A DNA stretch of 64,000 nt, taken from NCBI GenBank assembly GCA_902768105.1, contig CACXJZ010000005.1, positions 3,052 to 67,051 of the forward strand, in the 5' to 3' direction. Positions 1-64,000 of this stretch are shown in pieces. Below the pieces are notes generated by a model, which was not told the DNA's origin, searched no databases, and saw only the letters and a list, made by a program, of their open reading frames with translations. The stretch comes from an uncultured Prevotellaceae bacterium. Its GTDB lineage: Bacteria; Bacteroidota; Bacteroidia; Bacteroidales; Bacteroidaceae. The position numbers and the translations under genes are program-made. The number at the start of each line of letters is the position of its first letter. Within the stretch, counting starts at the first letter, position 1.

Positions 1-674
1 TGCTGAAGCGCTACGACGGCATATCGTTCACGAAGGCGCTGGGCACGGTGGTGACGGAGCGTGCCGTCGATTCGCTGGTGGTACTGCTGTTCTCAGGCAT
101 CACGCTGCTGCTGCAGATTCCCGTCTTCCAGACCTTCTTCAACGAGACAGGCACGAGCATTGACTCTATCATCAACCGTTTCACGCCCACGGGCTGGCTC
201 GTGACGGCCATCTGCGGAGTGGCAGCCCTCATCCTGCTCGTGGTCTTCATGCGTTACCTCTCTATATATAATAAGGTACGTGCGACGCTCAGCGGCATCT
301 GGCAGGGCGTCATCTCGCTGAAGGACGTGCGTAACGTGCCGCTGTTCGTCTGTCTTACCCTGGGCATCTGGCTCAGTTACTTCCTGCACTACTACCTGAC
401 GTTCTTCTGCTTCGACTTCACCTCACACCTGGGACTGACCTGTGCGATGGTGACGTTTGTGGTAGGCAGCATTGCCGTCATCGTCCCCACCCCCAACGGT
501 GCCGGCCCCTGGCACTTCGCCGTGAAAACCATGCTCATCCTCTATGGCGTGGCAGACACGGAGGCCCTCTACTTTGTCCTCATCGTCCACACCGTCCAGA
601 CCATGCTGGTGATTGCACTAGGCATCTGGGCGTGGATTCATTTGATGTTTATAACTAAAATCAAAAAACTATGA
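1..674 (+). CDS. Lysylphosphatidylglycerol synthase TM / flippase-like (UPF0104) membrane protein, 5'-truncated by window edge
   Basis: Frame open from base 3 (LKRYDGISFTKALGTVVTERAVD); multiple TM helices; PTPNGAGPWH motif. Confidence 0.8.
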   Translation, partial: LKRYDGISFTKALGTVVTERAVDSLVVLLFSGITLLLQIPVFQTFFNETGTSIDSIINRFTPTGWLVTAICGVAALILLVVFMRYLSIYNKVRATLSGIWQGVISLKDVRNVPLFVCLTLGIWLSYFLHYYLTFFCFDFTSHLGLTCAMVTFVVGSIAVIVPTPNGAGPWHFAVKTMLILYGVADTEALYFVLIVHTVQTMLVIALGIWAWIHLMFITKIKKL

Positions 675-2131
675 ACGAAATTCTGAACCTGAAGCCAGAA
701 TGTATCTGGCGAAACTTCTACAGTTTGACACAAGTGCCCCGCCCCAGCGGACACTTAGAGAAAATCCAGCAGTTCCTGCTTGACTTCGGACAGAAGGCAG
801 GCGTGGAGACATTCAAGGACCCCGCAGGCAACATCGTGTTCCGCAAGCCCGCAACAGCAGGCATGGAGAACAGAAAGGGCATCATACTCCAGGCCCACAT
901 GGACATGGTACCCCAGAAGACGCCCGAGTCGCAGCACAACTTCGAGACGGACCCCATAGAGCCGTGGATTGACGGAGAGTGGGTAAAGGCCAAGGGCACG
1001 ACGCTGGGTGCCGACAACGGTCTGGGCGTAGCCGCCATCATGTCTGTGATGGAGGACAAGACGCTCAAGCACGGTCCCATCAACGCCCTCATCACCGCTG
1101 ACGAGGAGACGGGCATGTATGGTGCCAACGACCTGCCTGAAGGAGAGCTGGAGGGTGACATCCTCCTGAACCTCGACTCTGAGCACTGGGGAAAGTTCGT
1201 CATCGGCTCTGCCGGTGGCATCGACATTACCGCAACGCTCGACTACCAAGAGGCTGACACCGACACGGAGGACGCTGCCGTACGTGTGACGGTGAAGAAC
1301 CTGCGTGGTGGACACAGCGGCTTGGAAATCAATGAGGGTCGCGGCAATGCCAACAAGCTGCTGGTACAGATTGTGCGCGAAGCCATTGCTGAGACGGAGT
1401 CTCGCCTGGCATCATGGAACGGCGGCAACATGCGCAATGCCATCCCCTTCAAGGCTGAAGCCGTGCTGACGCTGCCCAAGGAGAACATTGCTGCGCTGAA
1501 AGAGATTGCCGATGACTGGAAGGAGACCTTCAACGACGAGTTCAAGCTCATAGAGCCCCAGGGCATCGAGGTCATCGTCGAGGAAGTGGACACTCCTGCA
1601 AAACAGGTGCCCGTAGAGATTCAGGATAACCTCGTGGACGCTATCTTTGCCTGTCACGACGGCGTTATCCGCTATATCCCCGCCTATCCCAGCGTGGTAG
1701 AGACCTCGTCGAACCTCGCCATCATCAACATCGGTGAGGGCAAGGCTGCCATCAAGATCCTAGCCCGTTCGAGCCGTGAGGACATGAAAGACTATGTGGC
1801 TACCATGCTGGAGAGCTGCTTCTCAATGGCTGGCATGAAGGTGGAGACCAGCGGCAGCTACGGAGGATGGGACCCCAACCCCGACTCCGAGATTCTGCAC
1901 CTGCTGCTCAAGGAATATAAGGAGCTGTTCGGCAAGGACGGCATCACACAGGTCGATCATGCCGGACTGGAGTGCTCTGTCATCCTGGGTAAGTACCCGT
2001 GGCTCGACGTCGTCAGCCTCGGCCCCACGATGAAATCGCCCCATACGACGACGGAGCGTGCACTCATCGAGACGGTAGATCCCTTCTGGACGCTGCTGAA
2101 GAAAACGCTCGAGGATGTGCCTGTGAAATAA
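671..2131 (+). CDS. pepD: Aminoacyl-histidine dipeptidase (M20)
   Basis: LQAHMDMV, TTLGADNG, DEETGM, NLDSE, GGHSG, HAGLEC motifs. Confidence 0.93.
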   Translation: MNEILNLKPECIWRNFYSLTQVPRPSGHLEKIQQFLLDFGQKAGVETFKDPAGNIVFRKPATAGMENRKGIILQAHMDMVPQKTPESQHNFETDPIEPWIDGEWVKAKGTTLGADNGLGVAAIMSVMEDKTLKHGPINALITADEETGMYGANDLPEGELEGDILLNLDSEHWGKFVIGSAGGIDITATLDYQEADTDTEDAAVRVTVKNLRGGHSGLEINEGRGNANKLLVQIVREAIAETESRLASWNGGNMRNAIPFKAEAVLTLPKENIAALKEIADDWKETFNDEFKLIEPQGIEVIVEEVDTPAKQVPVEIQDNLVDAIFACHDGVIRYIPAYPSVVETSSNLAIINIGEGKAAIKILARSSREDMKDYVATMLESCFSMAGMKVETSGSYGGWDPNPDSEILHLLLKEYKELFGKDGITQVDHAGLECSVILGKYPWLDVVSLGPTMKSPHTTTERALIETVDPFWTLLKKTLEDVPVK

Positions 2132-2451
2132 TCACCTCTTCTTTTTGAGAGCCTTGATGGCCTGCAACTGCGAGGGCGCCAGCTCAGGAATACGGTGCTG
2201 CGTAGCGTAGGTCTGCAGTTCATCAAGGCTCATATCACCCACATGGTCGTGATTTAGCTCCTTGCTGCGGGCCTTGAAATCGTCCCACTCCACATAGCCG
2301 TGGTCAGTGGTGTAGATGTAGATGATGTCGCGTATCCTGCCCTTTGACTTGATTTTTTCAATGATGGCGAGCTTCTTCTTCAGGTTCTCTGCGCCTGTGC
2401 GCTCGCCACTGCCATCACGACGACAGCAAACAGCAACAGTATTTTCTTCAT
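2132..2451 (-). pseudogene. Disrupted secreted-protein gene: signal peptide MKKILLLFAVVVMAVASAQAQ, then a 49-bp DUF349-derived insert with TGA stop, then a 70-aa orphan tail in another frame
   Basis: ATG at 2451 downstream of a TACTTTTG promoter box; stop at 2382-2380 inside the insert; tail KGRIRD...KKKR ends at 2132. Confidence 0.6.
2344..2392 (-). repeat. Exact 49-bp inverted copy of 4244-4292
   Basis: Reverse complement gcagagaacctgaagaagaagctcgccatcattgaaaaaatcaagtcaa is identical to 4244-4292. Confidence 0.95.
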
Positions 2452-2578
2452 CTTTCTTCTTTGTTGTTTGAGGCTGCAAAAGTAATACAATTATTCCAAT
2501 TCCACAAATAACATAAAAAAAATGAAGGGGCGGCAGCAATTTTTTCGCCATTCGCTATCCACTTTTACTTTTTTTTAT

Positions 2579-2586
2579 TAACTTTG
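2579..2586 (+). promoter_or_regulatory. Bacteroidota sigma-A -7 box upstream of corA
   Basis: TAACTTTG matches TAnnTTTG. Confidence 0.65.
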
Positions 2587-2723
2587 CACCCGATAACCAA
2601 TTAATAACAAAAAAAATGGACGACTACCCGGCGGATAATTACAATTCGTGAAGGTGAGGGGACAGCAGGCAAGACCGCTAATCCTCTTGCCGCTAAGACC
2701 GTTTATAAAAAGGATTAGCAACA

Positions 2724-3650
2724 ATGAAGACTTACTGGAACTACAATCAGGGACTGACCCAACTCAGCGAGTGGCAGCCCAATTGCTGGATACAAGTGAC
2801 TTGTCCTACCGAAGAGGACCAGCAGATGCTGGAGGAGAAGTTCAGTATCCCCGACTATTTCATGAGTGACATCAGCGATACTGACGAGCGTGCCCGCTAC
2901 GAGTACGACGACGGATGGATGCTCATCATCCTGCGTATTCCCTACGTCAAGGAGGTGCGCTCGCGTACCCCCTACACCACCGTACCCTTGGGAATCATTC
3001 ACAAGCGCGACATCACCATCACCGTATGCTACTACGAAACGAACATGATGATAGACTTCGTCTCGTTCCAGCAGAAGCGCGGCGAGGGCTTCACCGACTT
3101 CGTCGATATGACGTTCCGCCTGTTCCTCTCGTCAGCCGTCTGGTACCTGAAGCGCCTCAAGCAGATCAACATGCTCATTGAGAAGGCCAAGCGCAACCTC
3201 GACCAGGAAGTGAACAACGAGAGCCTCATCGGACTATCGCGCCTGCAGGACTCGCTGACCTACTTCGTCACCTCCATCCGAGGCAACGAGACGCTGCTCT
3301 CGAAGCTGAAGTTCAAGCTGCAGATTGACGAGCTGGACGCCGACCTCATTGAGGACGTCAACATCGAGATGACACAGGCCCGTGAAACGGCCAACATCTA
3401 CTCAAACATCCTCGAATCGACAATGGACACTTACCAGTCGATTATCAACAATAACATGAACACCATCATGCGTACGCTGACGTCCGTCACCATCATCCTC
3501 ATGTTGCCCACACTGGTGGCCTCATTCTTCGGCATGAACCTCGTAAACGGCATGGAACAGAACCCCATCGGATTTATCGTCGCCATAGTCATCTCTGTAC
3601 TCATTTCGGTGGCTTCTTGGTTCTTTTTCCGTCATAAACGACTGGTATAA
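2724..3650 (+). CDS. corA: CorA-family Mg2+ transporter
   Basis: FFGMN signature followed by the second TM helix; long soluble N-domain. Confidence 0.92.
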   Translation: MKTYWNYNQGLTQLSEWQPNCWIQVTCPTEEDQQMLEEKFSIPDYFMSDISDTDERARYEYDDGWMLIILRIPYVKEVRSRTPYTTVPLGIIHKRDITITVCYYETNMMIDFVSFQQKRGEGFTDFVDMTFRLFLSSAVWYLKRLKQINMLIEKAKRNLDQEVNNESLIGLSRLQDSLTYFVTSIRGNETLLSKLKFKLQIDELDADLIEDVNIEMTQARETANIYSNILESTMDTYQSIINNNMNTIMRTLTSVTIILMLPTLVASFFGMNLVNGMEQNPIGFIVAIVISVLISVASWFFFRHKRLV

Positions 3651-3675
3651 GGCAAATATTTAGCAAAAAAATGTG

Positions 3676-3711
3676 AAAATCATCCGAAAATTAGGTTATT
3701 CGGATGATTTT
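3676..3711 (+). terminator. Hairpin after corA
   Basis: aaaatcatccgaa...ttcggatgatttt followed by T-run. Confidence 0.65.
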
Positions 3712-3772
3712 TTGTAAGTTTGTAGCTTGATATGTGTGAACTAACCTAATTTTAAACTAAAACGTTTAAACA

Positions 3773-5677
3773 ATGGACTCTCAAGAAAAAGCCCTCGAGA
3801 TGGGCACCCAAGAGGAACTGACTCCCGTTGTGGAGGAATCCGCAGAAGCAAAAGTAGTAGAAGAACCCGCAGCAGCAACAGAGGAAGTTGCTGCCGCAGA
3901 GAAACCTGAAGCAGTCGAACCCGCAGCAGCCGAGGAGGTTGCAGCCGCAGAGGAACCTGAGCGTAAAGTGTATAACTCCAAGAAGGAGATACTCGACCGC
4001 ATCAAGGAGATTGCCCATGGCGACGAGCCTCTGCAGAAAGAGGAGATTGACTACCTCAAAACTGTATTCTACAAGCTGCACATTGCCGAGCGCGATGCCC
4101 AGTTCAAGGCTTATACGGAAAATGGCGGCGATCCGGCCACCTATCAGATTACCCCCGATCCTGACGAGGAGGCATTCAAGGCCGAGATGGGCATCATCAA
4201 GGAGAAGCGCGCCCAACTCTTCAAGGAGCAGGAAGCAGAGAAGGCAGAGAACCTGAAGAAGAAGCTCGCCATCATTGAAAAAATCAAGTCAATGGTCACC
4301 TCACCCGAGGAGGCCAACAAGTCGTACCAGACATTCAAGGCCCTGCAACAGGAGTGGAAGGAAATCAAGAACGTTCCTGCCGAGAAGGCCAACGAGCTTT
4401 GGCGTAACTACCAGCTTTACGTGGAGCAGTTCTACGACCTGCTGAAGCTGAACAGCGAAGCCCGTGAGTACGATTTCAAGAAGAATCTGGAAATCAAGAC
4501 CAAACTCTGCGAGTCTGCCGAGCGTCTGGCCGACGAGCCTGACGTCATCAGCGCTTTCCACCAGTTGCAGAAGCTCCATCAAGAGTATCGCGAGACAGGC
4601 CCCGTCAGCAAGGAGCTGCGCGAGGATATCTGGGCACGCTTCAAGGCTGCCTCGACCGTCATCAACAAGCGTCACCAGCAGCACTTCGAACAGTTGCGCG
4701 CCAAGGAGGAAGACAATCTCGCCCGCAAGACCGCCCTCTGCGAGAAGGTAGAGGCTATTGCCGCTGCTGAAAGCAAGGGCTCAGCCGATTGGGAGAAGCG
4801 CACGAAGGAGATTATCGACATCCAGGCTGAGTGGAAGACCATCGGTTTCGCTCCGCAGAAGATGAACGTCAAGATATTTGAGCGTTTCCGTGCTGCCTGC
4901 GACGACTTCTTCGCCAAGAAAGCAGAATACTTCAAGACCATGAAGGACAACTTCAAGGAGAATGCTGAGAAGAAGCGCGCACTCATTGAGAAGGCTAAGG
5001 CCCTGCAGGACAGCACCGAGTGGAAATCGACCAGCGACAAGCTCATCGCCCTGCAGAAGGAGTGGAAGACCATCGGTATGGTACCCAAGAAACTGGGTGA
5101 CCAGCTGTGGGAAGAGTTCCTCGGAGCCTGCAACAAATTCTTCGAGGCACGCAACGCAGCAGGTGCCGGCCAGCGTAGCGAGGAGCACCAGAACCTCGCC
5201 AAGAAACGCGACATCATCTCACAGCTGAAGGCCGCAGCCGAAGAAGCTGGCGAAGGCCTGCAGGAGAAGGTGCAGAAGCTCGTCGAAGAGTATCAAGCCA
5301 TCGGCCATGTGCCCTTCAAGGAGAAGGACAAACTCTACGAGGAGTACCACGCCGTGCTCGACAATCTCTATAAGGACCTGAATATCAGCGTGGCCAAGCG
5401 CCGTCTCTCGAAGTTCAAGGACAACATCAAGCAGGTGGCTGAGCGTGGCGGCGATGCCCTCGACAACGAGCGTGCCCGCCTGATGCGCCAGTACGAGACC
5501 ATCAAGCAGGAGGTGCAGACCTACGAGAACAACCTCGGCTTCCTGAATGCCTCCTCGAAGAAGGGCAACTCGCTCATTGACGAGATGAACCGCAAGGTGC
5601 AGAAGCTCAAGGACGACATGAACCTCGTACGCGAGAAGATCAAGGCCATTGATGCTGAGAACCGCGAGAAAGAATAG
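3773..5677 (+). CDS. DUF349 domain protein
   Basis: Repeated QxEWKxIGxxP...W..F..AC..FF units; acidic low-complexity N-terminus. Confidence 0.88.
   Translation: MDSQEKALEMGTQEELTPVVEESAEAKVVEEPAAATEEVAAAEKPEAVEPAAAEEVAAAEEPERKVYNSKKEILDRIKEIAHGDEPLQKEEIDYLKTVFYKLHIAERDAQFKAYTENGGDPATYQITPDPDEEAFKAEMGIIKEKRAQLFKEQEAEKAENLKKKLAIIEKIKSMVTSPEEANKSYQTFKALQQEWKEIKNVPAEKANELWRNYQLYVEQFYDLLKLNSEAREYDFKKNLEIKTKLCESAERLADEPDVISAFHQLQKLHQEYRETGPVSKELREDIWARFKAASTVINKRHQQHFEQLRAKEEDNLARKTALCEKVEAIAAAESKGSADWEKRTKEIIDIQAEWKTIGFAPQKMNVKIFERFRAACDDFFAKKAEYFKTMKDNFKENAEKKRALIEKAKALQDSTEWKSTSDKLIALQKEWKTIGMVPKKLGDQLWEEFLGACNKFFEARNAAGAGQRSEEHQNLAKKRDIISQLKAAAEEAGEGLQEKVQKLVEEYQAIGHVPFKEKDKLYEEYHAVLDNLYKDLNISVAKRRLSKFKDNIKQVAERGGDALDNERARLMRQYETIKQEVQTYENNLGFLNASSKKGNSLIDEMNRKVQKLKDDMNLVREKIKAIDAENREKE
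4244..4292 (+). repeat. Partner copy of the 49-bp inverted repeat (AENLKKKLAIIEKIKS codons)
   Basis: Identical to reverse complement of 2344-2392. Confidence 0.95.
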
Positions 5678-5705
5678 GCTGAGCAAAAAGCCCAAGGATA
5701 AAAAG

Positions 5706-5737
5706 AAAGAGGATGAATCTTGTGATTCATCCTCTTT
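5706..5737. terminator. Bidirectional terminator between DUF349 and tRNA-Gln
   Basis: Perfect 14-bp stem aaagaggatgaatc/gattcatcctcttt. Confidence 0.8.
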
Positions 5738-5742
5738 GCTGT

Positions 5743-5816
5743 TGGTTGGGGTACCCGGACTCGAACCAGGAAAGGCAGGACCAGAATCTGCAGTGTTACC
5801 ATTACACCATACCCCA
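5743..5816 (-). tRNA. tRNA-Gln(CTG) with encoded CCA
   Basis: TGGGGTATGGTGTAATGGTAACACTGCAGATT-CTG-GTCCTGCCTTTCCTGGTTCGAGTCCGGGTACCCCAACCA: acceptor stem, D arm, T-loop GTTCGA. Confidence 0.96.
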
Positions 5817-5987
5817 ATAACACGGGTGCATTTCTCAAATGCGGATGCAAAGGTAATGCATTTTTTGGAAACAGCAAAAAAAAACGGAAGAAAAATATAA
5901 AAAAGCGCAATTTTTTCTTATTTTTATCAGTTTTACGAGAAAAATGTGCTACCTTTGACAGCGTTTTAGACACATATTATAATATTA

Positions 5988-6347
5988 ATGGAACAAACAA
6001 GACAGTTAGTAGAGACCATCACCAAGGGAATACAAGAGAAAAAAGGCAGCAACATCGTGATTGCTGACCTGAGCGACATAGAGGGAACAATCTGCAAATA
6101 CTTCGTTATCTGTCAGGGCAACTCGCCCGCACAGGTGGAGGCCATCACGGAGTCGGTTGGCGATATGATGCGCGAGGAGCTGAGCGAGAAGCCGTCGGCC
6201 GTAGCCGGACTGGAGAACGCCCAGTGGGTGGCTATGGACTATGCTGACGTGCTGGTACACATCTTCCTGCCTGACGTCCGCGAGTTTTACGACCTGGAGC
6301 ACCTGTGGGCTGACGCCAAGCTGACGCGGATACCGGATTTAGATTGA
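5988..6347 (+). CDS. rsfS: Ribosome silencing factor
   Basis: WVAMDYADVLVHIF...REFYDLEHLW motif. Confidence 0.95.
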   Translation: MEQTRQLVETITKGIQEKKGSNIVIADLSDIEGTICKYFVICQGNSPAQVEAITESVGDMMREELSEKPSAVAGLENAQWVAMDYADVLVHIFLPDVREFYDLEHLWADAKLTRIPDLD

Positions 6348-6352
6348 TGACA

Positions 6353-6384
6353 AAGGGTAAAAGGGTAAAAAAGTAAAAAGGTAA
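6353..6384. repeat. 4 x 8-bp tandem repeat (AARRGTAA)
   Basis: aagggtaa aagggtaa aaaagtaa aaaggtaa; same unit at 23763-23794. Confidence 0.85.
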
Positions 6385-6393
6385 AACATAAAA

Positions 6394-8412
6394 ATGGAAC
6401 CTAATAACGACAATAACAAACCGAAGATGAACATGCCCAAGTTCAACATGAACTGGATATACTTCATCGTCATTGCCATACTGATAGGCCTGTACATGAC
6501 GGGGGGCACAAACAGTAGCGCCACCAAGAAGCAGGTGACCTATTCGAAGTTCAAGGACATGGTGGCTGCCGGCTACGCCAAGAAGATTGTGGTGAACAAG
6601 AACCAGAACGAGCTGTACATGTACGTGAAACCCGAGAAGGTGCGCGAAGTGTTCAAACAGGGCGTACAGGAGAACAGCGGCGACCCGTTTGTGACGGTGG
6701 AGATTGGCTCTGTGGACCAGGTGGAGAAGTTCGTCACCGATATGCGTACCGACAAGAAGTTCACGGGTGAGTACGGCTACGAGAACCGCAACAGCAACGA
6801 AGTAATGAACTTCCTGCTGTACAACATACTGCCCATTGTCGTCATCATAGGCGTATGGATTTTCTTCATGCGCCGCATGGGAGGCGGAGGCAGCATGGGA
6901 GGCGGAATCTTCAACGTAGGCAAGAGCCGTGCGAAGATGTACGAGAAGGGCGGCAACCTAAACATTACGTTCAAGGACGTGGCTGGTCAGGCTGGTGCCA
7001 AGCAGGAGATGCAGGAGATTGTGGATTTCCTGAAGAACCCGCAGAAATACACGGAGCTGGGCGGAAAGATTCCCAAGGGTGCGCTGCTCGTTGGTCCTCC
7101 AGGAACGGGTAAGACGCTGATGGCGAAGGCCGTAGCTGGAGAGGCTGGCGTACCGTTCTTCTCGATGTCAGGTTCCGACTTCGTGGAGATGTTCGTCGGC
7201 GTGGGTGCCAGCCGCGTGCGCGACCTGTTCCAGCAGGCGAAGCAGAAGGCGCCGTGCATCATCTTCATCGACGAGATAGACGCCGTGGGACGTGCCCGTT
7301 CGAAGAACCCTGCAATGGGTGGCAACGACGAACGCGAGAACACGCTAAACGCCCTGCTGACAGAGATGGACGGGTTCGGAACGAACAGCGGCATCATCAC
7401 GCTGGCTGCCACAAACCGTGCCGATATGCTCGACTCGGCCCTGCTGCGTGCAGGACGCTTCGACCGTCAGATACACGTTGACCTGCCTGACCTGCACGAG
7501 CGTACGGAGGTGTTCAGGGTTCACCTGAAGCCGCTGAAGCTCGACGAGTCGGTAGATATAGAATTCCTGGCGCGTCAGACACCTGGCTTCTCAGGTGCCG
7601 ACATTGCCAACGTCTGCAACGAGGCTGCCCTCATCGCTGCCCGTCACGACAGTGAAAAGGTAGGTAAGCAGGACTTCCTCGATGCCGTTGACCGCATCAT
7701 TGGCGGACTGGAGAAGAAGACGAAGGTGATGACGGAGGCTGAGAAGAAGTCGATAGCCATTCACGAGGCAGGCCACGCCACCATTTCGTGGTTCACGGAA
7801 TTTGCCAACCCGCTGGTGAAGGTGTCGATTGTACCACGTGGTCAGGCGCTGGGTGCCGCCTGGTACCTGCCTGAGGAGCGCGTGCTGCAGACCAAGGAGG
7901 CGATGCTCGACGAGATGTGTTCTCTGCTGGGCGGACGTGCTGCCGAAGAGCTGTTCATCGGCCATATCTCGACAGGTGCGATGAACGACCTGGAGCGCAC
8001 CACGAAGCAGGCATACGGCATGATTGCCTACGCCGGTATGGGCGACTCGCTGCCTAACATCTGCTACTACAACAACACAGAATACCAGTTCCAGCGTCCC
8101 TACTCAGAGACCACTGCGAAGCTCATTGATGACGAGGTGCTGAAGATGATCAACACGCAGTACGAGCGCGCAAAGCAGATACTGACCGAACACAAGGACG
8201 GTCATGCCCAACTGGCACAGATGCTCGTTGACCGTGAGGTCATCTTTGCCGAGGACGTAGAGAAAATCTTCGGTCCCCGTCCCTGGCAGAGTCGTGCCGA
8301 AGAGCTGCTCGAAGCCCAGATGCGTGCAGAGGCAGAAGCAATGGCAGAACAGCGAGCTAAGGAGCTTGAAGCCTCCGAGAACTCTGAAAACTCAGAGAAC
8401 TCCGAAAACTAA
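6394..8412 (+). CDS. ftsH: ATP-dependent zinc metalloprotease FtsH
   Basis: Two TMs, GPPGTGKT Walker A, FIDEID Walker B, HEAGH zinc motif; tail (SEN)n from a 9-bp repeat. Confidence 0.97.
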
Positions 8413-8423
8413 AATCCAACGAT

Positions 8424-9311
8424 ATGAGAAACTTTATCATACGAGCCATTACAGGCATCCTGTTTGTAGCAGCCATCGTCACATGCTTCCTTGACCCAAG
8501 GGCAATGGTACTGCTGTTTGCACTCATCACAGGCCTCAGCGTCTGGGAATATACTGGACTGGTCAACGAACTGGAACGCGTCAGCATCAACCGGTTTATC
8601 TGTACGGTGGCAGGCGTGTACTTCTTCTTCGCAATGGCCTACTACTGCAGCGATGTCTATGGCGGACAGGCCAAGTCGGTAGTGTTCATACCCTACCTCG
8701 TGACCATCATCTACCTGCTCATTGCTGAGCTGTATGCACGGCAGACAGACCCCGTGAGCAACTGGGCCTACACCATGCTCTCGCAGATGTACATCGCCCT
8801 GCCGCTCTCGCTGATAAACGTGCTGGCATTCACAGCAACACCTAGCGGGCAGGTGGTATTCAACACGCTGCTGCCGCTCTCGGTATTCATTTTCCTGTGG
8901 GTCAACGACACCGGCGCCTACTGCGTAGGCTCATTGCTGGGACGCCATAAGCTCTTCCCACGCATCTCACCAGGCAAGTCGTGGGAGGGCAGCGTAGGCG
9001 GAGCACTCTTCGTACTACTGGCAGCCTACGGCATCGGCTGGCTCGACAACATTCAGATTGCCGACCTCGACCGTACCCCCACCCTCTTCATGGGCATACT
9101 CTCGATTCCCGAGTGGCTCGGACTGGGACTCGTCGTTGTTGTCTTCGGCACATGGGGCGACCTGGTGGAGAGTCTGTTCAAGCGCACCCTCGGCATTAAG
9201 GACTCCGGCAACATACTGCCTGGCCACGGGGGCATGCTCGACCGTTTTGACTCCAGTCTGCTTGCCATTCCTGCAGCAGTGGTCTATCTCTACACGCTGA
9301 CACTACTGTAG
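8424..9311 (+). CDS. cdsA: Phosphatidate cytidylyltransferase
   Basis: SPGKSWEG and GDLVESLFKR..GIKDSG.ILPGHGGMLDRFDS. Confidence 0.95.
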   Translation: MRNFIIRAITGILFVAAIVTCFLDPRAMVLLFALITGLSVWEYTGLVNELERVSINRFICTVAGVYFFFAMAYYCSDVYGGQAKSVVFIPYLVTIIYLLIAELYARQTDPVSNWAYTMLSQMYIALPLSLINVLAFTATPSGQVVFNTLLPLSVFIFLWVNDTGAYCVGSLLGRHKLFPRISPGKSWEGSVGGALFVLLAAYGIGWLDNIQIADLDRTPTLFMGILSIPEWLGLGLVVVVFGTWGDLVESLFKRTLGIKDSGNILPGHGGMLDRFDSSLLAIPAAVVYLYTLTLL

Positions 9312-9358
9312 AACAAAACAGTATAAAACCGCTGAAAGTGTAATTTTTCGGACGAAAA

Positions 9359-9390
9359 TTTGGTAGTTTCAGGAAGAATGATTACCTTTG
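9359..9390 (+). promoter_or_regulatory. rpsO promoter (-33/-7)
   Basis: TTTG-N20-TACCTTTG, matching the Bacteroidota consensus. Confidence 0.75.
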
Positions 9391-9502
9391 CAGCCGATTT
9401 CGGAGAATCCGAAGCATCTGATGACGTAAATCGTTGTGATTAAGGCGGGGAGCGTCTGAAGGATGTAGATAATCAAACAACAATTATTAATCAAAAAAAG
9501 TT

Positions 9503-9772
9503 ATGTATTTAGATCAAGCTAAAAAAGCAGAGATTTTCGGACAGTACGGCAAGAGCGCTACTGACACCGGTTCAGTAGAGAGCCAGGTTGCCCTGTTCAC
9601 CTATCGTATTTCTCACCTCACGGAGCACCTGAAGAAGAACCACAAGGACCACGTGACTGCACGCAGCCTGACCATGCTGGTAGGTCGTCGTCGTAAGTTG
9701 CTGAAGTACCTGCGTGATCGCGACATCAATCGCTATCGTGCACTCATCAAGGCTCTCGGACTTCGTAAGTAA
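9503..9772 (+). CDS. rpsO: 30S ribosomal protein S15
   Basis: 89 aa; DTGSVESQVALFT, HLKKNHKDH, RRKLLKYL. Confidence 0.97.
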   Translation: MYLDQAKKAEIFGQYGKSATDTGSVESQVALFTYRISHLTEHLKKNHKDHVTARSLTMLVGRRRKLLKYLRDRDINRYRALIKALGLRK

Positions 9773-9787
9773 GGCGAGAAGGCATAC

Positions 9788-9821
9788 AAAAAAGGTTGAG
9801 TTTCAATACTCAACCTTTTTT
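9788..9821. terminator. Bidirectional terminator rpsO/folK
   Basis: aaaaaaggttgagt...actcaacctttttt. Confidence 0.8.
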
Positions 9822-10231
9822 ATTTCCTGTAGTGGCTGCATGACAAACTCTCGTTGGTGCATGAGTGGGTGTGGAATTTTCAAGTCTGGCTCATCAACGG
9901 TCAGGTCATCATACAGTAGGATATCAATATCGATAGGACGGTCTTTGTACGTACGATTTGACAGTTTACAATTCACTTTTTTCTTTCGTCCCATATCGCG
10001 CTCTATCTGTTGTGTCAGACGGAGCACTTCACGAGGCGTCTTGCTGGTTTCGCAGAGAATGACAGCATTCAGGAAACGATTGTCAGACTCATAACCCCAC
10101 GGTTCTGTCTCAAGAAACGACGAACAGCGCACCACCTGCCCCACACGCTCGCCAATAAGCTGAATGGCCCTGCGTAGGTTCTGCTCCTTATCGCCGAGAT
10201 TGGAGCCAAGTCCAAGATACGCCTGATGCAT
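9803..10231 (-). CDS. folK: HPPK (2-amino-4-hydroxy-6-hydroxymethyldihydropteridine diphosphokinase)
   Basis: AYLGLGSNLG, RPIDIDIL, IPHP; start revised to ATG at 10231. Confidence 0.94.
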   Translation of the reverse strand: MHQAYLGLGSNLGDKEQNLRRAIQLIGERVGQVVRCSSFLETEPWGYESDNRFLNAVILCETSKTPREVLRLTQQIERDMGRKKKVNCKLSNRTYKDRPIDIDILLYDDLTVDEPDLKIPHPLMHQREFVMQPLQEIKKVEY

Positions 10232-10232
10232 A

Positions 10233-11375
10233 TCAGTCGTCGAGCAACAACAAGGCATCGCCGTAACAGCCGAAACGGTAACCGTTCTTCACGGCTAAGT
10301 CGTAGGCCTCCATCACAATGTCGTAGCCACCAAAGGCTGCCGTCGTCATCAGCATGGTGGACTCAGGATGATAGAAGTTGGCTATCAGCGAGTTGGCCAT
10401 ACCAAACTCATAGGGAGGGAAGATAAACTTATTGGTCCAACCGTTATACTCCTTCAGCAGTCCATCAGTACCCACAGCCGTCTCTGTGGCACGTGCCGTG
10501 CTGACACCTACAGCACAGATGCGATGTCCCTGCTGCTTAGCCTCGTTGACAATGTTGCAGGCATCCGTACCAATGACCATCTGCTCGGAGCTCATCTTAT
10601 GCTTCGTCAGATCTTCTACCTCAATCATGTCGAAGTTGCCCAGACTGCAGTGAACCGTGATATAGGCGAAGTTAGCGCCACGAATCTCAAGGCGCTTCAG
10701 CACCTCACGACTGAAATGCAGGCCAGAGGCTGGCGCCGTCACTGCTCCTTCGTTTTTAGCATAGATGGTCTGGAAGTTTTCCGTATCGTCAGGAGTCACC
10801 TCACGACGGTCGATGATGTAACGGGGCAGCGGTGCAGAGCCCAGTGCATAGAGCTCACGCTTGAACTCATCGTGCGGACAGTCGTAAAGGAAGCGCAGCG
10901 TACGTCCACGACTGGTGGTATTGTCGATAACCTCAGCCACCATGGGGCCGTCTTCGTCGAAGAAGAGCTTATTGCCAATACGTATCTTACGGGCAGGTTC
11001 TACGAGCACATCCCACAAGCGCAGTTCGGGGTTGAGCTCACGCAACAGAAAGACCTCAATCTGGGCATCGGTTTTCTCCTTGGTACCAAACAGGCGGGCA
11101 GGAAAAACCTTCGTATCATTGAAGATGAAGGTATCGCCCTCGTCGAAGTAGTTGACGAGGTCACGGAAGATGATAAACTCCTCGGTATCCTGACCATTCT
11201 CGTCTTTCTTGAACATGTCAATGGTCTGGCTCTTGCGGTGAATAACCATCATACGACATTCGTCACGACGATAAATCTTGTCAACGGTACCGTCTGCATT
11301 GTCAAAGGAGCGACAGGGCGGTTCGAGCGCCACGAGCTCGTCGGGCAGTTTGAATTTGAATTGTGATAGTTTCAT
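10233..11375 (-). CDS. queA: SAM:tRNA ribosyltransferase-isomerase
   Basis: [45 protein letters not shown]. Confidence 0.93.
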
Positions 11376-11404
11376 CTATTATATTTACAATTTATCGATT
11401 TACT

Positions 11405-12115
11405 TTATTGAGCATTATCTTCTATCTCCTGCTGATCCAGCCACTGGGGGAAGTCATCGAGGGCAACGCAGTCCTCAATGCGTATGTCGCCAAGGCGAGT
11501 ACGACAGAGAGCCGTCAGATAGGCTCCGCTACCCAGAGCACGTCCGATGTCGCGTGCCAGTGAACGGATGTAGGTTCCCTTGCCACACACTACACGGAGA
11601 GTCAGCAGCATCTTCTCAGCATCAAACGACATGACCTCAATCGAGTCGATGTGAATGGGCTTGGCCTGCAACGCCACTTCCCTACCCTTGCGTTTCAACT
11701 CATAAGCACGGTCTCCATTGATTTTCACAGCCGAGTATGAGGGCGGCACCTGCATGATGTCGCCAATAAACCGCGGCAGCGTGCAATCGATGAGCTCGCG
11801 AGTGATGTGCTCCGTAGCGTAGGTGGCATTCACCTCGTGCTCCATGTCATAGCTGGGAGTGGTGGCTCCAAGCTGCAAGGTAGCAGTATATTCCTTGCTG
11901 TGCAGCTGAAGACGTTCAATCTCCTTCGTCTTCTTGCCTGTACACAGGATGAGCACACCCGTCGCCAAGGGGTCGAGCGTTCCTGCATGGCCAGTCTTGA
12001 CACGCTTCACACCCACCTTACGGGAGATGCGCGTGCGGACAAAAGCCAACGCCCCAAACGACGTCATGCCATAGGGTTTGTTCAAATATATGAATTCGCC
12101 TTGTGTGAAGTTCAT
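11405..12115 (-). CDS. truB: tRNA pseudouridine(55) synthase
   Basis: GHAGTLDPLATGVL, KGTYIRSLARD. Confidence 0.96.
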   Translation of the reverse strand: MNFTQGEFIYLNKPYGMTSFGALAFVRTRISRKVGVKRVKTGHAGTLDPLATGVLILCTGKKTKEIERLQLHSKEYTATLQLGATTPSYDMEHEVNATYATEHITRELIDCTLPRFIGDIMQVPPSYSAVKINGDRAYELKRKGREVALQAKPIHIDSIEVMSFDAEKMLLTLRVVCGKGTYIRSLARDIGRALGSGAYLTALCRTRLGDIRIEDCVALDDFPQWLDQQEIEDNAQ

Positions 12116-12972
12116 CAGTCAACCATTGCAAGTGAATGACCTGTCAGCAGCAAGATGATGATGATGCCGCCAACCACGATACGGTAATAACCAAAAGCCT
12201 TGAAGCCGTATTTTGTCAAGAAGGCTACAAACCACTTCATGGCCAATAATGCCACGATAAAGGCAACCACACAACCTAAGATTAGCATCGTAATATTGTG
12301 GCTGGTGGCCCATGCAGCATCCTCCTTCAGTAAGTCGAGCAGGTCGAGCAGCGTAGCACCCGCCATCGTCGGCACGGCCAAGAAGAATGAGAACTCTGCA
12401 GCACGCTGACGCGTAAGTCCCTGCGTCATACCTCCCACGATGGTGGCCATAGAACGTGACACACCAGGAATCACTGATATACATTGGTACAGGCCAATGA
12501 AAAAAGCACGCTTCTCCGTCAGCTTATTGGCTTCAGACCCCTTATTGAACAAACGGTCGCAGAAAAGCATGAAGATACCGCCTACTACCAGCATGATGGC
12601 TACTACCAAGACGCTGTCAAGCAGCCAGTCAAGCAATCCCGACTTCTTGGCAGCCAGACCGATGACAACGGCAGGAAGCACACCTACAAAGAGCAACCAG
12701 TAGAAACGGAACTTATGCTTCAGACGTCCGAAGAGCGAGCTGCCTTCTGGTGCCGGGCTATTGTCGAGACGGAAGAAGTGCTTCCAGTAGAGGCACACCA
12801 CCGATAAGATGGCACCAAACTGAATGATAAACGTGAAAGCATGAACAAAGGGATCTCCTTGAGGAATACCCAACAGGTTCTGTGTGATGATCATATGGCC
12901 CGTCGAAGATACCGGAAGGAACTCGGTCAGTCCCTCGACAATGGCAATAATAACAGTATCTAACCAATCCAT
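12115..12972 (-). CDS. uppP: Undecaprenyl-diphosphate phosphatase
   Basis: VEGLTEFLPVSSTGH, PGVSRS, AAEFSF. Confidence 0.95.
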   Translation of the reverse strand: MDWLDTVIIAIVEGLTEFLPVSSTGHMIITQNLLGIPQGDPFVHAFTFIIQFGAILSVVCLYWKHFFRLDNSPAPEGSSLFGRLKHKFRFYWLLFVGVLPAVVIGLAAKKSGLLDWLLDSVLVVAIMLVVGGIFMLFCDRLFNKGSEANKLTEKRAFFIGLYQCISVIPGVSRSMATIVGGMTQGLTRQRAAEFSFFLAVPTMAGATLLDLLDLLKEDAAWATSHNITMLILGCVVAFIVALLAMKWFVAFLTKYGFKAFGYYRIVVGGIIIILLLTGHSLAMVD

Positions 12973-12978
12973 AGTCCT

Positions 12979-13233
12979 TTACTCCTTCTCTCCTTTCTCC
13001 TTCACACCTTCATCTTTAGGCTTGCGCATCACGGCATAAATCATGGAGATAAAGCCGAGGAAGCATACTACGGGTGCCACCTTGATGCGGACGGCACTGA
13101 AAATCTCAGGGTTATACTGTTCGGCCGTTGAGCCTCCACCACTCATCAGCAGGAAGCCAATGACCACGATAGCCATACCAATGGCCAGCAGAATGAGGTT
13201 GACGCGGTCGAATGCAAAATCTTTTCTATCCAT
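12979..13233 (-). CDS. DUF3098 small membrane protein
   Basis: Two TMs; usual position between ftsX and uppP in Bacteroidota. Confidence 0.8.
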   Translation of the reverse strand: MDRKDFAFDRVNLILLAIGMAIVVIGFLLMSGGGSTAEQYNPEIFSAVRIKVAPVVCFLGFISMIYAVMRKPKDEGVKEKGEKE

Positions 13234-13256
13234 TTTTATATATAATGTTTAATTCT

Positions 13257-14135
13257 TCATATTTTATACAACTCACCAGCCGTCATGCGCAGGAACTTAT
13301 TGACTGCCAAGTAAGCGCAGATGGCCGTGATTACGATACCAAACAACAGGACGGCAACGGCAGTGATGGTCAGTTCCTCCCAGCCGATAATGGTCAGCAG
13401 GTCAGGCTCCAGCACATACAGTCCATAGACACCCAGCCCGAGAAGGGCAATGGCCAGCAGTGCAGCCACAATGCCCACTCCAATAGCACGATACAGGAAC
13501 GGCTTGCGTATGAAGCCCCACGAGGCGCCCACCAACTTCATGGTGTGGATAAGGAAACGACGCGAATAGACACTGAGACGCACACTGTTGCTGATGAGCG
13601 AAAACGACACAATAGTCAGCAGGATCGCCAGCACTAGCAACACCAGACTGATTTTGCTCAGGTTGGCATTCACCTTGTCCATCAGGTCCTCAGGATAATG
13701 CACCTCGGCAATCTTGGGAATGGAGTGTAACTCCTTCATCACGCCCAAGATGGAGTCACTGTTGGCATAAATGTCAGTCAAACGAATCTCAAATGTTGCA
13801 GGGAACGGGTTGAAGCCCACGAATTCCTCGGGGTCAATACCCATTTCCTCATTATTTTCCTTCAAAGCCTGCTCCTTGCTGATGTAAGTGATGTTATAGA
13901 CATAAGGACGCACACGCAGTCTATTATACGCTGCGCCACGCTCCTGCTGAGTCATATTATCGCTTAGCACGACAGTGACCGTCAGGTTCTCCCTGACATA
14001 CGACGATAGGTTACGGGCAGTAAGTACGGTAAATACCACCATACCCAAAAGAACAAGCACCATCGTGGTACTTATACACAAGGTAACAACCTGCAATCCA
14101 CGTCGGCTGCCGGTAGTTTTCGATTTCTTTCCCAT
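13257..14135 (-). CDS. ftsX: Cell division permease FtsX
   Basis: ISKEQAL, IHTMKLVGASWGFIRKPF, 4 TMs; start revised to MGKK. Confidence 0.9.
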   Translation of the reverse strand: MGKKSKTTGSRRGLQVVTLCISTTMVLVLLGMVVFTVLTARNLSSYVRENLTVTVVLSDNMTQQERGAAYNRLRVRPYVYNITYISKEQALKENNEEMGIDPEEFVGFNPFPATFEIRLTDIYANSDSILGVMKELHSIPKIAEVHYPEDLMDKVNANLSKISLVLLVLAILLTIVSFSLISNSVRLSVYSRRFLIHTMKLVGASWGFIRKPFLYRAIGVGIVAALLAIALLGLGVYGLYVLEPDLLTIIGWEELTITAVAVLLFGIVITAICAYLAVNKFLRMTAGELYKI

Positions 14136-14180
14136 TACTTTTTGGATGTAATACACCTAATTTCGTGCAAAGGTACAAAA

Positions 14181-14276
14181 TTTAGTCTTTAGTTTTTTGT
14201 TTTTTGTTTTTTAGTTTTGGGGTTTTAACATCTTTTGGCATAAATACTCTAAACTCAAAACATTAAACTTTAAACT
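14181..14276. repeat. Opposed T-rich and A-rich 7-bp tandem arrays in the divergent promoter region
   Basis: tttagtc tttagtt ttttgtt... and actctaa actcaaa acattaa actttaa. Confidence 0.7.
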
Positions 14277-14298
14277 TTTTACTACCTTTGCCGGCACT

Positions 14299-15063
14299 AT
14301 GAGTACAGTTATCTATCCATCGCCCATCTTCGGCCCCATACATAGCCGGCGACTGGGCATCTCGCTAGGCATCAACCTGCAACCTGCCGACGGCAAGGTA
14401 TGCTCGTTTGACTGCATCTACTGCGAATGTGGCTTTAATGCCGACCACCGACCAACCCTTCCACGACCAACACCCGAGGAAGTGGCAGAAAAGCTGGAGG
14501 CAAAGCTCGCCGAGATGCGTCAGGACGGGCAGTTGCCAGACGTGCTGACCTTTGCCGGCAACGGAGAGCCGACCAGCCATCCTCACTTTGCAGAGATTAT
14601 TGACGACACCATCCGTCTGCGTAACCGCTACTGCCCAGATGCCAAGGTGTCAGTGCTGAGTAACTCCACCTTCATCCATCGCCAGCAGGTGCATGACGCC
14701 CTGATGCGTGTTGACAATAACATCCTGAAGCTCGACACCGTGGATGCTGAATATATCAACAAGGTGGACAGACCAACTGGTCACTACGATGTCAACGCCA
14801 TCATTGAGCAGCTCAAGGCCTTCCACGGACATGTCATCATACAGACCATGTTCATGAAAGGAGAAGGAGTTGACAATACAGGCGAGGAGTATGTCGGGCC
14901 CTGGTTGGAAGCAGTCAAGGAGATTGCGCCGCAACAGGTAATGGTATATACCATCGACCGCGAGACGCCAGCTCAAGGGTTACAGAAAGCTACTCACGAG
15001 GAGTTGGATGCCATCCGTGACCGCGTAATCGCCATGGGTATTCCCTGCTCAGCATCATATTGA
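14299..15063 (+). CDS. Radical SAM protein
   Basis: CSFDCIYC (CxxxCxxC), GNGEPT, SRRLGISLGIN. Confidence 0.9.
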   Translation: MSTVIYPSPIFGPIHSRRLGISLGINLQPADGKVCSFDCIYCECGFNADHRPTLPRPTPEEVAEKLEAKLAEMRQDGQLPDVLTFAGNGEPTSHPHFAEIIDDTIRLRNRYCPDAKVSVLSNSTFIHRQQVHDALMRVDNNILKLDTVDAEYINKVDRPTGHYDVNAIIEQLKAFHGHVIIQTMFMKGEGVDNTGEEYVGPWLEAVKEIAPQQVMVYTIDRETPAQGLQKATHEELDAIRDRVIAMGIPCSASY

Positions 15064-15067
15064 GGAT

Positions 15068-15505
15068 ATGGAGAACAAGGACGAACAATACATGCAAAGG
15101 GCACTCGACGAGGCGCGTCAGGCACTGAAGGAAGGCGAAATCCCCATCGGTGCCGTCGTGGTGTGCAAGGACCGTATCATCGCACGCGCCCATAATCTCA
15201 CGGAGACGCTCTGTGACGTGACTGCCCATGCGGAGATGCAGGCTATTACCGCCGCGGCCAACCAACTTGGCGGCAAGTATCTTACCGACTGCACACTCTA
15301 CGTCACCGTGGAGCCCTGTACGATGTGTGCTGGTGCCATTGGCTGGGCACAGATTCCACGCATCGTCTATGGCACAGCTGATGAGAAGCGTGGATTCCAC
15401 GAATATGCCCCGCATGCCCTACACCCCAAGGCAACCGTCACAGGCGGTGTGCTTGAAGAGGAATGCAAACAACTCATGCAGGATTTCTTTCAGAAAAAAA
15501 GATAA
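15068..15505 (+). CDS. tadA: tRNA adenosine deaminase-like nucleoside deaminase
   Basis: EIPIGAV, TAHAEM, EPCTMC. Confidence 0.88.
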   Translation: MENKDEQYMQRALDEARQALKEGEIPIGAVVVCKDRIIARAHNLTETLCDVTAHAEMQAITAAANQLGGKYLTDCTLYVTVEPCTMCAGAIGWAQIPRIVYGTADEKRGFHEYAPHALHPKATVTGGVLEEECKQLMQDFFQKKR

Positions 15506-15556
15506 ATCATTGAATGGTAAATTTGTAAATCCGCAAATATTTAGTATCTTTGCACC

Positions 15557-17530
15557 ATGATTGACAGAGCAACAGTCGATAGGATAATGGATGCCACCAA
15601 CATTGTTGAGGTGGTAAGCGACTTCGTTAACTTACGCAAGGCGGGAGTTAACTACAAGGGGCTGTGTCCGTTCCATGATGACAAGACGCCATCGTTCATG
15701 GTCTCACCAGCCAAGCAGATATGCAAGTGCTTCGCCTGTGGAAAGGGCGGAACGGCCATCAATTTTCTCATGGAACACGAGCAGATTACCTATGTGGAGG
15801 CATTGCGTTGGCTGGCCCGCAAGTACAATATTGAGATTGAGGAGCGCGAACTGACCGACGAGGAGCGCCGCCAGCAGTCAGAGCGTGAGTCCATGTACAT
15901 TGTCAGCGAATGGGCCAAGGACTGGTTTCACCATATTCTGAAGGAAGACCCTGACGGCATTGCTATCGGCAAACAGTATTTCCGCAGCCGAGGCATCCGC
16001 GACGACATTATTGAGAAGTTCCAGCTGGGCTTCGCGCCTAACAAACGTACGGCACTCTCGGAGGCTGCACGCGAAAAAGGCTACCAGCCAGAGTTCCTGG
16101 TAAAGACCGGACTGTGCTATCTGCGTGAAGCTAATAACCAAATAATTGACCGCTTCAGCGGTCGTGCCATCTTTCCATGGCTGAACGTCAGCGGCAAGGT
16201 GGTGGCTTTCGGCGGACGTGTGCTCGACGCACGGACAAAGGGCGTGCAACAGAAATACGTCAACTCGCCCGACTCAGACATCTACCACAAGGAGCGCGAG
16301 CTCTATGGCATCTTTCAGGCCAAGCGTGCCATAGCCAAAGAAGACTGCGTCTATATGGTCGAGGGCTATACCGACGTCATAGCCATGCACCAATGCGGAC
16401 TGGAGAACGTAGTAGCCAACTCGGGTACGGCGCTCTCCGTCTATCAGATACGCCTGCTACATCGCTTCACCCAGAACATTGTATTGCTCTACGATGGTGA
16501 CGAGGCCGGCATCCATGCTGCCATGCGCGGAACCGACATGCTACTCCAGGAAGGTATGAACATCAAGGTGCTCGTGCTACCCGACGGTGACGACCCCGAT
16601 TCGTTCAGCCGCAAGCATACTGCCGAGGAGTTCAAGACTTACATTCTGGAGCATCAGAAAGACTTTATACAGTTCAAAACCGACCTCATGCTACAGGGTG
16701 TTACCGACCCCGTGAAACGCAGCGAGGCCATCAGCAACATCGTCAAGAGTGTCAGCGTCATCCCCGACCCCATCAAGCGCGATACCTACCTGCACGATTG
16801 TGCCGTACGCTTGGGGGTTAACGAGCGGACGCTCATCAACACGATGAACAACTTTATCAGGGCGAACCGCGAAGAAAAGAGGAGAGAGGAGAGAGAAGAG
16901 AGAAGAGTGGAGAGAGAAGAAGCACCCTCCATACCCTCTCCTTTTGGAGGGGGACAGGGGGAGGCCCCCACCCCCAATGGGGGAAGGTTGGAGGGGGCTT
17001 CTCCCGTCGAAACCCTCATCATCCGTGAGGTGATACGTCATGGAGAAGAGGTGGTATTCGACAATCTGGAGACAGAGGACGGAGGGACAACGAGTCTCAC
17101 CGTAGCACAATACATTGACTACGATTTGTCACAGGACGGCATACAGCTGTCAGACGAACGCTATCGTCGCATACTTGCTGAGGCTGTCGAACACTCCAAT
17201 GAACGCGACTTCAAGGCCGAGACGTATTTCGTGCGACATCCCGACCCGCAGATTAGCCAACTGGCTGCCGACCTCGCCATGAGCCGCTATCAGCTCAGTG
17301 CCAGCATGAGCGTCCCCCAAAGGGAGGGCAGTCTGGTACGACAGATAACCCACTTGGTGCTCGACTACCGTATGAGCATCGTAGAGCAACAGCTGAAGCA
17401 TTTGCAGAACCAGTTGCGTAATGCCACCCGCGACATGGAGCACATCAAGAGCCTGATGACACAGCTCAAGCAGACACAGGAACTGCGCAACACGCTAGCC
17501 CGCAAGCTGGGCAACGATGTTATAATATAA
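15557..17530 (+). CDS. dnaG: DNA primase, with in-frame repeat insertion in the linker
   Basis: CPFH...C..C zinc finger, KYVNSP, VEGYTD and YDGDEAG TOPRIM motifs. Confidence 0.97.
   Translation: MIDRATVDRIMDATNIVEVVSDFVNLRKAGVNYKGLCPFHDDKTPSFMVSPAKQICKCFACGKGGTAINFLMEHEQITYVEALRWLARKYNIEIEERELTDEERRQQSERESMYIVSEWAKDWFHHILKEDPDGIAIGKQYFRSRGIRDDIIEKFQLGFAPNKRTALSEAAREKGYQPEFLVKTGLCYLREANNQIIDRFSGRAIFPWLNVSGKVVAFGGRVLDARTKGVQQKYVNSPDSDIYHKERELYGIFQAKRAIAKEDCVYMVEGYTDVIAMHQCGLENVVANSGTALSVYQIRLLHRFTQNIVLLYDGDEAGIHAAMRGTDMLLQEGMNIKVLVLPDGDDPDSFSRKHTAEEFKTYILEHQKDFIQFKTDLMLQGVTDPVKRSEAISNIVKSVSVIPDPIKRDTYLHDCAVRLGVNERTLINTMNNFIRANREEKRREEREERRVEREEAPSIPSPFGGGQGEAPTPNGGRLEGASPVETLIIREVIRHGEEVVFDNLETEDGGTTSLTVAQYIDYDLSQDGIQLSDERYRRILAEAVEHSNERDFKAETYFVRHPDPQISQLAADLAMSRYQLSASMSVPQREGSLVRQITHLVLDYRMSIVEQQLKHLQNQLRNATRDMEHIKSLMTQLKQTQELRNTLARKLGNDVII
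16874..16920 (+). repeat. In-frame 7-bp purine tandem repeat in dnaG
   Basis: gaaaaga ggagaga ggagaga gaagaga gaagagt ggagaga; encodes EKRREEREERRVERE. Confidence 0.85.
16921..16999 (+). mobile_element. Palindromic double-hairpin element, in frame in dnaG
   Basis: Terminal IR agcaccctcca/tggagggggct; hairpins ccctctcc-tttt-ggaggggg and ccccc-aat-ggggg. Confidence 0.8.
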
Positions 17531-17539
17531 TTTACCGAT

Positions 17540-18985
17540 TTGGCAATGCACGGACTATATGCTGTAGGTGTTGTACTCTACTGGATTATCGTGACGGTGG
17601 CCATTGTTCACGTCGTGATGGACAACCGCCAGCCAGCCAAGACCATGGCCTGGGCACTGGTCATCTTCTTCGTGCCCATTGTCGGCATCGTGTTCTACCT
17701 GTTCTTTGGCATCAACACCCGCAAACAACGCATGGTCAGCCAGCGGTCGCTCGACCAACTGTCGAAACGTTCCATGCTGGAGTTTGTGGAACAGCGGAGC
17801 CTTCATCTGCCCGATGACCACAAACCACTCATCGACCTGTACGTCAACCAGAACTTCTCACTACCCTTCAAGGTAGATGACATCCAGTTGCTGTGCGACG
17901 GCAAGGACTTCTTCCCTGCCCTCTTCAAGGCTATCGGCGAGGCACGCGACCATATCCACCTGGATTTTTATATTATAGAGGACGATCCTTTGGGCCGACT
18001 CATCAGCGATATGCTCATCGACCGTGCCCGCGAAGGAGTTGAAGTACGACTGATTTACGATGACGTGGGCTGCTGGAACGTCCGTCACCGTTTCTTCGAG
18101 CGCATGCGCGAGGAAGGCATCGAGGTAGTACCTTTCCTACCTGTACGCTTCCCGTCGTTTGCCAACAAGGTAAACTACCGCAACCACCGCAAGATCTGTG
18201 TCATCGACGGTCGTGTGGGATTCATTGGAGGAATGAATCTTGCACTGCGCTACTGGCAAGGAACAGAAACACAATCTTGGCGCGACACCATGATTCGCGT
18301 GGAAGGCAGCGTGGTCTATGCCCTGCAACGCGCATTCCTCATTGACTGGTACTTCGTTGACCGGACGCTCATCTCACACCGCAAATACTATCCACCCTCC
18401 ACTCCCCCCTCTTTCGGAGGGGACGGGGGAGGTTCCCCCATCGCTCAGATTGTCACCAGCAGTCCGGCATCGCCCTATCCTGAAATCATGCAAGGCTACG
18501 TGCATGTTATCTCCACAGCCAAGAAGAGTATCCTGATGGAGACACCATACTTCCTGCCTACTGAGCCCGTATTGTTTGCGCTGAAGACGGCAGCCCTGGG
18601 AGGCATCGACGTGCGCCTCATCGTACCCATGCGCAGTGATGCCCGCTTTGTGGAATGGGCAGGCCGCAGCTACCTGCGCGAGATGGCCGAGGCCGGTGCA
18701 CAGGTGTGGCTCTATCAGGACGGCTTTCTTCACTCGAAGCTCATGGTGGTTGACGACACGCTCTCCACCTGCGGTTCCACAAACATTGACTTCCGCTCGT
18801 TCGAGAACAATTTTGAGAGCAACATCTTCATCTACGACGAAGAGACAGCCTCCCGCTTCCGCGAAGTGTTCATTGCCGACCAGCAGCATGCCCGCCTGCT
18901 CAACGACATGCCCCACCGCATGCGCCCGTCCTTCCTCAAGCGCCTGCTGGAAAGCCTTGCCCGGCTACTGGCTCCGCTGCTCTGA
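17540..18985 (+). CDS. cls: Cardiolipin synthase
   Basis: Two N-terminal TMs, two HKD motifs (HRKICVID, HSKLMVVD). Confidence 0.95.
   Translation: MAMHGLYAVGVVLYWIIVTVAIVHVVMDNRQPAKTMAWALVIFFVPIVGIVFYLFFGINTRKQRMVSQRSLDQLSKRSMLEFVEQRSLHLPDDHKPLIDLYVNQNFSLPFKVDDIQLLCDGKDFFPALFKAIGEARDHIHLDFYIIEDDPLGRLISDMLIDRAREGVEVRLIYDDVGCWNVRHRFFERMREEGIEVVPFLPVRFPSFANKVNYRNHRKICVIDGRVGFIGGMNLALRYWQGTETQSWRDTMIRVEGSVVYALQRAFLIDWYFVDRTLISHRKYYPPSTPPSFGGDGGGSPIAQIVTSSPASPYPEIMQGYVHVISTAKKSILMETPYFLPTEPVLFALKTAALGGIDVRLIVPMRSDARFVEWAGRSYLREMAEAGAQVWLYQDGFLHSKLMVVDDTLSTCGSTNIDFRSFENNFESNIFIYDEETASRFREVFIADQQHARLLNDMPHRMRPSFLKRLLESLARLLAPLL
18395..18432 (+). mobile_element. Half palindromic element, in frame in the cls inter-domain linker
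   Basis: ccctccactcccccctctttcggaggggacgggggagg, similar to dnaG 16925-16964; encodes PSTPPSFGGDGG. Confidence 0.75.
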
Positions 18986-18986
18986 C

Positions 18987-21900
18987 TTAGCCATTAGCCT
19001 TTGCCGTGGTACACAGATTCACCAGATAGATAATGCTCATATACGGAATGCCCGTGTTGGCTTCCAGACCAATCTCGCAGGTGCGACTATTCGAGTAGCC
19101 CACTTCAATATGGTTTTTCTCTATCTGTGGACGGAGTTTCCGTAGTGCATAACGGTTCATCTCGGGGAAAGTAAAGCCCCTGTCACCGGCAAAGCCGCAA
19201 CATCCGACGCCCTCAGGCAGATAAACATTGTTGGAACAGAGCTTTGCCAATGCTATCATATCCTTGTCAACACCCATCTGACGTGTCGAACAGGTCAGGT
19301 GCAGGGCGATATGTTTATCTGTTGGATGGAAGTCCAGGCGGTCTTTCAAGTATGTCATAATGAACTCGGCAGGCTCGTACAATTTCATCTTCTTCATCAC
19401 CTTCTTCATCCTGTGCAGACAGGGACTCTGTGCACAGAGCACCGGATACTTTCCCTGCTCCGAAGCTTTCCAGAGGGCAGCCTCCAGTTCAGCACTCTTG
19501 CGGTCGGCAATATCGAGCATACCTTTCGACTCCCATATCTGGCCGCAGCACATACGCTCCATGCCTTCAGGGAAGATGACCTCATAGCCAGCCTTTGCCA
19601 TCAGCTGAATGACCTCATCGACAAGGGCATGCTTGACCTTCGCTTCTTTCGACAGTCCCATCGTCTGGTTGATGCAGCTGGGGAAATAGACGACCTTGAG
19701 GTCGGTGTTGGGTGACGGATGCTGGCTGTTGGTGGGTAATGATTTCTCTATGATAAACTGTGTGAGGTCCGACTTCTTCGGCTGTCTCTTCTTCTTGGGC
19801 ATAGCAGTGGTCCAGAGAGGCAGACCAGCTTTGTTCATGGTGCGGCAGACGCTCGTCATCAGCGTAGGACCAAGCGTAACGTGTCCGAGATGAGCCACGT
19901 CGAGCACCACGCGCAGTCCCGACTTGATGCCAGCCATGTGGTTGGCAGCAAACTCTCCAACCTGATAGCCCAGCTTTGAGTGATTCATGTCCATCTGCCG
20001 GATGAGGTGCGTCAGTTCGCCCGTGTTGATCTTCATCGGGCACGACGTCGAACACAGTCCGTCAGTAGCACACGTCTGGTCACCATAGTATTTGTATTGT
20101 TTCTTCAACGTAGCCAATCGTACAGGATTCTCTCCAGTCTTCGTCAGATGGCGTATCTCGCGCTGTACGGCAATACGCATTCTCGACGACAGCGTCAGAC
20201 CGCACGACATACAGTTTACCTCGCAGAAACCACACTCTATGCACTTGTTGGCACGTTTCACCTGCTCAATGGTTTCCTTCGCCGTCGATAGCGTTGGGTC
20301 CATCAGATACTTTCCACCATCTGACACGCTGTCAAAATCATAGTCCAGTACGGGCAGAGGTTTCAGGCACTTGATGAAGCAGTCAGGATCGTCATTGAAG
20401 ATAACACCTTGGTTCAGAAGTCCTTCGGGGTCAAAGATCTGTTTCAGCTCCTTCATCACCTCGTATGCCTTCTCACCCCACTCGTACATCACGAACGGAG
20501 CCATGTTACGACCTGTTCCATGCTCGGCCTTCAGTGAGCCGTCGTACCCCTCAACAACCAATTTAGCCACCTCGCGCATCATCTCGGCATAGCGTGCCAC
20601 CTCATGCTCATCGGCAAAGCTTTGGTTCAGGATGAAGTGGTAGTTCCCCTCAAAAGCGTGACCATAGATGCAGGCATCATCGTACCCGTGGTCAGCAATA
20701 AGCTGCTGCAACTTCACCGTAGCCTCAGGCAGCGATTCAATGGGGAATGCCACGTCCTCAATCAGGCATGACGTGCCAACGGGACGTGTACCACCCACGC
20801 TGGGGAAGATGCCGCTACGGATAGCCCAATATTTGCCATACACCGCAGGGTCTTCGGTAAACTCCGCCGGTTGGTAAAGGCGGAACTGTCCTAGACATTC
20901 CTTGATACAGGAAATCTTCTCCAACAGCTGCTCGTGCGTCACAGCCTTCGTCTCCGTCAGGATGGCCGTTAGGTTATGATAATCGCCGGGTTCCACGCTT
21001 TCTATCCTGCCCGCATCCACATCCTTCTTGTATTGCAGGAACACAGGATCGTCAACTGAACTTAACGACTTGTAATCGAGCATCTCTGCACTCTTCACCA
21101 TCAGCTGCTCAGCGCTCATCTGCATGTCTTCACTACCAGCCTTCAGTTTCTTCATCGCCACAACAGCTTCACAGCTCTCCTTCATCGTCAGGAAATAGAC
21201 CATCGCCGAGGCCTTGAACGGATAGTCACGCAATGTACGCATGGTCACTTCCGACAGGAAAGCCAGCGTTCCCTCGCTACCCACCATCGAGTGAGCAATG
21301 ATATCGAACGGATCATCATAAGCCACCAGCGGTCGCAGGTTCAGACCTGTCACGTTCTTGATACTATACTTTTTTAATATACGCGCGCACAACTGCTCGT
21401 CATTCTTTACTTTATCACGTAGCGTCTCAATCTTGGCAATAAAGTCCGGATGGGTTTTGCGGAACTGTTCACGGCTCTCTACCGAACCGGTATCCAGAAC
21501 AGTACCGTCAGTCAGAATGATACGAGCTGAAAGTAGCATACGGTCGCTGTTGGCATGTACGCCGCAGTTCATGCCCGATGCATTATTGATGACTATGCCA
21601 CCCACCATCGCAGCACCTACTGATGCCGGGTCGGGTGGAAATACTCTTCCGTAGGGTTTAAGGATTTCATTCACCCGCGCACCTACGATGCCTGGCTGCA
21701 ACGTAATCATACTCGCATCGCCATTCAAGTTCCATTTCTCCCAATGCTTTCCTGCCACAATGAGCACCGAATCCGTACAACTCTGACCAGAGAGTGACGT
21801 GCCGGCAGCACGGAACGTAAACGGCAGCTTGTGCTTACGGCAAAGCTTGACAATACGCGATATTTCCTCTTCGCCGTCGCTGCGTACGACAACTTTTGGA

Positions 21901-22013
21901 ATCATTCGGTAGAAACTGGCATCCGTACCCCAGCCCAGCGTACGAAGCTCGTCAGTGTAGATACGGTCAGCTGGTAACAGCTGTCTCAATTCAGTCAAAA
22001 ATAGGTTTAGCAT
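18987..22013 (-). CDS. FAD-binding Fe-S D-lactate dehydrogenase (Dld-II type)
   Basis: FRAAGTSLSGQ FAD-binding region, AEHGTGR, CIECGFCEVNC 4Fe-4S motif, two CCG domains; divergent from lactate permease. Confidence 0.87.
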   Translation of the reverse strand: MLNLFLTELRQLLPADRIYTDELRTLGWGTDASFYRMIPKVVVRSDGEEEISRIVKLCRKHKLPFTFRAAGTSLSGQSCTDSVLIVAGKHWEKWNLNGDASMITLQPGIVGARVNEILKPYGRVFPPDPASVGAAMVGGIVINNASGMNCGVHANSDRMLLSARIILTDGTVLDTGSVESREQFRKTHPDFIAKIETLRDKVKNDEQLCARILKKYSIKNVTGLNLRPLVAYDDPFDIIAHSMVGSEGTLAFLSEVTMRTLRDYPFKASAMVYFLTMKESCEAVVAMKKLKAGSEDMQMSAEQLMVKSAEMLDYKSLSSVDDPVFLQYKKDVDAGRIESVEPGDYHNLTAILTETKAVTHEQLLEKISCIKECLGQFRLYQPAEFTEDPAVYGKYWAIRSGIFPSVGGTRPVGTSCLIEDVAFPIESLPEATVKLQQLIADHGYDDACIYGHAFEGNYHFILNQSFADEHEVARYAEMMREVAKLVVEGYDGSLKAEHGTGRNMAPFVMYEWGEKAYEVMKELKQIFDPEGLLNQGVIFNDDPDCFIKCLKPLPVLDYDFDSVSDGGKYLMDPTLSTAKETIEQVKRANKCIECGFCEVNCMSCGLTLSSRMRIAVQREIRHLTKTGENPVRLATLKKQYKYYGDQTCATDGLCSTSCPMKINTGELTHLIRQMDMNHSKLGYQVGEFAANHMAGIKSGLRVVLDVAHLGHVTLGPTLMTSVCRTMNKAGLPLWTTAMPKKKRQPKKSDLTQFIIEKSLPTNSQHPSPNTDLKVVYFPSCINQTMGLSKEAKVKHALVDEVIQLMAKAGYEVIFPEGMERMCCGQIWESKGMLDIADRKSAELEAALWKASEQGKYPVLCAQSPCLHRMKKVMKKMKLYEPAEFIMTYLKDRLDFHPTDKHIALHLTCSTRQMGVDKDMIALAKLCSNNVYLPEGVGCCGFAGDRGFTFPEMNRYALRKLRPQIEKNHIEVGYSNSRTCEIGLEANTGIPYMSIIYLVNLCTTAKANG

Positions 22014-22159
22014 AGCAGTATCCGGATTTTTAGTGATAATTTCTGGGTGTAAAGATACAAAAAGATGTTGAATATCTGAAATTTTATGGTAAAAAAGTAC
22101 GTCTGTTTAATTTTTTTTTCGTATATTTGCCCCAGAAACAACAAGCAACTAAGAATCCT

Positions 22160-23764
22160 ATGACAGCTCTTATCTCCGTAATCCCCATTATTTTGCTTAT
22201 CGTACTGATGATGGGTTTCAAAGTGTCAGGCTATAGAAGTGCGATTGTCACGTTAGCCGTAACCGTCCTGCTGGCTTTGTTCGCTGTGCCCTACATGGGC
22301 ATCACTCCAGAGAAATATGCCGATGCCACCATCTACGGCATTACCTTGTGGTCAGTCGTCGAAGGACTGCTGAAGGCCTGTTTCCCGATTATCCTCATTA
22401 TTATCTGCGCCATCTTCAGCTATAACATCCTTTGCGAGACAAAGGAGATAGAGACCATCAAGACGCAGTTCATCCAAATGACCTCCGACAAGGGACTGCT
22501 CGTGCTCCTGCTGACATGGGGTCTCGGTGGTGTGCTCGAAGGCATGGCAGGCTTCGGAACAGCCGTTGCCATTCCCGCTGCCATCCTCATCGGGCTAGGC
22601 TTTAAGCCGATGTTCTCTGCAGTCATCTGTCTGGTGGCAAACACGGTAGCCGTAGGCTTCGGTGCAGTGGGTTTGCCTGCCACGACGCTGGCCAATCAGG
22701 TAGCGGCTAGCGGCACAGCCACTCCTGAAGAACTCTGTGAGGTAGCCACATTTATCATCCTGCAGCTCGCTTTGATGTTCTACATTACGCCGTTCCTCAT
22801 CCTGATGATGACTGACCGCACGAAGATCATGAAGAACGTCACCATTGCCCTCTTCGTAGGCACCTGCTCCATCATCGTGCAGTTCTGCTGTGCCCACTTC
22901 ATCGGGCCCGAGACACCCGCCATCCTGGGTTCCGTAGCCGCCATTGCCGCCATGCTCCTCTATAACAAGCTCTTTCTGCGCCACGAGGCCGAAAAGGACA
23001 TGGTGCATGTAGAACGGAAGAAGTTCGGTGTTTCCAAGACCCTCAAGGCATGGAGCGTCTATGGACTCATCATCTTCTTCATTCTCATCAGTAGCAAGAT
23101 TGTGCCACCCATCAACGAATTGCTGAACGATACATTAGTAACAAAGTTCGAACTGCCCGTCATCGGCAACACCTTCAAGTTCGGCTGGCTCTCGAATGCC
23201 GGACTCATGATTTTCCTCGGTGCCGTCATCGGTGGGCTCATTCAGGGCATGAGCTTCGGCAAACTGCTGACGCTACTAGCCAAAACCACGCTCAACCTGC
23301 AGAAGACCGTTGTCACCATTTGCTGCCTGGTGGCGATGGCTATGCTGATGAACAACTGCGGAATGACCAACGATATTGCCAAAGGGCTGGTACTACTCAC
23401 CGGCTCGGCCTTCCCGTTCTTCGCACCCCTCATCGGCTCTATAGGCACGTTCGTTACGGGTAGTGCCACCAATGCCAACATCCTCTTCGGCAAACTGCAG
23501 GCAACGGCAGCCAGCGACCTGGGACTGGTCAATCAGGGCACATTCTTTGGAGTCAGTGGTAACGAGACCAACTGGCTGGCAGCAGCCAACTGTGCCGGCT
23601 CTGAGGGTGGTAAGTTGCTCTCACCACAGTCCATCGCCATTGCTACGGCAGCCTGCGACATGGAGGGTCAGGATGGTGATATCATGCGCAAGACCATGCC
23701 GTTTGCCATCTTCTGGATTCTCATGAACGGCCTCATGGTGTTCCTCGGACTACATGTCTTCTAA
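22160..23764 (+). CDS. lctP: L-lactate permease
   Basis: LEGMAGFGTAVAI, ANTVAVGFGAVG, GTFVTGSATNANILFG, GKLLSPQSIAIA. Confidence 0.92.
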   Translation: MTALISVIPIILLIVLMMGFKVSGYRSAIVTLAVTVLLALFAVPYMGITPEKYADATIYGITLWSVVEGLLKACFPIILIIICAIFSYNILCETKEIETIKTQFIQMTSDKGLLVLLLTWGLGGVLEGMAGFGTAVAIPAAILIGLGFKPMFSAVICLVANTVAVGFGAVGLPATTLANQVAASGTATPEELCEVATFIILQLALMFYITPFLILMMTDRTKIMKNVTIALFVGTCSIIVQFCCAHFIGPETPAILGSVAAIAAMLLYNKLFLRHEAEKDMVHVERKKFGVSKTLKAWSVYGLIIFFILISSKIVPPINELLNDTLVTKFELPVIGNTFKFGWLSNAGLMIFLGAVIGGLIQGMSFGKLLTLLAKTTLNLQKTVVTICCLVAMAMLMNNCGMTNDIAKGLVLLTGSAFPFFAPLIGSIGTFVTGSATNANILFGKLQATAASDLGLVNQGTFFGVSGNETNWLAAANCAGSEGGKLLSPQSIAIATAACDMEGQDGDIMRKTMPFAIFWILMNGLMVFLGLHVF

Positions 23765-23794
23765 GGGTAAAAAAGTAAAAAGGTAAAAAAGCAA
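23763..23794. repeat. 4 x 8-bp tandem repeat (AARRGYAA)
   Basis: aagggtaa aaaagtaa aaaggtaa aaaagcaa. Confidence 0.8.
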
Positions 23795-23798
23795 ATAA

Positions 23799-24536
23799 AT
23801 GAAGATAGGATTATTCATTCCCTGTTATGTCGATGCAGTATATCCTGAGGTAGGCGTTGCCACTTACAGACTGCTATGCCACTTGGGACTCGATGTAGAG
23901 TATCCTGAAAATCAGACTTGCTGCGGCCAGCCTATGGCCAATGCAGGTTTCGAGAGTCAGGCCGTGCCACTGGCAACCAAGTTCGAGGAGAAGTTCAAGG
24001 GCTTCGATTACGTGGTGGCGCCGTCTGTCAGTTGTACTGCCTTCATCCGCATCAACTACCCGCGCCTGCTTCATGGCAAGACGGAGTGCGAGACGGCAAA
24101 GAAATGCATGGATGTGGTGGAGTTCCTGCACGACGTGGTGAAGGTCAACCAACCGCTCGGCACCTTCCCCCACAAGGTCAGCTTGCACAACTCCTGTCAT
24201 GGTGTACGCGAGTTAGGGCTGTCGTCGCCCAGTGAAATGAACGTTCCCAAGTTCAACAAAATCAAGAACTTGCTGCAGTTAGTCGAGGGCATTGAGGTGG
24301 TAGAGCCTGAGCGTCCTGACGAGTGTTGCGGCTTCGGAGGCATGTTCTCTGTGGAGGAAACGGCCATCAGCGCCCAAATGGGCCTCGACAAGGTAGAGCG
24401 TCACATCCAGACGGGTGCCGAGTACATTACCGGCCCTGACTGCTCGTGCCTGATGCACATGGCTGGTGTTGCCCGTAAGCAAGGCCTGAAGATTGAGTTC
24501 AAGCACGTAGTGGAGATTCTGGCCGCAGGACTGTAA
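23799..24536 (+). CDS. lutA: Lactate utilisation protein A (LldE)
   Basis: QTCCGQP, HNSCH, ECCGFGG, DCSCLMH. Confidence 0.9.
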   Translation: MKIGLFIPCYVDAVYPEVGVATYRLLCHLGLDVEYPENQTCCGQPMANAGFESQAVPLATKFEEKFKGFDYVVAPSVSCTAFIRINYPRLLHGKTECETAKKCMDVVEFLHDVVKVNQPLGTFPHKVSLHNSCHGVRELGLSSPSEMNVPKFNKIKNLLQLVEGIEVVEPERPDECCGFGGMFSVEETAISAQMGLDKVERHIQTGAEYITGPDCSCLMHMAGVARKQGLKIEFKHVVEILAAGL

Positions 24537-24560
24537 ATTGTAAATTGTTAAATTGTAAAT
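24534..24560. repeat. (TAAATTG)n tandem repeat overlapping the lutA stop
   Basis: taaattg taaattg t taaattg taaat. Confidence 0.8.
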
Positions 24561-24564
24561 ATCA

Positions 24565-25935
24565 ATGTCAACACAACATAGCAAGAAAGCCGCAGTGTTC
24601 TTGAAGAACAAGACCTATGCAAAGTGGCACGACACCACATTCTGGGCTGTACGCACCAAGCGTGACAACATGGCGCAAGAGCTCGACGAATGGGAACAGC
24701 TACGCGAGAAAGCGTCAGCCATCAAACGTCACACCATCACCCACCTCGACGAGTATGTAGAGCAGTTTGCCACCAATGCCGAGAAGAACGGCGTCATTGT
24801 CCATTGGGCGAAGGATGCCAAGGAGTTCAACCAAATAGTCTATGACATTCTCAGGAAGCACGACGTGAAGAAACTGGTGAAATCAAAGTCTATGCTCACA
24901 GAAGAGTGTGAGATGAACCCCTATCTCGAATCACACGGCATCGAGGTGGTTGAGACGGACCTCGGTGAACGTATCATCCAACTGAAGGGACAGAAACCGA
25001 GTCACATCGTCATGCCAGCCATTCACCTGAACCACGATGACGTGGGTAAACTATTTGAAGAGAAAGGTATCTCAAAAGAGAAGGGCAACCACGACCCCAC
25101 GTACCTTACTTATATGGCACGCCTGTCGCTGCGTAACGAGTTCCTGACGGCCGACGCAGGCATGACAGGTGCCAATTTCGGCATTGCCGAGACGGGCGAT
25201 ATCGTGGTATGCACCAACGAGGGTAATGCCGACATGTCCACATCGTGCCCCAAGTTGCATATCGCTGCCATCGGACTCGAGAAGGTCATCCCCAACTACG
25301 ATTGTCTGGCCGTCTTCCAGCGCATGCTCTGCCGTGCCGGTACAGGTCAGCCTACCACCACCTACACCTCACACTTCCGCAAGGCACGTCCTACGGCTAA
25401 GGAGATGCACATCATCCTCGTCGATAACGGACGATCAGAGTGGATAGGCAATCCCGACCACTGGGAGGTGTTAAAGTGCATCCGCTGCGGCTCATGCATG
25501 AACACATGCCCCGTCTATCGACGCTCGGGAGGCTACTCCTACAGCTACTTCATCCCAGGGCCTGTGGGCATCAATCTTGGTATGCTACGTAACCCTTTGC
25601 TGCACTCCGGTAACGTCTCTGCTTGCACGCTCTGTCTGAGCTGTCAGACGGTATGTCCAGTGAAGATTGACTTGGGCGACCAAGTATATAAGTGGCGCCA
25701 GAAGCTCGACCGTCTCGGTACAGCCAATTCTGAGAAGAAGATGATGTGTCGTGGCATGAACGTGCTATTCGGCTCTCCTGCCCTCTACAAGGCAGCCACA
25801 GCCGTATCGCCTGTAGCTAATGTCATTCCACCATTCTTGATGAACCTCTCCATCAACCCGTGGGCCGAAGGTCACGAAATGATGAAGTTCCCCAGAAAAC
25901 CATTCCACTCTATTATAAAGGAAATAAAGAAATGA
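24565..25935 (+). CDS. lutB: Lactate utilisation protein B (LldF)
   Basis: KSKSMLTEE, ETDLGE, TNEGN, CIRCGSCMNTCPVY. Confidence 0.92.
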   Translation: MSTQHSKKAAVFLKNKTYAKWHDTTFWAVRTKRDNMAQELDEWEQLREKASAIKRHTITHLDEYVEQFATNAEKNGVIVHWAKDAKEFNQIVYDILRKHDVKKLVKSKSMLTEECEMNPYLESHGIEVVETDLGERIIQLKGQKPSHIVMPAIHLNHDDVGKLFEEKGISKEKGNHDPTYLTYMARLSLRNEFLTADAGMTGANFGIAETGDIVVCTNEGNADMSTSCPKLHIAAIGLEKVIPNYDCLAVFQRMLCRAGTGQPTTTYTSHFRKARPTAKEMHIILVDNGRSEWIGNPDHWEVLKCIRCGSCMNTCPVYRRSGGYSYSYFIPGPVGINLGMLRNPLLHSGNVSACTLCLSCQTVCPVKIDLGDQVYKWRQKLDRLGTANSEKKMMCRGMNVLFGSPALYKAATAVSPVANVIPPFLMNLSINPWAEGHEMMKFPRKPFHSIIKEIKK

Positions 25936-26519
25936 GTAGCAAAGAAGATATACTGAAGAGGCTTCGCGAAAACGTACGCGAGAAGTACGATATGCCGTCA
26001 CTCGATGACATCAACGCCGTCAACTACCCCGACCCGCTGGAGCAGTTTATGAAGATGAGCGAGAGCGTGGGTGGACGGGTGTTGCTGGTGGGCAGAGACC
26101 ATGACGTCAACGTACTCATTCGCAAGCTGTTTCCTGATGCCAAGGAAATTGCCTCGAACTTGCCGGAAATATGCATCAACACACGCAACCCAGACACCGT
26201 GGCAGAGGCAAGCGACCTCAACGGCACCGACATAGGCATCGTACGTGGTATGTTCGGTGTGGCAGAGAACGGCTGCGTCTGGGTGCCTCAGCAGATGAAG
26301 GAGCGTGCCGTCTGCTTCATCTCAGAGCACCTCGTCATCCTGCTGCCGAAAAGCGAGATTGTCAACAACATGCACGAGGCCTATAGGCAAATTGAGTTCA
26401 ACGACTACGGCTACGGCACGTTCATCAGCGGACCGTCGAAGACGGCCGACATTGCCCAGGTGCTGGTGATGGGTGCCCAAGCTGCACGCAGCGTTACGGT
26501 GCTACTGATGCCGGAATAA
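25932..26519 (+). CDS. lutC: Lactate utilisation protein C (LUD domain, LldG)
   Basis: FISGPSKTADI; ATGA overlap with lutB. Confidence 0.9.
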   Translation: MSSKEDILKRLRENVREKYDMPSLDDINAVNYPDPLEQFMKMSESVGGRVLLVGRDHDVNVLIRKLFPDAKEIASNLPEICINTRNPDTVAEASDLNGTDIGIVRGMFGVAENGCVWVPQQMKERAVCFISEHLVILLPKSEIVNNMHEAYRQIEFNDYGYGTFISGPSKTADIAQVLVMGAQAARSVTVLLMPE

Positions 26520-26564
26520 GACCCCACCAAACCTCCCCTGTTTAGGGGAGGCTTAGGGCAGGGG
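26518..26564 (+). mobile_element. Intergenic copy of the palindromic element
   Basis: aagaccccaccaaacctcccctgtttaggggaggctt...; stem cctcccct/aggggagg; close match to reverse complement of 56012-56047. Confidence 0.8.
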
Positions 26565-26585
26565 CGCAGAAAGCAAAGAAGGTGG

Positions 26586-28223
26586 TCAACGGACCACCTT
26601 CTTTGTTATGTTGCCTTGTTTGATGATGATGACTCCCCGGGCAGAAGCGTCAACCTCGCGACCAGAAAGGTCGAAGTAACGCAGCGGAACATCGCCGTCG
26701 ACGCGGACATCCTCAATGTCCGATGTCCAGTTGGCATTGTTCTCCTTGGTCAGCGAAATATTGCTGCCGTCTATGGTCAGAATACAGCTATTGTTGTTAT
26801 CCTCGTGACAACGGATGGGCTGCCAGTCGGTCTCATCGACGTGCTTCGAGGCTGCATAGATTCTGTAGGAACCATCCGCCAAACTTGCAAAGCTAACGCC
26901 AGTGTATTGGAAATTATATCCACTGAGATATTCTACAGGACCTATATCGTCTGCATCCAACACGGTCAGCAGCTGGGTTGATAAGTTCTGGGCTAAAATT
27001 CCAACCTGACCCGTAAATGCGTTATAGTCGAAATTAAAGGCTCTGAACGAGGCATTGAGCGTTGATCCTTGCTTCTTCGTAATTATAATATCACCATCTA
27101 TTCCCCAATACGACTGATAGGGTACAATAACATCATTTTTACGGACGAGTACCATCTCCTGACCAGTAGTGTAACCATTCAGGCTAGCAATGTCGAACCA
27201 GCCGTCCTGACTGCCTTCCCACCCCCAGTTAACGTGTACCTTACCGTCCTCATCATAGCCATCGAGTACAAATTCATGACCTCCATCAGCACGTTGTGCA
27301 CCATAAAGTACGGGACAACCATCGTTCAGTTCGGCAAAAATCTTTTCCATCCATTCCTCATTGGGGAAATAGGTACGCCAATAGAAATGCATATTCTCAT
27401 TGTAGTAGAATCTTTTGCGCAGAGCATCTACAGCATCGCTTGTAAAGGCACCACTACCACTTTTGGTATATTGCATATTCACAGAATAACCACAATGCTT
27501 CATCAGCAATGCAACAGCATCTCCCTGCTCTGGAGTATAGTTGACTCCCTTATATATGGGAAGCATTTTATCCCAAGCATAAGGAGTCTTAGCCAAGTTA
27601 TCACTCAGTTTGGTCGAGACCTGACTACCTTCAGGCGTAAAATAGTAAGAAATAGTACCCTTACCTTTTTCCGGATGCTTATAGTAATACATGATCTGCG
27701 CCATAGCCGTAGCCACACAGCCCGTCACGTAGTGTACCTCTTTCTTCCCATCTTGATAGGTCGGTGTCATATTGTTATAGGGTGTACCCTGCCCCCATTG
27801 TGTCTCCATCAAGAATTCAACGCTGGAAGGGAAAAGCGGACCTTCCGGACGTACGGTTTCCATCTTAAGACCACGCTCTTTATTATATTCAAGCTGCTTA
27901 TTGATAGTTTCAAGCCACCACAGGTAACCAGGAGCAACATTTTCTACATCATACTCGTTGGTTGAATAGCCCAACACTGCCTCAAACTCGTCATCATTGG
28001 CAATGACAGCAAACCCCACTTTTCCACCAATAACGGTCAGTTGCGTGCAACGCTGAATAACATCCAACGAGGCATTGGCAATAGCACGTCGTTGCTGACC
28101 ACTTTCAGCATGATTTTGTAACGTCTGCCGAGCAGCCAGCATAAGCTGCTCCAGCGTACGATCCTTAGCAGAAACAGACAATGTGACAGCTAAAAGGATA
28201 AGAAATAGAGATAGCTTTTTCAT
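26586..28223 (-). CDS. C10 (streptopain/interpain-like) cysteine peptidase with T9SS C-terminal domain
   Basis: Signal peptide, prodomain, WGQGTPYN, GCVATAMAQ, GHEFVLDGY, HVNWGW; C-terminus YFDLSGR...KKVVR. Confidence 0.9.
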   Translation of the reverse strand: MKKLSLFLILLAVTLSVSAKDRTLEQLMLAARQTLQNHAESGQQRRAIANASLDVIQRCTQLTVIGGKVGFAVIANDDEFEAVLGYSTNEYDVENVAPGYLWWLETINKQLEYNKERGLKMETVRPEGPLFPSSVEFLMETQWGQGTPYNNMTPTYQDGKKEVHYVTGCVATAMAQIMYYYKHPEKGKGTISYYFTPEGSQVSTKLSDNLAKTPYAWDKMLPIYKGVNYTPEQGDAVALLMKHCGYSVNMQYTKSGSGAFTSDAVDALRKRFYYNENMHFYWRTYFPNEEWMEKIFAELNDGCPVLYGAQRADGGHEFVLDGYDEDGKVHVNWGWEGSQDGWFDIASLNGYTTGQEMVLVRKNDVIVPYQSYWGIDGDIIITKKQGSTLNASFRAFNFDYNAFTGQVGILAQNLSTQLLTVLDADDIGPVEYLSGYNFQYTGVSFASLADGSYRIYAASKHVDETDWQPIRCHEDNNNSCILTIDGSNISLTKENNANWTSDIEDVRVDGDVPLRYFDLSGREVDASARGVIIIKQGNITKKVVR

Positions 28224-28245
28224 ATAATTTGTATTAAGACGATTA

Positions 28246-28279
28246 AAGAGGAAAGGCAATTTTACATGCCTTTCCTCTT
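28246..28279 (-). terminator. Hairpin between lipoprotein and C10 peptidase genes
   Basis: aagaggaaaggca/tgcctttcctctt 13-bp stem; weak U-tract. Confidence 0.55.
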
Positions 28280-28299
28280 ATGAAGTACATATTCAAGAG

Positions 28300-29226
28300 T
28301 TACTGTTTGATGAGCTTAATCTTACCATAACGCTCCCACCAACCAGCACCTGGCTGATAGAACCAAAGATAAGAACCTTCAGACCAGTCATCAACCATCG
28401 TTTCTTCCCAAACAATTTCAGTCGGGAAGCTATCGCCCTCACCGAGAGTCCACACTGCAGTGAGATCCTCGTCAGAAAGGTCTGTACCAACGTTCTTATA
28501 CCAAGTCCACTGGTAATCAGTGCTGTAGCTTGAAACAAGTTCACCCATGACGAAGCCCAAAGTACCCTTCTTTGTAGCAGTATCAAACGAATAGTTGAAA
28601 TGCCACTGGAAGTTCAGCGCTACACCGACATTCAGGAACGAGTTACCAGTAACAGTCAGTACCTTTTCATAGTCGGGGTCTTCTTCGTCAGACGGACCAG
28701 TGATAGTGATTGTACGTTCAACAGGAGCACCCTCTGAATCGATGGCAGAGAATGTCCACTTACCATAGAACTTCTCAAAGAACGCAGCATCGTTGTCACG
28801 AAGTACAACAACAACCTCATCATTTACCAACTGAGCGCCTTGGAGGTTGACTATCTTCAGTTTAAACATACGAGCCTCATTGATTTCGCTGTTATCGATA
28901 GTCTTAATCTCTACCTTCAGCGCATCAGACGATGTAGTATCATTGAGCAGCGTAAGCGTCTTACCTGTGATCATAAAGTCCTTGTCTTCAGTTGCGGGAT
29001 TCTCACCAGCAGCAAGAACCTCAATTTGGAACTTTATATCACCATTGCGTTTTCCTTCAATTGCGATGGGAACATTGAAGAAACCTGTACTCTCCTTTAC
29101 CTTGATGGTGTCACTTGTAAAACCAACTGTAGTGCCAGTTTCTGAATTGTATGTAGCATCATCACTCGAACAAGAAGCGATGAGCACAGCAGCAACCATC
29201 AACATGAAAAATTTGATATATTTCAT
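28300..29226 (-). CDS. Surface lipoprotein with Calx-beta/Ig-like domain, downstream of SusD
   Basis: Lipobox LIASC followed by SSDD; beta-rich Calx-beta-like pattern. Confidence 0.7.
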   Translation of the reverse strand: MKYIKFFMLMVAAVLIASCSSDDATYNSETGTTVGFTSDTIKVKESTGFFNVPIAIEGKRNGDIKFQIEVLAAGENPATEDKDFMITGKTLTLLNDTTSSDALKVEIKTIDNSEINEARMFKLKIVNLQGAQLVNDEVVVVLRDNDAAFFEKFYGKWTFSAIDSEGAPVERTITITGPSDEEDPDYEKVLTVTGNSFLNVGVALNFQWHFNYSFDTATKKGTLGFVMGELVSSYSTDYQWTWYKNVGTDLSDEDLTAVWTLGEGDSFPTEIVWEETMVDDWSEGSYLWFYQPGAGWWERYGKIKLIKQ

Positions 29227-29265
29227 ATTCTCTTTTCTCTTTAATGTTTAATGAATAATCTTACA

Positions 29266-30804
29266 TTAATAACCCGGGTTCTGGACAATCTGCGGATTAG
29301 CGTCAATCTCAGCCTTGGGAATCGGCAGAATCATCTTCGGATCATTAGCAGACTTCGTCAGTTTTGTAGTTACATCCGATCCTGGGAACAGACACATATC
29401 ATCCTTTTGTGTAGAAGTACGTGTTACACCCATGTGCCAGCGTTTCAAATCGAATAGACGAGTACCCTCTACAACCATCTCACGGCGACGCTCATTCTTC
29501 ACTTCGTTCATGAGTTCTGTTACATTTCCGTAAGTTTCAGAACTGAATCTCTGGAAGCGATTAGCCTGCAATTCATTCAAATACTTGCTACCTTCAGTTA
29601 CATTTCCTGCCTGAGCGTATGCCTCAGCAGCTATCAGATACATTTCTGCGATACGGAAAACTTTGGGTTCACTCTGCCAACGTCCGTTCTCAGACTTCAC
29701 TATGTTCTGATGAATACCAGAATCATCGGGGTACTTATTCAACATCAGAATCGTGCCACTAGTGCCGATTGAAGTTGTCAGGTCAGCAACATCAAAGTAT
29801 GCTTTAATACGCAAGTCGTTGTTGGACCAAACAGCCAAGAAGTCACCGCTGGGGATATAGTCAGGTGTACTGCCATCGTTGTAGGGAAGGAAATACTGAC
29901 CTGTCTGGCTTGCTAACTCGTTAGCAGACGGGATGGGAAGCTGCCAAATAGCCTCTGGAGTATTGTCGTAGTGCCACATCTGAACCAGTTCGTCAGCGTC
30001 AGAGCAGAGTGCATAGGACCCACCTTCAATAAGTTGCACGGCCTTGGCTGCTGCAGCGGTGTAGTCGTCCATAGCCAATGCTACACGAGCCTCGAAGGCT
30101 GTGATAGCATCATGACTGACATATGCCAACGGGTTTGCCTTGTTCAACTCGGTAAGTTCTGTGGGAATCAAGGGCTTTGCTGCTTCGATATCATTTTTAA
30201 TCTGAGCATAAGTCTCTGCCAACGTAGCGCGTCCAGGATACTTAGAATTGTCTGATGTAGGAGCATATACCGTAGAGAATGCAACACCGCTATTGGCTTC
30301 ATTAGCTGTAGCGGCCTCATAGTCAACGCAGAAATACTGTGCAAGGTTGAACAAAGCATAAGCACGCAGAAAGTAAGCTTCCCCGATAACCTGCTTGCAC
30401 TGCACCACTTGATCAGCAGTAAACCTCTCCTCGTCGGTGAAGTCAACTGCATTGCCGAACTGAATAATATAGTTGCAACGACCGATAAGAATCTGGTAAC
30501 CACCCCAGATACTCTCGAAATCGTCAGTCTGAGGGGTAAACTGCCAGCGGTACATATCACCATAGGTATTAGAGAAGCCGACCATTGCATTGAAGTTGTC
30601 GGTCATCATCTCAGTTACCAGCAGGAATCTGCCGCTATTGAGTCCTCTCAACGGAGAGTAAAGGCCCACACGCATGTTCTTGAAGTCATTATATGACTGA
30701 AGAGCCTCTGTATCAGGAATGGCGTCATAAGGTTTCATGTCCATGTCACAAGAAACAAAACCCAACGTCATTACTGATAACATGATTACATATATCTTTT
30801 TCAT
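29266..30804 (-). CDS. RagB/SusD family lipoprotein
   Basis: Lipobox FVSC; EAYFLRAY, FRIAEMYLIAAEA, ERRREMVVEGTRLFDLKRW, QNPGY. Confidence 0.93.
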   Translation of the reverse strand: MKKIYVIMLSVMTLGFVSCDMDMKPYDAIPDTEALQSYNDFKNMRVGLYSPLRGLNSGRFLLVTEMMTDNFNAMVGFSNTYGDMYRWQFTPQTDDFESIWGGYQILIGRCNYIIQFGNAVDFTDEERFTADQVVQCKQVIGEAYFLRAYALFNLAQYFCVDYEAATANEANSGVAFSTVYAPTSDNSKYPGRATLAETYAQIKNDIEAAKPLIPTELTELNKANPLAYVSHDAITAFEARVALAMDDYTAAAAKAVQLIEGGSYALCSDADELVQMWHYDNTPEAIWQLPIPSANELASQTGQYFLPYNDGSTPDYIPSGDFLAVWSNNDLRIKAYFDVADLTTSIGTSGTILMLNKYPDDSGIHQNIVKSENGRWQSEPKVFRIAEMYLIAAEAYAQAGNVTEGSKYLNELQANRFQRFSSETYGNVTELMNEVKNERRREMVVEGTRLFDLKRWHMGVTRTSTQKDDMCLFPGSDVTTKLTKSANDPKMILPIPKAEIDANPQIVQNPGY

Positions 30805-30827
30805 ATAGCTTTTTCTCTTTAAGTTTA

Positions 30828-33818
30828 TTAGAATGTGAGTTGGCAACCGATAGAATACTGACGAGTGTTAGGATAGTTACCCAATGTAATATTTGAGTTC
30901 ACCTCCGGATCGTATTCCGTATAACCCGTGAATGTCAGCAGGTTACGTCCTACAAAGTAAATTTTTGCATCCTTCAGAATACGTGTTTGTTGAATCAGCT
31001 TCTTCGGGAAGGTGTAAGAGAGTTGCAACATCTTTAAACGCACAAACGAAGCCTCCTCCAACAGGTGCGTATCAAACTCGATGTCGGCGTCAGCAGCAGG
31101 AATGTCTGTTACCTGGCCAGGTGTAGTCCACATGTTGAGCATGTCGGTGGTCTGGTTCATGTCGGATGCAAAACCTGCATTCTCCACGAAGTAGCGCATA
31201 TTGTTAGTCATGTATCGGTCAAACATACCCGTAAACTGTACATCAAGCTGAATTCCCTTCCAAGAAAGGGTTGACATCAGACCGCCTGACCAAGGAGCAT
31301 ACTGGCACTTACCTGTCATTACCTGATCGTCCTCAGAGTAGATCTTCGTCTCGTTACCATTCTTGTCAAGCCATACGTTCTGACCATCGCGCGGGTCAAC
31401 GTGACTCCAACGTACTGAGTAGAACTCACCATAGGGATGTCCAACCTCCATACGGAGACCGGTATTACCGATAGTATAATAATCAAGACCTTGGAACAAC
31501 TTGGTAATGCGGTTCTGGTTGTAGTTACCATTTACAGCAACCATCCATCTCCAGTCCTTGTTCTTGATGATATCAAACTCGAGGGTAAAATCAAAACCGC
31601 GGTTACGCATCTCAGCAACGTTACCCCAGCCACCAGAAAAGCCCGTGGTGTAAGAGTAAGGAATCTCCATGAGCATGTCGCTGGTTACCTTGTTATAATA
31701 CTCGAAGTCGAAGCTAACACGGTCAAAGACACGACCCGTAAGAGCTAAGTTGAACGTCTTAACTGTCTCCCAAGTCAAATCAGGGTTCGAAGGGTTAGTG
31801 ATAGCAGTACCAGACTGTCCATTGTAAATATATCCAGTACCAACAAGACCAAGTGCACGGTAAGCGGCTATACCAGAGTTACCAGTAGAACCATAGCTGG
31901 TTTTTACTGCCAAATCGTTCAACCACTTCTTAGTAGATGCCATGAACTTCTCAGAAGAAATCTTCCACATGACAGCAGCAGCGCCAAATGTAGCCCAACG
32001 GTTGTTTTCACCGAAAAGTGAGCTTCCATCGCGACGGATACTCAGGTCAACGAAGTAACGATCATCGTATGCATAATTCAAAGCGCCGAACCAAGAGTTG
32101 CGACTCTCCTCAGTCTTATAAGCCTGTGAAGTAGTTGGGACAATAGCTTTAGAACCAGCACTCGGAAGCAACAGGCGTTCGTCTGTCAAACCCTCAACGC
32201 GCAGACGGAATCCACGATCCTTAGAGTAAGTTGACTCCTGACCCAACAGCACAGTGAAGTCGTGTAAACCAGCAACTTTGAATTTGTATTCAGCTGTGTT
32301 CGTAACTGTCCATTGATAATAGCGCTCAAAAGATTCAGTAGAAGTACCTGCACCCTCAAACGGTTCAATAGGAAGAGCATTACCGGACATTGTATAGTCG
32401 AGAGCCTCCAAACCGATGGCAGAGCGAATGTTAAGACCCTTAATAGGGCTGATGTTCACGTATGCGTTCTCATTGATATTGATACGCTCGGTTGTAGAAG
32501 GCTGGATTTCACTCAGATAGTAAGGGTTCCAGAGGCCCAGAAACTCGAAGTAATCCTGACGCTTACCGTAACCCTCAAATGTTGAATTTGCATAATCGCT
32601 ACGATCAAGACCCTTGATTTCGTACATGGTCTCAATAGGCAAATACCAGCGAGAGCCAGTAACCTTGTTGTACCATGAATTGCCTGAACCACCAAAAGCA
32701 GTCGTGCCGTATTTTGTAAAAGCCAAGTTGGTATTAGAACCTATCTTCAGCCAATCTGTAATAGTTGATTCCAGATTCACTCGAAGAGACTCACGACGCA
32801 TATCGGAGTCATCCATAATTCCCTCAGCCTGATAGTGTCCATAAGACAGGAGGTAAGACATGTTGTTTGAGCCACCTACAACACTGGCAGTAATCTCAGA
32901 CGTGGGAGCGGTTCCACCAAAAAGAATGTCAGACCAGTCAGTAGAGATACCATTCTTCAGATAGTAATTCTTCATAGCCTGGAAGTTGTCGTTTGTCTTG
33001 TTAGCTGGGGTTATCAGCTCCTGCAACTGGAACCATTGATCGGCATTCATCATTTCCATATGGTCTCCAGTCATCTTAGAGACACCATACTGAGCAGAAA
33101 TGGTAACCTGAGCCTGCTGGCCATACTTACCACGTTTTGAAGTCAGAATAATGACGCCATTAGCTGCACGTGAACCGTAAATAGCCGTAGAAGAAGCATC
33201 CTTCAGCACGGTCATCGACTCAATGTCATTCGGGTTCAACGTCTGGAATGTAGAAGACGTGATTTCTGTTCCGTCCAAGATGTACAACGGGGTTGTTGAA
33301 GCATTAATAGACGTCACACCACGAATACGCATAGATACACTGGCAGAGGGTTCACCTGATGACGTGAATACCTGAAGACCCGCAACCTGTCCCTGAAGGG
33401 CATCACCAACATTGGCAACTGGACGGTGTTCAAATTTCTCGGAAGTCACAGTCTTTACTGAACCCGCGATGGTTCCGAGTTTCTTAGCAGAACCATAACC
33501 GACAACGACGACCTCTTCCATCGAACGGGCATCGCCTTTTAAAAACACACGCATGCCGTTCTTTGCAGTCACAACCTGGGTTTCCATACCAAGGTAAGAA
33601 ACCTGCAGCTGAGTCTTGCCGGCGGGCAATGTAATGGTAAACTGACCGTCCATGTCTGTCAACAGACCGGTCTTGGTACCTACTACCTGAACGGCAGCAC
33701 CGATAATCGGCTGGCCGTCGTCCTGAGATATTACGGTACCTTTAACTGTAGTTTGTGCCATAGCCATTCCCAAACTCAGGAACAGCGCAGCGAAAAACAT
33801 CGTTAATCTTTTTTCCAT
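30828..33818 (-). CDS. SusC/RagA TonB-dependent transporter
   Basis: EEVVVVGYG, LKDASSTAIYGSRAANGVI plug motif, C-terminal Phe. Confidence 0.95.
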   Translation of the reverse strand: MEKRLTMFFAALFLSLGMAMAQTTVKGTVISQDDGQPIIGAAVQVVGTKTGLLTDMDGQFTITLPAGKTQLQVSYLGMETQVVTAKNGMRVFLKGDARSMEEVVVVGYGSAKKLGTIAGSVKTVTSEKFEHRPVANVGDALQGQVAGLQVFTSSGEPSASVSMRIRGVTSINASTTPLYILDGTEITSSTFQTLNPNDIESMTVLKDASSTAIYGSRAANGVIILTSKRGKYGQQAQVTISAQYGVSKMTGDHMEMMNADQWFQLQELITPANKTNDNFQAMKNYYLKNGISTDWSDILFGGTAPTSEITASVVGGSNNMSYLLSYGHYQAEGIMDDSDMRRESLRVNLESTITDWLKIGSNTNLAFTKYGTTAFGGSGNSWYNKVTGSRWYLPIETMYEIKGLDRSDYANSTFEGYGKRQDYFEFLGLWNPYYLSEIQPSTTERININENAYVNISPIKGLNIRSAIGLEALDYTMSGNALPIEPFEGAGTSTESFERYYQWTVTNTAEYKFKVAGLHDFTVLLGQESTYSKDRGFRLRVEGLTDERLLLPSAGSKAIVPTTSQAYKTEESRNSWFGALNYAYDDRYFVDLSIRRDGSSLFGENNRWATFGAAAVMWKISSEKFMASTKKWLNDLAVKTSYGSTGNSGIAAYRALGLVGTGYIYNGQSGTAITNPSNPDLTWETVKTFNLALTGRVFDRVSFDFEYYNKVTSDMLMEIPYSYTTGFSGGWGNVAEMRNRGFDFTLEFDIIKNKDWRWMVAVNGNYNQNRITKLFQGLDYYTIGNTGLRMEVGHPYGEFYSVRWSHVDPRDGQNVWLDKNGNETKIYSEDDQVMTGKCQYAPWSGGLMSTLSWKGIQLDVQFTGMFDRYMTNNMRYFVENAGFASDMNQTTDMLNMWTTPGQVTDIPAADADIEFDTHLLEEASFVRLKMLQLSYTFPKKLIQQTRILKDAKIYFVGRNLLTFTGYTEYDPEVNSNITLGNYPNTRQYSIGCQLTF

Positions 33819-34112
33819 AAATTCTCTCTCGTTTACTTATTTAAATTAATAATAGTTGTTCTCTGTTAAGCCTTGTTAGAAATACAAATCTGCCACATCT
33901 CTTCATCGGAGACAGGCATTTTGAGACTTTTGGAGCGGTGCAAAGGTAACATTTACTTTTGTAATTAACAAATAAAAACAAAAAAAATATTCATATTTCC
34001 TTAAAAAATTAACAAAACGGCCCCAAAAACGCGCTTTTAGTGATATTTTTACACCTTTCCTATGTTAAAAATGATAACATATATATTATATAATGTACGC
34101 GCACATGGGGAC

Positions 34113-34144
34113 AAAAAAAAGAAGTGGTCATTGCTGACCACCTC
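34113..34144 (-). terminator. Intrinsic terminator after the lipoprotein cluster
   Basis: gtggtca-ttgc-tgaccac stem with poly-T on the minus strand. Confidence 0.7.
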
Positions 34145-34174
34145 TGGTATAACTAGTTTAAACAAGCAAAAAGC

Positions 34175-34561
34175 TTATTCTTCGCTTTCTACTTCTTCAG
34201 CAGCCTGCTCAATCTCCTCTGCGGCCTGCTCAACCTCAACCCTTGTCTGGATGGCCTCCTGAGCCTTCTGAATTGTGGCAGCGCATGTCTCACACATAGT
34301 CTTGAAGCTGTCGGCCTGCTCGGGAGTAATCTCCAGGGCATAGTCCTGCATCTTCTTCGTAGCCTCTACGAAAGCGGCGTGACCCTCAGCAAATGCTGCT
34401 TCGTCAGCGTAGCTGGCATCACAAGCTTCCATACTCTCAAAGGTAGCTGCGAGCTGCTTGAAGTTGTCCCATGCTTTCTGTCCCTCGGGGCTCAGACCAT
34501 TGTTACAAGAAGTCAGAGCCATTACAGCACATGCTGCAATTACATAAAAAATCTTTTTCAT
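34175..34561 (-). CDS. Small acidic helical lipoprotein
   Basis: MKKIFYVIAACAVMALTSC lipobox. Confidence 0.8.
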   Translation of the reverse strand: MKKIFYVIAACAVMALTSCNNGLSPEGQKAWDNFKQLAATFESMEACDASYADEAAFAEGHAAFVEATKKMQDYALEITPEQADSFKTMCETCAATIQKAQEAIQTRVEVEQAAEEIEQAAEEVESEE

Positions 34562-34593
34562 AACGTTATAAATGAATTTAAATTGTTATTGCT

Positions 34594-34619
34594 GCCTACT
34601 CCCTTCCAAGCGTTTCGGC
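34594..34619 (-). promoter_or_regulatory. Conserved 26-nt 5'UTR hairpin motif, copy 1
   Basis: GCCGAAACGCTTGGAAGGGAGTAGGC; 25/26 identical to 35567-35592. Confidence 0.7.
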
Positions 34620-34637
34620 ATTCTCTTTATTGTCTAA

Positions 34638-35099
34638 TCAGTCGCCTGCGGCTTTGAGCACGATAGCTTTCACGTTGTCGGCATCAAAGGGGAACATCAG
34701 TTGGTTGTTGGGGTCGGTAGCGTCACCGTCAAGACCCACAGCAACATAAACCAGCGAACCGTCACATATAGTCAGCAACGCCAGCATGCCTACCAATTCC
34801 TCATTGGAGGCCAACTCCTCAACGAGAGCCTGCGCAGCTGCCTCTCGGTTTTTGCTCATGGCGTTGAATATCTCAGTTTCAACACCATAGACAATGTTCA
34901 TCTGGTTATCCTCAAAGAAGTAGCCAAGATAGAACGAATTTGACTCTCCGTCCTTGATGGGCACCTCCTTCATCTTCTCCTGACAATACAGGCTCAGCAT
35001 CTGACGGGCATCCTCAGCGTCCGTAGTGTTTTGTGCCGACATGCTGGCAGGAGCCAACAGCAGCACAAAAGCTACAACACTTTTAATGATTGTCTTCAT
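34638..35099 (-). CDS. Secreted hypothetical protein
   Basis: SPI signal peptide ending ASMSA-Q. Confidence 0.75.
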   Translation of the reverse strand: MKTIIKSVVAFVLLLAPASMSAQNTTDAEDARQMLSLYCQEKMKEVPIKDGESNSFYLGYFFEDNQMNIVYGVETEIFNAMSKNREAAAQALVEELASNEELVGMLALLTICDGSLVYVAVGLDGDATDPNNQLMFPFDADNVKAIVLKAAGD

Positions 35100-35123
35100 G
35101 CTATGCTTTCTCGTTCTGTACGA

Positions 35124-35543
35124 TTACTCGAATGTGACGTAGCTTGCGCACTCGTTGATCTCTTCCTCGCTCATGTTCAGAGCCTTACCAACGGTACCGA
35201 TAGCCTCACCAACTGCCTGGCTTGCCTCCTGAATGGCCTTTGCGGTTTCAGCGTCGGGCTGGTAGTTAGGATACTTGGCGTCAAGTTCCTTCAGAGTCTC
35301 ACCCAGAGCCATGCAGATAGCCTTCAGGTCATCCTTGCTCTGAACCTTCTCAATCTCCTCGGCTACACCTTCGTAAGCACCAGCGATAGAAGCAGCAGCC
35401 TCGTCAATCTCTACATCGTCAGCAGGAGCAACGGCCTCGGTGTTGTCAGTTGTTGCGGGTTCAGCGGGTTTCTCGCTTTTGCTACCACAAGAAGCCAGAG
35501 CCATTACAGCACATGCTGCGAATACATACATAATCTTTTTCAT
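35124..35543 (-). CDS. Small acidic helical lipoprotein (signal paralogous to 34175-34561)
   Basis: MKKIMYVFAACAVMALASC lipobox. Confidence 0.8.
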   Translation of the reverse strand: MKKIMYVFAACAVMALASCGSKSEKPAEPATTDNTEAVAPADDVEIDEAAASIAGAYEGVAEEIEKVQSKDDLKAICMALGETLKELDAKYPNYQPDAETAKAIQEASQAVGEAIGTVGKALNMSEEEINECASYVTFE

Positions 35544-35566
35544 AACACTAATGTTTTTATTGTTTT

Positions 35567-35592
35567 GCCTACTCCCTTCAAAGCGTTTCGGC
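35567..35592 (-). promoter_or_regulatory. Conserved 26-nt 5'UTR hairpin motif, copy 2
   Basis: GCCGAAACGCTTTGAAGGGAGTAGGC. Confidence 0.7.
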
Positions 35593-35792
35593 TTCTTCTA
35601 TACCTATTTATATATATATGCTCTCCCCTATTTCTTGATTGGAAATGGCAGTTTCAGATTTTGCGGTGCAAAAGTAATAAGTTCTTTTGTAACAAACAAA
35701 TAAAAAAACACTTTTTTTACAAATTTAGCGCATAAACAACGAAAATGCCCTAAAAAGGCATATTTTGAACATACGGAGGAAATGTCGATTTT

Positions 35793-35923
35793 AATCGCGG
35801 CGATTACATGACCACAATCGGGGCGATTGAAGGCAGAAAGGTGCCACCTTTCATATAGAAGAGTGGCACCCTATACTTTGAAGGCCGGCACCCTTCAACC
35901 TGAAGAGTGGCACCTTTGAAATT
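35793..35923. repeat. Arrays of 22-23 bp periodic palindromic units
   Basis: aatcgcggcgatt and aatcggggcgatt (23-bp spacing), then 4 x 22 bp with core GAARRGTGSCACC. Confidence 0.8.
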
Positions 35924-35952
35924 TTGATTAGTCAGCCCAAAATGACAATTAA

Positions 35953-37428
35953 TTAGTTCTCGTCAACAACGATAGGCTTGTACTTCGGCACGAGGCTCTT
36001 CATGATGACCCAACCAATGAGGTAGGCTACGGCACAGAAACAGAAGACTATCATGTAGGCACCAGGCTTACCCTCGTACCCCATGAAGGTGAACTGTGAA
36101 CCCAGTCCCTCAGCATAGGTAAAGAGCTTACCTGAACTGAAGTTGATGAGCATGGAACCCAGACCACCAGCCATGGCTCCAATACCCGTGACGGTAGCGA
36201 TGGTTGACTTGGGGAACATATCGCCAACGGTAGAGAAGATGTTGGCTGACCAAGCCTGATGGCCAGCACCAGCTAGACCAATAATAATGGCGGGCCACCA
36301 TGCTGGGTCGATGGGGCTCTCCTGCCACATGGCCAGGGGCTGTGCAAACAACGCGAACAGGGGGAAGAAGGCAAATATCAGCATAGCAAGCATACGACCT
36401 GCGTATGGGTTCATGCCACGCTTCTCAACGAAGAGCTTGGGTAAGTAACCTCCGAAGATGCTGACAATGGTCACAATAAGATAGAGCACGAAGATGAGTA
36501 GCTGACCCATACTTGACGAGGACTTATAGTGGAACTGGTCGGAGAAATAGGCGGGAGCCCAGAACAGATAGAACCACCATACGCCGTCAGTCATGAACTT
36601 TCCCACGATGAACGACCATGTCTGCTTGAAGGTGAAGCAACGGAAGAAGCCAATAGCAGGCCCCTCGTCGTTGGCATTTTTCGGATCGTCGTCTGTCTCC
36701 ACGTCTTGATTGATATAGGTGAGTTCAGCGGCATTTACGTGCTTCGATTTGTTGGGCTTGTCATAGACAAATACCCAGAGTGCCATCCAGATGAAACCAA
36801 GGGCACCGATGATGATAAACGCCATCTCCCAGCCGAACGCCTCGGCAAGAGGCGGAATGCTGACAGGAGCTGCCAACGCGCCTACAGAGGCGCCCGCATT
36901 GAAGAGCGAAGTGGCAAAGGCACGGTCTTTCTTGGGGAAATACTCTGCCGTCACCTTGATGGCTGCAGGGAAGTTGCCACTCTCACCCAAAGCGAGCACT
37001 GAACGGCAGAACAGGAACAGCCAAACCGAGACTGTGGCAATGCTCAAGGCGGTCATTGAACCTGCCTCAACTGCTTTCAGGGCTGCGATGCTGTCGATAC
37101 CTTCTACCTGCATGGTCACCCAGCCGCAGGCAGCGTGCATACAGGCACCCAGCGACCACACAAAGATGGCCCAAATATAACCTTTCTTGGTACCCATCCA
37201 GTCGATGAACTTTCCTGCGAACAGGCAGAACACGGCGTAAAGGATGGAGAATACGGAAGTAATAACGCCATAGTTTTCATCAGTCCAATGGAACTCAGGA
37301 GCGATAAAGTCCTTCCACGTCAGCGAGAGCACCTGACGGTCCATGTAGTTGACGGTTGTTGCGAAGAACAACATCGCACAGATAATCCAACGGTAGTTGG
37401 TCATTTTAGTAGTTTGTACGGGATTCAT
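35953..37428 (-). CDS. MFS transporter, hexuronate ExuT-like
   Basis: TTVNYMDRQVL, GESGNFPAAIKVTAEYFPKKDRAFATSLFNAG, TDGVWWFYLFW. Confidence 0.85.
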   Translation of the reverse strand: MNPVQTTKMTNYRWIICAMLFFATTVNYMDRQVLSLTWKDFIAPEFHWTDENYGVITSVFSILYAVFCLFAGKFIDWMGTKKGYIWAIFVWSLGACMHAACGWVTMQVEGIDSIAALKAVEAGSMTALSIATVSVWLFLFCRSVLALGESGNFPAAIKVTAEYFPKKDRAFATSLFNAGASVGALAAPVSIPPLAEAFGWEMAFIIIGALGFIWMALWVFVYDKPNKSKHVNAAELTYINQDVETDDDPKNANDEGPAIGFFRCFTFKQTWSFIVGKFMTDGVWWFYLFWAPAYFSDQFHYKSSSSMGQLLIFVLYLIVTIVSIFGGYLPKLFVEKRGMNPYAGRMLAMLIFAFFPLFALFAQPLAMWQESPIDPAWWPAIIIGLAGAGHQAWSANIFSTVGDMFPKSTIATVTGIGAMAGGLGSMLINFSSGKLFTYAEGLGSQFTFMGYEGKPGAYMIVFCFCAVAYLIGWVIMKSLVPKYKPIVVDEN

Positions 37429-37570
37429 ATTGATTTATAATTTTCGATTTTCTATTATGTGCTGCAAAGGTACAAAAAAAGTGTAGAAGATGGACGGCGG
37501 AGGGTGATTTTTTTTCATGTAAACGTTTACACCCTAAACCTGACGTTTGTCGATTCATCACTCTTCACTC

Positions 37571-40021
37571 TTAATCCTGGAAATAAACTTTTTTGACACG
37601 GCCGCTCACAGCGGTAAGCACCTCGTAAGGTATAGTGTCGAGCACATCGCTGAGCACGCTGACGGGCAGGTTGCGGCCAAAAATCTCCACCATGTCGCCC
37701 TCATGGACGTCAGGGATGTCGGTAACGTCAATCATCGCCACATCCATACAGATATTGCCCACATAAGGAGCCTTATGGCCATTGACGAGACAATAGCAGG
37801 CCCCGCGTCCCAGGTGGCGATTCAGTCCGTCGGCATAACCTATGGGGATAGCGGCAATGATGCTGTCGCGTGTCAGCACACCCTTACGCGAGTAGCCCAC
37901 GGTCTCTTCCTTCGGCACGTGGCGCAACTGTAGGATGGTGGTCTTGAGGGTACTGACGCATTGTAATGGCGACTGGTGACTGGTGAGTGGTGAAGAGTAA
38001 GGATCGATCCCGTAGAGTCCCAATCCTAGACGACACATGTCGAGCTGACGCTCGGGGAAGTGCTCGATGCCTGCAGAGTTGTCCATATGGCGCAGGATGT
38101 GGTGGCTGAAGGCTGACTGCAGTTGTTCGCTGCCCTTCAGGAACCGTTCGAACTGCAGGCGTGAGAAGTTGTCAAAGTCGTCGCTGTCGCTACCCACGAA
38201 ATGCGAAAAGACGGAGCGTGGGATGATAGCATTCTGGTGCTTCAGGCGGCTGATGAGCTCATCCATGTCCGTCTCGGGGTTGAAGCCCAAACGATGCATG
38301 CCCGTATCGAGTTTGATGTGCACAGGCCAATCAGTGATACCCTCCTTCTCAGCAGCACGGATGAGTGCATCCATCAGTCGGAAGGAATAGACTTCGGGCT
38401 CCAACTCATAGCCGAACATCGTCTTGAAGGCCGTCATCTCGGGGTTCATGATGATGATGTTCTGCGTGATGCCGTTGCGACGTAGTTCCACGCCCTCGTC
38501 AGCTACAGCCACAGCGAGATAATCGACGCGATGGTCCTGTAACGTCTTAGCCACCTCGACAGCTCCGGCACCGTAGGCGTCGGCTTTCACCATGCATACC
38601 AGCTTGGTTTCCGGTTTCAAGAACGAACGGAAGTAGTTGAGGTTATCGACAACAGCATTGAGGTTTACCTCGAGAATGGTCTCGTGAACCTTCTGCTCAA
38701 GTTGCTCTGTGATGCGGTCGAAACCAAACTGACGGGCTCCCTTGATGAGGATAACCTCGTCGTGCAGGCTGCGGAAAGCCTCGCTGGCAAGGAAAGCCTC
38801 AGTATCGGCGAAGAAAGATTTTTCACCTACGGAGAAAGTCGATTGGTGGGTACTGATGCGAGGACCTATTCCGATGAGTTTGCTGACGCCGCGCTTCACG
38901 CAGAGATTATTCACTTCCTTGTACAATTCCTCGTCACTCATGCCACTCTGCTGAATATCAGAAAGGATGAGCACCCCTCCTAATCTTCCCGAAGGAGAGG
39001 AATCTGACTCCTCTCCTTTGGAGGGGCTGAGGGAAGTTCTCCGTGCCATGAAATCGAGCGCAATAGCAAGCGAGTTGATGTCGGAGTTATAGGAGTCGTT
39101 AATGAGCGTACAGCCGTGCTGTCCCTCCTTAACCTCAAGACGCATGGCGACAGGCTCCAGACGTGCCATCCGCTCACGCAGCTGTTCAGGTGTTACGCCC
39201 AAATAGAGCGCTGTGGCAGCAACAGCCAACGAACACTCTATCGAGGCCTCGTCGATGAAAGGCAACTCATACATCTCCACCATATCCTTGTGCCAGCCAA
39301 TCTTCTCACCCTTGAAACCGCTGCGACGCACACAACGGCTGACAAGGTCATCGTCGGCATTATAAATAATGACCTGAGCATCGTGGAACAGTTGCAGTTT
39401 CTCCATGCACTTCTCCTCCAGCGAACGGAAATTCTCCTGGTGGGGTGCTCCTATAGACGTCAGCACACCAATAGTAGGCTGGATGATGTCGGCCAGTAAA
39501 GGCATCTCTCCCGGCTGACTGATGCCTGCCTCGATGAGCGCCACGTCAGTCTGCTCGTTGAGCAGCCATACTGATAGAGGTACACCTATCTGCGAGTTAT
39601 AGCTCTTGGGCGAGCGAGTCACGTTATGGTCAGGTGACAGAACCTGATAGAGCCACTCCTTGACCATCGTCTTACCGTTAGAGCCCGTGATACCCACCAC
39701 GGGAATGTCGAACTCGTCACGATGGCGCTCCGCCAGTCGTTGCAGGGCCTCTAATGGTGAGGGCACAACGAGGAAGTTAGCACCCTCATGGTCCCCTAAC
39801 TTAGCGGACTTAGAAACCACAAAATTCCTCACGCCACGCCGATAAAGGTCGGCAATATATTTATGACCGTCGTTGCGGGCGGTCTTCAGTGCAAAAAACA
39901 ATGTTTCCTCAGGGAAACAAAGTGAGCGGCTGTCGGTAAGCAGCCAACTTATCTGTGCGTCGGCAGTGCCGATGCGTCGTGCTCCAATGAGCGTCGTAAT
40001 TTTTTCTATTGAGTAATTCAT
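37571..40021 (-). CDS. alr: Bifunctional MurF ligase / alanine racemase
   Basis: GITGSNGKT, INDSYNSD (MurF); MVKADAYGAG, HIKLDTGMHRLG, GNICMD (Alr). Confidence 0.93.
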   Translation of the reverse strand: MNYSIEKITTLIGARRIGTADAQISWLLTDSRSLCFPEETLFFALKTARNDGHKYIADLYRRGVRNFVVSKSAKLGDHEGANFLVVPSPLEALQRLAERHRDEFDIPVVGITGSNGKTMVKEWLYQVLSPDHNVTRSPKSYNSQIGVPLSVWLLNEQTDVALIEAGISQPGEMPLLADIIQPTIGVLTSIGAPHQENFRSLEEKCMEKLQLFHDAQVIIYNADDDLVSRCVRRSGFKGEKIGWHKDMVEMYELPFIDEASIECSLAVAATALYLGVTPEQLRERMARLEPVAMRLEVKEGQHGCTLINDSYNSDINSLAIALDFMARRTSLSPSKGEESDSSPSGRLGGVLILSDIQQSGMSDEELYKEVNNLCVKRGVSKLIGIGPRISTHQSTFSVGEKSFFADTEAFLASEAFRSLHDEVILIKGARQFGFDRITEQLEQKVHETILEVNLNAVVDNLNYFRSFLKPETKLVCMVKADAYGAGAVEVAKTLQDHRVDYLAVAVADEGVELRRNGITQNIIIMNPEMTAFKTMFGYELEPEVYSFRLMDALIRAAEKEGITDWPVHIKLDTGMHRLGFNPETDMDELISRLKHQNAIIPRSVFSHFVGSDSDDFDNFSRLQFERFLKGSEQLQSAFSHHILRHMDNSAGIEHFPERQLDMCRLGLGLYGIDPYSSPLTSHQSPLQCVSTLKTTILQLRHVPKEETVGYSRKGVLTRDSIIAAIPIGYADGLNRHLGRGACYCLVNGHKAPYVGNICMDVAMIDVTDIPDVHEGDMVEIFGRNLPVSVLSDVLDTIPYEVLTAVSGRVKKVYFQD
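37964..37998 (-). repeat. In-frame 7-bp tandem repeat in the Alr domain
   Basis: taatggc gactggt gactggt gagtggt gaagagt; encodes SSPLTSHQSPL. Confidence 0.8.
38973..39037 (-). mobile_element. 65-bp double-hairpin element, in frame in the MurF domain
   Basis: 46/65 ungapped identity with 55597-55661; encodes TSLSPSKGEESDSSPSGRLGG. Confidence 0.88.
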
Positions 40022-40839
40022 AGCGCGAAGGTACTATATTTTTTCCGTAACTCAGCTACTTTTAACATAGTTTTATCCATGAACGTCTTATATTCAGCGC
40101 TCTCAGCATCGAACGGACGATGAGCCAGAGCCTGCTTCACGGGTTGCCAGTCGGCCAACCACTGACGAGCGGCAGGCGAGAAATAGGTTTCCACCAGTCG
40201 CTCCCAGATGTAGTCAACAGCCTGCTCGGAGGGGTGCAGCATGTCGGGGGCGTAGAAACGGTAGTCGCGCAGTTCGTCCATCATAATTTCGTAGGCAGGA
40301 AAATAGCTAAGATGATGGCTAATGGGTAATAGAGGGTGGCTTATGGCCATTTGCGCCGACAACAGTAGCGTCGCCTTTGAGAGTTGGCTCTCGTGGTAGC
40401 CGTACTTGCGGTATCGTATAGGGCTAACGGTCAGGACAATGTGCACGTCTGGACGGCGGCTGCGCAGCACCTCCACCGTTTCCTGCAGGTAGTGGGCGCA
40501 CTCCTCCGCCGTGAGTTCCTCCTCGGTGAAGAGTGACGCAGGGCGCTTCTGGCAATTATCCACAATCTCACCCGTTGCCTTCTCGCGATAGACATGATTT
40601 GTGCCGAGGGTGAGAAACACCCACTTGGCTCCCCCACTCCTTGGGGAATTAGAAACAGTATGCAGGATACTTACAGGGTTATACATGGTGCCATAGGGGT
40701 TGACCACAGTGGGAAACTTCTCGTCCTGAAAGCGCCGTCCAATACCGTCGGCAAAACATGAGCCTACGAGCAACACCTCGTCGTGTGGCTCAATCTTCGC
40801 TTCGGAAGACTTGATGTCGATGATTGTTCTGAATTCCAT
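40018..40839 (-). CDS. GSCFA domain protein (SGNH-like)
   Basis: VGSCFA, LTVSPIR, YFPAYEIMMDELRDYRFY.PDMLHPS. Confidence 0.9.
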   Translation of the reverse strand: MEFRTIIDIKSSEAKIEPHDEVLLVGSCFADGIGRRFQDEKFPTVVNPYGTMYNPVSILHTVSNSPRSGGAKWVFLTLGTNHVYREKATGEIVDNCQKRPASLFTEEELTAEECAHYLQETVEVLRSRRPDVHIVLTVSPIRYRKYGYHESQLSKATLLLSAQMAISHPLLPISHHLSYFPAYEIMMDELRDYRFYAPDMLHPSEQAVDYIWERLVETYFSPAARQWLADWQPVKQALAHRPFDAESAEYKTFMDKTMLKVAELRKKYSTFAL

Positions 40840-40978
40840 ATCAGTTTTCTTATTGCCTGCAAAGATAACATAAACCGCGCTAAATACCAAATTTATGTTA
40901 AACAAATAAGTTATCCTCCCCGTTTCCCTTTAATTTTTGTATATTTGCCGGCGATTTACTCCAATAACATAAACCAAT

Positions 40979-42313
40979 ATGAATAATAATGAACAGAACG
41001 GCCTGCTAACAAAGAATGGCGTCAACTATCTCATTCCATTTATCCTCATTACCTCCTGCTTTGCATTGTGGGGCTTTGCCAACGACGTAACAACGCCTAT
41101 GGTAAAGGCGTTTTCCAAGATTTTCCGCATGAGCGTAACCGAAGGCGCAATGGTACCTGTAGCCTTCTATCTGGGCTACTTCGTCATGGCGTTCCCTGCC
41201 GCGATGTACATACAGCGATACTCCTTCAAGAACGGTGTGCTCATCGGTTTGGCGCTTTACGCCATTGGCGCGCTACTGTTCTTCCCTGCCAAGATGACGG
41301 GAATGTTCTTCCCCTTCCTGCTGGCATACTTCATCCTCACGTGTGGACTATCATTCTTGGAAACGAGCTGTAACCCCTACATCTACTGTATGGGTAGCGA
41401 AGAAACAGCGACACAGCGCCTGAACCTGGCACAGGCTTTCAACCCTATCGGTGTGCTGGCCGGTTCCTATGTGGCCATGCACTACGTCCAGGCACGCATG
41501 AGTCCCATTGACTCTGTCGAGCGCATGGCGCTCGACGACCAGCAATTTGAGCTCATCAAAGACCACGACCTTTCTGTCCTCATACAGCCCTACGTCTATA
41601 TAGGAGCTTTTATCCTGATACTGCTGATATTGATTTGGATTACACGGATGCCGAAAATTTCTAGCACGGCTAGCAACAAGCCGTTGCGCCAGTCGCTCAA
41701 GGAGCTGATTCACATCAAGAACTACCGTGAGGGTGTCATCGCGCAGTTCTTCTATATTGGTGCACAGGTCATGTGCTGGACGTTCATCATCCAGTATGGC
41801 ACAAGAATCTTTGTCAGCGAAGGCATGGAGGAGCGTGCTGCCGAGATACTGTCGCAGAAGTACAACATTGCGGCACTGGTGCTATTCACGGTATTCCGCT
41901 TTATTTGTACCTACTTCCTGAAATACATTGCCCCAGGGCGTCTGCTGACCATATTGGCCGTCATTGGAGGCGTGGCCGTAGCTGGTGTCATCTTGTTTAC
42001 TGACGTCAACGGACTCTATTGTCTGGTCATTGTCAGTGCCTGCATGTCGCTCATGTTCCCAACCATCTACGGCATAGCCCTGCGTGGTGTGGGCGACTCC
42101 AACGTAAAGGTAGCTAGCGCAGGACTCATCATGGCTATTCTGGGAGGTTCGGTATTTCCACCGTTACAGGCAGCCATCATCGACCTGAAAGTGTCGTTCT
42201 TAGGACTGCCTGCAACCAATGTATCGTTTATCGTACCGTTAATCTGCTTTGTTGTCATTGCCCTTTACGGACATCGTGCGTACATGCGTCACCAGATTTA
42301 CAAGGAGGTATAG
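40979..42313 (+). CDS. fucP: L-fucose:H+ symporter-family MFS permease
   Basis: FALWGFAND, FLETSCNPY, RLNLAQAFNP, MSLMFPTIY. Confidence 0.82.
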   Translation: MNNNEQNGLLTKNGVNYLIPFILITSCFALWGFANDVTTPMVKAFSKIFRMSVTEGAMVPVAFYLGYFVMAFPAAMYIQRYSFKNGVLIGLALYAIGALLFFPAKMTGMFFPFLLAYFILTCGLSFLETSCNPYIYCMGSEETATQRLNLAQAFNPIGVLAGSYVAMHYVQARMSPIDSVERMALDDQQFELIKDHDLSVLIQPYVYIGAFILILLILIWITRMPKISSTASNKPLRQSLKELIHIKNYREGVIAQFFYIGAQVMCWTFIIQYGTRIFVSEGMEERAAEILSQKYNIAALVLFTVFRFICTYFLKYIAPGRLLTILAVIGGVAVAGVILFTDVNGLYCLVIVSACMSLMFPTIYGIALRGVGDSNVKVASAGLIMAILGGSVFPPLQAAIIDLKVSFLGLPATNVSFIVPLICFVVIALYGHRAYMRHQIYKEV

Positions 42314-44830
42314 AATCAGCAGTGCAAGCACAACATAAGTTGCATAGGCAATGAATTCTGTCGTTTTCACGGATTTGGGGAAGAACGACAGCACTATCTC
42401 ATGCTTGCCAGGTGCTACCTTCAACGCACGCAACACGTAGTTGACACGTCCCAGTTCAGCCTCCTGACCGTCGATGGTTGCCGTCCAACCCGGGTAGTAA
42501 ATCTCTGAGAACACCACGACTCCACCCTTACCAGAGTTGACTGTATAAGTCAATTGGTTAGGCTCATACTTGTCGATGGTCACACGGCTCAGCGTGTCCT
42601 GCTGCACACTCGACCCCAACACGTCGGCAAACTTCTTGTCAGCCACAGCCTGTGTTCTCAGGGACAACTTGCCTAGCGCATCAAGCTCTTCATTGGCATT
42701 ATCGACATAGTTTACCTTATCCACAAACCATGCGTTGCCGTATGTCTGGTAGTTCTGCAGCGGAATAGTATTGTTGCTCACGCCCACAATGATATACTTC
42801 GTATTGAGCATGTTCAGCACGGGCATCACGCTATCGGCCGGTAACTGGTTCAGGTCGAAATCCACAGTGGGGAGGGTTGCCGCCAGTGTCTGCATCTCGC
42901 GCATGATGTAGGCATCAATCAGCTCCTGGTAGCGACGCAGCTTAGCTGCGTGGTAGCCACCAATGCTTTTGTGGAAATAGGAGGTCTCATTCTCATTGAA
43001 TGTGTTGGTGGTCAGATTCAACACACGATAGTCGAGTGTCTTGTCCTGCAGAATTTGCTCATCAGCATACGTGGGTTTGATGGGGTTCTCACGCTCAGCC
43101 TTCGGCACGAACATCTCGTCGTTCAGATATCGCTTGTTCACCTGCCACATATCTACCAGACAGAGTACAATAAGTGCAGCCACTGTCCATTGTGCACGCA
43201 GTTTTCCCCAGCGATAGAGCAGGAGGAAGAGCACGCCTATTAATATAATAAGGAGCGAACGCCAGCAGTCAGCCACGAACACCGCCTTATGCATATCAGC
43301 CAACGACGGCAGCAGATGACTGACGGCAGCCTGGTACTGCTGCATCACGTCAGGATGGTCGGCTAGCACCTGCACTACCTGGGCGTTCATCATATCTACC
43401 GTTTGGGCATCCATTTGCGAGTTGAAGTCGAAGAATACGCTTGGCAGCAGGGCAAACAGCAGACAGAACCCTCCCGTCAACGCCAATGCTGCATAGAACG
43501 CCTTTTCCTTCAGTATCTCAGGTTTTTCTATCACCTCCTTCAGTGCCATCATTGCCAGCAGGGGAATGGTAAACTCTGCAATGACAAGGATGGAGGCAAC
43601 CGTACGGAACTTGGCATACATGGGTACGAAGTCGAGGAACAGGTCTGTAAACGGCATGAAATTCTTACCCCACGACAACAGTATGGACAATATGGTAGCA
43701 GCCAACAATGCCCACTTCATGGGACCTTTTACGACAAACAGTCCCAGCACAAATAGAAACAGTACGAAGGCTCCCACATAGACGGGACCTGCCGTCATGG
43801 GCTGTGTGCCCCAATATTCATAGAAGTTGTTATAGGGGTTCATCTGGAACACCTGCCCAAAGAAGTTCTCAACCTGCTCGTCAGCATGCTCCATGGCCCG
43901 CTCGTCAGTCGATATGGGCACTGTTGCACCCCCCTTTGTGTTTGGAATGAGCAGTGTCCACGTCTCGTCAATGCCGTACGACCACTGTGTGATGTAGTCA
44001 CGATCCAGTCCGCTACCTGTCTGGTTGGCTGCATCAGCCTTTACCAGCTCACTCTTGCCGCGCATAGTTTCCTGCGAATACTGCCACGTGTGGTACAGAT
44101 TCGACAGGTTCAGACAGATTCCAATCAGTCCGCCGGCAGCACAGGCGCCTATTGCCTTCAACACATGACGCCAGTCCTTGCGCTTCTCAATGATAAACGC
44201 AATGACCATTGCAAGAATGACGAACAGGTAGTAATACGTCATCTGCACGTGGTTCGCATTCACCTCGAAAGCAGCGAAGATGCCAGTCACGATAAGTCCC
44301 CACAAGTAACGTCCCCTGAAGGCCAGCACCACGCCGGCAATCATTGGTGGCAAGTAGGCCAGTGCCATCACCTTCCAGATGTGACCTGCCCCGATGATGA
44401 TGAAGAAGTACGACGAGAATGCCCACACGATGGCACCCAGCATAGCGAGCCACTGCTTGAAGTTGAACGCACGTAGCAGGATATAGAAACCCAGCAGGTA
44501 GGCAAACACATACCATACATTCTCAGGCAGCCACAGGTGATAGGCTTTTACGGCTTTCTCTATCATGTCTGTAGAGTCATACGACGGCGATGTCTGATAC
44601 GTCGGCATGCCACTGAAGAGCGCATTTGTCCAACGTGTCCGTTCACCTGTAGCCTGCAGGTATTCTGAGGCCTCCTGACCGGCACCTATGCCAGCCGAGG
44701 AGTCATGACGGAACAAGATACGGTCTTCCACATCTGCCGGATAGAAATAGGCAAAGGCTATTACAGCAAAAATCACGACTGCCACCACATCGGGCAGCCA
44801 TAGCTTCCATTTTTTCATGTTTTCTCTCAT
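42239..44830 (-). CDS. YfhO family membrane protein (GT-C-like)
   Basis: WTNALFSGMPTY, NHVQMTYY, SIGGYHAAKLRRYQELI, FSEIYYPGW. Confidence 0.88.
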   Translation of the reverse strand: MRENMKKWKLWLPDVVAVVIFAVIAFAYFYPADVEDRILFRHDSSAGIGAGQEASEYLQATGERTRWTNALFSGMPTYQTSPSYDSTDMIEKAVKAYHLWLPENVWYVFAYLLGFYILLRAFNFKQWLAMLGAIVWAFSSYFFIIIGAGHIWKVMALAYLPPMIAGVVLAFRGRYLWGLIVTGIFAAFEVNANHVQMTYYYLFVILAMVIAFIIEKRKDWRHVLKAIGACAAGGLIGICLNLSNLYHTWQYSQETMRGKSELVKADAANQTGSGLDRDYITQWSYGIDETWTLLIPNTKGGATVPISTDERAMEHADEQVENFFGQVFQMNPYNNFYEYWGTQPMTAGPVYVGAFVLFLFVLGLFVVKGPMKWALLAATILSILLSWGKNFMPFTDLFLDFVPMYAKFRTVASILVIAEFTIPLLAMMALKEVIEKPEILKEKAFYAALALTGGFCLLFALLPSVFFDFNSQMDAQTVDMMNAQVVQVLADHPDVMQQYQAAVSHLLPSLADMHKAVFVADCWRSLLIILIGVLFLLLYRWGKLRAQWTVAALIVLCLVDMWQVNKRYLNDEMFVPKAERENPIKPTYADEQILQDKTLDYRVLNLTTNTFNENETSYFHKSIGGYHAAKLRRYQELIDAYIMREMQTLAATLPTVDFDLNQLPADSVMPVLNMLNTKYIIVGVSNNTIPLQNYQTYGNAWFVDKVNYVDNANEELDALGKLSLRTQAVADKKFADVLGSSVQQDTLSRVTIDKYEPNQLTYTVNSGKGGVVVFSEIYYPGWTATIDGQEAELGRVNYVLRALKVAPGKHEIVLSFFPKSVKTTEFIAYATYVVLALLILYLLVNLVTHVRTMSVKGNDNKAD

Positions 44831-44838
44831 TTTGCGTG

Positions 44839-44866
44839 CAAAGTTACGAAATTTTTATTAACTTTG
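44839..44866. promoter_or_regulatory. Back-to-back divergent -7 boxes (yfhO / mtnN)
   Basis: caaagtta-N12-taactttg gives TAACTTTG on both strands. Confidence 0.6.
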
Positions 44867-44971
44867 CGCTTTGCAAGCGCGAAATTACTCCGTCTCGGTA
44901 AAAAAAGAAACATGTTTCTTTGTTTTGCACTCAACTTTTCGTAATTTTGCACACTAAACAAGGAAAACTAT

Positions 44972-45622
44972 ATGAAAATAGGTATTATCGTAGCAATGGA
45001 CAAGGAACTGCACCAGTTGCAGAAATTGTTTAACAATGAGAACGTACGCGTGGAGAAATGTGGCATCGGCAAGGTGAATGCCGCCCTGGGTGCCCAGCGC
45101 ATGATTAATGAGTTTCACCCTGACATCATTATTTCCAGCGGTTGTGCAGGGGGTAATGGTGACGACGTCCACATACAAGACGTTGTGGTGAGCGCAGAAC
45201 TCGCCTATCATGACGTCTATTGTGGAAAAGCCATCGATGACACTACCGTTTATGGCCAGGTACAGGGCATGCCCGTCCGCTTCAAGGGCGACGAGGAACT
45301 GTTATCTATGGTTGAGAATGGAGAATGGGAAATGGAGAATTGCAAAATCCATCAAGGACTGATTGTCACCGGCGACTGGTTTGTGGATTCCAAGGAGAAG
45401 ATGCGTGAGATTATCGGTCACTTCCCTGAAGCAAAAGCCGTCGATATGGAGTCGGCCGCCATCGCGCAGACGTGTTATATTAATAAGGTAAGGTTTATCT
45501 CGTTCCGCGTCATCAGCGACATGCCTCTCAAGGATGCTGATGCCTCACAGTACCACGATTTCTGGGACACCATTGCCAAAAACTCCTTCCACGTCACCAA
45601 GACTTTCGTCGAAAGTCTTTAG
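44972..45622 (+). CDS. mtnN: MTA/SAH nucleosidase
   Basis: MKIGIIVAM, GIGKVNAA, TGDWF, VDMESAAIAQ, RVISD. Confidence 0.92.
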   Translation: MKIGIIVAMDKELHQLQKLFNNENVRVEKCGIGKVNAALGAQRMINEFHPDIIISSGCAGGNGDDVHIQDVVVSAELAYHDVYCGKAIDDTTVYGQVQGMPVRFKGDEELLSMVENGEWEMENCKIHQGLIVTGDWFVDSKEKMREIIGHFPEAKAVDMESAAIAQTCYINKVRFISFRVISDMPLKDADASQYHDFWDTIAKNSFHVTKTFVESL

Positions 45623-46113
45623 GCATCGGCAAACTGTCGTCCGTCGGCAAGCGTCACCTGCAGTTTCGTATATTCTGAGTGGAAATCGTTTTTCAGACGG
45701 TTCAGATAACGGCGGCACTCCCATTGGCACATGGGCAGGTCGTGTAGCAGATAGTTGCCGCAGGTTTCAGGAGTGGTGGCAGGCACTTCATCTTGCTCCA
45801 GCACCCACTCCAGACATTCAATAGTCAGCGCCCGCATGTCCTCTGTCGTATAGGAGCCAGTCATGATGATATACATCCCAGTCAGACACCCCATCGGACC
45901 GACATACACCACATCGTCCTTCACCTGTGAATTGCGGAACCAGGTAGCCATCAGGTGCTCCATGCTGTGAATGGCTGCCGGAGCAACGGCCGGTTCCTTA
46001 TTGGGTTCAGTAATACGCAGGTCGAACGTGGTAAAGCTCTTGTCTTCACGCGACACGTAGATACCCGGTTTCAAGCGGGTATGGTCAATCGTAAAACTCT
46101 GTATGGTTTCCAT
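45619..46113 (-). CDS. luxS: S-ribosylhomocysteine lyase
   Basis: SFTIDHT, FDLR, HSMEH, GPMGCLTG, CGNY. Confidence 0.93.
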   Translation of the reverse strand: METIQSFTIDHTRLKPGIYVSREDKSFTTFDLRITEPNKEPAVAPAAIHSMEHLMATWFRNSQVKDDVVYVGPMGCLTGMYIIMTGSYTTEDMRALTIECLEWVLEQDEVPATTPETCGNYLLHDLPMCQWECRRYLNRLKNDFHSEYTKLQVTLADGRQFADA

Positions 46114-46129
46114 CTACTCTCTTTAACCT

Positions 46130-47932
46130 TTACACTTTATTCGCCTTCTTTCGCTGATCGTGGTCAAGGATAATCTTGCGCATGCGCATCGACTGTGGCG
46201 TTACCTCCACCAGTTCATCTTCCTTGATATACTCCAAACACTCCTCGAGCGACATCACGGTCTTCGGAATGATGCGTGCCTTGTCGTCCGTTCCTGAAGC
46301 ACGGACATTGGTCAACTGTTTAGCCTTGCAGACGTTGACCACGAGGTCATTATCGTGTACATGTTCGCCAACCACCTGACCCGTATAGACATCCTCACCC
46401 GGGTCAATGAAGAACTTGCCTCGGTCCTGCAGCTTGTCAATGGCGTATGCAAAGGCATTACCCGTCTCCAGGGCAATCATCGAGCCATTCACTCTGCGCT
46501 CAATGTCACCCTTATAGGGCTGGTACTCCTTGAAGCGATGGGCCATGATGGCCTCACCCTGACTGGCCGTCAGCACATTGGTACGTAGTCCGATGATGCC
46601 ACGCGAAGGCATGTCGAACTCAATGTTCACACGTTCGCCCTGGCTCTCCATCGAGGTCATCTCTCCCTTACGGCGCGTCACCATGTCAATCATCTTCGAT
46701 GCAAATTCCTCTGGCACGTTGATGGTCAGCTCCTCAATAGGTTCACATTTTACACCATCGACCTCCTTATAAATAACCTGTGGCTGTCCTACCTGCAGCT
46801 CATAACCCTCACGACGCATAGTCTCAATGAGCACAGAGAGATGCAGCACACCACGACCTGAAACTACCCACTTGTCAGTGGCATCCTCGAAAGGTTCCAC
46901 GCGCAGGGCGAGGTTCTTCTCTAGTTCCTTCTCAAGACGGTCATTGATGTGACGCGACGTCACGAACTTTCCCTCCTTACCGAAGAACGGCGAATCGTTG
47001 ATGGTAAACAGCATCGACATCGTTGGCTCGTCAATGGCAATGGGCGGTAGCGGTTCGGGCTGCTCAGCGTCACAGATGGTGTCACCAATCTCGAAGCGCT
47101 CCAGTCCGATGACGGCACAGATGTCGCCACACTCCACCTTGTCGGTACGCACATGACTCATGCCCTCGAAGGTATGCAGCTCCTTGATTTTTGTCTTCTC
47201 CTGCGTACCGTCGCGGTGGCAGATGGTAATCTGCTGACCGTCCTTCAACGTGCCACGATGCACACGTCCTACGGCAATGCGTCCCTGATAGCTCGAGTAG
47301 TCCAGACTGGTAATCAGCATCTGCGGCGTGCCCTCCTTCTGCTCTGGGGCAGGAATCACCTCTACAATTTTGTCCAACAGATAGGTAATGTCATCTGTGG
47401 GGTGGTTATAGTCCTCGCCCATCCAGCCGTTCTTGGCCGACCCATACACTACGGGGAAGTCCAACTGGTCTTCCGTAGCATTCAGCGAGAACATCAGGTC
47501 GAACACCATCTCATACACTTCCTCGGGACGGCAGTTAGGCTTATCCACCTTATTCACCACCACGATGGGTTTCAGACCAATCTGCAGCGCCTTCTGCAAT
47601 ACAAAACGCGTCTGCGGCATGGGACCTTCGAAAGCATCAACCAGCAGCAGACAGCCATCGGCCATGTTGAGCACACGCTCCACCTCACCGCCGAAGTCGG
47701 AGTGTCCCGGAGTGTCGATGATATTGATTTTTACGTCTTTCCAGTTAATCGAGACATTCTTCGAGAGAATGGTGATGCCACGTTCGCGCTCCAGGTCGTT
47801 AGCGTCCAACACCTGACTCGACAGGTTCTGGCCCTCACGGAACAGGTGGCCTGCCAGCATCATCTTATCGACCAGCGTCGTTTTTCCGTGGTCAACGTGT
47901 GCTATAATAGCAATATTTCTGATATCCTGCAT
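46130..47932 (-). CDS. typA: Translational GTPase TypA/BipA
   Basis: IAHVDHGKTT, ERERGITI, DTPGH, NKVD, GRGVLHL. Confidence 0.96.
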   Translation of the reverse strand: MQDIRNIAIIAHVDHGKTTLVDKMMLAGHLFREGQNLSSQVLDANDLERERGITILSKNVSINWKDVKINIIDTPGHSDFGGEVERVLNMADGCLLLVDAFEGPMPQTRFVLQKALQIGLKPIVVVNKVDKPNCRPEEVYEMVFDLMFSLNATEDQLDFPVVYGSAKNGWMGEDYNHPTDDITYLLDKIVEVIPAPEQKEGTPQMLITSLDYSSYQGRIAVGRVHRGTLKDGQQITICHRDGTQEKTKIKELHTFEGMSHVRTDKVECGDICAVIGLERFEIGDTICDAEQPEPLPPIAIDEPTMSMLFTINDSPFFGKEGKFVTSRHINDRLEKELEKNLALRVEPFEDATDKWVVSGRGVLHLSVLIETMRREGYELQVGQPQVIYKEVDGVKCEPIEELTINVPEEFASKMIDMVTRRKGEMTSMESQGERVNIEFDMPSRGIIGLRTNVLTASQGEAIMAHRFKEYQPYKGDIERRVNGSMIALETGNAFAYAIDKLQDRGKFFIDPGEDVYTGQVVGEHVHDNDLVVNVCKAKQLTNVRASGTDDKARIIPKTVMSLEECLEYIKEDELVEVTPQSMRMRKIILDHDQRKKANKV

Positions 47933-48076
47933 CTTTGTTTTATTTAAATTGGGTGCAAAGGTACGAATAAGTAAGCAAAATACAAAAAGAAAAGCCCTTT
48001 TTTCTTTTTTATTGTCGAACGAAAGTACCTTCAACGAAGGTCAGAGGTACAAATAAGTGAGCGGATAACCAAATTT

Positions 48077-49300
48077 TTACCGCAAAATCCACTCCGCCAT
48101 ATCCTTCAGCACCTCCTCGGCAAACGTTTCCTCTATATCTCCGTATTCAGTAGGCATGCCGGTAGTGCAGTGCTGGAACAGGTGGTTCAGGCCGTCGTAC
48201 GCCTTGATGGTGTTTCTCTTGTTCTTTGATAGCAGCCTGCGCAGCGCACTGAGGTTCATCTCCGCATCAACCTGCAAATCTCTCGTACCATTCACAGCAA
48301 ATACGGGACACTTCGTGTGGCGTATGTTTTCCGCGGGGTCATAGTCCATAAAGTATTTCAGCCACGGGTTATTCGTGGTCAGTATCTGCTCACGTACCTG
48401 CGCTACTGTGAGGGTCTGACTCAGGGAGCTCGGGTCCAAAGCCCGCACTTGCTTCCATAGCAGGCTGTCGCCAGGAACGGCGGGTCCAGCCAGACTGACG
48501 ATGAAATCCACCAGTCCTTTGCCACCCAGCATGAAGGCAATGGTACCTCCCTCGCTGTGTCCGAGGATACCAACACGCTTGAAACGTTTGTCCTTTTTTA
48601 GGAAGTCGATGCCAGCAGCAGCGTCACGTGCAAAATCCTCACTTGTAGCTTTTGTCAGGTCGCCTCCCACCGACTGCCCTGTGGCGCGGTCGTCGTAACG
48701 TAGCGTGGCTATACCCTTGCGTGCCATGTAGTCAGCAATGACAGCGAATGGTCTGTGGCCCATCAGCCCCTCGTCACGGTCCTGCTGTCCGCTGCCGCTG
48801 ACCATGAGAAGCACAATGCCTGTGCTCAAGTCTCCCGGTACCGTCAGCGTGCCTGCTAAAGTTGCGCTATCCCGTTCGTTACGGAACGTCACCTCCTCAG
48901 TGGTATAGGGGAACGGAGCCTTGGGCGTCTGCGGACGGTTGCGTACCATAGCACCCTGTTTCAGCGTCAGGGGCAGCGACATGCCTGCCTGCGCAAACGT
49001 GCCCTGCAGTTCGTCGCCCACCAGCCGTCCCCTGTACGAAGCGCGCAGCATGGCCACGCTGACAGCTACCGAGTCGGCCGACAGGAAGTCTGTCGTGGCA
49101 GGAATCTTTTGGTTAGTCTGGTCAGGACTCTCCAGCGTCGCCGATCCGTCGGCATTGATATTCAGTACAATAGTCAACTTCATGGCTCCCACCTCCAGCT
49201 TACCCGTAAAGGTGCCGCACAGGTTCTGCGCCCTACCCGTTACAGATACTATCAGCAGTATCAAAAATAATAGTTTCTTCTCCATCATCTTCATTTTCAT
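48077..49300 (-). CDS. Secreted alpha/beta hydrolase
   Basis: Signal peptide, GSGQQDRD, GHSEGG nucleophile elbow, LNHLFQ. Confidence 0.88.
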   Translation of the reverse strand: MKMKMMEKKLLFLILLIVSVTGRAQNLCGTFTGKLEVGAMKLTIVLNINADGSATLESPDQTNQKIPATTDFLSADSVAVSVAMLRASYRGRLVGDELQGTFAQAGMSLPLTLKQGAMVRNRPQTPKAPFPYTTEEVTFRNERDSATLAGTLTVPGDLSTGIVLLMVSGSGQQDRDEGLMGHRPFAVIADYMARKGIATLRYDDRATGQSVGGDLTKATSEDFARDAAAGIDFLKKDKRFKRVGILGHSEGGTIAFMLGGKGLVDFIVSLAGPAVPGDSLLWKQVRALDPSSLSQTLTVAQVREQILTTNNPWLKYFMDYDPAENIRHTKCPVFAVNGTRDLQVDAEMNLSALRRLLSKNKRNTIKAYDGLNHLFQHCTTGMPTEYGDIEETFAEEVLKDMAEWILR

Positions 49301-49472
49301 ATTTGCAAAGGTAGCGTCCTTTTCACATTCAACAAAGAATTCTCTCTTAATTATAATATTAATTAACAGAACGCAAAGGCTATCATGTACCTTTTGTATT
49401 TCTTTTTAGGCAAATAATTTGCAACGCATAAATTTTCTTTGTACCTTTGCGAAGTATTTATCTTTTCAAACA

Positions 49473-50774
49473 ATGGAACTAAACCGCGAATACTCAAATA
49501 AGGAATACAAGAGACTGGGCGACAGAATCAGAAGCAACCCCAAGGAGGTTGCCGAGGACGACCTCGTCATGTTGCAGACGCTCAGGATGAGCTATAAGGA
49601 GCCACTGGCCGTCATCTTCAAGTCGATAGAGAAGATGGCTCACAAGGTGGATGAGAACTGCATCTGCACCTATCGCGTGAAGCGAATAGAGTCCATCATC
49701 AGCAAGCTGCTGCGCTACCCGGAGATGCAGGTGAACAGGGCAGAGGACATTGCCGGCTGTCGCTGTATCATGTCATCGACCGAAAAGGTATATGAGCTGT
49801 ATAACCGTCTGATGAAGAACGAAGACAAACTGCCTTTCGTCATCAAGGGCACTATTCACGACTACATACAGGAGCCCAAGGAGAGCGGTTACCGCTCCAT
49901 CCACATCAATGCCGTGCTGAAGGACGGCGACAACCGCCGTATAGAGATTCAGCTGAGAGGGCTGGAGCATCACAACTGGGCCACACTGGTAGAAATTACC
50001 GACCTACTGTTTAAGACCAGACTGAAGGAACACGGTGCGAAGACCAACAAGGACCTGTATGAGTTTCACCGCCTGCTCTCGCTGCCTGAGGAGAGCCTGA
50101 CAAAGAAGGAAAAGTATTTCTTTGCCGATACCGTCATCAAATACCACTATATTGAGACCATCGGCGAGGTATTTGCACGTAACTACTTGGACGTCAGAAA
50201 GCAATGGAACAAACTAAAGCTGCAGCGCAACCAATTTTTCCTGATATCGACAGGCAGCGATGGTATTCCTGACTTCATGGGGTTTCTCTACTTCGAAGAG
50301 GCAGAACGTGCCTATTTTGAGAGGTTCGTCAACAACGAGGAGAACCGCAACATTGTGCTCACCCACTTGAAAGAGGCCAACTTCACAAAAATCAGCGTGG
50401 CGTACTCCAATTATTTCCTCACGTTCAACAATACACTCGTCAAGGTGCTCGTATTCTTGTCGGATGCCGTCACCAACGCCTATAAGCAGCACAAGGTAGC
50501 CCTTTTCGACCAGTATTACCAGTGTTTCCTCGACATTATTGCATTCTGGATAGAGAAGCAGCTGTTAGAAACAGACTCCTTCAACAAGGATAACATTGCC
50601 CGAAACTCACGCCTGCTGCGAACGGAATGGACCAACTCCATTACGGACGGCATCAATGCCATCAACTACATCATGGATAAGATGCACAAGAAACTGACTT
50701 TCGATCCGCTTCACATAGTACCTTACTACCACATGAAGCGGAAACAAAAGCTGTTCAAACAGAAATACCAGTAA
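49473..50774 (+). CDS. RelA/SpoT-domain protein, CapRel-like fused toxSAS candidate
   Basis: RVKRIESIISK, DIAGCR, GYRSIH, EIQLR, HNWATLVE; C-terminal AYSNYF (YxxY). Confidence 0.8.
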   Translation: MELNREYSNKEYKRLGDRIRSNPKEVAEDDLVMLQTLRMSYKEPLAVIFKSIEKMAHKVDENCICTYRVKRIESIISKLLRYPEMQVNRAEDIAGCRCIMSSTEKVYELYNRLMKNEDKLPFVIKGTIHDYIQEPKESGYRSIHINAVLKDGDNRRIEIQLRGLEHHNWATLVEITDLLFKTRLKEHGAKTNKDLYEFHRLLSLPEESLTKKEKYFFADTVIKYHYIETIGEVFARNYLDVRKQWNKLKLQRNQFFLISTGSDGIPDFMGFLYFEEAERAYFERFVNNEENRNIVLTHLKEANFTKISVAYSNYFLTFNNTLVKVLVFLSDAVTNAYKQHKVALFDQYYQCFLDIIAFWIEKQLLETDSFNKDNIARNSRLLRTEWTNSITDGINAINYIMDKMHKKLTFDPLHIVPYYHMKRKQKLFKQKYQ

Positions 50775-50779
50775 TCGGA

Positions 50780-51043
50780 CTACACGCGTTTCAGCGAACG
50801 ACGGTAGGACATGGCAAACCAGATGCAGAGGGCCAAGGCGAGGAATACAACGAAGAGACCTGCATAGAGCATGGTCATATCATCTCCGCCAGAGGCAACG
50901 CCTGCCACGAAGTCCTGTGCGGCAGCCGTATCTGCGGTGTCGGGTTTGGCTACAGGGGGATAGACGGCACGCACAGTGTCGTACTTGATGATTCGCTCAT
51001 GGGGATAAGGAGCAATGTCCAGTAATAAATGTTGTAACATCAT
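50780..51043 (-). CDS. Small protein with C-terminal TM anchor
   Basis: 87-aa ORF, hydrophobic C-terminal helix and basic tail; co-oriented with the upstream gene. Confidence 0.6.
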   Translation of the reverse strand: MMLQHLLLDIAPYPHERIIKYDTVRAVYPPVAKPDTADTAAAQDFVAGVASGGDDMTMLYAGLFVVFLALALCIWFAMSYRRSLKRV

Positions 51044-51063
51044 AAGACTTAACTATTTAATTG

Positions 51064-52371
51064 TTAATATATAATATACTCGTAGAGGAGCTGCACAAGC
51101 AGCCCCAGAAGGAAGCTGATGGCATTGCAGAGCAGGCCATAGACAAATGCCTGACGCCACTGACGGGCGAAGCAGAAGTACCACAGCGTCTCTATGACAA
51201 CGATGACCAGCTCGGCTATAAGCAGGAGCAACAGACTGTCGATCCAGCCAGCATAGACTAGCAGGTTGAGGGGTACATTGGTGAGGACATTGATAACGAC
51301 GGAAGCCCACAGCACATGTGAACGACGCTCGCGCAAGAACCACAACACGCCCAATTCGATGATGATAGTGGCGAGGAGGGGTAATAAGAAGATGAGTAGT
51401 GAGTGGTGAAGAGTGAGGGGCGGAAGGAGTAAGGATGTGTCGATGAAATGCAGTAGATAGGCAGGCATGAGGGCTGCAGCCAGAAGGCCGAAGGCCAGTC
51501 CTTCACGTCGCGGCAGCAGGAGATTGGCCAGCCAAAGTGTCACAGGCATGGTGCAGGTGACGAGGAAAAGACATATTAGTGAAGGAAGGATGGAAGAAGG
51601 AAGAAGGAAAGGGGCAAAAAGGACACCTGCCACAACGAGAACCATTGCCCAAACGACCCCTATCCACTTGCAGAGGAAGCCGCCAAAGGTTTTCCCTAGC
51701 ATGGACGTGAATCCCAAGAGCAGAACTACGCCCTGTGTCTTCACAATGTCTGACGTAAAGTCCTCACTAAGCCACGCACGCAAGGTGACCACGACCATGA
51801 CGAGAATAATAAGTAGCGAGAGTCCTCTGTGGTTTCCCTTTTGGGGATATAGTGTAGTTCCGCATCGGGAAGATAGGGGGCTGAAGATAGCAAAATAAGT
51901 CAAGAGAACAATGGCTAGCAGAAACGCAAAGAGTAGCCACCACGAAAAGAACACGGCTCCGACTGAAAGACCAAAGGCTCCCGTGGAAACGAACACACCC
52001 AGAGAACGTATATCGTTGCATGTACGGACAGCTACCTGCTGACCTCCCCACACATGGAACAGGGAATTACCCATACCGAGGAGGAAGGAGGAGAGAAGGA
52101 AAAAGGAGAGAAGGAAAGAGGATACGGCCAGCGTCAGCAGCAGAACGGCAGTCAGCAATGCCCAGTGCTTATGCTTCAGCCTATCGACCACGTAGCCCGT
52201 TAGAGGTTGCGTTAGGAACGCTAGGACGTTGTAAAGAATGAAGTAATTAATGAATTGCGTCGCGTCGAAAGGACACACCATGAGGTACAGACAGCATATA
52301 CACAATCCGTCAACCAGAAAATGCAGCAGAGCGCCGATTCCCACGAAGCTGTATGTCTGAACCTTATCCAT
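51064..52371 (-). CDS. MFS-like membrane protein with extra C-terminal membrane domain and several repeat insertions
   Basis: HFLVDG, LAFLTQPLTG, GMGNSLFHVWGG, GLAFGLL; C-terminal INVLTNVPLN...CNAISF. Confidence 0.7.
   Translation of the reverse strand: MDKVQTYSFVGIGALLHFLVDGLCICCLYLMVCPFDATQFINYFILYNVLAFLTQPLTGYVVDRLKHKHWALLTAVLLLTLAVSSFLLSFFLLSSFLLGMGNSLFHVWGGQQVAVRTCNDIRSLGVFVSTGAFGLSVGAVFFSWWLLFAFLLAIVLLTYFAIFSPLSSRCGTTLYPQKGNHRGLSLLIILVMVVVTLRAWLSEDFTSDIVKTQGVVLLLGFTSMLGKTFGGFLCKWIGVVWAMVLVVAGVLFAPFLLPSSILPSLICLFLVTCTMPVTLWLANLLLPRREGLAFGLLAAALMPAYLLHFIDTSLLLPPLTLHHSLLIFLLPLLATIIIELGVLWFLRERRSHVLWASVVINVLTNVPLNLLVYAGWIDSLLLLLIAELVIVVIETLWYFCFARQWRQAFVYGLLCNAISFLLGLLVQLLYEYIIY
51821..51882 (-). 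mobile_element. Degenerate double-hairpin element, in frame in the MFS central loop
   Basis: Terminal agtcctct/agggggct; inner tccc-tttt-gggga and ttccg-cat-cggga. Confidence 0.5.
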
Positions 52372-52526
52372 ATACCTATTAAATATAACGCGCGATAGGA
52401 CCGTTTATTGCATCCTTTGACGTGCCATTTCGGCAGAACATACTGACGTTTTGTCGCTATCCAGACATTAGGCACTACTTTTGAAGGGTAGAAAGTAAAA
52501 AAACAATAAAAAGAAAGGAGACTATT

Positions 52527-55088
52527 ATGACATCAGACAAACTGACCATCAAGGCGCAGGAAGCCGTACAGGAGGCGGTGAACACTGCGCAGCGAGCCCA
52601 GCAGCAGACCATAGAACCGGTACACCTGCTGAAGGGAATCATGGAGAACGGTAAAGACGTAACAAACTTCATTTTCCAGAAACTAGGCGTCAACGGCCAG
52701 CAAATCAGTCTGTTGCTTGACCAAGAGCTGCAGCACCTGCCACGTGTTCAGGGCGGACAGCCGTACCTATCGAGCGACAGCAACAACGTGCTACTGAAAG
52801 CCGAGGACATTTCGAAGCAGATGGGTGACGAGTTCATCAGCATTGAACCGCTGCTGCTGGCATTGCTGACGGTGAATAGCACCGCCTCGCGCATCATGAA
52901 AGATGCCGGCTGTACAGAGAAAGACATGCGTGCAGCCATTCAGGAGTTGCGACAGGGACAGAAAGTGCAGTCGCAGAGTGGCGACGAGAACTTCCAGGCA
53001 CTCGACAAGTACGCCAAAAACCTTGTGGATTTGGCACGCAGCGGCAAACTGGACCCCGTCATCGGACGTGACGACGAGATACGTCGGCTGCTACAGATTC
53101 TCTCACGCCGCACGAAAAACAACCCTATACTGATAGGCGAACCAGGTACAGGTAAGACCGCCATCGTTGAGGGGCTGGCACAGCGTATCGTCAGGGGCGA
53201 CGTGCCTGAAAACCTGAAGAACAAACGGCTGTTCTCACTCGACATGGGTGCACTGGTGGCTGGAGCGAAGTACAAGGGAGAGTTTGAGGAGCGTCTGAAG
53301 GGCGTCATCAACGAGGTGACGAAAGCTGAGGGGCGCATCATCCTCTTCATCGACGAGATTCACACGCTGGTGGGTGCTGGCGGTGGAGAGGGGGCTATGG
53401 ATGCAGCCAACATCTTGAAGCCTGCACTGGCACGTGGTGAGCTACGTGCTATAGGTGCCACGACTCTGAACGAGTACCAGAAATACTTCGAGAAAGACAA
53501 GGCTCTGGAACGTCGATTCCAGACGGTCATGGTGGATGAGCCCGACGAACTGTCGGCTATCAGTATCCTGCGTGGTCTGAAGGAACGTTACGAGAACCAC
53601 CACAAGGTACGTATCCAAGACGATGCCTGTATTGCTGCCGTGCAACTGTCGGAGCGTTACATCAGTGAGCGTTTCCTACCTGATAAAGCCATCGACCTGA
53701 TGGATGAGGCAGCCGCTAAATTACGTATGGAGCGCGACAGCGTGCCTGAGGAACTGGACGAGATTACACGTCGTCTGGCTCAACTCGAGATAGAACGCGA
53801 GAGCATCAAGCGAGAGACTGGAGACTCTGGAAACACAGGACATTCCGGAAAGCTCACAGAACTGGACAAGGAGATAGCAGAGCTCCGCGAACAGGAGCAA
53901 CAGTTCCGTGCCAAGTGGGAAGGCGAGCGCCAGTTGGTAAACAAGATACAGCAGGACAAGCAGGAAATGGAAAGCCTGAAGTATGAGGCTGAGCGTGCCG
54001 AACGCGAGGGCGACTACGGCCGTGTAGCCGAAATACGCTATTCGAAACTGAAGGCCTTAGAGGATGACATTGAGAGCCTCACCCAAACCCTCTCCAAAAG
54101 GAGAGGGGACTCCAGCACCCCCTCCCTTTGGAGGGGGAAGGAGGGAGGCTTGGTTCGCGAAGAAGTAACTGCCGACGACATTGCCGAGGTGGTGAGCAGA
54201 TGGACAGGCATTCCCGTTAACCGTATGATGCAGAGTGAACGTGAGAAACTGCTGCACCTGGAGCAGGAACTGCACCGTCGCGTCATCGGACAGGACGAGG
54301 CCATCACGGCTGTCTCGGATGCTGTGCGCCGTTCAAGGGCCGGACTGCAAGACCCCAAGCGCCCCATTGCATCATTCATCTTCCTCGGCACTACGGGTGT
54401 GGGTAAGACGGAGCTGGCAAAGGCACTGGCCGAGTATCTGTTCAACGACGAACAGATGATGACGCGTATCGATATGAGTGAGTATCAGGAGAAGCATACC
54501 GTCAGCCGTCTGATTGGCGCACCTCCGGGTTACATCGGATACGATGAGGGCGGCCAGCTGACGGAGGCTGTGCGTCGCAAGCCTTATCAGGTGTTGCTGT
54601 TCGATGAGATTGAGAAGGCGCACCCTGACGTCTTCAACATACTCTTGCAGGTGCTCGATGACGGCCGATTGACGGACAACAAGGGACGTACAGCGAACTT
54701 CAAGAACACCATCATCATCATGACCTCGAACGCTACACGCGAACAGCTGCATACAGTCATGAGACCAGAGTTCCTGAACCGTATCGACGAAATTATCACC
54801 TTCCAGCAGCTCACGCAGCAGCAGATTGCCGACGTGGTACGCCTGCAGATGAAGCGTGTCGCCGACATGCTGGAGCCGCAAGGCATCCGACTGGAAGCCA
54901 CCGATGCTGCCATCAGCTATCTGGCACAGGAAGGTTTCGACCCCGACTTTGGTGCACGTCCTGTAAAGCGTGCCATTCAAAATCTGGTGCTCAACGAATT
55001 GTCACGAAAGATACTGGCTGACGAGATAGACCGCGACAAGCCTATCGTTATTGACGAGTTTGGCGACGGTCTGGTGTTCCGCAACTAA
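52527..55088 (+). CDS. clpB: Chaperone ClpB
   Basis: GEPGTGKT and GTTGVGKT Walker A motifs, M-domain coiled coil, [17 protein letters not shown]. Confidence 0.96.
54075..54150 (+). mobile_element. 76-bp double-hairpin element, in frame at the end of the ClpB M-domain
   Basis: Terminal IR agcctc/gaggct; ccctctcc-aaaa-ggagaggg; ccccctcc-cttt-ggaggggg. Confidence 0.88.
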
Positions 55089-55097
55089 ATCAGGAAA

Positions 55098-56000
55098 TCA
55101 GTCTTTCATCAAGGCATCTCGGCATTGCTCCATCAACCATTTGGGAGTGGAAGTGGCGCCGCAGATGCCTATTGTTTTGATGCCTTCAAGCCACGAACGG
55201 TCTATCTCGTCAGGTCCTTCGATGAGATGCGTGTTGGGGTTCACCCGTCGGCACTCGTTGTAAAGCACCTTGCCGTTACTGCTCTTACGTCCGCAGACAA
55301 AGAGGATGAGATCGTGCTTCGAAGCAAACTGACTGATGTTCGGCATACGATTAGCCACCGAGCGGCAGATGGTGTCGAAACTCTTGAACGTTGCCGTAGG
55401 AGCAATATGCTGCTGGATGTACGCTATGATACGGTGAAACTCGTCCAGCGACTTCGTGGTTTGGGAATAGAGGAAGATGTCGCGCGAATAATCCAGACGC
55501 ATGGCATCCTCAAGGCTCTCAATGACAATGGCCTGCCCCTTGGTCTGTCCCACCAAGCCAAGCACCTCGGCATGACCTTTCTTGCCGAAGATGACCACCT
55601 CTCCCGGCCTCCCCGAGGGGGAGATGCCTGGTTCCCCTCCTTCGGAGGGGCTAGGGGAGGTTTCATACTGCTTCTTAATCCTTTTTTGCAGCTGTAGCAC
55701 CACAGGACAGGTGGCATCGATAATCTCAATGTTGTTGCGACGTGCCAGCTCGTAGGTTTCTGGCGGCTCACCATGGGCACGCAGCAACACCTTGACATCA
55801 TGCAGCTGCTCCAGCTCTTCGTGGTTGATGGTGATGAGCCCCATCTTACGCAGTCGTTCACACTCCATACCATTGTGCACAATGTCGCCCAGACAGTACA
55901 GCGTCTGACCTACTGCCAGTTCCTCTTCGGCTTTCTTGATGGCGGTGGTTACGCCAAAACAGAAGCCACTACCATTGTCAATCTCTATTTTAAGTATCAT
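55098..56000 (-). CDS. ispH: 4-hydroxy-3-methylbut-2-enyl diphosphate reductase
   Basis: GFCFGV, DIVHN, RAHG, DATCPVV, SQTT, DTIC, SSN, GATSTP. Confidence 0.96.
   Translation of the reverse strand: MILKIEIDNGSGFCFGVTTAIKKAEEELAVGQTLYCLGDIVHNGMECERLRKMGLITINHEELEQLHDVKVLLRAHGEPPETYELARRNNIEIIDATCPVVLQLQKRIKKQYETSPSPSEGGEPGISPSGRPGEVVIFGKKGHAEVLGLVGQTKGQAIVIESLEDAMRLDYSRDIFLYSQTTKSLDEFHRIIAYIQQHIAPTATFKSFDTICRSVANRMPNISQFASKHDLILFVCGRKSSNGKVLYNECRRVNPNTHLIEGPDEIDRSWLEGIKTIGICGATSTPKWLMEQCRDALMKD
55597..55661 (-). mobile_element. 65-bp double-hairpin element, in frame in ispH
   Basis: ctcccc-gag-ggggag and cccctcc-ttc-ggagggg hairpins; encodes TSPSPSEGGEPGISPSGRPGE. Confidence 0.9.
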
Positions 56001-56011
56001 CTTCTATCTTA

Positions 56012-56047
56012 AAGCCGCCCCTAAACAGAGGAGGTTGGATGGGTCTT
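56012..56047 (-). mobile_element. Palindromic element supplying the last codons and stop of meaB
   Basis: aagacccatccaacctcctctgtttaggggcggctt; about 32/37 match to 26518-26554. Confidence 0.8.
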
Positions 56048-57130
56048 TTCTTGGAAATAGCTATCCAACAGCTGCTGAGCAGCAGCGAAGCTGGTCTTCT
56101 GTCCTGCCAGCACCATACGTTCAGCATCCTCCAGCTGTTGCTGGCGAAGTGCGTCGTTGTAGAAGTGTAGGCGCAGCTGCTCGTTGATGGTCTCGTACAT
56201 CCAGTATTTCGCCTGTTCGTTGCGACGGTAGGCAAAGTAGCCGTTTGCCTTCACGAAGTCAATGTACTGGTAAATCATGTCCCAAATCTCTTTGATTCCC
56301 GTGCCGTAGAAACCGCTGTAGCAGAGCACCTTCGGTGTCCAGCCGCTCTCAGGCATGGGGAAGAAGTGCAACGCATTGCGGAAGTTCGTGGCTGCCATGT
56401 GGCAACGATCGACGTTGTCGCCATCGCACTTGTTGATGACGATGCCGTCAGAGATTTCCATGATACCACGCTTGATGCCCTGTAGCTCATCGCCTGTACC
56501 TGCCAGCTGTATGAGCAGGAAGAAATCCACCATCGAGTGGCAGGCGGTCTCGCTCTGCCCCACTCCAACGGTCTCCACGAAAATTTTGTCGAAGCCTGCT
56601 GCCTCACAGAGAATGATAGTTTCACGCGTCTTACGCGCCACACCACCCAAGGAGCCTGCCGTCGGACTGGGACGTATGAACGAGTCGGGATGCAACGCCA
56701 GCTTCTCCATGCGTGTCTTATCACCCAGAATGGAGCCCTTCGAGCGCTCGCTACTGGGGTCGATGGCAAGCACGGCGAGCTTGCCACCCTTCTCTTTCAG
56801 CACGTGCATGCCAAACTCATCGATGCTGGTCGATTTACCGGCACCAGGCACACCGCTGATGCCAACGCGCACGGAGTTGCCGCTACAGGGAAGACACTTT
56901 TCAATGACCTCCTGTGCACGCTGCTGGTGGTCGGGATTCACGCTCTCCACCAGTGTGACAGCCTGACTCAGCACCGTCACGTCACCCTTGCGGATGCCTT
57001 CCACGATTTCTGCCACCGACAGTTCACGACGCCTCCTGCGTTTCAGGTAGGGATTGATGATTGACGGCTGTTCCACACCGCTGTTTACCTGTAGGCCGGC
57101 ATATTCAGCACTATTCTCCGGATGTTCCAT
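56021..57130 (-). CDS. meaB: Methylmalonyl-CoA mutase-associated GTPase
   Basis: GVPGAGKST, AIDPSS, ILGDKTRM, ETVGVGQSE, GDELQGIKRG, NKCD. Confidence 0.93.
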   Translation of the reverse strand: MEHPENSAEYAGLQVNSGVEQPSIINPYLKRRRRRELSVAEIVEGIRKGDVTVLSQAVTLVESVNPDHQQRAQEVIEKCLPCSGNSVRVGISGVPGAGKSTSIDEFGMHVLKEKGGKLAVLAIDPSSERSKGSILGDKTRMEKLALHPDSFIRPSPTAGSLGGVARKTRETIILCEAAGFDKIFVETVGVGQSETACHSMVDFFLLIQLAGTGDELQGIKRGIMEISDGIVINKCDGDNVDRCHMAATNFRNALHFFPMPESGWTPKVLCYSGFYGTGIKEIWDMIYQYIDFVKANGYFAYRRNEQAKYWMYETINEQLRLHFYNDALRQQQLEDAERMVLAGQKTSFAAAQQLLDSYFQEKTHPTSSV

Positions 57131-57133
57131 TGT

Positions 57134-58195
57134 TTACAGTTTTACGTTCACCGTTATCACCACTTTCGCCTTGTCGGGGTCATTGGTAATCATCAGCACA
57201 CGAGGTTTCGTACGTGCACGCTTCAGGTCCTTGGCAACGCCCGTAATCTTCAGTTTCGTACTCTCACCGGGTTTCAGCTGACGCTTTGAGAGCGTCACCT
57301 TCAGGCCAGGCGTGAACATCTGGAGTGCAGAGATCTGCAGCGTAGCCTGTCCGTTGTTGGTGAGGACTATCTCGTCCTTCACCTTCGAACGACCGTTGAA
57401 GTTGAAGTCCAGTTGCTCTGCCGACATCGTCAGCGAGGGATGCACACCCTGCGTTCCCTGTGCGGCAAACGACGGCAGCAAGACGGTCGATACACCAATG
57501 TCGTTATCCTTATTCACTTTGTCGCCCGGGTTCTGTGCCAGATAGATGGTCGTCTGCGTCAGACCATAGTCATGCAGCATTTCCGAATTCAGCGTAACCA
57601 CCATCGTGCCACCTCTGCCGGGTGCTAGTTGCTGCGGAGCCATCGTCGCTGTCAGATAGGAAGGCAGGTGCATCAGGTTTGGCTGACAAGTGGTAGTACC
57701 TGCATTATAGATATGTATCTCCTGCACAGGCTGGTCACCACGGTTCACGTCGTCAAACTCCAGTTCGTTACGGTCAATACGCAGGTCACCGATGCTGTAG
57801 TCGTAGCTACCGGCAAAGTCAGTAACCTCGGCCATCACCACGCCTTTCATCTTCAGGAACACGGGCTTGTCGGAGCCGTTGCTATAGACAGCAGCCTGCT
57901 TCACGTAATGACCCAGCTGACGCGAGTCGTAGGTCATCTTGATTTCAAACTTCTCGCCTCCGGCGATGTCCGTACGCGGATAGTCCACCGACGTACAGCC
58001 ACAGCTGACCTTCACGTCGCTGATGCGCAGCTTGCGCCGTCCAGAGTTTTCCAACTCAAACACAGCCGTTACAGGAATTTCATACCCTACAGGTCCACAG
58101 TTCACGTCGCCTGTAATTACATTCAGTTTCTGAGCCGAAGCTGGCAGTACGGCCAGCAACAGCAAGGGAATTATCAATTGTTTCTTCATAATCAT
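57134..58195 (-). CDS. DUF1573 Ig-like repeat secreted protein
   Basis: Signal peptide, VSCGCT motif, three Ig-like units. Confidence 0.85.
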   Translation of the reverse strand: MIMKKQLIIPLLLLAVLPASAQKLNVITGDVNCGPVGYEIPVTAVFELENSGRRKLRISDVKVSCGCTSVDYPRTDIAGGEKFEIKMTYDSRQLGHYVKQAAVYSNGSDKPVFLKMKGVVMAEVTDFAGSYDYSIGDLRIDRNELEFDDVNRGDQPVQEIHIYNAGTTTCQPNLMHLPSYLTATMAPQQLAPGRGGTMVVTLNSEMLHDYGLTQTTIYLAQNPGDKVNKDNDIGVSTVLLPSFAAQGTQGVHPSLTMSAEQLDFNFNGRSKVKDEIVLTNNGQATLQISALQMFTPGLKVTLSKRQLKPGESTKLKITGVAKDLKRARTKPRVLMITNDPDKAKVVITVNVKL

Positions 58196-61100
58196 TTCTG
58201 TACGTTAAATATGATTGACGGAGCCGTTGCGCGATATTCAGGAGCATAGGCACACTGGATGGTGCAAGTGCCCGTCTCGTAGGTGCCGGCACGGTCGATA
58301 TAGTATTCTGTCTCTATGACACGCTTGCCCTTCGGCAGCAGGTCGAAGTAGTAGTTCGTCGAGAAGTCCTTGGGCGAGCAGTAGGCACCATTGCGGTATC
58401 CGCTGAGCTGCTGCACGGGCTCCATGCAGGCGGCACGACGATCGAGTACCTGAACGAAGTCGAGGTCACGCTCACTCTCAATGGTGATGCGAACGCGGAT
58501 GCGGTCTCCGACCTTCAGGGTATTAGTTGTAAGCTGTTGGCCGTTGGCATCGAGCACCTCACGCTTGATGGTGATACCACTACCCGACTGCGCTATCTCG
58601 CTGACGGGCTGCATGAACTGTGCATAGACAGCGCCCCACGACGTACCCGTAGAAGTCTTCTTCGCCGTAAACTCACGTCCCTTCGGCTGGTCAATGGCGG
58701 TCTTCACATAGCCGATGCCGGCCGTTGCCTTCGGCAGTTCGATGGGACGTCCGTCGATGGCGAGCAGCGTCTTCTCCTGAGCGTCGAGCAGCTTCGTATT
58801 GTCGAAGAGGAAAGCATAGACGGCATTCACGCTGTTGATGGGCGTGTCCCAAGCCTGCGTACGCTTCTCCTGCAACAGCCATCGCTGCATTTCCTCCACG
58901 GTCTGCTCGTCCTGCGGCGTAATCATCTTCAGCGCCTCAATCGCCATCACCTCCGTCGGAATCTTGTAGTCGTACCATGAGTAGCCGGCACGCGGCGTGT
59001 CATAGTAGCGGCCTTTCTCCTCCGTAAAGACGGTGTATTCCTTCAGGCTCTGGGCATACTCCGCGCTGCGTTTCTTCTCTCCAATCTTCTGCAGGATGAT
59101 GGCCGACAGCGCCTTCTCGTATATCGTCTGGTTCTTGATGTCCTTCTTCATCTTGCCAATGAGGTAGTCGTTGGCCTTCTGCACATCCTTAGGCAACTGA
59201 CGACCGTCGAGGGCGCAGATATACAGATACTGCAGGGCCTTGAACGACGGGAAGCCGTAGTCCTTGCCGTTCTTCTTCTCCCACTTCTTCATCTCCTCGA
59301 CGTCCTCCACAATCTCCTTGCCCATGAAGCGGAAGGCAGCAGTCAGCATCGATGCTGTCTCCTGCTGTTTGCCGGCCATCACGTTCAGGCGCGTCAGCAT
59401 CTCTGCGATGCTTACCGTCATGTAGAAGCTACCTCTCATGCCTGGCCACCAACTCCATGAGCCGTCGCCGTTCTGCAGCGCACGCAGTTTCTTCGTAGCC
59501 TCCTCAATGCGACCGTCCATCGTGTTCTCGTCGAAGAAGTCTGCCAGCAGCAGCTTCTGCTCCGTCTCACGGTCGGCATCCACTACCCAGGGCGTTTCCT
59601 GCAGCAGGATGTCCTTCAGCTCCTCGTTCTTCGCCAGCTGAGCCGTCAGCGATCCGTCGCTGGCCGACTCGCGCTTCCACTGCTCAAACACCGTCTTGAT
59701 GTTGGTGCTCTGCTTGACGAGCGTGCGGGCTATGAGGTTCGAGTAGAGCCATGCTGCCTGGTCTATGGCGTTGTTCTCGAGCGGGTTACCCACTGAAGGC
59801 AATGCCTGTACCATGAGCCAGGCGGGGTTATTCGTATATTCCACCGTCAGCTTCTGCTGATGGGTGCCTGCTGGGAAGAGCTTGCCGATGTTGATGCTCG
59901 TCGTGCCCGGCTCATGCTGCGTGAAGGGAACGGTCACGGTGACGCGCTCCTCGTTGGGCAGTATGGGCAGGTAGTGCTGCTCACCGTCAGAGAAGTTCTT
60001 GCCTGAGGCAGATACCTGGCAGATGTAGAGCGTGGAGGATTGAGCAAGCGTTGACGGGTCGATGTCGAACGTTGCGATGGCCGTCTCACCAGCCTTCACG
60101 CTGAATGGTTTGCTCTGTTTCAGCACCACTTTCTGTGTCTCGGGGTCAAGCAGGCGCAGCATCGCTGTACCGCTGACAGCATGGTCCGAGGTATTGAAGA
60201 TACGTGCCATCAGTTGCGCCTTGTCGCCCATGCGGAGGAATCGCGGCATGTTGGGCTGAATCATCACTTCCTTCTGTGCCACAGCCTCTCCGCTGATGAA
60301 TCCGCTGTTCATATCCTGTGTCGTTGCAATACCCATGAAGCGCCATGTGGTCAGGCTCTCTGGCAGCGTAAACTTGATGGCGATGCGTCCCTCGCTGTCC
60401 GTTGTCAGCGTGGGATAGAAGAATGCCGTTTCGTTCAGGTTCTCACGCATCTGGACGCTACTCTCCTCATCGGCTGCAGGCTCGTCGTTGTCGGCTGCAG
60501 GCGCTGGCTCTGCCGCCCGTTCCTCTACCATCGGCTCTGCTGCCATCGCCATCACAACGGGACCTCCGTCTTCGGCCATGACGGCATTGCGCGACAGACG
60601 ACGCTTGGCAGTGCCGTAGCCCACGACGACTTCTTCCGAAGCATCCTCGTCGTAGTAGGAGAAGCCCAGCAGTCTCCAGCCGGTATAGTCGAAGTGGCTG
60701 AATTTCATGTCCTTCACCTCAAGGGGCTCCCACAGGTTCTTGGCCCTTCCATAGAGGCGACCCCAGCTGGAGCCTCCCCAGAGGGTGTAAGGCGTAGGTA
60801 CATATATATAAGGTGTAAACGACCAGTGGTGGCTATAGAGCTGTTCGAGCGACTTGTCGTACATCGTCGCCATGAGCTGTGCGTCTGCCGGCGTGCCGTC
60901 AGGGTTCGTCACCACGAGCTTCCACTCTTCCTTCTGACCAGGTGTCAGACGGTCGCGGAAGGTTTCCCAGCGCAACGTGAGCTTCTTGTCGGGCACAGGG
61001 CGCTTGATGGCCGCTTCGTGCGTATAGAGCTTGCCGTCCTTCATCCACGCAAAGGTGAGCAGCAGGCCCGTGCCGTACGCATCCTTGTAGGTGAACTTCT

Positions 61101-63732
61101 TGTTCCAGAGGGCGTTGCTCTGGTTCACGGCACCACTCTCTATGACGGTGTTACCCGCAATGATGCTATACACCATGTGCACGTTGTTGGCGCTGGAGCC
61201 TACCTGTACAGTGACGGGTGAGCCGTCGTTGGGGAACTGCGTAGCAGAGGCATAGAACCAGTCATCGGTCTCCGTGCAGGGTGTCGTATCGTCGAGGCTG
61301 AAGACCGTGAACTTCGTCTCAAGAGCGTCCTTCTCGCCCTCCGACGGAATGAGATTTGCCGTCAAGGTGTGGGCTCCGCTCTTCAGATCGGGCAGCTCGA
61401 TGGGTGTGCCGGCCTTTACAGTCTTCCACTCGGTATTGTCAAGGTTATATTTCACCTCACCCTCAATCTCGTTTCCTGCCGCATTGCACAGATGGAAGGT
61501 AAAGGTCTTCTGTTCCTCCTTCAGCACCTGTTCAGACAGGTCGCAGGTCAGCACCTTCTCACGGGTGCCCAAAGGCACGCTGGTGCTTCCTGTATGGCTC
61601 TCGCCTGCCTGGTCGGTAACGTCCGTTTCCACCACAAAGTGATAGAACATAGGGCGCTCAGGGTCAACACCGTAAGGCAGCTGCAGGGGCACATCGACGC
61701 TGAACCGTCCGTTCGCGTCCGTCACCAGCTCGCCCGTCTTGATGGTGGTGTCATCGTTTCCGTGACCTATGTAGCCCTGATTCCAGTAACGGCTGTAGCT
61801 CAGCCACCAGTAGGCCACGCGGCGCTTCACCGTGTATTTCACCGTAGCGCCCTGGATGCCCACGCCGGCATACGAGCGGGCCTGACCCTTTACGGTCAGC
61901 GTGTCGCCTGCCTTGTAGGTCTCCGTCACGTCGTCGAACAGCACCTCGTATGTAGGCCGCTTGTATTCCTCTACGCGGAAATACTGTCGCGTGCTACCCG
62001 TCTCAATGCTGTAACGGCCAGTCAGTCGGCCTGTGGGCAGCACAAACTCTACCGAAGCCTTACCGTACTTGTCTGTCGTTACCGTCTTCTCCTCAACCAC
62101 CTTGTAGTTGGCGTCACGCAGACGTAACGTCACCTCCTGGTCGGCCACAGCCTGCGTATTGATGTATTCCGTCGTCTCGTGCACCAGCGCAGCCACGAAG
62201 ACCGTCTGTCCGGGACGGTAGATGCTGCGGTCGGTATAGAGGTTCGTCTGTGTGTGCTTCGAGAAGGGCGACAAGCGCGAGCCGCGAATGGAGTGTGACG
62301 TCGGGCAGTAGCCTCTGTCCCCGTCCGTATAGGCATACACGCGTCGCAGCATCCTGCCGCTGTAGAACGTTTCTCCGTCAGCGTCACACGTCAGCTCCTT
62401 GTCGTCCAACTCCAGCTTCGCACCACTCACGGGCTGTCCCGTCCGGCTATCTACCACCACGAAGCGCACTTTCTCATTGGGCAACGGCTCGTTCATCACA
62501 AACAGGTTGCTGACGTAGAGCAGGTGGTGCGTGGTCAGGCTGCTGGCTTTGGGCTGTCGGCTGTTAGCCTCAAGCTCTATGACATAGACGCCTAAGGGCA
62601 ACTGACCAATGGTCATCGAGTCGTCAAACTCCTCGTGGGGAGCGCGACCTGTGTAGTTGTGCGTCTGCGTCAGTTCCGGCAGCAGCGTCAGGTGTTTCTT
62701 CACGTTCTTCCAGTCGTCCTCGTCGTCAATGTCCAGCTCTGATGCCTGTCGTCCGTTGTACGTGGTCTTGTAGATACGCATCGTCAGACTTGCCACGTTG
62801 CGCAGGTCCTCAATCTCCACCTGCTGCGTCGCCGTGCTGTTCACCAGCTCCCTGCCGATGCTTACCTCAAACTGCGGGTTGGTCATCTGCTGTTCCTCGT
62901 TACGCAGCTGGTTCATGCGCGGCCATTTCTGCCAGCGGGCCGTCGCCTCGTGGATGTAGCTCAGTCGCTCTGCCTCTGTGGCACGACCGTATCTGCCCAT
63001 GTAGTAATATCGCTCAATGGCGAGCTCGCCACTCACGTCGAGGTCACCGTACTCACGAATCAGCGAGTCAATCTTCGCAATGTAGGGTGCCTGCTTCCAG
63101 TCGCTCGTGTAGGGGCGGTCCTGCTGCATCTCCCACAGCGCACTCAGACAGGCTGCCGGACGGTTGCCCTGAGCCACGTACTGCCGGTGCATCTCGCTGT
63201 ACGTGACGAGCGTACGTCCTATCAGGCTCAGCAGGTCGTCGCCGAAGTAGCGGCTGTCCTTAGCCTTCACCACGTAAGGCTCGAAGGTCTTGGCCTTCGT
63301 GCGGGCCAGCAGCGCAGGGTCGGCCAGCGCCATCTCTCGGTACTCCTTCGCAAGGATGCTCGACGAGTCGCCCAGTTGGTAACTGTTCTCGTTGTAGAGA
63401 CGGGCCAGCACCGTTGCATAGACGGCACGCAAAGCACCGTCCTGTGTCACGCGCAGGTCCTGCTCCATGCGGCCCACCCAGGGCTTCAGCGAGTCGGGCG
63501 CCACCTCACACTGCATTTCGAGTGCCGTCAGCTGCGCCTTCAGCAGATGTCCGTACTGTCGTTCCTTGCGCGCCTTCGTCACAATCTGCTGTGCGTGTTT
63601 GATGACCTGCTGCGGAAGATCCTTCTCGCGGGCCTCTTCCACCTGCTTCCATAACTGCTTATAACTCTGTCCGAATAGCATCGTCGGTATCGTTAATATC
63701 ATAAACAATGCAATGCATAATGCCTTTTTCAT
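58192..63732 (-). CDS. Bacteroidota-type alpha-2-macroglobulin
   Basis: TDRSIYRPGQTV, FRVEEYKRP, RENLNETAFFYP, LPESLTTW, LQNGDGSWSWW, CAYAPEY. Confidence 0.92.
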   Translation of the reverse strand: MKKALCIALFMILTIPTMLFGQSYKQLWKQVEEAREKDLPQQVIKHAQQIVTKARKERQYGHLLKAQLTALEMQCEVAPDSLKPWVGRMEQDLRVTQDGALRAVYATVLARLYNENSYQLGDSSSILAKEYREMALADPALLARTKAKTFEPYVVKAKDSRYFGDDLLSLIGRTLVTYSEMHRQYVAQGNRPAACLSALWEMQQDRPYTSDWKQAPYIAKIDSLIREYGDLDVSGELAIERYYYMGRYGRATEAERLSYIHEATARWQKWPRMNQLRNEEQQMTNPQFEVSIGRELVNSTATQQVEIEDLRNVASLTMRIYKTTYNGRQASELDIDDEDDWKNVKKHLTLLPELTQTHNYTGRAPHEEFDDSMTIGQLPLGVYVIELEANSRQPKASSLTTHHLLYVSNLFVMNEPLPNEKVRFVVVDSRTGQPVSGAKLELDDKELTCDADGETFYSGRMLRRVYAYTDGDRGYCPTSHSIRGSRLSPFSKHTQTNLYTDRSIYRPGQTVFVAALVHETTEYINTQAVADQEVTLRLRDANYKVVEEKTVTTDKYGKASVEFVLPTGRLTGRYSIETGSTRQYFRVEEYKRPTYEVLFDDVTETYKAGDTLTVKGQARSYAGVGIQGATVKYTVKRRVAYWWLSYSRYWNQGYIGHGNDDTTIKTGELVTDANGRFSVDVPLQLPYGVDPERPMFYHFVVETDVTDQAGESHTGSTSVPLGTREKVLTCDLSEQVLKEEQKTFTFHLCNAAGNEIEGEVKYNLDNTEWKTVKAGTPIELPDLKSGAHTLTANLIPSEGEKDALETKFTVFSLDDTTPCTETDDWFYASATQFPNDGSPVTVQVGSSANNVHMVYSIIAGNTVIESGAVNQSNALWNKKFTYKDAYGTGLLLTFAWMKDGKLYTHEAAIKRPVPDKKLTLRWETFRDRLTPGQKEEWKLVVTNPDGTPADAQLMATMYDKSLEQLYSHHWSFTPYIYVPTPYTLWGGSSWGRLYGRAKNLWEPLEVKDMKFSHFDYTGWRLLGFSYYDEDASEEVVVGYGTAKRRLSRNAVMAEDGGPVVMAMAAEPMVEERAAEPAPAADNDEPAADEESSVQMRENLNETAFFYPTLTTDSEGRIAIKFTLPESLTTWRFMGIATTQDMNSGFISGEAVAQKEVMIQPNMPRFLRMGDKAQLMARIFNTSDHAVSGTAMLRLLDPETQKVVLKQSKPFSVKAGETAIATFDIDPSTLAQSSTLYICQVSASGKNFSDGEQHYLPILPNEERVTVTVPFTQHEPGTTSINIGKLFPAGTHQQKLTVEYTNNPAWLMVQALPSVGNPLENNAIDQAAWLYSNLIARTLVKQSTNIKTVFEQWKRESASDGSLTAQLAKNEELKDILLQETPWVVDADRETEQKLLLADFFDENTMDGRIEEATKKLRALQNGDGSWSWWPGMRGSFYMTVSIAEMLTRLNVMAGKQQETASMLTAAFRFMGKEIVEDVEEMKKWEKKNGKDYGFPSFKALQYLYICALDGRQLPKDVQKANDYLIGKMKKDIKNQTIYEKALSAIILQKIGEKKRSAEYAQSLKEYTVFTEEKGRYYDTPRAGYSWYDYKIPTEVMAIEALKMITPQDEQTVEEMQRWLLQEKRTQAWDTPINSVNAVYAFLFDNTKLLDAQEKTLLAIDGRPIELPKATAGIGYVKTAIDQPKGREFTAKKTSTGTSWGAVYAQFMQPVSEIAQSGSGITIKREVLDANGQQLTTNTLKVGDRIRVRITIESERDLDFVQVLDRRAACMEPVQQLSGYRNGAYCSPKDFSTNYYFDLLPKGKRVIETEYYIDRAGTYETGTCTIQCAYAPEYRATAPSIIFNVQK

Positions 63733-63952
63733 ATGCTACACTTTATTTATATAGATTGCAAAGATACAAACTTATTCATTATTCTCATTCCATTCTTCAT
63801 ATTTTTTTCGTATCTTTGCAACATATTTAGTAATTTTTAGTTCACTACCCTACATCGTCATTTTTCTACCCGAATGTTTGGCTGTTTCAAATAATCATCG
63901 TATCTTTGCATCATCAACCTGTAGTGCAAAAGGAAGCAAAGTAGCATAGGAA

Positions 63953-64000
63953 TTCCCCGACCGCAGCAAACGGTTTCCCCGCTCGCGGCAAACAATTTCC
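63953..64000. repeat. 22-bp tandem repeat, truncated at the window end
   Basis: ttccccgaccgcagcaaacggt ttccccgctcgcggcaaacaat ttcc. Confidence 0.7.

Follow-up and report, generated by a model that had tools for sequence, protein, structure and literature searches.

The window examined here, a stretch of 64,000 nucleotides from a rumen Prevotella genome, holds C-rich/G-rich hairpins within genes for core proteins, which raises the question of what these sequences are, how they came to lie in frame and which enzyme may have spread them. The original prediction placed related elements at eight positions, and all eight hairpin stretches were located there (Table 1), with intact host ORFs and host gene names that agree with Pfam. 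C-loop-G hairpins number 165 genome-wide, far above a codon-block shuffle (27) and the reversed genome (23). The two-hairpin architecture ascribed to full copies is clean at clpB only, the remainder being eroded pairs, single units or, at dnaG, two co-oriented units. Six copies were expected to overlap coding sequence and keep the ORFs open; the frames are indeed intact, but five copies are internal and the sixth straddles the meaB stop codon. The stretch described as degenerate is a decayed copy, missed by our detection models, in an ORF without a Pfam match; a related hairpin occupies this position in the sister genome.

Table 1. Triplex-motif copies and an adjacent hairpin in the window.
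Feature	Position	Strand	Description
dnaG copy	16921..16999	+	two co-oriented triplex-motif units; in frame, DnaG linker residues 455-481
cls copy	18390..18432	+	single unit; in frame, Cls loop between two PLD domains, ~residues 284-298
intergenic copy	26520..26578	.	unit ~26520-26564; directly after the stop of a LUD-domain gene
host hairpin	26575..26604	.	between convergent genes; intergenic copy directly upstream
murF-alr copy	38973..39037	-	eroded inverted pair; in frame, MurF-Alr residues 329-350
decayed copy	51821..51882	-	in a 435-aa hydrophobic ORF, 51064-52371
clpB copy	54075..54150	+	complete inverted pair with outward-facing third strands and a 6-bp terminal inverted repeat; in frame, ClpB residues 517-542
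ispH copy	55597..55661	-	partly eroded inverted pair; in frame, IspH residues 114-135
meaB copy	56012..56047	-	decayed single unit overlapping the meaB stop codon; 8-residue C-terminal tail

The copies encode Pro/Ser/Gly-rich peptides in frame, in loops whose length varies among orthologues. The DnaG linker spans 62-132 aa across orthologues, and in the sister genome this site holds an orthologous element with different edits. The MurF-Alr loop measures 53 aa here versus 37-40 in 16 of 29 orthologues, the IspH loop 55 aa versus 39-40 in 36 of 80, the ClpB loop 73 aa versus 62 in 13 of 29, and the Cls loop 56 aa versus 50-51 in 44 of 62. The murF-alr, ispH and meaB sites are empty in the sister, with net gains here of 48, 45 and 42 nt, respectively; the cls copy replaces host codons, and the sister has the same length without the element (gain 0). 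In a ClpB structure model of modest quality (pTM 0.47), the first ~11 residues encoded by the element are predicted to finish a helix. The IspH insert is predicted to be a coil. One RNA-library contig spans the gene-less ispH copy and is unspliced. An RNA-library contig starts at the clpB element with 204 unaligned letters.

The intergenic copy displays triplex geometry on both strands, and the hairpin next to it (26575..26604) appears terminator-like from its sequence. The element is absent from the sister and polymorphic within the species, its 59 nt corresponding to 5 nt in contigs of runs X8, X11 and X13, which come from three studies; no target duplication was seen at this conspecific empty site. 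Such presence or absence may reflect either gain or loss, and loss of these motifs in E. coli strains is reported in the available text of Holder et al. (PMC4666352). Ongoing colonisation of genes, as originally proposed, is not upheld: no empty allele of an in-gene copy was seen within the species among contigs of five runs (murF excluded), which can show presence and not absence, and no mobiliser was found in the 86.5%-complete genome.

The repeats are of the BoxC/PIT/TM intrastrand-triplex type, a known motif described in the available text of Holder et al. 2015 (PMC4666352). Each unit comprises a hairpin of C-arm, loop and G-arm followed by a purine third strand that mirrors the purine arm, that is, the class II geometry of Y-arm, loop, R-arm, loop and antiparallel mirror third strand. 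The tail previously noticed after the hairpins is this third strand, and its nature as part of a known triplex motif had been missed. A motif search found 155 class II triplex motifs genome-wide, none in shuffled sequence and 8 in the reversed genome, and an nhmmer scan, as recommended with the original prediction, gave 124 matches at E ≤ 1 versus 0 in shuffled sequence; 98 of 115 model-found units possess triplex geometry. Perfect mirror symmetry between third strand and purine arm holds for 62 of 94 units, compared with 31 ± 4 when tails are swapped (maximum 47 in 500). A single DNA consensus is read in differing frames among the host genes, with all six frame classes used (the frame anchor being approximate) and the two orientations split 65 versus 56. 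An Rfam search of the window returned a single tRNA and nothing else.

The genome, 86.5% complete, contains at least 138 elements of 35-115 bp, 99 of them within 83 genes. Singles dominate (111), accompanied by 22 inverted pairs and 5 tandem elements; terminal inverted repeats are present for the 22 pairs only. No likeness to DUF559 DNA was seen in the spacers that separate paired units, and a short spacer motif recurs in two elements only. The predicted density of one copy per 8-9 kb stands as a window value, the genome-wide figure being at least one per 19.5 kb; since the detector recovers five of the eight window copies, both element count and density are floors. The E. coli motif shares with these repeats a pyrimidine arm, a 3-6 nt loop, a purine arm, a short loop and a mirror purine third strand, as well as a dispersed occurrence as singles or inverted pairs that is patchy among kin, and some Prevotella copies are a few bases off E. 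coli sequences, as judged by eye and geometry and not by the exact TMECO consensus. By contrast, the E. coli K-12 motif is always intergenic, with no mobility gene found, and four of five pairs point inward (Table 1 of PMC4666352), according to the part of that paper available; in Prevotella, 121 of 165 units lie in genes, third strands point outward in 22 of 27 multi-unit elements, and several arm subtypes are present. Because of the 121 in-gene units, the family is classed as a variant and not as TMECO proper.

We further compared the in-gene sites with 2.17 Mb of sister sequence. Starting from 99 in-gene elements, 37 were dropped (29 with no orthologous site, 8 too near a protein end), and one of the remaining 62, a triplex call that is ordinary conserved coding sequence, was removed. 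At 51 of the 61 comparable sites the sister lacks the motif. These empty orthologous sites and the further copies across the genome agree with the view of dispersed, lineage-specific, non-autonomous elements lying in frame in core genes, and the segments are not ancestral linkers. That the copies add peptide sequence holds in part, as most insertions are replacements: at 34 of the 51 empty-in-sister sites the net gain falls short of the element length by more than 6 nt, a figure made less exact by 20% divergence and by repeats that the sister itself carries in these loops. Direct repeats across the ends of the 22 pairs show no excess indicative of target duplication (3.14 versus 3.00 ± 0.19). 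Heptamer repeats also gather in the same loops as the triplex-motif repeats.

A search for a nuclease flanked by the element, likewise suggested at the outset, pointed to DUF559 as a candidate partner, bracketed by the motif in both genus and phylum. After exclusion of loci cut by contig ends (1 of 30 in the genus, 3 of 30 in the phylum), 27 of 29 full-length genus loci and 24 of 27 phylum-level loci have a motif no more than 350 bp from DUF559; among the genus loci, 25 have it on both sides and 22 as an outward inverted pair. In E. coli K-12, a motif is found 168 bp from ycjD. Motif density in the genus reaches 35 per 10 kb near DUF559, versus 2.4 far from it and 0.06-0.65 in housekeeping loci. 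Within one genus cassette, the left and right ends resemble each other more (0.83) than ends of different cassettes do (0.66), a likeness that is weak at phylum level (0.72 versus 0.65; own partner best in 6 of 19). One strict motif pattern occurs in 68 of 150 genus genomes, namely in 54 of 74 DUF559-positive and 14 of 76 DUF559-negative ones, and 15 of 74 versus 1 of 76 have at least 10 copies, counts in which kin are not independent. The genome studied has 11 strict-pattern copies.

The cassette protein matches PF04480, PDB 3hrl (E 2.8e-19) and the mobile-intron endonuclease 3r3p (E 0.003), and FRRQH and E-DG-YH motifs are conserved in 30 genus DUF559 proteins. The cassettes sit in many unrelated genes and spacers and often form in-frame fusions with host ORFs. 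Two are present in the sister genome, both absent from the orthologous sites in the studied genome, which has a gene-less pair that matches the ends of one sister cassette at 94-97% identity. The end subtypes of both sister cassettes differ from the window copies. The left clpB unit is 32/33 identical to a DUF559-flanking unit at another locus (L413). In one of the sister cassettes (L254), ~110 bp of host promoter DNA separates the left end from the gene, so cassette ends do not always act as one unit. In the studied genome, at 86.5% completeness, a Pfam search found neither DUF559 (PF04480) nor Y1 (PF01797), and the best hit of a 30-sequence genus profile for a DUF559 remnant had an E-value of 1.1; one GIY-YIG match lies in a 609-aa frame, which we take to be UvrC-sized. 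The E. coli ycjD gene occurs in 3378 of 5426 genomes; no clean empty site was obtained for it, and two strains without ycjD carry TetR-type cargo instead. A literature search, outside subscription journals, turned up no paper that ties DUF559/YcjD/COG2852 to such repeats or reports them from Prevotella genes; in a 2026 review, Holder et al. appears in the reference list only.

The resemblance to Rickettsia palindromic elements (RPE), REP and CIR repeats noted earlier is best regarded as an analogy of behaviour. REP/REPIN sequences are gene-less hairpin singles and doublets, with matching copies flanking one small nuclease gene, the HUH tyrosine transposase RAYT. The Prevotella repeats show the same relationship to the flanks of a single small nuclease gene, but the candidate partner is a PD-(D/E)xK Vsr-fold protein, no RAYT/Y1 gene (PF01797) was found in the 86.5%-complete genome, and the repeats have a triplex third strand and are mostly intragenic. 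Like RPE, as described in the available text of PMC10969869, they are palindromic DNA in frame in unrelated conserved housekeeping genes, absent from orthologues and encoding new peptide segments. Compared by description and not by sequence, RPE are ~150 bp long with one conserved encoded peptide, whereas the Prevotella elements are shorter, are read in either orientation and in several frames, frequently take the place of host codons and come with a candidate partner enzyme. Prokaryotic MITEs, including BrickBuilt of Porphyromonas and CIR of Caulobacter, which the same portion of that source gives as strictly intergenic, are also short and non-autonomous with inverted ends; here, however, single-end copies dominate (111 of 138), and the target-site duplication of DDE-mobilised MITEs was not detected. 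The cassette protein shares sequence similarity and the Vsr fold with the Vsr/DUF559/EDxHD homing-endonuclease group (PMC3424549, available part; PDB 3hrl, 3r3p), but the cassettes are triplex-bounded and occupy many unrelated sites, often as in-frame fusions, in apparent contrast to intron homing to one allele.

Taken from sequence comparison, the single and paired BoxC/triplex repeats are probably gene-less derivatives of a cassette in which two motifs bracket a DUF559 (Vsr-fold) nuclease gene, and this nuclease is likely the enzyme that spreads them. It would recognise its own hairpin/triplex end in single-stranded DNA and nick there, whereupon host repair would insert a copy of one end, both ends or the whole cassette elsewhere, at the expense of some target bases. 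We know of no joining activity for the DUF559 (Vsr) fold. Where the net change is 3n, insertions into loops, linkers or termini would survive selection in either orientation, presumably because the GC-rich unit is nearly stop-codon-free in all frames. The studied genome may have lost the nuclease or failed to assemble it, so that the in-gene copies would mostly be relics of earlier bursts, and some intergenic copies may now serve as terminators.

Spread without a dedicated enzyme is rather unlikely. Under that account the triplex or hairpin brings replication to a stall, and host repair and gene conversion then copy or remove it, DUF559 being a resolving host enzyme or a passenger between two motifs; in the available text of Holder et al. 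(PMC4666352) the motif is tied to local instability and no mobility gene was found. The replacement junctions without target duplication fit repair, heptamers accumulate in the same loops, and neither Pfam nor the genus profile found the nuclease in the studied genome, yet the matched inverted pairs around DUF559 but not housekeeping loci, the cassette gain or loss between sister genomes and the near-confinement of high copy number to DUF559-positive genomes are left unexplained. HUH elements typically have single-stranded hairpin ends and leave no target duplication, and a RAYT- or IS200-like HUH/Y1 transposase could move the hairpins in trans, as for REPINs, with DUF559 as cargo. This is improbable: the motif co-occurs weakly with Y1 (47 of 83 genomes with Y1 versus 21 of 67 without; 38 of 46 versus 16 of 28 where DUF559 is also present), but at least 10 copies are present in 11 of 83 Y1-positive versus 5 of 67 Y1-negative genomes, the effect of DUF559 remains where Y1 is absent (16 of 28 versus 5 of 39), and the studied genome, at 86.5% completeness, yielded no PF01797.

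Maintenance or spread mainly for a host function, as terminators, mRNA structure or flexible linkers, is very improbable, even though a co-oriented gene lies upstream of 34 of 41 intergenic units, a T-tract follows 15 of 44, and part of a helix in ClpB is predicted to come from the element. Most orthologous sites lack the repeat, 82 of the 150 genus genomes have no strict-pattern copy, both orientations are used in genes, and promoter or terminator activity of the E. coli motif is not cited in the available text of Holder et al. (PMC4666352); host roles are more plausibly a matter of some copies having been exapted later. Ancestral low-complexity linkers or chance GC-rich hairpins would suit the length-variable loops, above all the DnaG linker, and the one triplex call that was conserved coding sequence, but are effectively ruled out by the zero matches in shuffles (nhmmer and triplex search), by a common DNA consensus in different reading frames and by empty sites in sister and conspecific DNA.

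If the DUF559 cassette is the source, it may, tentatively, represent an undescribed class of prokaryotic mobile element, with ends that fold as a triple helix, a 120-residue Vsr-fold nuclease as sole enzyme, nick-and-overwrite insertion without target duplication, and autonomous and gene-less forms, both of them in frame in essential proteins whose loops they rewrite. To our knowledge, BoxC/triplex repeats, though described decades ago, still lack an origin and a mechanism of spread, and we know of no enzyme for in-frame palindromic inserts of the RPE kind. The Prevotella family joins these two puzzles and names a small, easily expressed candidate protein with an example in E. coli K-12; were the new-class reading true, YcjD would be the enzyme so far lacking for the BoxC repeats of E. 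coli. In one gut bacterium, repeat DNA reshapes loops in at least 83 genes, often overwriting host codons, which bears on the origin of new protein sequence.

In each unit of the repeat family, read on its purine strand, a short loop links a pyrimidine arm to a purine arm, and a second loop leads on to a run of purines that is the mirror image of the purine arm. By its sequence, the unit is a class II intrastrand-triplex motif, of the type named BoxC, PIT or TM in PMC4666352. This geometry occurs 155 times in the studied genome (G000), compared to 0 in the shuffled and 8 in the reversed genome, and is present in 98 of 115 profile-found units. Of 94 units, 62 have a third strand that is a perfect mirror image of the unit's own arm, compared to 31 ± 4 when tails are swapped between units; because subfamilies share ancestry, these 62 are not 62 independent events. 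Arm and tail co-vary across the unit subtypes.

All eight repeat stretches were found where the original prediction had placed them, and the further copies it anticipated are spread through the whole genome. Hairpins composed of C-arm, loop and G-arm number 165, against 27 (shuffled) and 23 (reversed), and a profile search (E≤1) returned 124 matches, against 0 in the shuffle. Merging profile and geometry calls gave 165 units, of which 121 lie in genes and 44 elsewhere, in a genome that is 89% coding according to a simple gene caller. They form 138 elements, 99 of which lie in 83 genes; 111 elements consist of one unit, 22 are inverted pairs whose third strands point outward, and 5 are tandems. 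These counts are floors, since the profile and geometry detector overlooks three decayed copies in the window. Intact reading frames with an internal element-coded peptide were observed for DnaG, Cls, MurF-Alr, ClpB and IspH (names assigned by Pfam). In MeaB the element does add peptide, but as the final eight residues and not internally. The terminal inverted repeats of the original prediction correspond to the outer ends of an element's two third strands.

Features of the window (positions without prefix) and of related loci (G251, sister genome; L061, sister dnaG locus)
Feature	Position	Loop between fixed anchors, here vs orthologues	Sister genome G251
dnaG element		Linker length too variable for judging insertion	Copy shared
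cls element		56 aa vs 50-51 in 44/62	Empty; net change 0 in G000
Intergenic element	~26520-26578
murF-alr element		MurF, 53 aa vs 37-40 in 16/29	Empty; net +48 nt in G000 for 65-nt element
clpB element		73 aa vs 62 in 13/29	Own, different unit
ispH element		55 aa vs 39-40 in 36/80	Empty; net +45 nt in G000 for 65-nt element
meaB end			Empty; net +42 nt in G000
Decayed copy	51821-51882		Copy shared
7-bp purine-only tandem repeat abutting dnaG element upstream; in frame, Arg/Glu-rich	16873-16920		Absent
435-aa hydrophobic ORF, no Pfam match	51064-52371		Orthologue present
More purine/pyrimidine-skewed repeats in this ORF	51581-51609; 52089-52122
tRNA gene, sole Rfam match in window	5746-5816
7-/8-bp tandem repeats	24532-24560; 6356-6386; 23767-23791
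Far commoner short motif (top 10-mers)	~47950-48060, and genome-wide		Many matches
Unrelated 30-bp hairpin nested in right unit of sister dnaG element	L061 ~5330-5440
Gene-less pair, third strands inward	G000:C3 12842-12968

The comparison covered 2.17 Mb of the sister genome, which shares ~80% DNA identity with G000; in this part, an orthologous site could be used for 61 of the in-gene elements. The motif is absent at 51 of these, which bears out the expectation of empty sites. The net gain falls more than 6 nt short of the element length at 34 of the 51; the median gain is +21 nt where the element is single and +34.5 nt where it is a pair (median pair length, 88 nt), figures that are blurred by divergence and by the sister's own repeats. 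No excess of direct repeats was found flanking the 22 inverted pairs. Insertion is frequently accompanied by codon loss, and target duplication is missing. The dnaG element of the window has a left hairpin apparently overwritten by another unit. The window corresponds to G000:C5 3052-67051. The relatives found in searches carry the label Prevotella, and the runs with window contigs are ruminant gut samples. Conspecific contigs from three runs in three studies join 26519 to 26579 via 5 other letters; the intergenic copy is thus polymorphic within the species, which is compatible with gain or loss. The dnaG, cls and clpB copies are present in conspecific DNA contigs, and the ispH copy is crossed unspliced by a contig from an RNA library, in which DNA may occur. 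In predicted structures, the IspH insert is a low-confidence coil, and the first ~11 element-coded residues of ClpB complete a helix, replacing lost host residues, in a model of modest quality.

The IspH, Cls, MurF and ClpB loops of other species independently carry the same family, other hairpin families or 7-bp tandem repeats, and would seem to be either hot spots for insertion or sites that tolerate it uniquely. Tandem repeats of 7 or 8 bp are plentiful at gene junctions, as genome-wide 12-14-mers also indicate, and stand just before several near-identical intergenic triplex copies. The far commoner short motif is presumably the Bacteroidota promoter consensus and no mobile element.

A DUF559 gene (PF04480, a Vsr-fold nuclease family) flanked by the element, as the original prediction envisaged, was found in loci of relatives. 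The family is carried by 74/150 genus and 120/200 phylum genomes. The window-derived profile gave 33 matches in 17.4 kb adjoining genus DUF559 genes, 8 in 69.5 kb further away and 0 in 157 kb of clpB loci. Motif geometry lies within 350 bp of DUF559 in 27/29 genus loci (both sides in 25, an outward inverted pair in 22) and within the same distance in 24/27 phylum loci (both sides in 19). Some cassettes sit in frame within long host ORFs. At 32/33 positions, the left unit at clpB matches one end of a cassette, and the gene-less G000:C3 pair is 94-97% identical to the ends of the sister cassette at locus L254 (G251:C13). Two G251 cassettes have no counterpart at the orthologous G000 sites. The L254 nuclease gene is separated from the left end by ~110 bp of host promoter DNA, retained in the empty G000:C27 9040-9300, and seems to use that promoter. 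The protein is similar to PDB 3hrl and weakly to the mobile-intron endonuclease 3r3p. In G000 itself (86.5% complete), searches for DUF559 and Y1 (PF01797) found no partner enzyme. The DUF559 gene ycjD of E. coli K-12, whose 3' end holds a decayed hairpin, lies 168 bp from motif no. 9 in Table 1 of Holder et al. (PMC4666352), a paper that reports no mobility gene. At the fabI-sapF junction, ycjD and a BoxC copy occur in 3378/5426 E. coli genomes, and two strains lacking ycjD have a TetR-type gene there.

We consider it probable that the elements spread by a nick-and-overwrite mechanism that involves the DUF559 nuclease. The association with DUF559, the codon loss and the missing duplication are observed, and the enzymatic steps are inferred: the enzyme would recognize the folded element end and nick; host repair would then copy one end, both ends or the entire cassette and patch this copy in elsewhere, at the cost of some target bases, and selection would retain net-3n insertions in loops, linkers and termini. 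Against this count the sister's other end subtypes, the host DNA inside the L254 cassette, the weak matching of cassette ends across the phylum, and the negative DUF559 search in G000. Enzyme-free, repair-driven spread is unlikely. Movement by a Y1 transposase is quite improbable. The strict motif pattern occurs in 47/83 Y1-positive and 21/67 negative genomes, and at least ten times in 11/83 and 5/67; for DUF559 the values are 54/74 against 14/76 and 15/74 against 1/76 (related genomes do not count as independent, and a cassette's own ends could account for one or two copies). A host function has in its favor that 34/41 intergenic units lie downstream of a co-oriented gene and that 15/44 have a T-tract; we regard it as more improbable still. 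Chance, given the shuffled controls, is scarcely credible.

Among known systems, BoxC/TM has the same build, but the present family is mostly intragenic. Rickettsia palindromic elements, as described in PMC10969869, behave alike and differ in length and conserved-peptide features. REPIN/RAYT is similarly organized, with an enzyme of a different class from the candidate here, and the missing target duplication separates the family from MITEs. The literature covered by our search contained no description of these repeats in Prevotella genes or of their link to DUF559. We tentatively suggest that the family might represent a new class of mobile element.
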